Shown one piece after another: positions 1-64,000 of a DNA stretch of 64,000 bases (the stretch's first letter is position 1; every line of letters begins with the position of its first letter). This DNA is from Polymyxa betae A26-41 (lineage: Eukaryota > Protista > Endomyxa: Phytomyxea), in NCBI GenBank assembly GCA_003693705.1, contig RBZT01000594.1, positions 1 to 64,000 on the forward strand, in the 5' to 3' direction. Under the pieces are notes generated by a model. That model saw only the letters and a program-made list of their open reading frames with translations, did no database searches and had not been told where the DNA came from. The position numbers and the translations under genes are program-made.

Positions 1-166
1 GGGTGTTATAACGTGGATTATTGAGGTTTTTGTATGGGGGATGGGGGGAAAAAAAAAAGGGGTCTCCAAACCATACGGATGGGTGTGCTGCTATTATAAT
101 TTTCATTTTTTTAATATATTTTTTGAAAATCCTATATTTTTGCAAATTGTCCTAAATTTACAAAGA

Positions 167-331
167 NNNNNNNNNNNNNNNNNNNNNNNNNNNNNNNNNN
201 NNNNNNNNNNNNNNNNNNNNNNNNNNNNNNNNNNNNNNNNNNNNNNNNNNNNNNNNNNNNNNNNNNNNNNNNNNNNNNNNNNNNNNNNNNNNNNNNNNNN
301 NNNNNNNNNNNNNNNNNNNNNNNNNNNNNNN
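167..331. other. Assembly gap (165 N)
   Basis: Run of N characters. Confidence 0.99.
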
Positions 332-397
332 TCATCGGAGCTTATTCAATATACCGGTAGTGAGCTTTCCGATTCATCGGAGCTTTGTCAATATAGT
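332..397 (+). repeat. Imperfect 42-bp tandem repeat abutting the gap
   Basis: tcatcggagcttattcaatata at 332 recurs as tcatcggagctttgtcaatata at 374. The gap may hide further collapsed copies. Confidence 0.6.
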
Positions 398-901
398 GCG
401 CTTGATATTGACACACGTGAATGTGAGGACTGGGACAGGGCGAGGAAGAATTAATGAAGGCTGCGAAGAAGCAGCTGAACAATGTGGTGGAGAACCTATG
501 TCAATACTTTACGCAGTGTATTGATGATTTGACCGTAAGTCTCTGGACCGATGAACATCAATGATGTCCGATGAATTAGAATCCCTCCGACATCCGAGCT
601 ATCCTCCGACTTTGGCTCTATAAAAGGGCTTGTAATCTATCGAATACATTCATTCTATAATTCAGTTTGCAATCACTGCTACCTGTTCTAATCGGAAGAC
701 TCCACAACAAGAGTTAATAGAAATCGAATAGGTAGATTCGAGAATGGTTGTTTTTCGATAAACAGAGAAAGCAAAGGTAAGAAGTTGTGAGTCACGGTAC
801 AATATACATGAGTCAACAGGAACTTGGAATTGATGGTAGATGAGTTATTAAGATGACTCATGAGGTAGCTCAAGCTGAACGGAAGTAGTGAATCATGACA
901 G

Positions 902-1101
902 AGAAAACATTGCGATTCTTCCTGGACAGATTGAAATCGTTGGTTCCTTGAGCGGTAGAATCGGTATCCTTACCGACAATACGACGTTTCGCACGACAGT
1001 CCGATCGATATATGCCGTAAAAAGATGACTGTACGCGATTAATACCTGCTCCAGTGGAGCATGCAGTGAAAACGTATAAGTCCTCTCGGGCAATTCCAAA
1101 G
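902..1101 (+). mobile_element. Degenerate C-terminal fragment of an IS630/Tc1/mariner-superfamily DDE transposase (pseudogene remnant)
   Basis: Plus-strand translation RKHCDSSWT-(frameshift)-LKSLVP*AVESVSLPTIRRFARQSDRYM...VEHAVKTYKSSRAIP. This resembles, from memory, the C-terminal motif of eukaryotic DDE_3-type transposases (RxxCDYS..L..VP.ALDSV....IRRFAR+S.RYM.AY...AVKKYKSHR.IP). It carries two stops and one frameshift. Confidence 0.7.
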
Positions 1102-1574
1102 TCAAAAATGAAGAAAAAGTTTATTGCTGCACGACCTCTGAAAACTGGATTGAAATTGAAACGAAGTTGTCGAAAAAAAGGTTGCCGGCGACGGTAAGAC
1201 AGAAAGCGCGAACGACTGAATATCGTAAGGTCGCGTGTTCGATTCTCTTTGGTGGCATTAATGATTAATCCCATTTGCACATCTTAAAAACAAATTAAAC
1301 AATCACCTACCCATACCATCATACCGATTGGAGCTCTTTTTAAATCTTGAATCTTGTTTCTTGAACTTCAAAAACGAAGAGTGTACTTTACGTGCCGTTA
1401 CTTTTCTACTTTTAGTTGCAATGAACTTACTAGAGTTGTGGTGACGCATCTTGATCTCTATGAGACCATTACTTAGTGCAAATTGGAGCTGAACTTGCTT
1501 AGTGATTTATGATACGGAGAGAGTCTCTTACCTGAATACCAGATATAGCGGATCATATTGCTATACGACATTCT

Positions 1575-2605
1575 ATGGCAGATTCTGCAGAACAAGGTCA
1601 AGCAGCATCTTCATCATCAATATGGTCCTGGAGTTCTGCTACACAGTTCATGCAAGCACTTGCATCTGATGTCAGTATGTGTCCAATATAATGCTATATA
1701 TAAGAAGTTCCCTAATATTAGACAGATGAATTTGTTGAGACATTGTCTAATGAAAACAGTGATGTTATAGATGATGTTCGTAATAGATCTAAAATTGTTG
1801 CCCATCAAGTCGAAAACCTGTTATCTAGTGATTTGGTTAATGATGTTCGAGCTAGGTCCAAGACTCTTGTTGATCGAGTTCAGGATGCTCTCGCCCAGCA
1901 ATCTCTAGGTGATGCTATATGGCCAACATCAAGCCAGGCTTCTCGAAATTCATCACCTTCTATACCTGAGTCTAAAAAAGGATTAGTAGCTGGAGCTGGT
2001 ATTGATGAACATATAGCATGGCTTCAGAATAATATATCCACATATTTGCAAGTATTACATAGCTTCTATTGTGTTTATATACAGATATTGAGTTATTTCT
2101 TCAGGATCCAGCTAATTCTGATACAGATCCCAATATCTATGAAACATTTCAATCATTCTGTGCGAGGTTTACATTAACGGATGGCGATAAAGCCACCATG
2201 CTTGCTGCATCGACTACATTGGAGGCGTTCTATCATGAACTCGGTATTATCCTATTACTCGCTATATCTACCACTTACTAATGCACTTGCACAGTTCCAA
2301 GCAAAGTCACTGATTCTGAGTTCTGGACCCGATATCTCTTCTTGATCAACGAAGCGAAAGAAGCAGCCGCCCGACGTCAACAGCTTCTCAAATCTGTATC
2401 TGGTGCTGAGAATGCCCCAAATCAAGACCTGGAGCTGTCATGGACAGCTGATAATGATAGTGAAGAGATTCAAGAGACAACTGAGGGAGTTGGGTTATCT
2501 GAGTCGGATCAAGATGGGGGTCATGGTGCCATACAATCTGATCATGGGGTGACACCTAGTATTACCACCCCAGCTGATCATAGTAACTGGGATGATTGGT
2601 CGTGA
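1575..2605 (+). CDS. BSD domain-containing protein (3 introns)
   Basis: Spliced model MADSAEQGQ...; BSD signature VPSKVTDSEFWTRYLF at ~2294-2342; acidic tail ending WDDWS*. Confidence 0.8.
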
Positions 2606-2788
2606 CCTCCCTCCTATCTCTCCTTCTATATATAAAACAATGTTACATAACTATATGTATACCGAGTACACAGGAGGTTATAGACTCGCTAGTATCTACC
2701 GCTCCAGATTTTTTATTTCAATATTCGAGATCTATCTATGGCCAGTATACATATTAAACATACAAGAAATTGCATTAAGAAATTCAAC

Positions 2789-4155
2789 ATGATCCAATCA
2801 GTGCCATTCAGACAGAGATTTATCCTCTGCTTCTGTCTGCTACAGATTGTTATGATCGCTTATTGGCTTCTATCTCCGTTCCAGGTTGGACCGGTCATGA
2901 TTCGTTTACCTCGACATTCGTCACATACATGTGTTGGTGAGAACTATCATGAAGATTCCTGGAAGTACAAGAGCTGTCATCTGAGAAATGTCTGCTGGAA
3001 TGGCAATAACTTCTCGTATTATGCAGATGTAGATGATGTACCATCAGTACCAGGTCCTACAGAGCTATCTGTATCTGTAAGTACATTAGGAGTTACTAAT
3101 AATCCCATAAGATGGGAGCCACTTACTGTTTATTCACCAATTCCATCAAATGCTCTCTGGGCTCGTGATATCGATGATACCGATCTGCATGTTCTTGCTG
3201 TTGAATATAATGGATCCAATTTTGGTCATGTTCTTGGAGATAGTTTATTACCTTGGTGGAGATTACTTGATATGTTTGGACTACTGGACGCTGATTATCC
3301 ATTTCGTCCTATACATATGATTGTTGATCCTCCATTTACATACTCGTATGATCTCATCAATCAATTATTCATATCACCATTAATCTTCTGCTTAGATGTG
3401 CCTGGCAAGTTCAACAGAATTGGATCTCAGATATGGAATTCTGTCACAAACTTTATAGAAAGATTGCCGAGCCCTTTACCCATAGATCTCTTGTGTATTT
3501 ACAAGAGCACTACTCAATGGCTACAGTACAACGTCCTGTCTGTTTCACAAACTTAGTTGCTGGTATTGGAATGTTATCAGATCATGGTCAAGATCATAGT
3601 GTTCATGGTAGAAATACGGAAGCATTGGATCTGCATCTAATCGGGGGTGGATCTACTCTATGGAGATTTCGATGTACCTATATGGAACGTATAGGTATGC
3701 TATCTAATAGTAAACCAGTTCGAGGGAAGCGCGATGTTGTATTTGTAGACCGATCCGAACATCATCGAAGTTGGTATGATACCAAGAAAGCCCATCAAGC
3801 TCTTTATGAGCGTTTTGCTCAGCAAGGTTTCGATATTGTGGAACCCATCGATTTTTCCAAGCTATCTATTCGGGAACAAATTGAGATTGTTTCAACAACC
3901 AAAGTTCTACTTTGTTTCCCGGGTGGCTCATCATACATCTCGTTATTCTTACCTCGTGGATCCACACTTCTCTTTGTGTTTGCTCTCTCAGAGCTAAGTG
4001 ACGGTCGGCAAGACTATCCACTTCATAATAACATGGCACATATTCATGTTCGATGGTTACAAGGACAGAAAGGCGAAAATACAGGCGAGGTGTTCTATGA
4101 TATTGATAGATTGGTGATGGAAGTAGAACACGCTTTACAGCATTATGATGTATAA
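2789..4155 (+). CDS. Glycosyltransferase family 61 (EOGT/POMGNT2-like), type II membrane protein, 1 intron
   Basis: N-terminal TM anchor; SCHLRNVCW; NFGHVLGDSLLPWW; VCFTNLVAG; C-terminal LSIREQIEIVSTTKVLL..PGGSSYISLFLPRGSTL typical of GT61. Confidence 0.75.
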
Positions 4156-4313
4156 GACACATAAATCTAATCACTTATGATTGAATGCATCACTTGCTTA
4201 TTATTTACACATTGAAGATGCAAACAAGGCCAAATATATTATTATGTATTCAACAGATTGTAGAAATGCACAACATCCAGATATAAATAATACAGCAGGA
4301 GGAAACAACAACA

Positions 4314-7300
4314 TCAGCTTAATTGTGTGATATTAAGACCGACTGTACATCGTCCTTGTGATAAGACCAGAACCTGTCTGGTATCAAACTCGATTGAGAT
4401 CTGTTCGGGATCAATGTCCATCAAGTTTCCATCAATAATCTCAGCTAATTTAATACTAGGTACAGGTAAGTAACCACACATAATTGGTATTAGAACTCCT
4501 GATATCACAGCTTCATTCTGAAATGACACACGACCATGAAGCTTGCCAGCATATCGCCATGAACTTTCATCCATCACGATGCTATAAACGATCTGCTGTA
4601 TAATAACCCTTGGTGTTGATACAGTCGATTGTGATGCGCGATTCAATCGAATACTGTATTGGATAGGCTGACCCAGAATACCATTTGATTTACAGCTGGT
4701 AATTATATGAAATAAAGGATTGTGTTTCAGAGATTGAATGTTGATAGGGAAACTGAAATCTGACAGGATCCCATCAGCCGGCTGATATCGAACATTGAAA
4801 TGACCACGGAATACGAAATTCTCCAGAAAATCAGGATCGTCGATATCACGATCTGGGCCAGTTCGGTCGAAAATCTCAAAAATAAAGGAATATCCAGTGT
4901 TGGATGACGGGATGAGATTGGTTGTTAGATGGGGATTGAGATCTTCATATGAGAAGGGTCCTGGTTGAAATGTGTATGAATGTAATAGTACAGGTATATG
5001 AGTGACACAACTTATAATGAGCTGGATGAATGTACGAGATAGGACCGTCTCCATACAAGATGTTAATGATAACGCTGGAGTGAATATAAGAGATGTATGA
5101 GCTTGTGTTGATACATTGACATTATCTACTGTATATGTAAGAGTCAATGATAGATCTTGACGTAATACTCCATCTATTGGTGCATTAATATACAATATTA
5201 TATCTAATACACTTCCTGATACACATTCTGGTATCGGAAACTGTCCTATAAACATACACGAGAATCAGTGAAATTGAACAACAAATTAGAGCACTGAAAT
5301 AAGTGACAAATTACCATTGTGAAGAGTAACATCCATTGATACATTATTGACAGTAACAGTGATATGATCAGTCTGAACCAAGTTCGAGTCCGATATCGAT
5401 TGTAACGATAGCTGTACATTGGTCATGGTATCGTAATTGGATTGACATTGGACCGGGACTGCATGAGTACGACCCAGAATCAATGGCTCCGGTACTGGCC
5501 CCAGACGTAAGGTTGCCGTGGGACTCCGATGACGAACACGAATAAGATGTTGCCCAGACTGATTTAATACTGATTCCAATACCAGCTCATGAATATGAAT
5601 CTGTACGGAGATGGGCCAGTGCTCTCCAGGTATTGCCAGTTTGGCATTGTCGAACACGAACCGATTTGTACCGGAATATAATGTGACAGGACCTAATTCT
5701 AGACGCTCTTTAACTGCCATACAGTCCAGTATGATAATGATATTGGTAATATCAAGATCCAAGCAACAAACTGACTTCAATACGAGTTCGAACTGAAATA
5801 ATTCGTTACTAAAGACATCTGTGTTACAAGCAGTATGTAACTCTGCATGATCACGTTTCAGTTCCAGTGACTGAATATCAACCAATTCAGATCCAGAACG
5901 CCGAAACATTCCAACAGACTCGTCCTTCATTCGTTCCATAAACTATCATTATCACATTAATATTGGAATAGTTTCCCAAACAAGTTCATAACCCGACCTG
6001 ATCCCGAAATCGTCTCCGAACCTGATCTTGTGTTGATTGAATCTTAAATATCATAATACCAGTATCTATATACTCCTGAATATGATTAAGTGCATAATGA
6101 CATTGTGATGTTAGGATCAGATCTGAGAACCAGCAATACGACCACAAATTGCGAGTCGTACTGGTCCCCGGGTCGCATATCTCCAATGCTCTCCGGATAT
6201 CACCACGACGATAATATACACTCGCTAGCCGATATGAGAATGACAGAGCGAATCGATGCCGTCCGGCATCATGAGATGCCCGCCGGACTAGCTCGGCGAA
6301 TGCGATGAAATGTTTCTGATAGAGATCTGGAGATCGAAATGCAGCTTGTAATTGTGATGGTGTGATATCCAATATATCAATATAATCATGTTCATGATCT
6401 TTAATAGATGGAGATGTAAAGGCAACAGATTCCACATTAAAATCCAGAAGATGTAGATTTATACCTGATTGTGTATATGATGATAATGCTATTGATAATA
6501 ACTCAATAATCATAATATGATTGGTCATTTGTGCTATTGATATAACAATACATACTATCTGTATAGTTCTATCTGATAAATCATCATGGAACTTGTTCAA
6601 ATTTCTAACAAACCTTGCTGTACGTTGTAATACATCATCAGCACGATTTCTAACGAATAATAAACGTATCTGTCGACTAAATATAAATGATACATAATGA
6701 TATGGATCAGATGATGATGGTAATGGGACCAGATCATCAGATAATAGCAGAGCGGGCCAGTCTAGATCATGGGCGGGCGTACCGGCCCCGGCGATACTGT
6801 TGGAGATGGATATTGTATCAAGTAGAGCATCAAGTTCATGATATTGACGTAATGCATCATCAATAAGACCAAGATCTTGATAGAATAACGAATATGATTC
6901 CTTAATAGAACAGAATGATTGAAAGTCTAATGAAGTTCCCAATTGTTGCATTGATCGAAGACGATATTCAAATTCAGCACTGCGTTTCTCAGCTGTATTG
7001 ATGACACACCTTTATCACATAATAAATAAATCAATATAGAGATCAGAGAGATGTTATCACCATTTTAATGCAGTAGCGAGGCGATCAGATTGAGTTCGAT
7101 CATTATTAGCACCATCTGCTAGATCAATTAGGATAACCTGGCCTTGATTCGCTGCAATTCGATCGGATAGATCGGCCTCAATACGTTCGACAAGACGACG
7201 AATGGGACGTACCGGCCCCGGTGTGCCAAGCGATACAACGGCCACAAGCCAGGATCTAATTTGAACGAATGGATCATGAACAAACCCATCGATTAAGGAT

Positions 7301-7530
7301 TTATGTCGCTTATAATGATCTATATGATCAGATACAAATAATAATATGCAGAAGAATGCATCTGCTGGATGATGAGGCTCAAGTTCGAACTGAATCTGAA
7401 CTTGTTCGATATGTTTATATGTTCCAGTAGGATCAGAACATATGAGATCTGTTAGAGGTAGACATCGGGTTAATCGTGGTGATATTAGATCCCATATACC
7501 TGATGGATCTCGTACTACACCTATCACCAT
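4314..7530 (-). CDS. TRAPPC10: TRAPP II complex subunit TRAPPC10/Trs130-like (about 3 introns)
   Basis: Motif DFQSFCSIKESYSLFYQDLGLIDDALRQYHELDA; C-terminal WRYAGKLHG...LIPIMCGYLPVPSIKL (gryzun/TRAPPC10 C-terminus). Four consecutive minus-strand ORFs are joined by short GT-AG introns. Confidence 0.85.
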
Positions 7531-8463
7531 CTAATATATTAATCCATATCATTATACATAACCATATCAATAATATAGTCACTCCTTATTTAACACAACA
7601 TAAACGCACTTTTTATTGAATATTTCCTAAATTTCTCCTACTGATAGTAAAAGGCCATTGTAAACAAGCTAGGTTAGGGTCTGTATCGAGGCGCTGGAGA
7701 TATCGATGCAGGAGATCAGCCGTTCTATTGAACCGATTCAGTAATAATCAGTTCATTTCTATATAATGCGGTTATTACGAGGGAATGTCCCCCAAATTGA
7801 ATCTCTTGAGGTGTTTCTCTTAAAGCCTAAGACGCTGGTTACCCTCAATGAATAGTATTGGGTTAAACCAGTATGTGCAACCTCTGAAACTAGATTTGAA
7901 CTGACTCGAATTCTCTTCAATCTACTTGTTATCAATTACTGAGAATCAGATATTGAACAAACAGAACCATAACAATCAGTTTGATAAGTTATAATTTGAG
8001 TAACTGTTAATTAATAGGACAATCAACTAACTCGAAATACTCAAATTATTCCCCATTTACACAACTCGTACAATGAAGTCATCTCAACCAGGTGTTCTTC
8101 CATAATTTCATCTGAGCCGAACTCTATGAATCCCTTGGCTGTTTATCATATACACAAGATATATTAATGTACTCTCAGGTTACTATAAAACCAATGTGAT
8201 CCTCTGAATATCAGTTAAATCCATACAATCTCAATGAACGAAATCAAGGATCTGGTGCAGTTCGCTGTACGTCATGCTGTGTGAAGGTGATGAAATACTT
8301 CATTATCAACGATAGTGACGCGGCAACGCAGAATGTAGCTCGAAAACAGTCAAACTTGTCCGAATTTCGGACTGCGCAATCATGCTGATCCCTCGCCGAG
8401 GGATCAGCATGACCTAATTGACCGTCGGTCTCACTTCTCATGATCGCTGATCTTTCAAAAGCC

Positions 8464-10575
8464 ATGCGATTCGTTATATTCTGTTGTCTACTGACAATAA
8501 CATTATGTCAAACATATGGCCAAGGAGTCTCTCAACGAAGGAATACTGCCTCAATATTTCATCAACCTCATGACAACATTGTTCGCAATATGGTCAAAGA
8601 TGATGATCTTTCCGGTGATGAATCTGAGAGCGATAATGAGATTGAGGATAACAGTCCAAAGATGTTTGAGGTGATCTGGATCAACCACAATCATCATGCT
8701 GAATGTACTATCTATGACAATCATCAAGATGCAGATCAACATTACCGCAAGATCCCTTCTGATACCGCTAAATTAATTCGATATGGAGGTGCTGTAATTG
8801 AACTTAGTGATCCAGATCCTTATAGATATTGTGATTCGGTTCATGAACATGATGATGATCTACATGATGTTCGACCTGGTCTAAGATCATCATACAGTAA
8901 ATATAACCTGTCGGAATATATCACATCAACTGAAGATCTATTTCAAAGTGTTCAATCAACTGGTCAGATCTCTATTGATGTAGCTGTTATTAAAGCACCA
9001 TGGGTACAAAACAATGGCGATTATGACCTCAGTCCTCGTCTACAAGGTAATGCTGGCTCTGGGGCTATGGTCTCAACAATCATATCTGATGAGATTATAG
9101 GAGCATTATTCGCTATGGATCACGGGCATCAAATGGCATCAGCTCTGTTTCATGCTGGATTCTCAGCTTCGACCATATTCGTGGCACTTCCTCATCATCA
9201 ACCTCAACAGCTACAACAACCCAAGATGTTCTGGATATTAAGCAACTTAAAGAGATACGACGACAATGATCAAGAATGCAAATTTGCTGAAGTCGATGCT
9301 GCCGATTTGAAAGAGGCCTTGATATCCATGGGCGAGAACGAAGAGGTGACGGCCGAGGTCGTCTCGTTAACAATGTCGGTCCCATATGATGATCAAGATG
9401 AGGATTTCGATGATGATACGAAATTCTACGAGCACAAGCTCACCAAGCATTCTCCCCGAAAGATCCTCTCTGTGCTGTTCGAGCGAGACTCGTCATTGAA
9501 ATCGCAACCAATGACGATGAGCGCCATTAAGACAGCTAAGCATTGCTCCATTAAAGTCTGGGATTGTCCAGCATCGTTATCAGCTTCATCCGGATCTATT
9601 CTACGTCAACATTCCTCCTCAACAAGTCTGTTTACATCAACCCCAAAATCATGCCGTGATGCTCCTAGTTCATCATTCACGTCATCATCTGCGCTTCCTT
9701 CATTGCCATCTTCCCGCTTCCTAAGTCGTACTTATTCGTTCGGCGGGAAAAATCTCGAGCAATTTGTCAAGCAGCGCGAACCTGAAGTCATTTTGGCCTC
9801 GAACGAAATCAGTTTGACATCCCGATGTAGATTTCGTCTCGATTCAAACTCAAATATCCGTTATTCCCCATCTGCTGATCGCTCGTCAGAGATAGATCAG
9901 GTATCGGACCCATTCGAATACGCTCTGCCTAAACATCTATCTAAACATCAAACGATCGAGTTGATGGATATCAGTTCTGGCAGTTTTCTAAAACCCGTCT
10001 ATGATGATTTGGGTCTGGAGTTGGATTTTGTCCCAGATGATGATACCCTCTTCACATGTGATAGTTTCACTACTGCTGTTCATGATGCTGAAGTTGGCGG
10101 TATCCCTAGTCTCTGGTCGGAATTACAAGATGTTGGTGTCTCTGAATTAGGCATTATACAATCTATTGTTGAGACATACGATCGACCTGCAGCTGTAGGA
10201 TATCGAACTGATTTCACGGTTAAAGGAATCGTACGACCTGGTGTTAATTCAAGAATTACATTAGGGTCGTATTTCAAGAAATCCATGTTTGAAGCACGAG
10301 CTGTAGCTGGTCCATGTATAGCTCAAATTCGAGGTCCAACTGCTGCCGCTGCTGGTCAGATCTCTATCACAGGTCTACAAGCATTTGCAACTGCTGATCT
10401 ATACAAAGCAGAAGCGAATATATGTGGTGTCGGGCTCGGTTTTGGACTTAGTCTGCATACTGGTATCTGCATCGGTCCCAAATGCGGTTTATCCTTGGCT
10501 GGGTTTGGTCTAGCTGTTGGATCGTCTTGTAGCATCTGGACACCTATTGCATCTCTCACCCTACCAATCATCTAA
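8464..10575 (+). CDS. Intronless secreted hypothetical protein (~700 aa) with a Gly/Ala-rich, beta-strand-patterned C-terminal domain
   Basis: Uninterrupted ORF; signal-peptide-like MRFVIFCCLLTITLCQ; Ser-rich linker; no family firmly recognised. Confidence 0.75.
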   Translation: MRFVIFCCLLTITLCQTYGQGVSQRRNTASIFHQPHDNIVRNMVKDDDLSGDESESDNEIEDNSPKMFEVIWINHNHHAECTIYDNHQDADQHYRKIPSDTAKLIRYGGAVIELSDPDPYRYCDSVHEHDDDLHDVRPGLRSSYSKYNLSEYITSTEDLFQSVQSTGQISIDVAVIKAPWVQNNGDYDLSPRLQGNAGSGAMVSTIISDEIIGALFAMDHGHQMASALFHAGFSASTIFVALPHHQPQQLQQPKMFWILSNLKRYDDNDQECKFAEVDAADLKEALISMGENEEVTAEVVSLTMSVPYDDQDEDFDDDTKFYEHKLTKHSPRKILSVLFERDSSLKSQPMTMSAIKTAKHCSIKVWDCPASLSASSGSILRQHSSSTSLFTSTPKSCRDAPSSSFTSSSALPSLPSSRFLSRTYSFGGKNLEQFVKQREPEVILASNEISLTSRCRFRLDSNSNIRYSPSADRSSEIDQVSDPFEYALPKHLSKHQTIELMDISSGSFLKPVYDDLGLELDFVPDDDTLFTCDSFTTAVHDAEVGGIPSLWSELQDVGVSELGIIQSIVETYDRPAAVGYRTDFTVKGIVRPGVNSRITLGSYFKKSMFEARAVAGPCIAQIRGPTAAAAGQISITGLQAFATADLYKAEANICGVGLGFGLSLHTGICIGPKCGLSLAGFGLAVGSSCSIWTPIASLTLPII

Positions 10576-10672
10576 TAAATAATCAAGAGGCTAATTGAAC
10601 AATGAAGACATTGTGATAATGTTACCAGAATATAGTAGGAGATGAGGCGTGGCCTCTTCCCTCATCATAGTG

Positions 10673-11387
10673 ATGACAGAATGCGATTTATTACAGAGCT
10701 CATATCCTAAATGGATTGATATTCTAAACCAATACCAAGATGAAATATCATCCAGATTCCCGGATATAGCACAGACTGATCTATGGCTTCATCGTGGATC
10801 TATGGCCAAACAAGCAGCTGCAAGATCACCTCCGCATCTCACGAAATCGGAGCTCGAGAGAATTATGGAATGGAAACTGAAGCGAGGAAAGTTTCGTCCT
10901 GGGCTTCTAAAACTGGTGCAGTCTAACGACGAAGATCTGGTTGAAGCGTGTACTTCGAAGGCATTCAAAACGGATGATATTGAGAAGGCAATGTCATATT
11001 TAACCGAACTAAAAGGTGTTGGTCCTGCAACTGCTTCTGCGATATTATCTGGCTGGAATAAACAAGTGCCATTCATGGCTGACGAGGTAGGGGTTGATCC
11101 AGCAATCATTGAGCACTCAACTCATTGATTATTAGGCGATGGATGCCATCCCCGTCCTTGGTCCTATCAAGTATTCAATGGCGTTTTTCAACAAATTTCG
11201 CCACAAAGTCGCAGATATTTGTGAACGCATCAACGAAACGGCCCAAGCTGATGCAGAACCGTTATCCATAGCTGAGATAAGTCGCTGTCTATGGCTTTCT
11301 GCCATCATCAATGCTCCAGAGAAACCATCCAAGAAGAGACGATCTGGAATTCCTGCTGCTGGGCCCAAGACAAAAAAACGTTCGTAA
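10673..11387 (+). CDS. HhH DNA-glycosylase-like protein (Amun-like family), 1 intron
   Basis: LTKSELERIMEWKLKRGKFRPGL and LTELKGVGPATASAILS..VPFMADE (helix-hairpin-helix). Intron ~11087-11136. Basic NLS-like tail. Confidence 0.8.
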
Positions 11388-11660
11388 TGGTACCGTTCGT
11401 ATTCTTCGGTAGATCTAGAGTGTATTCATAACTTCCTCCCTGACCATTCAGCTTATTCGCCAACTAAAGCGATCCACAACTCAACTTTTGCCGATTCAAT
11501 CACAAAGTGTTTCTGGTACGAATATCTGTCTGTCCTGTTCGTTTTTGCACAGGCTGTCTAAGAGTAAGTTGCCGAATTCTACACAGTTGAGCGATAATGG
11601 ATAAATATGGAGTCAATACATTATTCAGCTGCTAGCAATGTCTTTACTACACGAATGTGG

Positions 11661-11933
11661 TCAGCCCACGTATCCTGATCCAGCCTGTCGTTGACCAGAT
11701 CCAGACTGTTGTTGTCCACGACGTCGTCCTTCAATCCATCCATCATCAATCTCCAGAGATGGATCCAGAGCCTGCTCTTGAGGCACAACCACCACGTTCT
11801 CAATACCAACACGGGTTCCGACCGTCACCTCGTTGTTCAATGTGAGTCCGACCCCGACCTTCGTGTGACCTTTTGCAGGATCTTCAGCGTGCACCATCAT
11901 GACAGTTAGCAGGAGTAGGAGCAGCGACTTCAT
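11661..11933 (-). CDS. Small secreted protein (90 aa)
   Basis: Clear signal peptide MKSLLLLLLTVMMVHA/EDP; single exon. Confidence 0.65.
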   Translation of the reverse strand: MKSLLLLLLTVMMVHAEDPAKGHTKVGVGLTLNNEVTVGTRVGIENVVVVPQEQALDPSLEIDDGWIEGRRRGQQQSGSGQRQAGSGYVG

Positions 11934-12078
11934 CCCGATATCGAATACTGGCTGATATTGCTAACTGACCGATATCCACACTAATATGTGGCTATCACAC
12001 ATCACAGATTCTATTCTGACCGATCTCCCATCCTCCGTCATATTTCTTATTAGTACCAACATCTAACACTACCAAATC

Positions 12079-12363
12079 ATGAGATTGCCTCCAACACCCA
12101 ACGATCTGTTCGTCGCCATGTTTTCCGAAGATTCCAACGCAGAATCGGCCCCAGAAACAAAGCAAATGAAGGAGCAGGAAGCCAAGAACTCGGATCAGCC
12201 CGAGACTATCAATAACAGCTGCGATACAAAACTGCCAAGCTCAGCAGAAGTACCTCAAGAAACAGCAGCTAGACAAACCAAACAGTTTGCCGAATTGAAG
12301 TTATTCTATAAAAAGCGCTTATCTGCATTCAAGCAAGTCTGCCCAGGAGAAAAGGACGAATAA
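12079..12363 (+). CDS. Small hypothetical protein (94 aa)
   Basis: ATG-initiated ORF filling the gap between two minus-strand genes; protein-like composition; no family recognised. Confidence 0.4.
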   Translation: MRLPPTPNDLFVAMFSEDSNAESAPETKQMKEQEAKNSDQPETINNSCDTKLPSSAEVPQETAARQTKQFAELKLFYKKRLSAFKQVCPGEKDE

Positions 12364-12418
12364 TCACAAAAATCAAGAAATACAATGAAAACTTTAAAGA
12401 TATTACTCAATAAGAATA

Positions 12419-13297
12419 TTAAGCAGTCCTTTTGATAATATGAATACCGGAATCAGTTCGTACAGGCTCGCTCAGATCTCCAACTTGTAATGCGAATGTC
12501 GCCATCTCAAACGCCGGCTGCATCTTCCCGCGACCAAATCGGCCCAGATCGCCTGCATAGAAAGCCCTCAATCCACTCAATCGCCAATCAGATAACATCT
12601 CATACCGCCACGTGAATGGCTTGAACATTCGCTATGTTCTTTTGCGATATCCTCGAACGTGTCTTCACCATTAACAACACGCTGACGGAAACCTTTAATG
12701 ATTTCGAGCGCTTCATCCTGAGTCCTGGTTACAGTGTCCTGCTTCCAAGACGATGGACGTCGAGAGTCACGATGCTTCACCAGGATATGGCTCGCACGAA
12801 CCGAATCAACTTCCTCGGCCGCCAATTTCCTCTTCTTCGCCCTAACAAAACTGAGAAAACCAATGATAGCGGAAAGTAAACACGAACTGTTGCTGTTGCT
12901 GTATACCATGCAATGACACAATATATTGACGAGTCGATTTCCCGAATGTAATAGCATCACCATCCTTCAACGTCTGAGGTTCATTGGGCGTCAATTTGAC
13001 CCGGTTCAGACAGGTCCCAGATTCGGAATCTACGACGGCATCAGCAGATCAGCCCCAGGGGCCAGTACCAGGATTCACACCTAGGTCGGAGATCTGTAGC
13101 TCGCCATCGCTGCCAATAGTGACGGCGGCGTGAGGGTCGGAGGCCGACGGATGGACCAGGACGATATCGGCCTGGTCGGAGCTGGCTCCGAACGTCGTGC
13201 ATTGAGCGACACCGATGGCAATGTCCTTGTAAGGCTTGCCATCCCGCAAGACTTGCAGGACGGCATGCGGATGGCGACAATTGGTCGTGCTGGACAT
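12419..13297 (-). CDS. FHA domain + Pin1-type parvulin peptidyl-prolyl isomerase (Par42/PinA-like), 3 introns
   Basis: Spliced FHA: ...[13 protein letters not shown]...[17 protein letters not shown]...[16 protein letters not shown]. Parvulin: [20 protein letters not shown]...[31 protein letters not shown]...[11 protein letters not shown]. Confidence 0.92.
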
Positions 13298-13611
13298 GAC
13301 TCGGTGATCACGACGCAGTTCTGGTGATGATGATCCCGGACGATGATGATAACATTGAATTAAGATAAAACACAAGTTGCTGAGTTTCAACAGATATTGT
13401 CGAGCAGTGTTAGATAGGAATATCTGAAAGCATTTCTGAGGCTTCAGGAAGTTCAAACAATTAATACGAGCACAAGCGATGATCGATTGGCGCGCGAACA
13501 AGCGTTTTTGATTGTATCAAAGGAAAGTATAGAGCATAAACCCATTGGGTTGGGTGCTATCCTCGATGTATATTCAGGTATTATAGCAATATAATGAGCA
13601 GTAATAAGTCA

Positions 13612-14158
13612 TTATACCCGGTATGGATTCATCTTTTGTTGATGACGCTCTGTACGCTTGCCAGCCTCGATCAGAGCCATGGACCCGCTAATCAGAACAG
13701 TTAAGAAAGCAGCAGCTGAAACCCCCGTCTTCACACTATTAGCTGCCAATATGTTCACTTAGAACCAGGATCTATTGAACTTCCAGCAAGCAAATACCAT
13801 GAAGACCAATAACTGTTCCAGCAGCAGAACAAGCAGCAGCTTGAGAGATGAGATCACGAGGACCAGCTTGACGAGCATCTTGCACGAAATTCTTCGTGAA
13901 TGCATAAGCAGCACCGGACGTAGCAAAGAGTATTGACGATCGCCCTGCATGATACATTGTATTCTATACAGAACTTCAGAGCTGGCAGCCAACGCCAATA
14001 CGAACGAGAATTGAGTCGACCTGAATGAAAGGAGCATGTCGACCAGGACGTCCAACAGGGACATCTGCCCAGATAGCCCTGAGCATGCCCATGACAGCCC
14101 CGAGACCAGCACCTAGAGCCCCGGTTCGTATCGGCTCTATATTGGAATCGTGACCCAT
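13612..14158 (-). CDS. Tim17/Tim22/NDUFA11-like small multi-TM mitochondrial membrane protein (2 introns)
   Basis: Gly/Ala-rich TM helices (TGALGAGLGAVMG; ILFATSGAAYAFTKNFVQDAR..RDLISQAAACSAAGTVIGL); last exon ends KMNPYRV*. Confidence 0.6.
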
Positions 14159-14291
14159 CGTAAAGATGATGACCTTCTAAAGCCGAAAAGATCAAATCGC
14201 ACTTTTCAAAGTTTGGCGCTCTCGTCATACATAGTCATAGAGCATTATAAGATGATAATCTGTCTGTCGAATATTATGAGATGATAATCTG

Positions 14292-14312
14292 TCTCTCTCT
14301 CTCTCTCTCTCT
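14292..14312. repeat. (TC)n microsatellite
   Basis: About 10 TC units, preceded by a duplicated gatgataatctgtct segment. Confidence 0.9.
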
Positions 14313-14465
14313 TATATAATACTTCATTACATGCAGTACAGACAGATAACATCTCTCTCAAAACTCCATAGCAGATGAACCCATATCCAGTGATGTCAAT
14401 TGCTCTGTACTTGTGAATTTCGCCAGGCAATTGAGGAGAATTGAATATGTTTTTTATTGCCATTT

Positions 14466-15545
14466 CTACAGCCTAAATTCTAGACGAAATTCGATCTGGA
14501 TCTGATCGTCGACGACCAGATCCACAAAGGAATTCCCCAGCTGGTGTATAGGGAAGACTGGAATCTCCTGAACGTCACCAAACCGATTCCATTCTGTATC
14601 TAGTTTACAGATTTAGAACATTGCTGAGACGCTCTATCACCCAATCCAACCATACCGTAGAGTGATTCTTTCGAACATGGTGGCAGGATGCGGATTCGGA
14701 GAGGGAAGGTGGTAGATGCTGGCCCAGATAGAAGACATAGGCGAAGTCGATAGAATCGTGGTGCAGAAGATTGATATGGATCAGGGAGTAGATGGGATTC
14801 CCATTGGTAGGTAGCCATATGAAACTGTTTTGAGCATTGATGGAATACACGATCTGGTATAGGTATGGCCATTTCTATTGACCGATATCGGGCTGGTTCA
14901 ACTACAGCTGATGAGCTCAGACATTGCTGAGCTGATTGTTGAAGTTCAGCTGATAATCGATCTAATTGTATGGAGTCGAATGGAGTCCATCGTGCCCATT
15001 GAACAAATGGTAGGAAATATGATAGGTTGCGAGCTCTCTCAGCTTGATTGGCGATCCATCGCTGCAATGCAATTAGTATAGAAGATTCCCATTGAACGAA
15101 TAAAAAGGGGGACTGAATGATTTCCAGCAGATCATGTTTGCCTAGCTGTATGAAATCATCTTCTTCAACAATAACGTCGAATAGCTGTGCTATGTGCTTG
15201 ATCATCTTATCTACATCTTCACCAATACATGAATACATCGCGAAAGCGATCAATAAGCTCCCCTGACATTCTGGCTTCTGAACAAATTCCAGCAAAAACT
15301 TGCAGAATTCCGCTTGTGATCGTGTTGAATTTAGCAGATCCTGGATAATGGTTTCTTGCTGCAGTATTGGAACCTGATCAGGTAATTGCAGCCATTGCTG
15401 AATCAATTGACGGCTTCGTGGACCTGAGAATAAACGATGCAGATAGAGTGAACGTGCCCTTGTTGAAACCATCAAACGAATAAGAGATAACTTAGTGGGT
15501 ACGTCATTGAAGATACAGTTTCAGGGTCACGTGATCTGACAACAT
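14466..15545 (-). CDS. BACK-domain (BTB/BACK-like) protein; 5' end uncertain
   Basis: DDFIQLGKHDLLEIIQSPFLFVQWESSILIALQRWI resembles the BACK domain; last exon ...DDQIQIEFRLEFRL*. Confidence 0.55.
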
Positions 15546-15686
15546 TCTTATCTATGACCTTTCATCATTTTCAAACAATCGGTTGTGGATGCTCCTAACC
15601 TGCCTGACAGTTGCTCTGATCGTTTATTTCAATTTGCGGTTAAGACTAATGTGATTGGAAGAAGGCTGACAAGCATGAAATCCTGG

Positions 15687-17000
15687 CACCCGCGTCTTCG
15701 CTCGTTTTACCATAATGATTTGTAATAATCTGAACCAATTGAATTCGGGTCATCGAATTACTGGTTAATGAAAGCAGAAGCCAAAGAGGATGAATAACGC
15801 TAAGCAAGGCGATTATAATGATATAGAAACACACCAAATGAATCTTAATTGCATTTAGACACTCAATGAAAACTGGCATTCAATGTTCAGCGGTCGTCGC
15901 TGGAACTGCAATGTATTGTCTAACATAGCAAAGGATTTATTACCCATTGATCGTCAGCTATTCCGATATTTAGCAATCCCTTCGCTTTGGTCACACTTCA
16001 ACCTAATGGAAAACTGCAAAGCGAATTGTGGTTGGGGTATTCTCAGACCGATTGATCAGGCTCTCGGCATCACTCCGGTCGCTGATTTTCTGGCAGAGTT
16101 GCAATCGCTACCTAACTGTCTGGTGCCTAGATGCAATGATGGCATCAAACATTCTAACATCAGCGATCTGGAATGTTTGGAATCCCTGCGGTTTCCATTT
16201 GTGGTGTCGTCTATAGACAGCTGCCTTCTGTTTTGTACAATATCCTGAACCTAGATTGAACTGGATTCGACGTCCGGTAGTTTGGTGATATTTGTCAACA
16301 AGCGGCGTAACGTTTGGCAATTGAGCATGAAGAAACAAGATTGAACAATCCAGTGTTGGGCCTGGAAGGATAGTTGTAGATGCAAGATCGGCATAAACAA
16401 CGTCGAATCCGTTTCTTCCATTCCTCAACCATACATTATGCCCGAATACGGTGATAATTTCTTCCGCTTTTGATCGATGTTTGAGGATTTCAGAATTAGA
16501 GGCTCTATTACGGTTTCTCGTCGCGGTCCTTCCAAATAGCTGTTCGGGGCAAAACAGGTTTGAGTTGGAGTGCAGCAGCCGGAGGAACGCGTGTATACAA
16601 TGTGCTGATTCTTTCGTACATCCAACTCAGCTACATAGTTTCTTTCGGATCGTTTCTCGCGAGATTATCCACAAAAGAAGTGTATAAAACCGCAAGCTAG
16701 TATCGATGGCATTTGTGTAAACATTGCCTGAATCCTCGGCGATAACAGTTTTGCAAGGATCATTCTCGTGTGCAAACCCGACGAGCTCTGGGTCGCGAAG
16801 TTTGGGAAAGGGGCCGCGGATTGTCAGCCGATGATTGCATCAGCCTTCGCCTTGCATTGCTGCAAGCAATCCCGTGTCGGGTCTTTCATCGTCGCCACAA
16901 CAATAGGAATTCAATCTTCTTTTGGGTTTGTGCCTTTCTTCAGTATGCGATTGCAACCTGTGATGGTCACATGTCATGTACAGAGACAGCGAAGATCTAA
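15687..17000 (+). CDS. Possible multi-exon hypothetical protein (structure unresolved)
   Basis: Several ~45-65 nt GT..AG segments on the + strand separate protein-like exons (e.g. ISELEALLRFLVAVLP, LSADDCISLRLALLQAIP). No family recognised. Confidence 0.3.
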
Positions 17001-17114
17001 GTGAGAGACTGTTAAGAGATAGACATCAGATAGATAGCGCGCGCTTTTTCAAATTCTCTTTCGTTTTTGCACATTTCTGAAACTTTCGGTTGGCTGATCT
17101 ATAGCTGGCCGGCG

Positions 17115-20100
17115 ATGTTCTCCCCGATACACACCGGGTCTCGTTTAGTTCGTCGTCGTCAATCTGCTTCGTACCAAATCCGGAATCTAGGATCTGCATG
17201 CCGCTGACATGTCCTTAGGGATGATGAGAACGATGACGAACCATCGCACCAGCCATCGTCGTTAATACGTCGTTTAATGTTTACAACACAAAGTTGTATG
17301 ACTCCAGGACGGGCATTGAAAAGGCCAAATTCACGTTCTGAATCGGTTAAGGTAACCAGCTGAGGGCTACACGCCTAATGAGTAATACGATCGGCAGGTT
17401 TATTTAAGGATTCGACCGAACGATAATCAGAATATAGACGTGAAAGATAACGAGTCTTTGTGTATGAGACATCCTCAAACGGGAACTGTTAACACATACA
17501 GATTCAGTCGTGTTTTCGACGCAAATACGTCGCAATCGACATTATTCCTTGAGACCACAGCACCTCTTGTTGATTCTTTATTCCAAGGTTATAACGCCTT
17601 GATATTCGCATATGGAATCACGAATTCGGGCAAGACATATTCCAGTATGAAGCAAGTCATATATGAGATCCTTGCACCATTGATGTTCTGATAGTTCTGG
17701 GCAATCAATCAGATCCTGGCATCCTTCCTCGAACTACAAAATACTTATTCAATTCGATCGCAAAGTCGAGTATGGATCAGATTTCAATTAAGGGGATTTC
17801 TGATGGCTCAATTCTATCCATAGATCAAGCTATTGATGTATATGCCAGCTATTTAGAGGTCCATAATGATATCTTGATCGACTTACTGCCAGGAGAGGAG
17901 AAATCGAAACCATTGTCTCTAATCGCCAACAAAACAGGGCATGTCTTTGTCAAGTAATGTTGTATTGTTTATCTAACAGTCAGCCTGACAATTTATTGTC
18001 AGAGGACTTCGAGAGGTGAAGATTGAAAGCGAAGCAGATGCCGAGCTAGTCATTAATGAAGGGACTCGTCATCGGAAATGTGCCCAGACTGCTTTAAACA
18101 CGTCCAGCAGTCGTTCGCATGCTGTAATTACCGTTGATTTCCCAACTTACTTCAACTTAATTCTTTAAAGCTATTCTCGCTGAAGCTGGTCCGAGCTGGA
18201 ACCAACAAAGATACTGATGGCATCATCAGCAAGCTCTGCATCGTCGATTTAGCAGGAGCTGTAGAGATACCGATTTTGATTTTCTTTCGTGATTTAAAGC
18301 AATGAAAAATAGGAACGAACGTCGCGTGCGAAGAACGTTGATGAACAGCGATGCCGAGAGACAAATAATATCAACAAGTCTTTGATGCAGTTGGGACGAT
18401 GTTTAGAAGTGGTACGTTGGAATCAGCAACATTCTGATTGTAAGGTGAGTAATGAGAGTCATGACGCAAAATTCGTTAATGAGAGAGTGACTGCTGTTAT
18501 CAGGCGCGCCCTGTTCCAGTAAGCAGATCGTGTCTAAGTTCAATGACACGTTTAACATAAACTTAGTGGAGGGACTCCAAAATCTCCCGCCTGTTCAAAG
18601 ATTATTTAGTCGGTGGCTGGGGTCGAGCTGTTATGGTTGCAACTGTCAATCCCGATCCAGTCGACCATGACGAAACCTGTCATGCGCTGAAGTTCGCTGC
18701 TTTGGCAAGTGAAGTTGAGAGCATCTCGAAAGTGCCATAGCCAATATGCAGTCATCTAATTATATCTGAGACTTTTATGACAGGTTGATCATGGTCAGGC
18801 TCAGACGCAGAGTGACGAAGGTCGAGAGAGTTCCGAAGATTGTCCAGATCGAGAAGAGGAGCTACTTGAGGAGATCTACCATCTCAAATTGCAACTTCTC
18901 GATTGCGAACGACGGTGAGCTGTCACATTTAAACTTTAAATCATTTTTGATTGAGACTGTGGCAGTCGCTGTGCAATTGAGGCTGAAACTCGAAATGCTG
19001 TATGCAACGAGCTGCAACTGCAGGCTCAAAGAAGAGAAGCAGAATTTCGAGCTCAGCTGGAAGAGACAGAAGAATGTGCTCGCGCTCGTGCTGAGAAGCG
19101 CTTTGAGATGTGGAAAAGACGAATGATCACCGAATCCGGTTCTGCTATTGATATTGAAGGGGCCATCCAAGTTGCTAAGCAGAAGGTAATTTTGTTAAGG
19201 GGGATGGATGTTGTAGTATCTAACACATTTCAGGCCGAGGAAGATGCTGAAAGAAAATTTTCAAAGCTTCACAATGAATATATGGCTAATCAAGCGAACC
19301 TTAATGAAATTCAGCGTCGTTACGAGGAGCTTCAGAATCAATTCATCGTGATTCGCAATGAACGCGATGCAGCCGTGCAGTTTCGAGTCACTCATGAAAA
19401 TGTGATAAACAATGCTCAATCGCATGTCGAAGAGCTCATGGACAAACTCGACGTGGCCCTTAAAGACATCGCTGAACGGAATGTATCTAGTCTGAGACAT
19501 GCGCATCTAGAGCTCTGACATCTCCTAACCAGGCTGCTTTCGAAGAGCAAAAACGTATTATTGCATCTTCTAAGCAGACTATCAACAGTCTTAAACAACA
19601 GAAGGCAGAGCTTGAGTCCTCGTGTCAAGAGGCTGAGCGAAAAGCCGCCGATGCAGAGAAAAAGGAAGCCAGTTTGAAGAAACGTTCTGAAGTCAACCTA
19701 AACAAGGTCGTCGCCACCGAGCATGCTTTTATCACGTTTTCATTATCCATTTAGGCCACCGCTTTACAGAAGAAGATCACATCCTTGACATTGACTGTCG
19801 AAAAACTTGAGCAAGAGGTAAGCCTTGATTTGTACCCATTTCATCTGACATGACCTTTATTATAGCTTTCTGAAAAAACAGCTTCTACGAGCGATTTTAT
19901 GGAATCTAAAGATGAATTGGAGTCGATGACCTCTGAGCTGAAGTCTCAGCTTGACAAGGCTCGTTCAACAGAATCTGGATTGCTTGACGATATCAAGAGA
20001 CTACAAGATGAGATCCAGGTGAGGCCGACAAACAGAATGCAACCTCATCAGGAATACTGACAATATGCAGATGCGCTCACATAAACAAGCTGAACTGGAA

Positions 20101-23100
20101 AAGACTGTCTCGAATCTGGCCAGCCTCTCAGCGAGTCAAGGTACGCCTACCTGACTTCTGCAATCGTGCATTTCCGAGTCCAGTTCCTATAGGCGAAATG
20201 ACGGCTCGTCTTGGCAAAGAAAATGATGTATTAAGACAGAAATTCACTGAGTTTGAATATGAATCACAGAAAGGAGCTGACTGCCTGAGAGCCGCTCTGC
20301 GAAAGTTGCAGGTACGACTTACCTGTTTACTAGCCTTAATCAACTCACGATCATTCAGGAATCTCACTGTGATTGCGAGTTAAAGCTATCTGTAATAATT
20401 CGTTTTAGCTGGTTCACGAGTTTGACTTCGTTCAGGTCATCAACAAAGAGAAAGACGATTTATTCATTCAGCTCACAGAATTACAGGTTCTATTTTGTTG
20501 ATTTCATTATCTGTCAAAAAGTCTAATGTCTTTTTAGGAAGAAAAGCATGGCATTAATCTTCATAATACGAAACTGTTCGAAGATATGACTCTCCAACGT
20601 CAGAAGCTTGAACAGGATGTTGCTTCTCTATTGGTGAAATTGATATTGGCGATACATGTCTGTCTGCTTATGATCTGGTAGGGAGTCAAAAGAGAAAATT
20701 CTGAATTGATGCAAAAGATTGAGCAACTTGAAGTATCACAATGCGTTATAACACATTTCGTAATATCAACGATGCTGTTTTTAGAACGATTTGAAGGTTG
20801 ATCAGGAGCAGCTCAGTCGACTAGCAGAACTTGAGTCCTCTTGTGCGGAACTCGAATCTTCTTGTGCAGAACTCCAGGTTTATACTGTCGAAGCTTTCAA
20901 GTGCTTATCCTAACAGTATATTTGCAGAACCTTCAAGAGGAAAACCGTTCATTGAAAGATGAAGTGGCCAGGTTGCAAAAATTGAAGACACGGGAGTTGA
21001 AAGAACTGCAAAAAAAGATTAATCAACTTGAATCCGCTGCAAAGAAACAAGAAGTAAACTCTTTGCTGTTGTCAATTTAAGTTTGAAAATATTTCAGGGA
21101 AAAATCGAAAAGGAGAAGCTGTCGCTACAGCGGTCGCTCAGTGCTCTTGATTCCGATAATACGAAGGTTTAGCCGATTTCTTACTGTTTAATTCAACCGG
21201 TGACTGTTGTCGAAGGCGGAGGCAGAAATTTCCAAGTTGAAATCTGAATTAGAAGACGCTTTACTAAAGGTTAAGGTTGGTGATTAATGGTTATGTTATG
21301 ATACGATTACGATCTATGCACAGAGTTTAGAATCAGAGCGACACAATCTGCACAGTCGCATTAATGCTCTGAAAGTCGATGCGGATGTATGACTCTCACT
21401 GTCAAAACGACGGACCTCTAACCTGCTATGATACAGGAGAACGAGAAACTTGTTAAACGCCTGGATCAGACAATCTCAACTTTGCAAGCTGAACTGGAAC
21501 ACTCTAAAAAGGTATTTCGCGCAAAACCGCGTTTATTGAATCTTTTGGGCTAAGTGAACTTCTCAGGAGATTGCCACGAAGTGCCAGGTGCGTCTGAGCT
21601 ATGTGATTCCGATTCATGTTGAGTTCATACCCGTAGGATATGGATATGTCTAAGTCTGTGATGCAGTCTGAATTTAACGAGCTCTTTTCGGAGCTGAAAT
21701 CCCACAAGGTAACCTAACGCTGCTCCAGTCTAAGCCAAATCATCAAGCAATTCACTTTAGGATAAAGAAGAAACCTTATCGGCGCAACTTGCTGCTATTT
21801 CTGAAGATGAGGATGTATGCTGGTACTGCAACTACTGCTTACGAATCACTCACGCTCGCTCTTGCAGAAACTAGAGGCCGACGCTGTTGCCATCAATGCC
21901 CGAAATAAGGTTCATTAGTCTCCTTCAATCTCATCAGTTTTTCTAAGTGACGTTAGGAGCTTCAGCAAAAAGTAGAAGATCTTCATACAAAACTGGAAGT
22001 ATCGCAAAGCGATGTGGCGGAGAAGGAGGTCTAAATGTGGTTTTGAACGATAATTCCTGCCTCATTGTTTCGCAGAACCTTGCGAAAGAAGTTAAGCTTC
22101 TGCAAAAGAAGGTAGCATCGCTTGAATCTCAACTCAACAAGAAGCCGGTAAGGCACTCTTTTTCTTAAACCCTTCTCTCTCAGTTCTATCAAACAGCGAG
22201 TCACAAAAGAGAAGGCAGCATTGCAAGATCGCATTTCACAGCTAGAGATTGAGGCAGCCAAATACGCTGTATGGCATGTTTGCCTCTTCAAATTGGATTT
22301 GATGAATGTGCGCAGGATGCTCAGGAAGAAATTCAGCAACTTCAGCAACAAATATCAGAGCTTAAATCTAAAGAGGAGGCACTCAGCCAGCTCACCAAGG
22401 ACAACGAGACTTTACTGCAACGAATTCAAGAATTCGAAACTGCTGCGGAGAGACGTCAGGTATCTGGCCGTCCATCGAAGAACTGCAGCTGCTGACTTTT
22501 TGGTTGAAGCGAATCGAACTTGAGAAACAAGCGCTTCAAAAACGAATCGCTGAGCTGGAATCCACTGAAATTGATGTGGGGGTTTTGTATTGTTGATTCA
22601 ATTCGTTCTTATTTTTTTTTTCAGAATCTATCAATGAACCCTGTGGATACAGCAGCAATAGGCGGTCCTGTACCTGCTGATGATATGAGTCTATCAGCAC
22701 CGCCATCCTCTTGCAAGAAGCCCGTCTTTGCTGATAAATCCAACCGACCTCGAGAAATTGTCAAGGCAACTAAAGTAATTTCGCATTTTTGGGTGTTGTT
22801 CTGTTACTCTGACACAATTGCAGATAATCTCAGCGGCAGACCAGGAGAATGCGGCTCCAAGAACGTTCGGAAAGAGGAGCCGGGCGGTTCTAGAAGCAAA
22901 CCTGAAGTGGTCCAGTATATTAACCAGTGATCCATTTGATGTAGGCTTGACATCGAAGTAGTAAGTTATCAAATAGTAAATGATATATGTAGGATATCGC
23001 CAAGAAAGACCCAGAGCCGGAACTGAAACGGAAATCGACAAGGAAGCCAGCTAAAGAGAAGACTAGCCCAGTAGCGGCGACTCGACGAAGTACAAGAAGT

Positions 23101-23109
23101 GGGCGATAA
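17115..23109 (+). CDS. Kinesin-6-like motor (KIF20/MKLP type) with a long coiled-coil tail; roughly 35+ short introns
   Basis: VYLRIRP; P-loop FAYGITNSGKTYS (GxTNSGKT as in KIF20); NTSSSRSHA; IVDLAGA/ER; NINKSLMQLGRCL; WRDSKISRLF; ETCHALKFA. Confidence 0.9.
20830..20877 (+). repeat. 21-bp tandem duplication in a kinesin coiled-coil exon (LESSCAE x2)
   Basis: cttgagtcctcttgtgcggaa / ctcgaatcttcttgtgcagaa, one heptad. Confidence 0.7.
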
Positions 23110-23184
23110 TATTGTGTGTATATAATAATATAGACTATATCTAGATAATAGCTACAGTATTTGCTGAAATAAAGATAATGCTAA

Positions 23185-24275
23185 TTAGAGTTGAAATGGG
23201 TCCTGATCTTGAACCTGAGGACAAATTGTGAATTCAATCCAATTCTTAATATGATTATGTTCTGATCCACGTATAGAATGTTGCAGAAGAAGCATACCCT
23301 GGGAATTCATTCGAATATTGGTTTGTTCGGCCATGCACAAGGCCTTCATTGTAGGACGTATCAACTACACATCCGCATCATCAGCGAATCGTTATGAAAT
23401 GATCCAGAATCACTCTTACGTGAATGGAATATTGGAATGTTGCTTGTTTCTCACAAGACAATACTGGGAATATATCAGGTTCATTGGGCAATACGAACTA
23501 TATGTAATCTCATTAGAATGCCACAAGATCAGTAATCTCATACTGACCTCACAACGAGCAAATACGCTGATGGATGTGAACTTCACATGTGGATATGTCG
23601 GTGACATTTGTATCTCGATAGATTGGGATCCCGGGACGTCCATCTCCAACAGCGCATCACGAAGATAACACGACTAGACAGCGATAACTCAAGGCTTGAT
23701 CGCGAGCGTAATACAAACAAATACTTTGACAATAGCCCGATTGATAATCGTACAGCTTCGGAAACTGAAATCGGTGACCGGGACAGGTTCCAATGTGTTG
23801 ATCTTACATTCGGTGACGACGCCCTGATCCTCCAATCTAATAACAGTCTTAGCTGCGATCTCTACTAAGAGAAGTTGTGATACAGAAATACAAGCGGATG
23901 TCCATGTCCTGTATATGCCATCTCAATATTTACGGATTTATCAGTAAATATGGTCAAACATCGATGTATGAGAGAGAGATTCACACGAATCTCACATGTC
24001 TCATTCACTTCATAATCATCGAGTAATTCCTTCTTCAGATACGCTCTCACCTTCATCCATATTAGCCAATCTCGTAATAATCCATTGAATCTCTGCACCT
24101 GAACAGATTTAACCCGATCGACAACGATACGAATGCCGGCCTGATTGAAGAGCAGGATCCCGATCGCATCCTTCTTCTCGAACAGAAGCGCGGCGATGAT
24201 CGACGCAAGAGCAGTCGAAGACGTCATCTTAAACGAGACGATCGCCACTTGGTCATCTTCCTGATCGGAACTCAT
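23185..24275 (-). CDS. RAD1: 9-1-1 checkpoint clamp subunit Rad1 (several introns)
   Basis: GIRIVVDRVKSVQ/VRAYLKKELLDDY; VNLSLIHRCLTIF; YTGHGHPLVF; VVTECKINTLEP; KALCMAEQTNIRMNSQGMLLLQH. Confidence 0.88.
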
Positions 24276-24441
24276 TCCACAGCAATCACCATTCCATTTG
24301 GAAATAACGTTTTGTGTATAAGAAAAAACCAAGAATTCAATTTTGTACGCAACTTTTCGGATTTGCAGTTGTCTTGGACTTTTTTGCAAACATCTTTTTA
24401 CTCAAATCTCAGCGCACTTTCTTCATTCAAAACGATTTTTT

Positions 24442-26757
24442 CTAATAGACGTCATCTGTCTGTATTTCAACATTGGCGAGCGATATCATCGTCTGAGTAG
24501 CGTCTGTGCTGGTCACAGCCCGATTCCTTTCCCGACCCAAATAGAGACCCAGGGCGAACTCGACAGGCCGTCCCCGGTGGACTTGGTCTTGGATTGTGGC
24601 GCGTAGGCGGCGCAGGGCGATGGCTCCCTGGACGGCTGCATTTGACCTGAGATGCAGCGATAATGTCTGTCGACCAATCTCTCCAACATTATGATCATGA
24701 GATAATCGCCTCCGGAACACATCATCCTGCATCTGCTTCGTCTTCCGTCCAGCCATTAATCGCTCTTCAATAGCAGCCTGGATCGCACGTCGTTCGCCAA
24801 CCAACATGGCGGCGTACTGGTCCAGTTCATGACGCAGCTTCCGATGCACGAATTCGATTTGTCGAATTGCCGCCGTTCTATTCACGAGCTCGTCGTGCTG
24901 CGCTTCACGCCTCTGTCGCATCGTCTCTGACGCGATCTCTTCATGATCACGCTGCAGCTGAACACGTTCCAGAGCGCGATGCCGCTGCACCTGATGCCCC
25001 AACACTTGCACGTCGTACTGGCTCTGGGCCTGCTGCAGGTCGGCGTGGGCTGCTGCCCGGTCTCGTTCGAGTTCGGCGATTTTCTCCTGTCCTTGTCGAT
25101 GTACGATATGAACTTGTTGTTGAACTTCATCAATCTGTTCTTGTGCACGACTTAATTCAGCTCCAGCTCGTGTTAATCGTGATAACATCTCTGTCCTTTG
25201 ACGTTGTCGTTCAACATCACGAGCTACAATCCCAGCCTGTAAGTCCTTCTCACGACGGATTACACCACGACCTCGATCGATCTCATTATCAAGCTGCTGT
25301 CCTCTATCAATCCAATGCTGTATAGATTGAGTCTCCTGCTCTATCATAAACAGATATCGATCTCGTGATGCCGCTGATTTCTGTTTCTGTGCGATCATTA
25401 ACTCACGACGACTTCTATAATCTTCAATCAGCATAAGCTGCTGCTCCGTCTGTGTACGCCATCGTCCCATTTTTGTTACAAGCTCGGTCGTACTGCCCTC
25501 CAGATCATGTTTGGCTTCGTCCAGGTTCGTCTCTAATCTCTGCAGCTCCATCGTCTCCATCGGTATTGTTACATCACGCATATCACACAATTCCTTCTGA
25601 ATTCGATCCAGATCGGCCCGCTCGGTGTCGTACTGGTCCTGGACCCGGTTCAGGTCACGACGCACCCGTCGCCGCTTACGTCTGCAATCGCGCAGTCGTT
25701 GCCGTAGATCGTGATCGTCTCGCTGCGCTCTCTGGACCACCTCCTGCAGCTGTCTCGGAACATCTCGCCTCTCCTCGATCAGAGCGCAGGTCCTGGTCTG
25801 ACCCTCAATTAGATCCCGAATCCGGTCCGTGTACTGGCTCAGATCAGCGCCGTACTGGTCCAGGACGACCTCGGCCTGAACAATGGCGCGCATCCATCGA
25901 TCATCTTCTGATTTCAATTGTCGTCCGGCGGTCGTGGCGACAGCCAGGGTTGCGGATGTGCCCTGCAGACGTCGGGCGGCACGTTGTGCGGCCCAATGCC
26001 CGGCCTGGATCGCGGCTCCGAGCCGGACCGTGCTGGCCCGCAGCGGCCCGATCTGCGACTGGAACTGGGCCAGAGCACGTTGTGCGTTGCCGATCATGGT
26101 CTTGGCGATTGTATCGTGCGCGACGAGATTGTTGAGATCGGCTGTTAACGCCCGGACTCTCAGCGACATCTGCTCAACATCTGTCTGATTCTGTGAGGTC
26201 GATTGCTGCAACTGTATCTCGGCGATCTCAGCGCGCATGGCCGCAATGCGATCGTGCTCGTCCGCGATCTGGTGCCGGAGCGATTCGTGAAGTCGGGCGG
26301 CGTCGGCAGCGCGGCATTGGTATAGGACGAGATCGGCAGCGAGTTCCTCAATCTCTGATTGAAGTCGTTGCGCTACGCTATGTTCGGATTTGTAGCGGAT
26401 CTGAGCGTGATGGCGCCGTTCCATTAGCTGACGACATTGTTGGTTAACATGTTGAGCTCGACGATGTAGATCGGTGGCGATAGCTTGTAGATGATGCTGA
26501 CGTGCCTGAATATCAGATTGCGATTTCTGGAATGATTGTAGAAGTTGACGACGATTGTGATGAGATTGTTGAATAATGTGATTAATTCGTAATGATGATG
26601 TAGAACCTATCTGACATTGTTCTAATAAATACAGATATAATCTCCATATTAAATTAATAACATCATATGATATGTGTCCATACTCACATTTTATATCACT
26701 AATTACTGAATATATTCCACTGCAATATACCAACAACAACGTCTTTCTGCTTTCCAT
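24442..26757 (-). CDS. Long coiled-coil protein, hypothetical
   Basis: 771-codon ORF rich in Q/R/E/L/A heptads; may contain an in-frame intron near the 5' end. Confidence 0.75.
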   Translation of the reverse strand: MESRKTLLLVYCSGIYSVISDIKCEYGHISYDVINLIWRLYLYLLEQCQIGSTSSLRINHIIQQSHHNRRQLLQSFQKSQSDIQARQHHLQAIATDLHRRAQHVNQQCRQLMERRHHAQIRYKSEHSVAQRLQSEIEELAADLVLYQCRAADAARLHESLRHQIADEHDRIAAMRAEIAEIQLQQSTSQNQTDVEQMSLRVRALTADLNNLVAHDTIAKTMIGNAQRALAQFQSQIGPLRASTVRLGAAIQAGHWAAQRAARRLQGTSATLAVATTAGRQLKSEDDRWMRAIVQAEVVLDQYGADLSQYTDRIRDLIEGQTRTCALIEERRDVPRQLQEVVQRAQRDDHDLRQRLRDCRRKRRRVRRDLNRVQDQYDTERADLDRIQKELCDMRDVTIPMETMELQRLETNLDEAKHDLEGSTTELVTKMGRWRTQTEQQLMLIEDYRSRRELMIAQKQKSAASRDRYLFMIEQETQSIQHWIDRGQQLDNEIDRGRGVIRREKDLQAGIVARDVERQRQRTEMLSRLTRAGAELSRAQEQIDEVQQQVHIVHRQGQEKIAELERDRAAAHADLQQAQSQYDVQVLGHQVQRHRALERVQLQRDHEEIASETMRQRREAQHDELVNRTAAIRQIEFVHRKLRHELDQYAAMLVGERRAIQAAIEERLMAGRKTKQMQDDVFRRRLSHDHNVGEIGRQTLSLHLRSNAAVQGAIALRRLRATIQDQVHRGRPVEFALGLYLGRERNRAVTSTDATQTMISLANVEIQTDDVY

Positions 26758-27027
26758 TATTGTCCATCAATATGTTGCTATGAGTACACAGAACCCGATC
26801 TAATCCATAACAGATCCTAATACCTGTACAATAGGTTTTATTTACGAGGAATTGTTAGGAACCCTTCAACCAACTAACAACAAAGAAAGCGAATCCGTCT
26901 TTAACTCTGGATTGTTGGTCGTCCTGCGTCAATAGGCTAATTGGCATTACGCTGTTCTTCATGAAATTGATCAAATGGTTGCTGTGATTGCATTTCACTC
27001 ATTTCAAAGTAACCTCTTACTGGAAAG

Positions 27028-28137
27028 TTATATTTTAGGAGAGGTTTTGGCCCTGCACATCTGGACCAAGTCTTTGATTTTGTTCAACCAATAGTTGGAC
27101 CACATCACATTTCTGTTGTAATTCTGGGATGGTCGTACTGTTCTCAGCCAATCTTCCGTGATCAGATCGAAACTATCCACGACAACAGCTGGAGCATCTG
27201 CGAATATCGCATCCAGACCTGATTTCTGAACAATTGGAACAGCTCCGAGTAATATCGCTTCCCAATGTCGGTGGCAATCGAGCCCGTTTCCGGGAGGAGA
27301 TAATACAAATTTCGAGTTGGCCAAACTCTGCAGAAATTGATCATGATCACCATCTTCCACCAACGTATCATTCGTAAAGCCACGAAACTTCTCCTTTAAT
27401 TCTCTTCTGGCCGGATTCGTTCTATCGGTCCAGCTAATAAACAGGAGATTGGATCGTTGATCCCATTGAGGTAGATCTGCTCCTGCAGCACGTCTCCATA
27501 CATGAAGATCACCATGAGGCCATTGACTATTTGCAATACCAATTGGAATCGCATGCATCTTGTCACTATCTGTCCAATCTGGATTCTGACCGAACCAAGC
27601 GAAGATCCGTTCATCATTTAAATAATGACGATATGGGCCAGGAGATGGATGATCGCCATTATGTGTAATCAGAATAAACGATGATCTTATGGCTGGGAAC
27701 ACGCTATCAAAGAATTCACCAAGACGATCATTCTTAACGAATACGATCTTGCATGGGTCAATGTCGTCTGGATGCCATCGATTCTTATATTCATTCTCGT
27801 CGTAGATGAAATCTGAAATAAACCGGAACATATCTCCAGATACGAATGGATATGGAAAATGTCGTTCAGACTCGTTTGGATGTCTGGGAGGGATCTCGGG
27901 GGCAGCTGAATCTTGATTATCGAATTCTTGTGCGAATTTGAAAACATTCGAGCCGGATAAAGAAGTGAGTTTGTCACTAAAAGTGATAGGCCATGATGGC
28001 GATGGTTGTAGTATCACTTCAATTGTTGATGACGATAATAGAGATTCTGGTACATATAAAAATATTAGAAAGAAGGCAGTAATGGCAGTCAATGATATGA
28101 TTGTCGCATACGATATCAGTTGAAAGTTGATTACCAT
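27028..28137 (-). CDS. Exostosin-like (GT47-related) glycosyltransferase, intronless, type II membrane
   Basis: N-terminal TM; YPFVSGDMFR; FILITHNGD; WFGQN..IPIGIAN; SKFVLSPPGNGLDCHRHWEAILLGAVPIV. Confidence 0.85.
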   Translation of the reverse strand: MVINFQLISYATIISLTAITAFFLIFLYVPESLLSSSTIEVILQPSPSWPITFSDKLTSLSGSNVFKFAQEFDNQDSAAPEIPPRHPNESERHFPYPFVSGDMFRFISDFIYDENEYKNRWHPDDIDPCKIVFVKNDRLGEFFDSVFPAIRSSFILITHNGDHPSPGPYRHYLNDERIFAWFGQNPDWTDSDKMHAIPIGIANSQWPHGDLHVWRRAAGADLPQWDQRSNLLFISWTDRTNPARRELKEKFRGFTNDTLVEDGDHDQFLQSLANSKFVLSPPGNGLDCHRHWEAILLGAVPIVQKSGLDAIFADAPAVVVDSFDLITEDWLRTVRPSQNYNRNVMWSNYWLNKIKDLVQMCRAKTSPKI

Positions 28138-28428
28138 TGGCTCTTGATTTTGAGACAATGGCAAGACAATGCCATACAGAGTTCGATTAAGTTCTATTCA
28201 AAGTACCCTCTTCGTTCAATATCACGCAGCGACTTCGCACATTTTTCTGAGTGACAGTGCAAACCAAGGCTGCTCCACGCATAAGGTTAACTGTCTTCTG
28301 CTTGAGAGCGACCGATTTTCATCCGATTGATCACTTTCATTAATGAACTTAGGATTGTTTGTGTTTTCTGAATTGCTTTTGCTTATTTAAACTATTCTAA
28401 CATAATACAAAATAATACAATATGTTTA

Positions 28429-30254
28429 CTAAGGTTTCCATAATCCAGCAAATGGATCTGGTGATGTTGATGATTTCTGGAATTGATTAACATTTGTCGT
28501 GGACGGGTTCTGGATTGGATTTGGATTTTGTGCTTGCTGAGCATTACCCATTGGCATCATCGGTTGCTGACCGTACGGCTGTTGCATGAAGGGGTTACCA
28601 GAAGGTGGATATCTGTTTGTAGGTTGTGCATATCCCATGCCCATTGGACCATTATAGGGCATTTGTTGTTGATAGGCACCAGCTGGCATCGGTTGGCTGT
28701 ATTGACCGAAAGGATTCGGATGTGCATAACCAAACGGTTGCTGCTGTTGTGCAAACTGTTGCTGTTGGGCAAACTGTTGCTGTTGAGCAAACGGTTGCTG
28801 TGGAACAGTTTGAGAAGGCAGAGGGTGAATCGCGAAATTATTGTTCACAGCAGGAATCCGGTTGGCAGCTGCAATTTCTGCCAATGTCTTTCCTGGGGCA
28901 GCTCCAGTTACTACTTGTTGTTTCTTCGGCGGACCATGAGCGTTCAGATCCGATAAATCAACCAGTTTCTTATCCACATTCCAGAATCTGATAACATTAC
29001 AAGTAAGCATTTTGAAAATTAGGGCAAGCGCCATATTACACACCCCTTGTCATTATCATCATCGGAGCCAATTTCAAGAGCATCATCAAAAGCGAATCCG
29101 TCCTGATCAGGACTTCCTTTCGGAGTAGCAGGATCAATAGGTGTTCCATGGAACACTTGGTCTCCCTAGATTCAAATGTTAACAACGGCCTCATCTCATT
29201 TCGTTTGCAGACAGATTCAAACGATAACGCTGGAAAAGGTTGCTGAAAATCATTTGCGTTGGCGAAGTTCATGTTAGACATCCAATCGGTAGAAGCAGCA
29301 CTCTGATTCGTAACCAGGTCGATCTCAGTATTTTTCTTTGTAGTGGTCTATCATGAAGTTAAAAAGAATACAGAATAAAAATCAGGAAGCTGGCTTACAA
29401 TTTGAGCGAGTCCTTTTGAAATATGTTCAACATCATCATCGTCTGAAAGAGACGATTCGAAAGAATTCGGTTTGTCTTTAGCATCTTTCTTTTTCTTGGA
29501 CTTTTTCTTCTTTTTTAATTCATGATTTGATGGCACCTCCGAGCTATACTTCTTCGTGGATTTCGAACGAATCGGCGGCGTTTCACCTATTGGCACGTTC
29601 AGTTCGCAGTGCATTATGTAATGAAATAAACCCACCAAAGCCGGTCGGTGAATCCAGAGACGAGTTATTAAACGACATAGACGGCTCCTTCAATCGAAGT
29701 GGTTTCTGTTGAGGACTGTCTAACTGTGAGCTCTCACTATATTCATCATTGAGCTTAAGCTGATTGCCATAGCTGCGTTCATAGCGGTCTGCTTTGGTGT
29801 TGGCGACGCCGGAATCGCGATCTTTTCTCATTTTTTCAAGTGCGTCTTCATTAACTAATAGCTCCAAGACAGTTCGGGCTTGATTCCGAACTTCACCACC
29901 GACATCTTCATGGTTCCGGTAGAATTTGTATCCGGTTAAACGTTTCACGACGTTCTTCTTGGTACGCATATCACGAACGAATCGGTCATCGCCGTGAATC
30001 AATAAATATTCGGATAACAGCAGCGATTTCAAGATATGCGATGGCTGATGCAGATCGGTAATGCGCTTCCAAAGGATGGAGAACATCGAGTTATAGGAGC
30101 TTCGATCTCGCGTGTCATGAGCGATCCGAGCCAGCAATCGTTCATCGGCGCCGACAGGGTCGTTGCTGGTGGCGTCACGGACACGCAGCTGAACGTCGTC
30201 GTAATCCATAGCTACCTCCTTGACATTTCGGACGATTTTCTTGACGGTGTCCAT
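28429..30254 (-). CDS. Epsin-family ENTH domain protein (multi-exon)
   Basis: ENTH: VRDATSNDPVG..ILWKRI..HILKSLLLSEYLLIHGDDRFV..DVGGEVR. KLVDLSDL clathrin-box-like motif, NPF x2, terminal DPFAGL. Confidence 0.92.
28738..28800 (-). repeat. 18-bp tandem repeat encoding (F)AQQQQ in the epsin tail
   Basis: gcaaactgttgctgttg units x3. Confidence 0.8.
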
Positions 30255-30473
30255 ACTGCTTCGACGACGTCGAAGACGCTGAGAAGGTAATAGAGTTGTG
30301 ATGAAGACGAAAGAGAGACCTTCCTCTGGTGATCAGGCTGCGCTTCATGCACTGTTTCACATTTCCACTCTAATCAATATCGTTACACACTGTACAGTCA
30401 TGACAACCCCTATACGTAGGAGGACTCTTCATTCGTCTTTAGCTTCTATCTACTTTGTTAGCTTCTAAGGCGT

Positions 30474-32239
30474 TCAGAACCGCCTCTCGTTCTGGCTCCT
30501 GAACCGGTTGAACGACTCGTTGACGGCCTTGAACGTCTCTTCGGCGCGGAACCGCACTGCTGGCTTGCTGCTGATATGCTTATCGGGATGGATCTTGAGC
30601 AGAGTCCGCTTGTAGGACTTGGTGATCTCTTCAAACGTTGCATTAGCTGATAAATAACAGCTCTGTCCAGGTACTGCTCTGTTTACAGCATTTAATAGCC
30701 ATCGAAGGCTACGATTCTTCTTCCAATCTTCCACCTCATCAATAATCTAAGAATGTTAGTTAATCGTTATCCAGATATCTTCTCTGATTTCAAACCGACC
30801 TGAGATCGAAGTTTGTCAACATTATCACGTTCTTGTCGTTCTTTCAATTCGATTTCTTTGATAGCTCGTATTTCCTGTGCCTTCCTGGTCAAAAGGTGAA
30901 CAAGCTCACCACGCTCGAGACATTGCATCTCATGATTGTTCACACCCATCGTTCGAAGCTTGTCTTTTAGCTGACGAATTGGCCATGTAGCATATGGTGC
31001 TTCGCCCTGCGTATTATTGCTCACATAGGCCTGTGATGTTCTATCATGTTTTGGCTGCTGCTGCTGTTGAGGTCTATAATGGCGCCATTGGCTATCAACA
31101 TCCTTCTGCATTCTCTCCCAGATCTTCTTAGCAGATTGTATCACATCTTCTGTACCTCGTTCCTGCTTCTGTTGTCGCTTCTTATCACGATCCCCCTTCT
31201 TTCTTAGCCGAACTTCCTCCTCGTAGAAGAATCGCTCCATCTTCGATAACGAACTCGTATCGATACATTCACCTTCTCTTACGCGAGCTCGTATTTCAGC
31301 TTCAACTGCAGCGACTGCCTCCAACTCATTTCTGGCTTTCTCCTGCACCTTCTTAAGCTCCTCTTCTTGGCGAGATTCACCATGATCGTCTGGATCTCTA
31401 TACTGATGATAGATCTCTTTCCTGCTATTTTTAGCTGGATCGTCTTCGCCCTTTCTATTCAACGATGCACTATTCCAGTGTTGTTCATCGCGTCGATTTC
31501 TGATCTCCTCCTGGACGACTTTTTCAACATCATGATTTCTATCTTCGTTATCGATATTCTTCTGCGATCGTGGATATGATTGTTTCTGATGGCGAATTTC
31601 CTCGAACTTCTTTCGATCCGATGCCGTAGTTCTGACGGCATGCTTTGAAGGCTGGCACGCGTCATTAGAACGCCGAATCGGAACGGACCCGGCCGAAGCC
31701 GCTGCCGATCTGGTATCAGCAGCCAGACGTTTGAGGCGCTCTTTCAAAGAGCCATTATTGCGATTTCGTTCCGCTGCCGCCGTTGACTGCGGTGCTGTGC
31801 GACGCCCTTCACTATGCTTTTCCATGGCTTTACGTAAAAGGCGGTCGACTCGAGTAGCAGACGATTCCGCCGCGATCCGATGTCGTTTCGGAATCGCCAG
31901 AAAGTCGTCGCCTGCATTGAAACGATCCGAAGGAAGCGAATCCGGGAAGCTGTCGAAGGCACCCCATCGACGCTGGCTTTTGGCGCGGATGGAATCTGCT
32001 CGGTTTTTCGCCTTTGTATATCGTCGTCGCCATTCGTTAACAACTCGACGGTATTGTATGGGAGATGCACGATCTGGGGGCGGAACCGACATGATCGGTG
32101 GCAACATCATATATCTGGCACGGCTCTCTTGATTTTCCAGTATGTACGCGCAACCGATCCGAAATCCAAAATCATTTTCCAGAAATAGGGCTACTTCGGC
32201 GCTGATATTTTTAGTATCACGTGGAAGAATTAGTCTCAT
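30474..32239 (-). CDS. Auxilin-like protein with a C-terminal J domain; 5' end uncertain
   Basis: C-terminal W.K.RSLRWLL..ITKSYKRTLLKIHPDK..RAEETFKAVNESF (HPD J-domain at the extreme C-terminus) after a long charged/coiled-coil region. Confidence 0.75.
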
Positions 32240-33259
32240 AATTAATGAAGCGCTGCAGGTTCTACCCGATTCGAAAGGAAAGCTCTTACTGTGCAATCCG
32301 ATTGACAGCGGTATCCTACTCGCATGTTTCCAAACAGGAAGCGAACTCGTTCGCTATCTATGCATGGATGATTGCAAACAGACAAAGTTTCAAAGAAACC
32401 TTGTTTAGGAGTTCGTCGAAGGAAATGAAAACCGTCCAAAACTTGCAAGTTCGCTTATGGCTCTCCCTTGCTGATGGCATCTAAAAAGGGATAAACGAAA
32501 AATCGGACGATCGCGTTGTGTTGCACTGGCACTTCTGCGGTGCTTTCCAAATTAGTTCTCAAGACATGATTTATCTGATTTTTTTTTCTAAAATATGGAT
32601 CCAAATGATCCGATACGAATTGTTGAGTTGTGTTTGAGTTCAATTAGAGCTCCAAAATATGATGGAAAGCAGAGTTGACGAGAGGCAGGGCGCTGAAACG
32701 AGTCGTTCGCGCCAGATTGATGCATCTGATCCCATGCGACAATGTTGTCATTGGGAATCGCTCATAAGACCTCGACATGGCGGTAATCGTGAGGTCGGTG
32801 CCGAATATGCAACTGGACTGTGTTTGCGGGACGTCGTCGAAGATGGCGAAGGGACGACTGGGCGGGTATTCGGCTGTGCTCGCGTGTCGCTGAATTCGAC
32901 GGAATCTGGAGATGGTGACTGCCATTTCAGATTGTGTGAGCCCAGACTCTTGAATGTAATACATTTATACAGCAGCAATATTCCATCATGTATGGTGACC
33001 TATGTGACAAGCTTATAAGGAGTTGAGTGGACAGGCAAATGAGGCGATTCAGAAACTGATAGTCGCCTTGGTTTGATAATGGATGACGCAATCAAACCCT
33101 AACCCTAAAGCATCAAGGCACATGACATTGATTTGGACTCAGTGGAATCTGTGAATACGAAAACGAACCATCCTATCTGCATTGGCCGTACTGGTCCATC
33201 ATCATCATCATGATGGCAGGCGATGGTTCTGGTCCAGGTCGTCACAGACCGATCTCGTC

Positions 33260-34511
33260 ATGCCGGACGATGTGCTCGTTATCGATCTTGGGAGCGGGGT
33301 GGTGAAGGCTGGCTGGGCCGGCGAGGATCAGCCGCGCTCGACTCAGCCCATGGCGGTGGCTCGCGTGCGTCGGGCGTCGGCAGCCCCGACCTCGAATGAC
33401 GATCTGTTGACGGGCAACGACGCCATCCGATCGGTTGCCGATCATAGCCACGCCCTTGAGCTCATGTCACCTCTGGATCGCGGCGAGATCGTTGAATGGA
33501 ACGCCGTCCAGCAGACTTTCGCCTCGATCTACGCTCACGATCTCGGCGGTGTTGATAGCTCTGCCTATCCCGTCCTGATCACAGAATCACCATTCGCCAG
33601 TCCCAAGCAGCGAGAGAAGCTCGCCGATCTCCTGTTCCGGCACTTTCGTGCTCCCGCCATCCTCATCTATAATGCCGCCGTCCTGTCCCTCTGTATGGAA
33701 ATGTGTCTTTTTAGTCAAATCCCCTAAAACCCTAATCGTGTAGTCTCATCCGGGTACGAGCCCCTGTCGGTTGGCGTCTGATGCTGATTGTTACAGATTG
33801 ACGACGGGATTGGTGGTAGAATCGGGTGAGAGCAGCACCTATACTGTCCCTATATTTGAAGGTATCTTGAGAGACCTTAAAGCCACATCATCATAACCCT
33901 GAATCAGGTTATCCATTACGTCATGGGATCGATTCAATGGCGATCAGCGGTGTCGAGCTCACCCATCACATGACGGCAGCGCTACAGAAGCCCGACCTGC
34001 GTCTGGACGTAGCGCGTGACATCAAGGAACGATTCGCAGCAGTCCGCGGCAACCAACATCACGTACTGGACCCGGTCCAGTACGAACTCCCAGATGGTAG
34101 ATAGACAGACAGGGCGACGATATCTGACGATCTGTAGGGACGATGTTATCGATTCCGAACGAGGTCAGATATTCGACAGGTGAGATGCTGTTCCAGCAAG
34201 GCCTGCCGGATGTCGTGTTCAGATCTCTGGCGAAATGCGACTCGAACCTGCAGACGGCGATGCTGAGCCGGATCGTAACGGCGGGCGGTTCGACGTTGAT
34301 GAGAGGATTCCATGATCGGTTCACGAGCGAGATTGAGACACGAGCTCATGAACTGTATCCAGGAGCACAAGCAGCGGTCTTTGGGAAAAGGAAACATGCA
34401 GCATGGATGGGAGGATCTATGCTGGCATCACTCAGCACATTTACAGATCTGAAAATCACGCGACAGGAATTTGAAGATGGGGACGATATCGTTCATAAGA
34501 AGTATTTTTAA
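33260..34511 (+). CDS. Divergent actin-related protein (4 introns)
   Basis: VIDLGSGVVKAGWAGEDQPR; PVLITESPF; LSLFSSGLTTGLVVESGE; YELPDG; AGGSTLMRGFHDRF; AAWMGGSMLASLSTF; IVHKKYF. Confidence 0.93.
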
Positions 34512-34884
34512 CATATCCGAAAACAAATCGATATATTCTGACATACAGACAACCAATGCCTGAAATACATGCAAATCTTTATTTTTTAGATGAAAGCTAC
34601 TCTTGTTTCATTAACCGCAAATTAGTCCTAGATCCAGTTCGTGATTTTCTACGCCCCAACAAGAGCCCTCCATTCCCGAAAGACGAATCCAGAGCGATGT
34701 TCAAAGTCAAAAGCAAAAACTACGAACATCACTGCGAAATCGCAGGCCAATGAAGCCCTGCAACCGAACAAGCAATCTTAATCCGGATCCCAATGGGGCT
34801 TCAAGAGGTATCCTCTCACAATGCACTTCATTGGGATTCGAACAGATACACGATTTATTGTTGAACAACAACGCCAGACGACAT

Positions 34885-35725
34885 TTACTGAGAAGCCAGA
34901 GAGACCAACTCCTTCTTCTTTTCACCTGAGCAACCACACAATCAGACCAGTACGACCGCAGATTCAGCAATATCGGTTACGTTCGAGCTTGTTGAGCTTA
35001 GCGGTGGCTTTAACACCGAGGTGGTGCTTGCCCCATTTACGGAACGAATCGGTGTTGTTGTTGAACTTCTCCAAGCAGGATCGGGTCAGCTGATCCAGAG
35101 CGCCGACGTCCTCTTTGCGAACATCGGTAACGGCCAGGCAGGTGGCGGTCTTCTGGTGGACCAGCATTCCCAATCGAGCCATTCCCTTAACAATACAGTA
35201 GGGGATGTTCTTAGCACGGCACAAGGCGGGCAACCAGATGACGAGCTCGATGGGGTCAACATCGTGAGCGATCACGACGAGCTTAGCCTTGTTCTTCTCG
35301 ATCAGAGACGTAACATGGTTCAGACCGAACTTGATGAATTTCGGCTTCTTGGATTCAGCGTTGACACCGGCAGCGACCTTCTCGGCGACGGCTTTGAGAC
35401 GCTGACGCTTCTCCGGGCGAGTCTCAGGGCGGTACTTGGACAGAAGCTTGAAGAGGGTGGTGGCCCCAGCCTTGTCCATGGTGTTGGTGAAGTGGTTCAC
35501 AGAAGGAGGAGCTTTCAATCGCTGCTTCAGGATAGCACGCTGACGCTGGATACGGATGTATCGGGGCCATTTCACATAGCGACCAAGATCACGCTTTGGC
35601 TTCAGATCACCACCAATACGGAATTGACGAGGACGAGAGATGAACAGGTGAGAGTGCTGCTCATGGAAGGTGGATGGAGCCGGGGCGGAAGCGGAAGCGC
35701 CGGTGCTCTTCTTGGCCTGGGACAT
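34885..35725 (-). CDS. RPL7A: 60S ribosomal protein L7a (eL8), 1 intron (34926-34980)
   Basis: PKRDLGRYVKWPRYIRIQRQRAIL; GLNHVTSLIE; LVVIAHDVDPIELVIWLPALCR. Confidence 0.98.
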
Positions 35726-35955
35726 GATGACAAACGGGGTGTGAAGACAACGATGGGGCCGGGATTCGAGAGACGCAGTCCGCCACGGACTCAATCCAGA
35801 ATATATGAGATCGCGCTAAACCTTGTCTGCATCCACCGAAACACGATTTAAAAAATCCGCCTTTGTGTAGGAAAAAAACAGAATTTTTTTTCTGCGCGAC
35901 TGACCCACCACGGACTTTTCTCACGAGGAAATCGTCGTGTTTTTTCAGTTAAATC

Positions 35956-36495
35956 ATGGCGAAAAAGAGCAGCAGGAGAGCACGTCTGGGCGCAGCTTCG
36001 ACGGCGAACAGGCGGAATCGTCTAAAGCGGAAGCTGAAGAAGAGCGAAGACGCGCGTCCGCTTCTATGTGGCTCCTTGATTGTGCAGAATTGGGACAAGA
36101 ACCTGAGCCTGGCTGAGAACTACAAACGGCTCGGATTATGCCAGGACCCAAACAAAGATTCGCTGCTGAAAATCGCCCGGAATCAGAAGAAGAAACTTTC
36201 TCAGCCCGTAGACGAAGCCATGACTGACGAATCATCATCGGATGAGGAAACGTCGGAAGAAGCCAACCCGATCAAAGCGAAATTGCAAGAGATGGCCGCG
36301 AATCCTCCCAAATTAGTCAGTACGATGCCGAAATCAATGCCAATCCAGGAGCAATCCATGATGGCGGCGCTGGTGAAGAAATACGGCGATAACGTGGAGG
36401 CAATGTCTCGCGATATTAAGCTGAACAGACTCCAGAAGACGAGCGCCCAGCTGCGATCTCGTCTGCAGCTCTATCAACAGCTTCAATCCCTCTAA
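35956..36495 (+). CDS. NOP16: Ribosome biogenesis protein Nop16
   Basis: NWDKNLSLAENYKRLGL..DPN and LVKKYGDNVEAMSRDIKLN.LQKT..QL motifs. Confidence 0.92.
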   Translation: MAKKSSRRARLGAASTANRRNRLKRKLKKSEDARPLLCGSLIVQNWDKNLSLAENYKRLGLCQDPNKDSLLKIARNQKKKLSQPVDEAMTDESSSDEETSEEANPIKAKLQEMAANPPKLVSTMPKSMPIQEQSMMAALVKKYGDNVEAMSRDIKLNRLQKTSAQLRSRLQLYQQLQSL

Positions 36496-36677
36496 TTATG
36501 TAAACGCGCGCTCCGTCGTCGCCGCCATTTGTGCATCTTGTGAACAATGTTTATTGTGTCAATGGCGGCTCATATAGATCAACAGAGACGGACGAAACTG
36601 TCGCGCTGCTTCCGGCATACAGTTCCCCAGCAAACTGAGCAGCGAAACAGTAGTGTTTTGGAGACAATTTGGGGCAA

Positions 36678-37762
36678 TTACAGGAAATATTCGGGTACAG
36701 GTTTTTTGACAGGAATACCCCTAACTTCGGGTGGCGCCGCATCGAAGATCTTGAACTGCGCCTTGCGATGTTCGTCGAGCTCGAGAATGGCGGCGACATT
36801 GCCGCATCGGTAGCAGTAGTTGGGCGCCGACCAAACAGTTACGAGCGTCGAATCGAACATGTATTTGTAGCCCTCCATGACGAGCTGATGCGCACGACAG
36901 ATCAGATCGATACCGTTTGTATAGTTGAATTGTTTGACGACGCTGCCGCCGAATAGGTAGCCGGCACCACGAGGTGATAGGCCCCAGCCTTCAATATCTT
37001 CTGGATCCGACCACATTAGATCACACATTGCTCCATCATGGGGAACCTAACAAGCACCAGCTTAATTCACGGCTAACAACCGACATATGAAATTTGCAAT
37101 CTCGAAAAGTCAAAGGAATCTTGAGTACAAGAAATTTGAAAGATTTAAAGCAATGTGTCGTACTTCCTGCTTGCGGTCCAGAAGGCGAATCTGATCGAGT
37201 GTGTTAACAGATGGAGATAGACCACCATGAACACAGAAGATGCGATCTTCAACGAGAGCAGACAGCGATAGATAGTCGAAGATCTCGGTACAGTATCGCC
37301 AGACGTTAACGCTACCATACTTCCTCAAGCATTCGTCATAGAAACCGTAGACCTGGGTGATTTGACGAGATTCATGATTGCCACGAATCAGCGTGATTCT
37401 ATCAGGATGACGAGCTTTTAACGCCAATAGCAATTGAAACGTCTCGACCGAATAAAACCCTCGGTCGACGAAATCGCCCATGAAGAGGTAATTCGTATCG
37501 GGTACGTCAGAGCCGACCTGCCAAGAGTTGTAAGAAACAGAGAAATGTTTTCACTTTGTGCATAAATTACTTTGAAAAGCTCTTTAAGATCATAAAATTG
37601 TCCATGAATATCACCACAGATGGTGACCGGGCAGTCGATACGCTGCACGTTCGACTCCTCCATCAGAATCTCCATGACACGTTCGCAGAGCTCCTTGACC
37701 TCCGACTCCTTTAAATATTCGCATCGTCGTAGACGCTCAATCTGGGCGTCCAGGGACGACAT
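36678..37762 (-). CDS. PPP4C: Serine/threonine protein phosphatase 4 catalytic subunit (2 introns)
   Basis: [54 protein letters not shown]; C-terminus [14 protein letters not shown] is PP4-type. Confidence 0.95.
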
Positions 37763-38201
37763 GGTCGGTTAGGCGGCGACGGTGTTGGTCGGTTGTCGCT
37801 TGGTCTCCGCTTCCGACAGTCGAATAAAAACAACAAATCAAAAAGTGATTTTATGTGCGACTGGGGTGGCGCAGCCTCATTGAGTGAGAGCGCGACCTGC
37901 AGAACGCGGCCTCTTCCTCTTCTTGATAGACGCATCCAGGGTGTCTCCATCGACTCATTGTGAATTCTAAAAGGCGATTCGCAATTGTCGTGTATCTGGG
38001 TTGTCTTGAATCCCGGTAGAATGTCGGTGATTTACGACGCCAACATCACACGTAGATTGATTGAAGGACCGCGAGACACTGCCGGCTGAGTAATGTCGTC
38101 TGTGTAAAGGCGTCCTCCTATATTCCGAATACAGCACATATACACATTGTTGTTTATCTTTATTTACAGAGCTGCACCAGTACAATGTTTGCTTCTCAAT
38201 A

Positions 38202-40586
38202 TTATGGGCGTCCTGCATCTAACTGAATTCCTTTAAACTGAGAGAAATCGAAAAACGTCTGCATTCTGGACTCCACGATCAGTTTTTTCCGATTTCTCAT
38301 CAGTATCGATTTAACTTCGGCATCAACCATCCAGCCGATCCTTAACGGCCTTCCCTACATTACAGAATAAACTTTTGTTGCTTTAACACTGTCGGCCGCA
38401 GCTTACTCTCAGACACCTTCCAACCAGGGACCGATAAGCAGCCAATGCATCAGTATGGTGATTAAACAGCATCACGAGCGAGCCTGAAAATCCCATCAGT
38501 CTAAAGGCTGCAAATCGTCATCGGCTTTACCTCGGCCGATATTGATGTAATCGGTTTGTATGCATGATTGAATTTCGGGAAATGATTCAATCGAGCACAG
38601 CAGCTTATGAAACTCGGTTTCAACACTATAACCACAGACTTCTATCGGAATGTTGCCGACAAACAACGCAGACGGCGCCCACGACGTTCGACATTGTCGA
38701 AATACGGTTTTGCATTGCGCATCGTGGACGATCTTATCCTACCAGCCTGCTATTCAGTTTCGCCTGCTTTCAAACTAATTGAGCATTACCTCCATAGCGA
38801 CCCCGAAGATACGAATTGCATGATCGAGAGCTCTCTCTACAGATCGTTCGTCTTCAAAGTACACAGCAGCATAAAGGCGCGAATCGGGAATCGGCTTCGG
38901 TTTCAGACGGGATTTCTTCGTGGCCAAGTTCCGTTTAGGACGCTGCTCATCGACGACAACAACGGCGTCTTCATGGATCGTTGCAGCTTCGATCACTTCA
39001 TCAACCTCGGTCTCATCGGTGTTATCGTCGAGATTCAGGGGTTTAGGCAACGCAGGTAGGACAGGCGGCTGCAGATTCAGCGGACGTCTGGCAATCCTCT
39101 CTTTAAAGAGTTCCACGGCCACCACTTTACCAATTGAATGAAACGATTTTCTAATGTCATCCTTAGACCGTATCAGAAGATCCGACCACCAATCATTCAA
39201 CTGGCTTACAAGAGTAACATCCAAAGGAAGATTATCCACAAAGATTTTGTGTCGGAATTCTTCTTTATGATAGAACACATTCCTGTAGCAGAAGGTTAGA
39301 AATAAGAAACAGGAATGTTCACTTCAATGTTTACGAAGCCAAGATAGGGTTATTAGTCCATTCGCCACTGAGCATTTCTAATCGATAGACCTCGATTTTG
39401 TTAAACACCATCCTGGCTTTCTCGAGATCCTGAACAATCATTTGAGTCGTCTTAACAATGTAGGAAACAGGTCAGAAACCTCCACTTCGATGACAGGGGC
39501 GAACAGTTTGAAATCATCCAGGAATTGAGGATCGTTTTCCACTATTAACAAGTAAATAAAACGTGAAAGATGGAATGTGATCGGATACCAAGAGCATGAC
39601 GAAGCTTGTGAAGATACTGACGAAAGTCAGTTAATGTGAAGAGGTCGTGCTCGCCTCCAGCTCGACCCTCCCTTTTGCTTTGCAATTGATAGATTGCTTT
39701 TGCAACAGTTATGTATCTAAATTAGGCTCTCAGGTGAAATCAACCATCCAATGGCAAATGGGAATCACGTTTGTTCGGAAAGTGACGAAGCAACACGATT
39801 CAGGAAATCATGGTACGTTTGCTTGACCTTGGGATCAGATAAATCTGGGATTTCTTTTGGCTCAATAACACTATTCGAAAGCAAATAAAAATGGCAGTCT
39901 GAGATGAAGATCATGACACCTACGGGGCGGGTGCTGGAATTAACTCGATATGGAGAGCTCGGATTTGGAGCAAATACTTATAAAATCCATAAAAACAGGA
40001 CGGGACTCGAGTCTCTCCTGAAATTCCACTTAGACAATGCAACTGATTACAGAATCAGCTTCGTACCCAAGAAACTTCTTATTCGAGTGAGATAATTACA
40101 AGCGAGGTCGTAATGGACAGGACTAATGCCAGCATCGATATGTTCTTGGCGTTTTCTCTCCAACCAGGCGGTCTTTTTCATAATTTGCCTGATAATCGAG
40201 GGCGGCATTTCAGTAGACGAGAGCCGTTCTGCAAACTTAGAGAGCGTCGCGAATCTCTCGTCATCGCTGATTTTCGCATCAGGGAAGAAATCGCGACGTA
40301 ATCGTTGAAGATCGACTTCAAGACGAGCCTGCTCTAGCGATTGTATTGGAACATCGGGCATCATATCATTCATAGTCGAAGACAGATGATGGGCTCCAGC
40401 CTCGCTGAGCACCCTCTCAATCCTTCTCTGTAATATTCCTTGATCAACTTGTCCACGACTTCTCAACGCTACAAAAAGGCGCTTGTAAAGCGGGTTCGGC
40501 AGACAGGTCACGAGGCGGGTCAGAAAGGCGTGCTGCTTTGTGGCTGGGAGCAGCAGCGTTGCAGGAGCTCGAAAACCCGCCGGCAT
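38202..40586 (-). CDS. RRM-containing protein, possibly mitochondrial (multi-exon)
   Basis: KIFVDNLPLDVT/DDIRKSFHSIGKVVAVEL..YAAVYFEDERSVERAL; second RRM-like end GRPLRIGW; N-terminus resembles a targeting peptide. A single-gene model is assumed. Confidence 0.6.
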
Positions 40587-40880
40587 CGCTGTCGTCGAGA
40601 CTAAGACGCTCACAGCTCACTGTTCATGGCAATCCGTACGGCAGCAGCTGCATTATTCGAACCATTTTTGCAGGAGCCCTCACGGGCGCAGTAAACAATT
40701 GCGCTACTGTTTTCAACAAAACTGCGTTGAAATTAGTTAGCCAAGTGTCGCGCATTCAAAATCTTTATCAGACGTTTTTGCTAAACTGCGCTGTACTTTT
40801 CAAGATGCGTAACGAAAACTTTCGAATTTTCAGCCCGGACCCCGCGACCATCTCGCGATTGCCAATCCCAGCGCCCGACC

Positions 40881-42389
40881 ATGGACGAACGCGTCCCAAT
40901 CCCGACCTCACGAGCGACCAGCGAGACCGCCTTCATCAAACGTGTCGTGACTGTGGCCCTTGGTGATGTTTGTGGAAATGTCGCCAATCGTCTTGCTCAG
41001 CACGGCCCGCAAACCGTTGCCCAGATCGCTCGTGCTTTGTCCATAACCCAGAAAGACACGACATTGGCGCTGAAATCGCTGGTCCAGCACGGGTTCGTCG
41101 TCGGTGGTGGTGATCGTGGTGCTATGGACCTTGATCGGGTTACGATTTCGTCGAGCATCTTGGCTCCGGCTTATGTCGTCTACGTCGGCGATGTATTCGG
41201 TGTCGAGGCCGAGGTCATCGTCGAATTTCTCAGCGAGCACGGTCGCTTAACCGGAGCCACATTAAGCGCTCTATTCTCAACGTCGCAGCAAAATGCTACT
41301 CCTGCTCAACTGGACCGTTTTATGGAGAGCTGTAATGAGCTGTTAGAGAAGAGCTTCCTGCGTCGTGTGCCTCCTGTTGAGGTTGAAGGCGGCGTAAAAA
41401 TGGACGAAGACACATCTTTATCTGCCACGAACAATGATGTTGTCGTCGCTCTGGATCACGAAACCTTCCGTCGTGCTTTAAGAAATCAGCTTATCGTCAA
41501 CTATGTTAATAACCGGCTAGATCAGACAGCCGGTATTGTCTGCAAATCGATGCTATCAGCCGCAAAGAAGGATAACCTTGATCCGCCTGAATTCACAGAG
41601 ATGGCGCTCTTTGACTATCTGCCAAGCGATGCGAAGATCACTCGCTCTCAGCTCAGACAGACCTTGTTGGAGATGCTCAATGACAATATCCCTATTGTCG
41701 AAATCAAGGTTTTGGCTTTGTTGAGCGATTCTGTTTTACTAAAAGCATCCATAGGAATCGGTGTCTTGTGGTGAGGTCTACGCTGTTCGAGTCGCTGCTC
41801 TAATTGACGAATTGCGAAGACGTCATGCCCAAGCGATCGTTCGTGCGAAGGTGCCATCCTCTTAGTGCTTGGGTCGTGATCTGAGCGTCTCTTGCTTAGT
41901 TTGGTGACGAAGCTGCCAGAATTTTTATGCTGCTTTTAGACAAGCATCAGCTTGAAGAGAAGGCCATTTCAGAATTTAGTCTCATCTCTAAAAAACAAGC
42001 AAGGTTTTTACAATCCCAACAATGTTGCATCCCCTTCCTTATTCATTTTCAGAACCAACCTGTATGCTATGATGCAGTCTGAATTCATCGCGCTACAGGA
42101 ACTGCCTAAAAGTGCAGATCGTAATCCCCAGAGGACTCTTTTCCTGTGGTCTGTACCAATCAATCGGCTGTTTGCTAATGTACGCTCCTCTCTTCGTCAA
42201 GCTTGGATCAATTTACAGCTTCGATTGGAGCATGAGACAAAGGCAGCTGCGGCTGTCGTTGCCCGTGTTCGTGATGGAACTGCTAACCAGGCCGACCAGA
42301 CTGAATACCAAAAGTTTACTAAGATACAAGACCGACTCGTGGATGCATCCTGCAGGATATTATACGACATCATATTGTTCGACTCATAA
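40881..42389 (+). CDS. POLR3C: RNA polymerase III subunit RPC3/RPC82
   Basis: N-terminal winged helices; FGDEAARIFMLLLDKHQLEEKAISE; LYAMMQSEFIALQELPKSADRNPQRTLFLWSV. Confidence 0.9.
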
Positions 42390-42533
42390 TGCTGATGTTC
42401 CTGAACCATAATTTTCGCCATATATCTATTCAGTTATATTGTACATTTACTGGATAATAGCTAACGCAATGAATAAACATACTACAAGTATTTGTTTAGC
42501 GGAGGACTATCTTCTTTAAAATTGATGAACAAT

Positions 42534-43674
42534 CTAATGTTTCGTAGGACTTTGGAGAGTTTTGGAAGCTTGCTTGGATCGCCGACAGCACCTACTAAAG
42601 TTGAGAAACTACAAAGCAGATGCTAGAAGTGAAACGTACAATGGAAGAAGCAACCGAAGAATGACAGAGCCAAGAACAACCACGATCGCTGCGACAGTTT
42701 CAACGGTGATATACTTCTCGAGCTGATATTCGGAGAGCTTTGGATGCTCTGAAAACAAAACGTTAGTGAATTTGCAAAGAAATCCATGCCTTGTGATTAC
42801 GCTGAATAAGCCCATGAAGCCTAGAAATATGTTGATCCAGAGTCGGGCGCCACTTTTGATGGGTCTCATGAGCCCAGGCCATGATTTTTTCGCTTGTCTT
42901 GATGGCAACAGGAACAGCATACTGGAAATACTGATCATAGAGATAATTCCATTGATTGATCATCCAAGCACTCTTGGTTTTAGCGAAATCGGAAAATTTC
43001 ATAGCATTGTAGCTAGCAGCATCAACAAACGTGGCAGTGTTGCCCATCATCGAATACCATTTGCCACTAAGGTGATCATGCCATACTTTCCACTGAGCGG
43101 AATATGATTGCTCCTTTAGTGAGTCTATGAGATGTGGTGTCAGGTGAAACTTTGCGAATGAGCAAATCTTGATACCAAGCTTCTCTTTCAATGATACATT
43201 TTCGGCTTGTAAAAGGCGGATCTTCTCGTTCGTCTTGTCAAGTTTGTCTTTCGTCGCCGTTAGCTCAGTCTGGATCTTGTTAAGCTGTTTACGGATGCTA
43301 TCGGATTCGGAGCCTAAAGAAAATGATGGACGGCGACGTTTTATAATCGGGTTGTGTTACCTTTTGAGAATGACTCGACCGACTTTTTCAACTTGCTAAC
43401 TTCTTGGAGGATCTTCGACTCGACCGATTCTACAACCTCGCTCTGCTTGCTATGAATCTACATCCGAATAAAAAACAACATCGAAGCAAGAATGCGAGTT
43501 TAATCCAACCCGTTGTTCAAGCGCCAACAGATCATTAGCAACCTGGGATTTGAGCGCATCGAAGTGTTGGACTCCGGCTGATTCCGCATCGGCACCAGAC
43601 AAGGTAGCGACGACAACAACTGCCAGGGCCAGTAAAGGAACTGCCCGAATCTCCATGATTGGTCGGGATGCCAT
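42534..43674 (-). CDS. Hypothetical protein: signal peptide, coiled coil, C-terminal TM (multi-exon)
   Basis: LLALAVVVVATLSGADA signal; coiled-coil exons; TM VAAIVVVLGSVILRLLLPL followed by a basic tail. Confidence 0.6.
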
Positions 43675-44074
43675 GCGATTGCTGACACCGACGAACAAGA
43701 TTATGTCTTAGAATGGCGGAGAGCGCAACCTTGATGCAGGGTTCCGCTCTGACTGCTCTGTGAGAGCACTTCTTTTATGCAGACGTTATAATCGCCTTTG
43801 TCGACGAATAATCACTCCCGCCGTTGCATTTCCGTTTGTTCCTACAGTTGTTCAAGCAGATCTGTTGGGTGTGGGTTTCAGAGACTACAGGCGTGGAAAT
43901 CATTGTATACATTCCGCAGCGCAAACACATAGTATGAAACTGATCTATCAATATTCTACTCGGGGAGTGATGAATTCTTTACAATAGTAAAACTTCTGTC
44001 AATTTAGATAAGGGAATAGGTTAATGGCACAAATTAATACATAGATATAGAAGCAGATAGGTGTCAAACTGTCT

Positions 44075-44599
44075 TCATCGAGAGGTTGCGCATGATCTGA
44101 AAGGCATCAGACCGGACGGGACCATCCCTGATTGGTGGCAGTATGGAGAGTATGGCATTTGTGGACAGTAGTAGTACGACTCGTACGTGTGAGGTACAAT
44201 CGGTATCGTCCACACGACTTGTGGGCGTGGTTCTTGTTGTTGAACAAGTCTCACTGGCTTTGGGACGACGATCTCTGCGGGTTGTGGGATGGTAATGGAA
44301 AGCTCTGGTTTGGGCCTCTCAGTCATATGGACGACGTTATGCCTCTTGACGTTGCATTTCTGGTTGAACGTCTTGCCACATATGGTACAGGAGTATCGTC
44401 GATCGACGGTATGAACAGTCCTTTGGTGGCGCTTCAGGTTGGACTCAACAGAGAACTTGCGATCACACTGATCACACTGAAATGGCTTCTCCTGGGTATG
44501 CGATCGAAGATGGATCGCGAGCTTGGAGCTGGCTTCGAACTCCTTGCTGCAGTAGGTACAGCTCAGGGACTTCGAAGAGGTGCTTTTAGAAGATGTCAT
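44075..44599 (-). CDS. C2H2 zinc-finger transcription factor (3 fingers)
   Basis: CTYC..HLRSH TQEKPF CDQC..HQRTVH..CTIC..HNVVH. Confidence 0.92.
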   Translation of the reverse strand: MTSSKSTSSKSLSCTYCSKEFEASSKLAIHLRSHTQEKPFQCDQCDRKFSVESNLKRHQRTVHTVDRRYSCTICGKTFNQKCNVKRHNVVHMTERPKPELSITIPQPAEIVVPKPVRLVQQQEPRPQVVWTIPIVPHTYESYYYCPQMPYSPYCHQSGMVPSGLMPFRSCATSR

Positions 44600-44972
44600 T
44601 GTAAATGCGGACCTTGACTGCGGAAGAGGCCGCTCCTTCCATCTCCGCTATTTCTGTCGAAATGACCCAGTGGCATGAATTCTATTAATAGTGGACAATG
44701 ACCAATACGTTGAGGAGAGCTCTAATAATCAAAAACTGCGTAACTCGTCTTCCGAAAGTCCGAAGTGTCATCATCGCTCTTCGTGGCCGGAACTCCCAAG
44801 TGCAATCATCACCGACCCCAAGCTTAGACTGCAGTTAAGTTAGGAGCAGTATGACGCCGAACACCTTGCCGAATAAAGTCAAAATCTATGTCTATGTCTA
44901 TCTTGATTGAGAACTGTGAATGCATTAGAATTATTAAGCAATGTAATGATTAACCATGTGTATAAGCTATCA

Positions 44973-46882
44973 TTACGACCGAGGTGTCATTCGTTCGATG
45001 CAGTCTTGTAAATTTATGATCCACTCTTTTAAGCTCTCAGGATCTTCGGCCTTGAAGCGATATAAGTCTGGTACTGCGGATACTCTCAGGAAGGAGCTGC
45101 AAGGAATAGCCAATTCAAAGCAGTTGGGCTGCTCCTGGTCCTCAATAGCTCGCACGATAGCGTTTTTCAAAAACAATCGTATCGCTGGCAATGGATCCTA
45201 AAAAAAAAGTAAAATAATGTATATCGCAATGACTATGCTAATCTGATTACCTCTCTTTTGTCGAAAAACAGCAGGAACCCTGACAGTGTTATGACTGCTT
45301 GCCCAAGCTTATAGTTGGACCTAAACTGAGGACGATTTTTTAATTATAGAACTCGTATTTTTGACCATGTTACCAATTTTCCTGGACGTTGCAGGATGCC
45401 TTTATGCTGAACATGGGATCGCAACCGTTCCACAATCAGCGAATCCACTGCATTTACTATTAGAGCGAAAATGTGCAGGAAAAGTAAATAAAAGATCACC
45501 TTCTGTATTCGGCAAACGATCGTAGATCGTTTTGCCCGACTCGTCAGGGGACAATTCTTTTGCTGTTTGTAGAAAGGTTTGCACATCCATCTCCCGATCT
45601 ATAGACTTCACAGCGATTAGGGATTCGTCCAGAAGGCGAACCGTATTGATAAGAATATTCTTCTCCCTAATTGAATTCAGTTCAGTATTATTGCCGGGTA
45701 TATAGGAACCGAAGCAAAATTACGCGAGCAAATGGTCCAGCAAAATCTCTTTCAAACCACTTATTCTTCGTCCATCATGAAGACGAACTTCATCGAAAAT
45801 TTTCTTCATAGCACGGCTGAACTCAAGTCAGATAGTTACCGGGAGCCAGCGAAAATCAACCTGAAATTAGCCTGGCCTCCTCTATACATTGCTAAGTCGT
45901 GCAAGAATCTGTCAATTTGTCAAAAACAAAATCGAAAATTATGTGATAATACAACCTTCGAGCTAATAGATATGGGTCTTTTTCTTTTGGCACAATTTTA
46001 TCTTCGGATTCGTATAGCAAACTCTCCCTCATGGCTTGCTCATAGTTATTCCAAGCGTTCAACATTGCTTGGCGCTCGTTAATAATCTATGAGAAGCTTA
46101 GGTGAACCTTTTTCAGATTCGGATAATAATACAGCTTCTTTATGCTTATCCGCTGCTGATCGAAGCTCATCACTTCGATGTTGCAGTACTCTAGCTAGAT
46201 CTTTAGCTTTTTTGACAGTCTCATCGAAAACTATCGCAGAATTGAACAGTTGCAGCACCATGCATAAAAAACAAACCTTTCGACTGAGACTCAGCAAATT
46301 GAGTTTGCCCACTTTTGGTCAACTGTTCAAGGCAAATCGTTGCTTGTCTAAGACTTCCGATCTCTCCCTCACTAAGAGACCAGATTTATTTGCAAGCATC
46401 AACCAGATGGAGCACCGATTTACCCGAAGGAGACATCATGAACATCCTGTGAAAACAGCCCACCCAGTCTTTTACAACGAATCGTGAGATAGTTTGCCAG
46501 TTGGCTTGATGTTTTCTTGGAGTTTAGTAAACGTGCATTAATAGCATTAAACGCCTGAATTTGACTGATGAAAAGCGTCTCAGAATTGGCATTTCTAGAA
46601 AAACCACTGATACCTTAACCAAAGCTTTTCATCAGCAAGCTTTGTAGACTCAAACGTTAGCGTTTGGGCAGTCAACAATTCTTTCTTAGCCAGCAGCTCA
46701 CTCTGTGGCTGAGGCCTTGCACGCCCATGACTCCCTGAACTTGCTGGGTTTGAGTCTCCGATCCCAGACGTTGAGCTGGCATCAAGATTTAATTCTTCGA
46801 TTCCCACAGTAACAGGTTCTTTGGCTTTTGATTCTTCCTCCAATTCGTCGACGACTTTGTCATGAGCCAGTGCATCACTCAT
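44973..46882 (-). CDS. PH-domain protein (multi-exon)
   Basis: C-terminal PH: QHKGILQRPGKLVTWSK..PAIRLFLKNAIV..PNCFELAIP..YRFKAEDPESLKEWIINL. Confidence 0.7.
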
Positions 46883-47216
46883 TATTAGTGATGACGAAGA
46901 GTAGAGAAGTGAAAGATGACAGCCACAGTGTGGTAATGTCAGATAGAGGCCAAGCCCATCTTCTGCTTAGTTCGTGTTTTGTAGAGTTCAATTCCAACGA
47001 GACGTTCGCGGTTCAAATCGTAAAAACCACTTTGTGACAACAGATTTCGACAAATCTAGTCGGAGATTGCCATGCGCTGGTATTTCTAAAGTTAGAACGG
47101 CGTTCCGTTCCTGGCATCGTTTCTCTGAATGTTAGAACATTCGGTGACTGGCGACCGATATTTGCGCTTAAAATCGATGAACAGCTTTATCCAAGGTTCT
47201 CATTTTTATAACAACA

Positions 47217-47426
47217 ATGCCAAAGACTTCAGCGACGAAGCGTGCTCCATTGGGTGAACTAGCCCCAGGCCAGATAAACCGCGGCTCAAGGTCCCAAGCT
47301 AAGATTAGGAAGAAGAAGTCTACCAGGAAAGCATCATCAGTCCCGGTCACGATTCGTAAGCCAAGCGGTCGTGTTGTAGGTTTGGGTGCAACAAAACATG
47401 CCAAGCATATGCCTGTGAAGAAGTAA
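47217..47426 (+). CDS. Small highly basic protein (69 aa), hypothetical
   Basis: A-rich start context (aacaacaATG), single exon, K/R-rich, aataaa at ~47483. Confidence 0.5.
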   Translation: MPKTSATKRAPLGELAPGQINRGSRSQAKIRKKKSTRKASSVPVTIRKPSGRVVGLGATKHAKHMPVKK

Positions 47427-47566
47427 TATCTCCCTGTTCAGAAGCTAAAGATCCAAATAATATCTGATCCAGAGCTCAAGGTAATAAAGTTAGTTCTAAC
47501 GGTGATTGTGTTTCTATGCCAATCAGGAGCAGTTAGGTACAATAATAATCCTCCAGAGTAGTTTAG

Positions 47567-49395
<1,829 letters not shown>

Positions 49396-49831
49396 CGACG
49401 AAGAATTTTGCAAGAGAAACAAGATCTCACAACGAGATACGGGAGGCGCACGCCCAAATTTCAAAAGTGAAAGGCGAATATCTCAGAGTTGCGCCAATTG
49501 TTGAGGGCGATTTCACATTTCCAGCCCAGCGAAGCCAGTGAACTGATGTCGTACGCCGGCCCCCCGATCAATCGTCATTATCCCGGTGTTTGTTACACTC
49601 CGAGAAGGCCAGACGCGCAATTAAGGTCCGACGCCGGTTCTGGCCCCGGGGGAGACGGGCGCCGTTTACGGCACCCTTCATCAGTTCGGTGATTATAGCG
49701 ACGACAGTGAGAAGTACATGATGACTGAGAGGCGAGTCCACGCACCCAGCTCCTCCCATATCATCATCTGCTATCTTTGGCGGATCACGTAAGCGCGGCC
49801 TTTTCCGTCATCACGTGGGTTGCTTCCCTCT

Positions 49832-50311
49832 ATGGATCAGGTCGAGCCCGAGTCTGACAATGACGAGGGTCCCAAACCGAATACGACCGGTGCCCGCCAG
49901 AAGGGCGTCGCTCTGAAACAGTACCGATGCGCTGTCTGTGATCGAGAATTTGCACGCCGTGACAAACTCGAACGGCATAGTCGAGTGCACAGCGGTGAGA
50001 AGCCGTTTCTGTGTTTTGAATGCGGAAGGGCGTTTGCTCGTCGCGATAAGTTGATTCGACATCGTAAGGAGGTGCATACTGGTGAAAGGCCTGTACGTTG
50101 ATGGTCGATGTCGAAAACCTGCCTTTATTTACTTATTGTTTAGTTCCGCTGCGAACTGTGTGCCAGAACGTTCGCCCGGCGAGACACGCTGAAAACACAC
50201 AGGCGTATTCACACTGATCGGGATATAACAAGGCCTGGTGTCGCTGATCTACAGCATTCATCATGGGTATCATTGCTCGATACGCAGGCGAACGGCGTGA
50301 GAAGGGACTAG
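49832..50311 (+). CDS. C2H2 zinc-finger transcription factor (3 fingers, 1 intron)
   Basis: CAVC..HSRVH SGEKPF CFEC..HRKEVH TGERP/F RCELC..HRRIH. Confidence 0.92.
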
Positions 50312-50406
50312 TAAGATTTATTGTATGAATATATTTATGTGAGGATCATGCAAATTCGAAGCCTGCTCTGCAGATTGTAGCGAAAGCACGAATTGACTTT
50401 AACGCT

Positions 50407-51273
50407 TCAGATCCAGTTGTTCGTCCATAGCAGGAATATTATGCCTACTGTGGCCACAGTCAACAGCACGAGGTAGAGGTAGCACTTCCTTCTCCTTGCC
50501 TGTCGCGAATATATCACCGCCTTGTCGACGTTAACGCGACCAGCTTCGGCACGTTCTGCAGCCATGACAACATTCTCTTCGATGATATTCAAGTCTTCCT
50601 GTTGCTCGTCGACGAGCAGCTTCAAATCAACGAATAATTCTTGAATATCGCGGATTCCGTCATGGATGGCTTGCATTCCCTGCCGTTGCCTTTCCATATC
50701 TTCTACCGTCAATAGCAGCTGGCTATTTCGTTCCAGCGCCGACTGGAATGCATCGGTTTTCTTACCGTTCAAAACCTGCTGCATTTGGGTCTCGCTAATG
50801 CCGGCGTTGATTATACGAGCCTGTCTCTCTACTTGCTGTTTGAGAACGTCGCGGAAATGCTCAGAAACATGTCCGAACTCGATCATCGCTTCTCGAAATC
50901 TCGTCTGATTCGTTCGAAATTTGTTCCTCTTAATTTGAGCCACTGTTGGTCCAGGATTGGAATTCGCTTCCAATGCGGTTATTTTTGCCTCTTCTTTGTC
51001 CAGCCATGTTTTCATTTTCAACGCGGCCGTTCTCGTTTTTGCCATAATGGTATCCAGCTGTCTTGAAGTCTGGGCGCTTGAGGCTTGGCCTGCGCGCTGT
51101 TCTAAAACCTGAATAGCTTTCGTATTGCGGTAGATCAGATCGATTCCGCGCTGGAAAGCATCAGCATTGTCGCCAACCTCCGGGACATTTTTCAGTCGAT
51201 CGCGATCGATGTCCAGAGTGGCGGATCCGCGAAGACTCTCGAGACGATCACGAACAGAGTCATCAGGGTGCAT
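50407..51273 (-). CDS. Syntaxin (Qa-SNARE), intronless
   Basis: Habc helices, SNARE motif IRDIQELFVDLKLLVDEQQEDLNIIEENV, C-terminal TM. Confidence 0.93.
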   Translation of the reverse strand: MHPDDSVRDRLESLRGSATLDIDRDRLKNVPEVGDNADAFQRGIDLIYRNTKAIQVLEQRAGQASSAQTSRQLDTIMAKTRTAALKMKTWLDKEEAKITALEANSNPGPTVAQIKRNKFRTNQTRFREAMIEFGHVSEHFRDVLKQQVERQARIINAGISETQMQQVLNGKKTDAFQSALERNSQLLLTVEDMERQRQGMQAIHDGIRDIQELFVDLKLLVDEQQEDLNIIEENVVMAAERAEAGRVNVDKAVIYSRQARRRKCYLYLVLLTVATVGIIFLLWTNNWI

Positions 51274-52077
51274 GATCTTGAAAACTGCTTACCGACTATG
51301 TCGCATAACAAAATGAGTCAAGCAGCATTTTTTGAGCAATGACTCATTGGATTATCTCAGTCATTCTACATTGAGAGGCTTGCAACGTCTGAAGTTCTTC
51401 TGTGCTCTCTGGACTGCTTACATGTGATGTTTCCTATATGTCTTAGCATGTCTTCCGAAAGCTCTTCCTGCTGATGCTTGGATGCGTTTGATGGGATTTG
51501 CAAACTCTGCTGTAAAGGCTCGTGACGAGGGCCTGCTCTTGGATTGTTGTGCATTAGAATTTGTACCCAGAACATTATGTATGGTGGAATCGTCAGTCGT
51601 CCACCGTCGTTTCAGCCGGCTATTATGCGAATAGCAGCACATTCTCATAACAATCGATTGACATTCCATTCATGCAGATTCATTCACAAATACAGACTTT
51701 GCAGCAATTAAGGTATCACGCATTCCATATCTGTTTGAAAGTCGAACGAAGCGCGGCTTCAGACGAATTTAGCAAAATCGTGGCTTCAAAACGTGAAGCG
51801 CCTTCATATAAGCTTCACTTATTATGCGTGCTGTTCTATTCGTTTTTTTATTGCTGCAAGAATACTTCGCGTTGAGTTTTCTGTGGAGACGCAGAAAAGC
51901 ATCAGCTCAAAACTGCACGTTTAACATTCTAATATCTAAGCCGATAAATCAATTTTTTGAAACGTCAGCTTAGATTGCAGCGACGGGAGATAACCTGGGG
52001 TTGCCGCACATTAGCGACATTTTAAAAAGGAACTTCTGTTGCGCATACTGTATTCTAACGGATTTTTCTGTGAAAAG

Positions 52078-52125
52078 AATCTGCGCGTGAATCTGCGCGA
52101 GATTTTGCGAGATAATCTGCGTGAG
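52078..52125 (+). repeat. Imperfect 12-bp x4 repeat upstream of the RdRP gene
   Basis: aatctgcgcgtg aatctgcgcgag attttgcgagat aatctgcgtgag. Confidence 0.7.
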
Positions 52126-52234
52126 CTTATGATAGCATGGACCATGTTCATGGTATAATGGGATGCCTCATCTCCCTGGGCCTCCTGAAGCCGGGGTCCG
52201 TGTCGGCAGACGATAGTCGTCATTACGCAAATCG

Positions 52235-55200
52235 ATGGGGCGCCGTCGTCGCTATCGTTCCAGGGAGACGTTGGACCAGCTGGAACTCGAGCAGCTGATT
52301 GAGTCGCGTAAAGCGGCATATTTAGACAAAAAGCTCGGCAAGGAGCACGTCGAGCAGATCGAAGCTAGTAATGGACTGAAGGCTGCCGAGCGCGAAGTTA
52401 AGCTCGAATGTGCTGCCATCTTACGAAACATTCCGAAGAGCATGGCAGCCTCGGAGCTGGTTCAGACTTTAAGCCAGCGAGCTGGCTTTCAGGATGAAAT
52501 CATCAAGTGTAATATTCTGACTGAGAGCGGCAGCCATCATCGCTCCAACGGCAGCGCCCTAATCGTATTCAAAACCCCGACCGATTTTCAAAAGATTGCC
52601 GATTTATGCAAGCGAGGGTTTCGTATCCAAGGGCTTGAGGTTTCAATCAAGGAGAAGGCAAATTGGCAAAGAGGCGGTTCTCGTGGGGATTGCTCGAAAG
52701 TTTTCGCGGTCATCACAATGCATTTGTGTGCTGGTGATCGAGATCTGCAATCGTTGGAGCCTTCGGTTGTTCGTTGGTCCTGCTCTAGGGATGTATCATT
52801 GCAGGTAAAATATCAGGCTCTTGGTGTCTTTGAATGTTTAAGATTTTACAGATTAATCCTCGTAGCGTTCGCCAAATAGCTATTGAATTCAATAGCCAGT
52901 TTCGCATTGAATTTCCTCTAAAAAGCATTCGTCAATCGCGACTTCTGCAAAATGCAGAAGGTAGAGAAGTCTATCGATTTCGATTGGGAGGTCCTCCACA
53001 CGTTTTCGTCCGAGAATCAACCGATTCGCGTCATGCTTCTGGTATGCTTGCTAATATTCTTAGAGGCATGAAATCCGATAAGCGGGTCTGGGAGCTTGGC
53101 GGAGGCAATTCACGCGATCACAAATGGGAGCGTACAATTGATCCTAGCGGGTTTTCAGCCTTTGGGCACTGTCTGGTTTATGAGCTCATTCTTGGACAAT
53201 CTCCTTTCAACTTGAAGGAAGTGCTGTCGCAATTCTCGATTACACCACCGGTTGTTCCTGGTGCCGTTCCAGATCCCATTGAGACCGAAGCCTTCCTAAG
53301 TGATGGCAACTGGAGCGGTGGCTATGATCATGTTTTCGAGTCGCTTCCTTTCCCAATTCAGTATATGCTTCACGCCTGTATTGCTAGTCATAAGCTTTGC
53401 CTACGAAATCGGCAAGCTGCTCAAACGCTGTATGATGCTCTCACAAATCCGGATCTTCATCCGGAAAAAGCTGTGGAGGAGCTTGAGAATTGGTATTTCG
53501 ACGGGTATCCGACCAAATTTCACGAGTTGCTTGATCATCTTTCGGCAGCTGTTGAACCCGATGCCCAGCCAGAGCTTCTTGACAAAGACCCTCGCCGTAG
53601 TGCCTTAACGCGCCGAGTGCTAATTACGCCTCTCAGGATCTGCCCCCTTCCACTTGATGTTGATTCAAGTAACCGGGTTCTGCGATCCTTTTGGCGATAC
53701 CGCGACCGCTTCTTGCGTGTTAACTTCTGTGATGAGGACTTCGGCAACGTCATGCAAGTCGTGCGGTCGCCAGATGTCATGGAGCGTCGCATTCGGCACT
53801 TCGTTAGTGACGGAATTGTGATTGGCGGAAGGAAATTCGTTTTCCTGGCTTATTCGAACAGTCAGCTCCGAGAGCAGTCATGCTGGATGTATGATGAAGA
53901 TTATCGCGATGATGACGATGATGATGATTTCCCGTCTGCTGCCGAGATCCGAGAGTCGATTGGCGATTTGTCTCACATTTCGGTGGTTGGAAAGCATGCT
54001 GCCCGATTAGCGCAAGCATTCTCGTCTACCATTGCTGGTGTGAGAATGTTGGATTGGCAGTATCGAATGGTTGACGATGTTGAGCGGAATGGCTTCTGCT
54101 TCTCCGACGGATGTGGTGTTCTTTCATCTACTCTTGCTGAAAAGATTGCTGCTGAGCTTCGTCTTACCAACGTTCCCAGTGCATTTCAAATTCGATTCGC
54201 TGGCAGCAAAGGCATCGTTGGCGTCCGTCCTTACGGTGCTATCAACATTCCAGATGTGGACTTGGTTCTTCGTAAAAGCATGACGAAATTTGTCGCTAAT
54301 GAAGCGCATCGCGACTTGGAGATCTGCAACTATTCCAAGATTATGCCATGCTATCTCAACCGGCAAATCATCAATCTTCTTTCTTGTTTGGGAGTACCTG
54401 ATCGCTCGTTCCTGGATTTGGCTGATGCTATGCTCAAGTCGATGGATCATGCAATGTCGGATTACGATTCGTGCTGCGAAATGGTTCGTGATAACGCCCC
54501 GGGATCGATTGCCGACCGCATGCTTGATGCTGGGATCAAGCCTGAGAACGACCGCCATCTGTGGGAGCTGGTTCACGCTCTTCGTGATCGTCTTCTTATG
54601 GATGTTCAAACCAAAGCTCGCATCTTCGTGCATCAGGGCCTCACTCTTTATGGGTTGATGGACGAGACCGGCTTGTTGGAGCCAGATGAGGTCTTCTTGC
54701 AGCAATCGGATCCGCCCATGATGCTTCCGCCTGGAACTCGCGTAGCTGTGGGACGTTCGCCTTGTCTTCATCCCGGTGATATTCGAATTCTTCGCACATC
54801 TGACTGCCCAGAACTCTCAAATCTGTACGATGTGGTCGTCTTCTCTCAGCAAGGTGAACGTCCTCAGCCGAACATGATGTCGGGAGGAGATTTAGATGGA
54901 GATATTTATTTCATCATCTGGGATGAGACTTTGCTCCCGGCTGAAGAGTATCCTCCTATGGATTATGCTGCTCCTTCTCAGCAACCTGTCTCCGTCTCTG
55001 ATCAAGTCGATGTTACCCACATTCAAGACTTCTTTGTGAACTACATGAAGAACGACAATTTAGGTATCACTAAGAATCGATATTTTTTCAGTTCCATGAA
55101 TTAAGTTTCTTCAGGTCGAATTGCTAATGCTCATGTTGTCTTCGCCGATCGTGCTGAAGAAGGCGCCAAGTCCGCTGAATGCCTAATGTTAGCAGAGCTT

Positions 55201-55845
55201 CACTCAATTGCTGTCGATTTCGGCAAATCAGGTGTCCCAGCATTGTTACCGAAAGAACTATATCCGCATGCTTATCCCGATTTTATGGAGAAGGACACCA
55301 AACCATCTTACGACTCCAAGAAAGTTATCGGGAAAATCTACCGCAAAGCTCGAGGAAGACATTTCAAGCCGTTCCCTCCCCATGTCAATGGATTCGATCA
55401 GCGTTTCCTGGTCCCAGGTTACGAGGAATTTGTGGACAATGCAAAAGGCCTGTTTGTATCCTATAGCAACTCGCTCTGGGACATTGCTCAGCGATTCGAA
55501 TGTTACGACGAAGGCGAGCTGGTTAGCGGTTTCGTCCGCTCACTGACAAAGAAACTGGCCAGAACTCGTGATGTTACTGGAGTCGATTCTGTCCAGCAAC
55601 TAACGATGCAAGTCGAACACATGGTGGAAGGCTATCGAGAGGAATTCTGGATCGATTTAGACCGAGATATTACAAATCCTGAATCATATCAGCGCTCATT
55701 GGCCAAAGCATCGGCATGGTATTACGTCGCCTATTCCCAGCCATTCGCCGAAGATTATGACAAACCATTCCTAAGTTTCGCCTGGATAGCTGCACCGCAA
55801 TTGTGTGCTATTGTCCAATCTGCATTAGGCGACCGACAAGAATAA
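52235..55845 (+). CDS. Eukaryotic (RNAi) RNA-dependent RNA polymerase, RDR-alpha type with an N-terminal RRM-like domain; 2 introns
   Basis: SNRVLR, DRFLRVNFCDED, FLAYSNSQLRE, FSDGCG, PSAFQIRFAGSKG, RSPCLHPGDIR, catalytic SGGDLDGDIY, LHSIAVDFGKSG, KASAWYYV, FLSFAW. Confidence 0.97.
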
Positions 55846-56033
55846 AGACTCTCTCAACCCACAAAACCTGTGTTGAGTTAACCAACCAGATCCTACGCCT
55901 TTAATAAACAGCGAGCAATTATCCATATTTCTTGCAATAACAAATAATCTGATAGGGAGCGGATGGTCCGGAGAGTCAGCTGGCGCAACATCGACATCAC
56001 GTCTCTCTTTGTCTGTTTATCACATTAACGGAA

Positions 56034-56512
56034 ATGGCGTCTCCGCTCGGGCGGCTAATCGCCCAGATTCTGGTCGTCGGATCCGGGATCGTCTCAAAGG
56101 CCTTTATGCAAGCCTATGAACAGGCTCTCGCCAGTGAGATCGTTTGTTGTCTAATCTGCCTGTCCGCCTCTAACTGCTGCGATAGACGCTAGGAGACAAG
56201 GCGGGACTAAAGCAGCTGCTGCCAATCTGTCTCAGGCTTTATCCAGAAAAATCAAGCCAGAAGAAGCTCGTCTAGTTCTCAATGTTAAAGAGAGCGCTGA
56301 CAAAGAGGAAATCGAAAAGGTCAAAACGTCACTTGGCGTCACTGCATTTTGTCTCATCGCAATTTTAGGCATTTAAAGCCTTGTTCGATGCCAACGATGT
56401 CAAGAACGGAGGATCCCTCTATCTGCAGTCCAAAGTATACAGGGCTCATGAATGTCTCAGCAGCCTAATCCAATCATCAACTGAAGAGACTCTGAAAAAG
56501 AAACCAATATAA
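56034..56512 (+). CDS. PAM16: Mitochondrial import motor subunit Pam16/Tim16 (2 introns; not in ORF track)
   Basis: Spliced MASPLGRLIAQILVVGSGIVSKAFMQAYEQAL..EEARLVLNV..LFDANDVKNGGSLYLQSKVYRAHECL. Confidence 0.93.
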
Positions 56513-56721
56513 TACAAAGTTCACATTCCCTTATTAACCCTAACCTCGTTTATTTCAATAATCGATTGGGCTGGTCGTTCGTTCTTTCCGTTGCAATCGT
56601 CTTATCTGATTCTTCCCGGTCTAAAAAAAAATTGCGCTGTTTTGTTTGGCTTGACCGGCTGTGAAACGTAAGTCAAGAACGCCGGCAGCCCTTTGTCTCC
56701 ATTTCTCAAATCGTTCATGAG

Positions 56722-58887
<2,166 letters not shown>

Positions 58888-59528
58888 TTAATGAAGTGTC
58901 AATGTACGAGAGATGCCTTTCTTCTGTCAGGTTTTGCATTGGACTTTCGCTTATAATTCAACAGCCGCCTTCATACGCCAAAAACTTTCTTATTATTAGG
59001 GATCGCTATAGCTGCAATCTCTTGTTCTGAATGCTTCCCTATTGCTCTATGTATAAAAATGAATCTCGCTTTGTCCAACGATTATTGTTGCCACCACCAA
59101 ATCCTCACAATCTGCTGTTGATATATGCTATTATCTTGTTTCTGGTATCTTCAGGAGCCTATTACGACGCATTCTGTCTTGGTAATGCATCTGTACTTAA
59201 ACTTTTCATTTCTCTACCGTCGGTCCATATTCAGTTCTGAGCTTTATTTCGTCACCACCAGGTTTCGTGACGACGATGTTTGCTGTTGGGAAAGTGCCCA
59301 AGCCATTCTAGATAGTTATATTTTGCAATCAGAAAGGTCCCGAGTTCATGACCAAGTATGGAGCGCTTTGATGGTTTCTTAGTTGGCGCTCTCTTTCTTT
59401 ATAGACTAACTGAGAAGGTCAATCTCTCAGTGGTTTCTTCAGTGGTTTTTTATGGATGGTTCCTCTGACAGCTAATGCCAACATAAGATCAATGAAAGCC
59501 AACAATCCCGTGACGATGGTGCATTCCG

Positions 59529-60398
59529 ATGAGTGAAATATCTCAAGACGACTGTTGCCAGCATATAAAGGATCAACTGAATACCTCTGTAAGCTCACAG
59601 CAATTAGACGATGTCAAAGCACGGGTCGATGAATGCCTAATAGCAGACTCTCTGACCGACATCTTCACTCTAATGAAAGAGCCGAATTTATTCGTATTCG
59701 TATACTGTAGCTTCTATCACGTTATTCAATGCTCGTGCATTGAAAGACTGCAAAGTCGAAAGTGTCAATCTAAGGCAGAGCATCATTCAGGAAGCATCTC
59801 GAGATTTTGTAGCTTTCTAAAGGAAATCGTGTTCTTGAGATTTTCTCGCCAACGATCGAATCCGTACATATGCATGGGCGAATCGTTTAGAAACCCAACG
59901 ACAGCCTCCACACGCAGACGATCGTACTCCCTAGCCGGCGATGCAATTGCCATTGCCCTGTCTGACGACCTACGAAATACTTTCTCTAGACGCCTGAAAG
60001 ATTACATCCGTGAATCCGAGCCAATATCACCTCGGCTCGTATTTGCAGGTCCCGAGTTCTTCGACCATGAATTAGAATTCGTTTTTAATCCATTCACAGT
60101 TTCCGAAAAAGTTGTCACATTCTTCTATTCGATCTGCAGGGGATCGAAAACTGAACGAATCGGTCCAAGACAGTTCCTGGGAGCGCTTCGTCGCCATCGA
60201 ATCGTCGGCGAACGCCCCTGCCCGGTTTCTGTCAACGAGGCCGACCTGGCCTTCATCCGAGCTCGGAACCCTCTGCGAACGACATTGAACGTGGACGCCT
60301 TCGAGCGCGCCCTGGCTGACATCGCCAAGCATGCCTTCTTTGACGACCCGTATCCGCTGGCGAAATTGTTCACACTTATTGATTTTGAACGAGTTTAA
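59529..60398 (+). CDS. Protein with a C-terminal p25alpha/TPPP-like domain; 5' end uncertain
   Basis: FLGALRRHRIV..EADLAFIRAR..LNVDAFERALADIA resembles the p25alpha motif (D+IF..vk....I.F..F..AL..IA). Confidence 0.5.
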   Translation: MSEISQDDCCQHIKDQLNTSVSSQQLDDVKARVDECLIADSLTDIFTLMKEPNLFVFVYCSFYHVIQCSCIERLQSRKCQSKAEHHSGSISRFCSFLKEIVFLRFSRQRSNPYICMGESFRNPTTASTRRRSYSLAGDAIAIALSDDLRNTFSRRLKDYIRESEPISPRLVFAGPEFFDHELEFVFNPFTVSEKVVTFFYSICRGSKTERIGPRQFLGALRRHRIVGERPCPVSVNEADLAFIRARNPLRTTLNVDAFERALADIAKHAFFDDPYPLAKLFTLIDFERV

Positions 60399-60708
60399 TG
60401 AAGGTGCAGATTGTATGTAATAAGGAAAAGTGCGAGCCCACTTTTTTTGAACACTGCGCACTTATTGTAAAGATAGAACGCAACTTTTATTCGATTGCTC
60501 TTGTCGTTCTGGTTTCGCCGACGCCATTTTCTCGAGCGTCGGCTTAGCTAGGTTGGTCAATACGTCGGCCGTCAATTTCAACACACACCTGGTCGTTCAC
60601 TTGTCAAGTGTATGAATTGACGTCCCGGTGGAGGGCAGCCGACAACTTCTGATCTTCTCAAATTTGCTTAACTGTCGCCTTAATAGATTGTTTATTTTCG
60701 ATATCTAT

Positions 60709-62190
60709 CTAGATAGCAGGGTCAGCGATTTGACGAGCGAACTTGAAATCGTGCCAGTCGAAGTCGCTGGGGACGTAATGCAGCAGAAGGCTGGAGAACT
60801 CGCGTCCCGAGGTCGGCATCGGATCCCTCCAATGAATATGTCGACGGCCACGAAACAGCACAGCATCGCCATCTCTCAGGACGATCTTCACCGATTCGGC
60901 TCTGGGCGGCAGCGCCTGCCATCCCGCCTTCTCTTGCTCTTGTCTGATCGTATGAACCCAGATAGGCCAGGCGCCACCTCCTCCATTATCATCATAATGC
61001 ATCTGTATAGAGACCGTCCACTCATTATCTTCACGATCTGTATGAGGCTTCAATACAGGGCGGCCTCCTCCTTCTACAACTCGATGCCAACATAGAAATG
61101 AATAGACATGTTTGATAGATTGATCAGCGATCTGGTTCAAGACGCCTGTTAATCGCTGTCCTAACCAATGACTAACTCGATCATTATAGGTGATGGTTCT
61201 GCTCAGTTCCGGATCGTAATTCGTCACGATGCCGTCGCGGATCAGGTCGGCGTAGAATTCCTGAATCTGTCGTACTTCCCAGGGCGTCACAAACCCGCGA
61301 AGCACCACGAAATCCAGGTCGATCAGCGTCCGCCGCGCCGTCTCCAGGTTGGCGAACCCTCCGGCCACATCGACATCGGCGCCGAACCAGGACGACGACG
61401 GCCGCAGGAATTCGCGCCCATCGCTGCCATTACGACGTTGGCGGAACGCCTCGAACAGGTCGCGGAAGGCGATCAGCTTCCGCAGCCGGGCGGCGTACTG
61501 GTCCGGCTCCAGGTCCGGGTCGGTGTGGTCGTAGACGCGATCGTAAAAGTTCTCGTGGACATCGCCATCGGCCAGCTCGCGGGCCGCATAGAAACTCGCC
61601 TATCAAAGCGAACAATCAGCAACGACGACGTCGGGTGAAAGGGCGGCGGCGTACTTTGGCACGATCGAGGGCGCCGCCGAACTCGTCAATGTAGCCCAGG
61701 TAGAGATCGGCTCGAGCCGAGCACGAGCTGACACCGCGCACTCCATGCAGCAGGTCGGCGGCGTCGTCGTCGCGTCCCATCACGAACTGGAGCACGGCCT
61801 GGGCCAGTACGGGTTCGCAGGCGTCCGGCGCCAGTCGCGCCTGCCAACACGCACAGCAATCTCAGATTTCCGGGGCCAGTACGACACACACGACGACCGT
61901 ACCGCTTCCTGGAAGTAGCCGACGGCAGTCTGGGCCTGGGTCGGTAATGCTGGCCCCGAGGTCGAATTGATGGAATCGAGGGCGTAGAGCCGCCCCAGCT
62001 GCATGGCGGCGTCGTAATCGGTGGCGCTGATCGCCTGCAGATGATGAACGTAGTCGAGGTTGGGTCGGGCGCCATCGCTTCTCCATCCGTAGTAGAAGGA
62101 GGCGGCGATGGCGATCACGGCGACCACGGCCGGCGTCGTCTGGCACCAGCGACGGCTGGATGACGCCGGGGTCTTGACTGCAACCGACAT
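60709..62190 (-). CDS. Membrane-anchored TPR-like + 2OG-Fe(II) oxygenase protein (2 introns)
   Basis: TM VVAVIAIAASFYYGW; TPR-like helices; oxygenase LKPHTDREDNEWTVSIQ..WPIWV..GDAVLFRGRRHIHWRDP..LLHYV (HxD...H). Confidence 0.8.
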
Positions 62191-62466
62191 TGAGCTGGCT
62201 GCTGGAGACCGTCCTCCTGTGAAGGAAATGCTGCACTCTGGTACTGCCTATCGCGGTCGTACTGCTCCCTGTCGCATCATTCCGAATGCAATCCGCCCGG
62301 TATCCACCATGTCCGAGATGCTGCTATGATCATGCAGCTGTTCTATTACACTAAAATCGTATCTTAACAATGTGTTATGTTTTAATATTCGTGATGTTTG
62401 TGTATTGAGATTTCAACTTGTTGCGCCACGCAATCCATCGTCGTTGTTATCGTTGTTGTCGTCGCC

Positions 62467-62952
62467 ATGACCAGGTCGGTCGCGAGCTCAGCCACTGTTG
62501 GCGTCGTCGTCTGATTTGGGTTTCGTAGTCGCCCGGAGGTCGCCAACGCCGTCGAAGAGAAGGAGGAGGACTTCTCGGTCGGGCCGCTCTCTGTCCTGAA
62601 TCAGTCCATGATCAATAACACCCAGGTCGGCGATCTGCTCATTAACGATGGATTCCGTTCTAATGCCAATTTCAGGTTTTAATCAACCTGCGTAATAATC
62701 ACAAGCTGCTTGGTCGTGTCAAGGCATTCGATCGTCATTGTAACATGGTCTTAGAACAGGTCGTTCTCGTCGCCTTCCATCCGAACTGGATCTGACCTCG
62801 ATTCTGTGTGTTTTTAGGTGCAAGAAATGTGGACGGAACAGGGTAAGCCTGGGAAAGGAAAGAAATCACGTCCGGTTGCCAAAGATCGCTTCATCAGTAA
62901 GATGTTCCTACGAGGCGATTCCGTTGTCATTGTTCTTCGTAACCCTGTTTAA
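62467..62952 (+). CDS. SNRPD2: snRNP core protein Sm D2 (3 introns; not in ORF track)
   Basis: [65 protein letters not shown]. Confidence 0.97.
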
Positions 62953-62959
62953 ATTTCTA

Positions 62960-64000
62960 TCTAAAGATTGACAATAAATTCCATATTGAATCGAAGCCTG
63001 AATTCGGCGGTTCGAACGAGTTGAAATGCACCTTCTATTCCGAATGATATTCTTGATCTGTAGAAGATGCTCTACAGCATTGTCAAATTCACATCGTATT
63101 CGGCAGTTATACAAATATCAGCGGTCTGTTTTGAAATCTTTCTCTCGCTTGACATAATCGCAATGATACAGATATGCAGATGATGGGCCATTCACAGACC
63201 CCTTGAGCAGGCGTCCATTCTAACTTGACATTCATTGAGCGTAAGATTGGCTTTCTGCATGATTTCTCGAACTCGACCTTGGCAAGCGACAGCAACCAGC
63301 GACATCGGTGATTGAGATCAAGAGTCTTAAAGCCCCATCAATCACAGAGGGCCTCCGTCTACCCGCTCGATCCAATGCCTCCAGATTCTCGAGGTCAGCA
63401 TCAAGCTGATTGAAACAAATCTCAAGAGTAGCCATGAAAGCCTCACCATATATTTGATTGGATGCAGCTCTGGCAACATCCAATCCGCAAGAACGATCTC
63501 CAACAAAACAATTTCTGTTTTTTTCTTCATTCGTTGACCAGATATCCTGAGTCCCCTGCGGATGAAGGATAAACAGGAAACAGGCTTGATGTATACTGCA
63601 TGGGTACTTCTAATGGCGGTCTCGATGATTATACTCGATCGCCGCGAACACGGAGGCTGCCGTTCTCGACCGAACGTTTGGTGGTGGACTCTGGACTCTG
63701 TAAACTAGAGCTGACAGCAACAAAGAGATGATCAATCTGGTGGTTAAAACTGCCGAAAAGTACAGCAATGAGGGCCATCTCAGAGGTGTGCGGCGCTGGC
63801 TTGACGTAATTGTGCCAGAATCTGGTCTTGTTTAGCTTCAGCAGGCGCCCGAAAGATCATTTCCGCATCCAGGTTGTGTCGTGCTCGACATCGCATTGAA
63901 TAAGGCCTTGACTTTGAGAAAAGAGTTTCGAGCCTTGGCTAAATGTGTCTTTAGCTTGTCCGAAGCCTCAATCATGTGTGAAATCTGATCGATAGATAAC
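62960..64000 (-). CDS. Partial hypothetical gene running off the window end
   Basis: Protein-like minus-strand segments (e.g. EAFMATLEICFNQLDADLENLEAL; IEASDKLKTHLAKARNSF) separated by probable introns; unidentified. Confidence 0.4.

What the first reader, a model, noticed from the sequence alone, without database searches (positions are those of the whole stretch)
5492..61882. Highly iterated dispersed 10-mer GTACTGGNCC in exons, introns and a leader region, in any strand and frame
Seen: exact GTACTGGNCC at 5492(+), 6158(+), 13059(-), 24814(+), 25630(+), 25852(+), 33188(+), 34063(+), 34074(-), 61495(+), 61801(-) and 61873(-). Near-copies occur as GTACCGGCCCCGG at 6779 and 7209 and GTACTGGTCT in the RPL7A intron. 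A rough base-composition estimate gives only ~0.3-0.5 expected copies in 64 kb on both strands, against 12 counted by eye. It is read in different frames (DQY, VLA/VLD, GPV, GTS). It also sits in two introns (FHA-parvulin, 2OG oxygenase) and upstream of the ARP start codon, so protein coding alone does not explain it. Copies fall in GC-rich patches, and I saw none in the intron-dense genes (kinesin, LCB2, CDPK). Inference: a DNA-level signal, such as a protein-binding, chromatin or replication site, a methylase/repair-driven mutational motif (analogous to cyanobacterial HIP1), or a recombination-hotspot motif tied to GC-biased conversion. I do not recall it being described in a eukaryote.
Basis: partly seen in the sequence, partly recalled or inferred. 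Interest (0 to 1): 0.85.

Follow-up and report, generated by a model that had tools for sequence, protein, structure and literature searches.

The report
Genome-wide 11-mer marking GC peaks
The beet-root protist Polymyxa betae carries about 1,300 copies of one exact 11-letter DNA word (CGTACTGGHCC), written over exons, introns and leaders on either strand at the tops of local GC-rich peaks; I found no description of anything like it in a eukaryotic nuclear genome.

Summary
All 12 copies of GTACTGGNCC are real (0.12 expected). The true unit is the 11-mer CGTACTGGHCC, with 1,334 copies in the 27-Mb genome against 26 for the reversed word. The genome matches the Polymyxa betae draft.

- **Sharp word:** one-off variants are barely enriched.
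- **Not a repeat:** flanks are unrelated.
- **Not coding-driven:** it occurs on both strands, in all six frames, and in an exon, a leader and a probable intron. It survives synonymous-codon shuffling (9 observed, 0.57 expected) and local Markov controls.
- **Tied to GC peaks:** 14 of 15 sampled copies lie in GC peaks that cover 9% of the sequence. GC falls symmetrically from 0.60 at the word to 0.50 at 300-400 bp. Within one AT-rich exon, GC3 rises from about 0.1 to about 0.55 at the word.
- **Written in place:** it encodes the conserved VLDR of a tubulin with the rare codon GTA.
- **Lineage-restricted:** 23 kb of Plasmodiophora brassicae has none.
- **No 5mC route:** CpG is not depleted, and no C5-methylase, Vsr or Dam was found.

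My best reading (about 0.4) is a recognition word coupled to recombination-associated GC-biased conversion. The mechanism is inferred, not shown. Other first-stage notes recorded the same word elsewhere in this genome.

The parts
5492..5501 (+). Exact 10-mer GTACTGGCCC (base -1 is G). It is antisense in a TRAPPC10 exon and is read as GPV. It sits in a ~200-bp GC islet of an AT-rich gene.
6157..6167 (+). Full 11-mer CGTACTGGTCC. It is antisense in TRAPPC10 exon 5986-6951 and is read as GTSTT in a loop that varies between species. Local GC3 is 0.5-0.57 against 0.1-0.2 in the rest of the exon.
6779..6788 (+). Near-copy GTACCGGCCC (the T5>C variant, within CGTACCGGCCCCGG) at the core of a ~25-60 bp GC islet in the TRAPPC10 exon.
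7209..7218 (+). Near-copy GTACCGGCCC, the same 14-mer CGTACCGGCCCCGG, in another GC islet of TRAPPC10.
13059..13068 (-). Exact 10-mer GTACTGGCCC (base -1 is G) inside a putative 52-nt GT..AG intron of the FHA-domain gene. The intron is not RNA-verified.
24813..24823 (+). 11-mer CGTACTGGTCC, antisense in the orphan coiled-coil ORF 24442-26757(-), read as LDQYA.
25629..25639 (+). 11-mer CGTACTGGTCC in the same ORF, read as QDQYD.
25851..25861 (+). 11-mer CGTACTGGTCC in the same ORF, read as LDQYG. It lies in the GC peak 25542-26441 (maximum GC 0.69).
33187..33197 (+). 11-mer CGTACTGGTCC in the transcribed leader, 13-22 nt upstream of the likely ATG of the actin-related protein (ARP) gene. It lies in the GC peak 33149-33699 (maximum GC 0.68).
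34062..34084 (.). Two 11-mers in inverted orientation (CGTACTGGACC C GGTCCAGTACG) inside ARP exon 33906-34095, read in one frame as VLDPVQY before the conserved ELPD. Such pairs are rare, with only 3 in the genome.
34944..34953 (-). Near-copy GTACTGGTCT (one-off at the last base) inside the RNA-verified RPL7A intron 34924-34978.
61494..61504 (+). 11-mer CGTACTGGTCC, probably antisense in ORF 60712-61599(-), read as PDQYA. It lies in the 1.95-kb GC peak 60714-62663 (maximum GC 0.70).
61801..61811 (-). 11-mer CGTACTGGCCC in the same GC peak. Its coding status was not settled.
61873..61883 (-). 11-mer CGTACTGGCCC in the same GC peak. Its coding status was not settled.

Best explanation
CGTACTGGHCC is a DNA-level recognition word specific to the Polymyxa lineage, at least relative to Plasmodiophora. 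It is not a repeat copy and not a coding by-product.

Most likely a sequence-specific DNA-binding or repair factor reads it, and that factor is coupled to recombination-associated, GC-biased repair. Places that carry the word are the foci of short-range GC-biased gene conversion, which builds a symmetric GC/GC3 peak of about +/-300-400 bp. The word itself is written and kept in place by point substitutions, either by the same biased conversion or by selection for it. It therefore accumulates wherever the protein sequence tolerates it, in any frame, on either strand, and in exons, introns and leaders.

Shown here: the over-representation, the sharpness, the in-place origin, the independence from frame and strand, the GC-peak association, and the absence from a P. 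brassicae sample. Inferred: the binding factor, the link to recombination, and whether the word causes the peak or profits from it.
For: - **Over-represented and sharp:** 1,334 vs 26. One-off variants as a class reach only 1.2x the control. In 264 kb the exact 11-mer occurs 15 times, and each one-off variant 0-4 times.
- **H, not N:** the G variant has 63 copies, against about 445 for each H variant.
- **Stands alone:** flanks are unrelated and no partner motif was found.
- **Both strands, all frames:** 872 forward and 832 reverse in the genome; 17 sense and 20 antisense in confident ORFs, with all six frames seen.
- **Written in place with unusual codons:**
  - GTA CTG GAC CGG encodes the conserved VLDR of an alpha-tubulin-like protein.
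  - GTA makes up only 10% of Val codons in GC3-rich ORFs, and 4 of 4 G-[ADV]QY sites use the word's codons, against 0.62 expected.
  - Synonymous shuffling gives 0.57, against 9 observed.
  - There is no clean insertion relative to the Spongospora and Plasmodiophora TRAPPC10 proteins.
- **GC peak:**
  - GC is 0.60 at 0-50 bp, about 0.50 at 300-400 bp and about 0.47 beyond 800 bp, symmetric on both sides.
  - Same-composition control words have flank GC of 0.476, against 0.567 for the word.
  - 14 of 15 exact 11-mers lie in peaks covering 9% of the DNA, and all 5 peaks with maximum GC >=0.68 carry it.
  - GC3 within one exon swings from about 0.1 to about 0.55 at the word, so the effect is on synonymous sites.
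- **Density follows GC:** 0.76 per kb at GC >=0.55 and 0.009 per kb below 0.50. In AT-rich DNA the count is about the chance level.
- **Commonest variant checked** is T>C, an AT-to-GC change (264 copies).
- **P. brassicae:** 0 copies in 23.3 kb at 60% GC.
Against: - Classical hotspot-determining motifs are eroded by the conversion they trigger. They are not enriched 50-fold. An extra force, either drive toward the word or selection, has to be assumed.
- No recombination, population-polarised substitution or protein-binding data exist for this organism.
- GC-biased conversion needs heterozygosity, and the mating system of P. betae is poorly known.
- Most GC peaks (28 of 45) have neither the exact word nor a one-off variant. 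The word therefore cannot be the only cause of GC peaks. It could be a product of the process rather than its trigger.
- Only 264 kb of unbiased sequence plus 30 motif-centred 3-kb loci could be read. The rest rests on pattern counts with a reversed-word control.
Confidence: 0.4

Rival explanations
1. The word is a selected protein-binding site for chromatin or transcription, for example clusters of the same site for a multi-zinc-finger or Myb-type factor embedded in gene bodies of a compact genome. The GC peak is then a secondary property of such regulatory islands.
For: - The word is sharp, carries about 20 bits and has H at one position, like a protein recognition site.
- Copies cluster within single genes, for example 3 exact and 2 near copies in ORF 24442-26757 and 4 in 3 kb of L023 and of L027.
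- Several carrier genes look flagellar or ciliary: HYDIN-like, a tubulin paralogue and coiled-coil proteins.
- Telomere-like boxes also sit at the edges of GC peaks.
Against: - There is no excess in AT-rich DNA.
- No positional tie to gene starts was seen. Copies lie mid-exon, in introns and at 3' parts of genes.
- A binding site alone does not explain a smooth +/-300-400 bp rise at synonymous positions.
Confidence: 0.25
2. This is a HIP1-like process. A sequence-specific DNA methyltransferase marks part of the word (GTAC or GGHCC), and a methylation-dependent mismatch repair creates and maintains it.
For: - In cyanobacteria, HIP words co-occur with methyltransferases that recognise their cores. 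A methylation-dependent repair model has been proposed (PMC4390886).
- The word contains two classic methylase targets, GTAC and GGNCC (my own knowledge).
- The genome has three short partial matches to the N6/N4 DNA-methylase family PF01555, the best with E = 6e-11.
Against: - The word is not a palindrome.
- No PF00145 C5-methylase, no Vsr and no Dam-type methylase were found.
- CpG observed/expected is 0.92-1.24 in all GC classes.
- The PF01555 matches cover only about 50 residues around the SAM-binding end.
Confidence: 0.12
3. The copies are relics or ends of a tiny mobile element, or short templated GC-rich insertions. This would resemble Rickettsia palindromic elements or mitochondrial GC clusters that insert into genes.
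For: - GC islets of 25-200 bp sit inside the AT-rich TRAPPC10 gene, each with the word or a near-copy.
- Two of these islets share the same 14-mer.
- One perfect inverted pair exists.
Against: - Flanks share no similarity and there are no terminal repeats or target duplications.
- One-off variants are scarce, unlike decaying copies.
- Inverted pairs are rare, with 3 in the genome.
- The word encodes conserved residues in place.
- There is no clean insertion relative to orthologues.
- GC3 is raised over 50-100 codons, not just over the word.
Confidence: 0.04
4. The enrichment is a by-product of codon, dicodon or peptide preferences in GC3-rich genes, or an assembly or contamination artefact.
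For: - 24 of 37 confidently framed copies share one codon phase, GTA|CTG|GHC or its complement GDC|CAG|TAC.
- The flanks show a GNC codon periodicity.
- The assembly is a binned metagenome.
Against: - All six frames and both strands occur.
- A copy lies in a leader and a near-copy in an RNA-verified intron.
- Synonymous shuffling removes the word: 0.57 vs 9 observed, and 3.1 vs 9 even when shuffling within 40-codon blocks.
- The two main readings give unrelated peptides, VL[ADV] and [ADV]QY.
- N=G is avoided although GGC and GCC are common codons.
- The copies are present unchanged in RNA contigs from three independent studies.
- Word-rich and word-poor stretches share one contig.
Confidence: 0.02

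Closest known systems
HIP1 (GCGATCGC) and alternate HIP words of cyanobacteria
   Same: Both are exact short GC-rich words, hugely over-represented genome-wide. Both are laid over coding sequence in any frame, have few one-off variants, and are lineage-specific. For HIP1 the suggested maintenance is a repair bias rather than copying of a repeat (PMC4390886).
   Different: HIP words are palindromes, occur in bacteria, and co-occur with cognate methyltransferases. This word is asymmetric, sits in a eukaryotic nucleus, and is confined to GC3 peaks. No C5, Vsr or Dam genes were found.
Recombination hotspot motifs with GC-biased conversion footprints (the PRDM9 13-mer CCNCCNTNNCCNC in humans; M26/CRE and other motifs in fission yeast)
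   Same: Both are specific words of about 10-13 bp at the centre of a short symmetric GC-enriched tract, independent of strand and gene features, and specific to a lineage (my own knowledge for the comparators; here).
   Different: Known hotspot motifs are not over-represented and tend to be eroded. This word is about 50-fold over-represented. PRDM9 is restricted to animals. No recombination data exist here.
Chi sites and other over-represented bacterial repair or uptake words (Chi GCTGGTGG; USS/DUS)
   Same: All are asymmetric exact words, enriched by selection or drive linked to recombinational repair, and tolerated inside genes through codon choice (my own knowledge).
   Different: Chi is oriented with replication and acts through RecBCD. 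USS/DUS act through DNA uptake. Neither system exists in eukaryotes, and neither sits on GC peaks.
Rickettsia palindromic elements and mitochondrial GC clusters
   Same: Both appear as GC-rich islets inside AT-rich protein-coding genes.
   Different: Those are inserted mobile units with shared sequence and hairpin structure. Here only 11 bases are shared, and the word is made in place.
Telo-box and other short promoter words
   Same: Both are short exact words scattered through a compact genome. Telomere-like 8-mers are also enriched at the edges of GC peaks here.
   Different: Telo-boxes sit at gene edges and in introns. This word lies mostly inside coding sequence, at the peak summits.

Membership tests
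HIP-type iterated words (cyanobacterial HIP1 and alternates) | Exact short word over-represented genome-wide, irrespective of frame, with few one-off variants | tested here: met
   1,334 vs 26. One-off variants as a class reach 1.2x the control. All six frames occur.
HIP-type iterated words (cyanobacterial HIP1 and alternates) | The word is a palindrome | tested here: not met
   The reverse complement of CGTACTGGHCC is GGDCCAGTACG. Only the sub-words GTAC and GGHCC/GGDCC are symmetric.
HIP-type iterated words (cyanobacterial HIP1 and alternates) | A cognate DNA methyltransferase is present in the genome | tested here: inconclusive
   No PF00145 or PF02086, and no Vsr. Three short partial PF01555 matches could not be read. 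The assembly is incomplete.
Recombination hotspot motif with GC-biased gene conversion | A symmetric GC (synonymous-site) peak centred on the motif, on the scale of a conversion tract | tested here: met
   GC is 0.60 at 0-50 bp and falls to about 0.50 at 300-400 bp on both sides. Control words show no such peak. GC3 is 0.1-0.2 and rises to 0.5-0.57 at the word.
Recombination hotspot motif with GC-biased gene conversion | Raised crossover, conversion or double-strand-break rate at the motif | not testable with these tools
   No cross, LD map or break map is available for P. betae.
Recombination hotspot motif with GC-biased gene conversion | The motif is not over-represented and tends to be eroded by its own activity | tested here: not met
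   The word is about 50-fold over-represented, and it is unchanged between strains at the three copies covered.
Chi-like repair-stimulating word | Asymmetric over-represented word whose orientation follows replication direction | not testable with these tools
   Over-representation is met. Totals by strand are equal (872 and 832), but replication direction is unknown in a 1,001-contig draft. Neighbouring copies share orientation somewhat more often than not, 19 vs 9 by my count.
Miniature transposon or mobile insertion relics | Copies share flanking sequence, terminal repeats or target duplications, and show a spectrum of decayed variants | tested here: not met
   Flanks are unrelated. Variants are scarce. 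There is no insertion relative to orthologues.
Transcription-factor site (promoter element) | Positional bias toward gene starts or non-coding regulatory DNA | tested here: inconclusive
   Most copies are inside long ORFs, one is in a leader, and one is in a probable intron. There is no genome annotation to test positions at scale.

The most novel reading that the evidence does not exclude
P. betae has a eukaryotic nuclear counterpart of bacterial signature words. The 11-mer spreads through the genome by sequence-specific biased gene conversion: a dedicated factor makes the word-bearing strand win in heteroduplex repair, or shields it from break formation. The word then accumulates by drive exactly where recombination is hottest. 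It overwrites codons and even amino acids (DQY, VLD, GPV, STT) and leaves GC3 peaks as its wake. The GTWAC islands and telomere-like boxes that other readers noted in this genome could then be further products of the same overprinting machinery.
Probability: 0.2. Interest if true: 0.92.

Novelty: new variant of a known kind. Interest (0 to 1): 0.78.

Why it matters
Over-represented exact words maintained at the DNA level (HIP1, Chi, uptake sequences) are known from bacteria. I know of no case in a eukaryotic nucleus, and two literature searches found none.

Here one sharply defined word marks the summits of strong, very local swings in synonymous-site GC, from about 0.1 to about 0.55 within one exon. 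That makes it a ready handle on what creates GC heterogeneity in a small protist genome. Pull-down, modification calling and comparison of isolates could test directly whether a sequence-specific factor focuses or exploits GC-biased conversion.

It also shows DNA-level pressure that shapes protein sequence, for example the recurrent DQY and VLD tripeptides. Practically, it gives a species-specific signature for recognising Polymyxa DNA in root and soil metagenomes.

Tried and rejected
- **Long repeat or transposon ends:** rejected. Flanks are unrelated, no partner motif was found, and inverted pairs are rare.
- **Codon or dicodon artefact:** rejected by synonymous shuffles, frame counts and codon usage.
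- **Pure GC-composition effect:** rejected by Markov models within GC classes and by same-composition words.
- **CpG-island-like protection from methylation decay:** rejected, since CpG observed/expected is about 1 everywhere.
- **In-frame insertion:** not supported by the TRAPPC10 alignment with Spongospora (P0118) and Plasmodiophora (P0119).
- **Orthologue searches:**
  - The orphan coiled-coil ORF had no homologues.
  - Searches with the tubulin-like and RdRP ORFs gave no plasmodiophorid DNA.
  - The RdRP-related contigs L055 and L056 come from unknown organisms and lack the word.
Spongospora therefore could not be tested.
- **Genome letters:** The PF01555-like loci and the word-rich contigs could not be read.
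- **Strain comparison:** strain X12 is about 0.8% divergent but shows no change in the three copies covered. That is too few sites to learn anything about gain or loss.
- **Spliced models:** Exons were searched singly by reference.

Full report
**Observation.** 100 dinucleotide-preserving shuffles gave a mean of 0.12 and a maximum of 2. The 40-base flanks of the copies share nothing, so this is a dispersed short word and not a longer repeat. The near-copies at 6779, 7209 and 34944 are also real.

**Organism.** The window is contig C885 of a 27,085,814-bp assembly in 1,001 contigs. This matches the Polymyxa betae draft: 1,001 contigs, 27,085,946 bp, GC 45.1% (PMC6328671). P. betae is a plasmodiophorid and the vector of beet rhizomania virus. 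Window GC is 0.453.

**The true unit.** Word counts against the reversed word were:

| Word | Copies | Reversed control |
|---|---|---|
| GTACTGGNCC | 1,704 | 223 |
| CGTACTGGHCC | 1,334 | 26 |
| CGTACTGGGCC | 63 | 13 |
| CGTACCGGHCC | 264 | 39 |
| 10-mer, exactly one mismatch | 6,824 | 5,581 |

- A logo of 58 copies shows C at position -1 in 91% and almost no G at the variable position.
- The G variant has 63 copies, about one-seventh of each H variant.
- In 264 kb of unbiased sequence the exact 11-mer occurs 15 times, and each of its 30 one-off variants 0-4 times.
- The commonest variant I counted, T5>C, reaches a fifth of the main word.
- The word is therefore sharply defined at about 20 bits. 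No second motif accompanies it within 80 bp.
- Inverted pairs like the one at 34063-34083 are rare, with 3 in the genome.

**Not a coding artefact.**
- In copies that lie in a clearly longest ORF, all six frames occur: 14, 10, 7, 3, 2 and 1. Sense and antisense are balanced, 17 vs 20.
- Two frames dominate and share codon boundaries, GTA|CTG|GHC and GDC|CAG|TAC. They give unrelated peptides.
- Shuffling synonymous codons within 49 long ORFs leaves 0.57 copies, against 9 observed. Shuffling within 40-codon blocks, which keeps local GC3, leaves 3.1.
- GTA is the rarest valine codon in GC3-rich ORFs, at 10%. All four G-[ADV]QY sites use exactly the word's codons, against 0.62 expected.
- In an alpha-tubulin-like gene the word encodes the conserved VLDR as GTA CTG GAC CGG. 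A second copy replaces a loop residue stretch.
- In the actin-related protein (ARP) gene the inverted pair reads VLDPVQY, running into the conserved YELPD.
- In the orphan coiled-coil ORF 24442-26757 the word appears three times as DQY, and SQY occurs twice more. The DNA word appears to shape the protein.
- Aligned with the Spongospora and Plasmodiophora proteins, the TRAPPC10 copies lie in variable loops without a clean insertion. The word is made in place.

**Non-coding copies.**
- Contigs of three runs carry spliced joints, so they derive from RNA.
- They verify introns at 30747-30799, 33693-33795 (two introns around a 9-nt microexon), 33860-33905, 34096-34136 and 34924-34978.
- The last is the RPL7A intron and holds the near-copy CGTACTGGTCT.
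- The copy at 33188 lies in the leader, 13-22 nt before the likely ARP start.
- The copy at 13059 lies in a plausible 52-nt GT..AG intron. That intron is not RNA-verified.

**Association with GC peaks.**
- Density is 8 copies in 10.5 kb of tiles with GC >=0.55, 6 in 34.5 kb at GC 0.50-0.55, and 2 in 219 kb below 0.50. Within the rich tiles this is still 20-50 times the Markov expectation, up to order 4.
- Around 43 copies, GC is 0.60 within 50 bp. It falls symmetrically to about 0.50 at 300-400 bp and to about 0.47 beyond 800 bp.
- Words with the same base composition have flank GC of 0.476, against 0.567 for the real word. They occur 1.57 times each on average, against 18.
- Of 15 exact 11-mers, 14 lie in GC peaks that make up 9% of the sequence. 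All five peaks with maximum GC >=0.68 carry the word. Of 45 peaks, 9 carry the exact word and 8 more only a one-off variant.
- In the AT-rich TRAPPC10 gene, four narrow GC islets each hold the word or the T>C variant. GC3 in one exon swings from 0.07-0.2 to 0.5-0.57 at them.
- The rise is at synonymous sites, so a regional neutral process is implied rather than amino-acid selection.

**What it is not.**
- CpG observed/expected is 0.92-1.24 in all GC classes. There is no methylation-decay landscape and no CpG-island logic.
- The genome has no match to the C5-methylase, Vsr or Dam-type families.
- Three short partial matches to the N6/N4-methylase family exist.
- 23.3 kb of P. brassicae around its TRAPPC10 gene (GC 0.60) has no copy and a single GTACTGG. 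At the density of P. betae GC-rich tiles, about 18 would be expected. The word is therefore not a shared plasmodiophorid feature, as far as this one sample shows.
- Spongospora DNA could not be reached.

**Mechanism.** The data fit a word read at the DNA level by a sequence-specific factor and tied to a local GC-biased process.
- My preferred reading is recombination-associated GC-biased gene conversion, focused at the word or favouring it. It accounts for the symmetric peak on the scale of a conversion tract, the effect on synonymous sites, the indifference to strand, frame and gene structure, and the lineage specificity.
- It does not by itself explain the 50-fold over-representation, because classical hotspot motifs erode. 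One must add drive toward the word or selection for it. The direction of causation also stays open, since most weaker GC peaks lack the word.
- A selected chromatin or transcription site is the main rival. A HIP1-like methylation-repair route (PMC4390886) is a weaker one.
- Mobile-element relics and coding artefacts are essentially excluded.

**Prior knowledge.** Two literature searches found no description of this word or of a comparable nuclear phenomenon. The P. brassicae genome paper mentions no such motif.

**Earlier notes of this scan.** Other first-stage readers saw the same word on other pieces of this genome (s1-684315, s1-658465, s1-674036). They also noted other overprinted words and telomere-like boxes at GC-rich domains. 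I treat these as leads only. My GC-islet result was obtained before I read them.

**Limits.**
- Only the window, 200 kb of contig C1 and 30 motif-centred 3-kb loci could be read. Of the 58 copies in the logo and frame counts, most come from loci that were selected with the extension NGG.
- Genome-wide figures rely on a reversed-word control.
- Exons were searched one at a time, and no joined spliced model was used.

Noticed in passing
window 33095-33108 and 33728-33735; L007 (C1:62196 and 62660); C1:11119; C1:42693: Telomere-like 8-mers (AACCCTAA/TTAGGGTT) sit at the edges of GC peaks. They bracket the ARP first-exon peak 33149-33699 and the C1 peak 62230-62665. AAACCCTA occurs 7 times against 0.22 expected in GC-rich tiles.
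   Followed up: partly
window 33693-33795: RNA contigs from three runs show a 9-nt microexon (TCTCATCCG) between two short introns of the actin-related protein gene. The first of these introns contains CCCTAAAACCCTAA.
   Followed up: partly
G000:C964:23341-23502(-), C851:53672-53827(+), C536:4891-4962(+): Three short partial matches to the N6/N4 DNA-methylase family PF01555 (best E = 6e-11, model positions 163-217). They could be a DNA methylase or another SAM-dependent enzyme, and I could not read them.
   Followed up: no
window (GC-rich tiles) and C1: Other over-represented words occur in GC-rich tiles: GCACTCGA/CACTCGAG/GAGTGCGC (12 vs 1.1), GCGGCCGC (14 vs 2.1) and CAAAGCCA. The palindrome CCTGATCAGG was counted 6 times over both strands of the window (3 sites, if each site is counted once per strand), against 0.2 expected.
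   Followed up: no
window 30500-36400: One RNA data set (X12, a different host label) carries a P. betae strain about 0.8% divergent from the assembly, with 39 differences. Three of them lie within 25 bp upstream of the inverted word pair and none lies in the words.
   Followed up: partly
window 52834-55104(+): A cellular RNA-dependent RNA polymerase (PF05183, E = 4e-151). Its best relatives are only 42% identical, and no named Plasmodiophora hit appeared.
   Followed up: partly
window 24442-26757(-): A 771-aa Q/R/E-rich coiled-coil ORF with no Pfam family and no homologue among 5.8 billion proteins. It carries 3 exact and 2 near copies of the word.
   Followed up: partly
GC-rich tiles of window and C1 vs L051: The dinucleotide signature of P. 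betae GC-rich tiles (CpG o/e 1.24, TpA 0.55) resembles that of the P. brassicae locus (1.23, 0.62).
   Followed up: no
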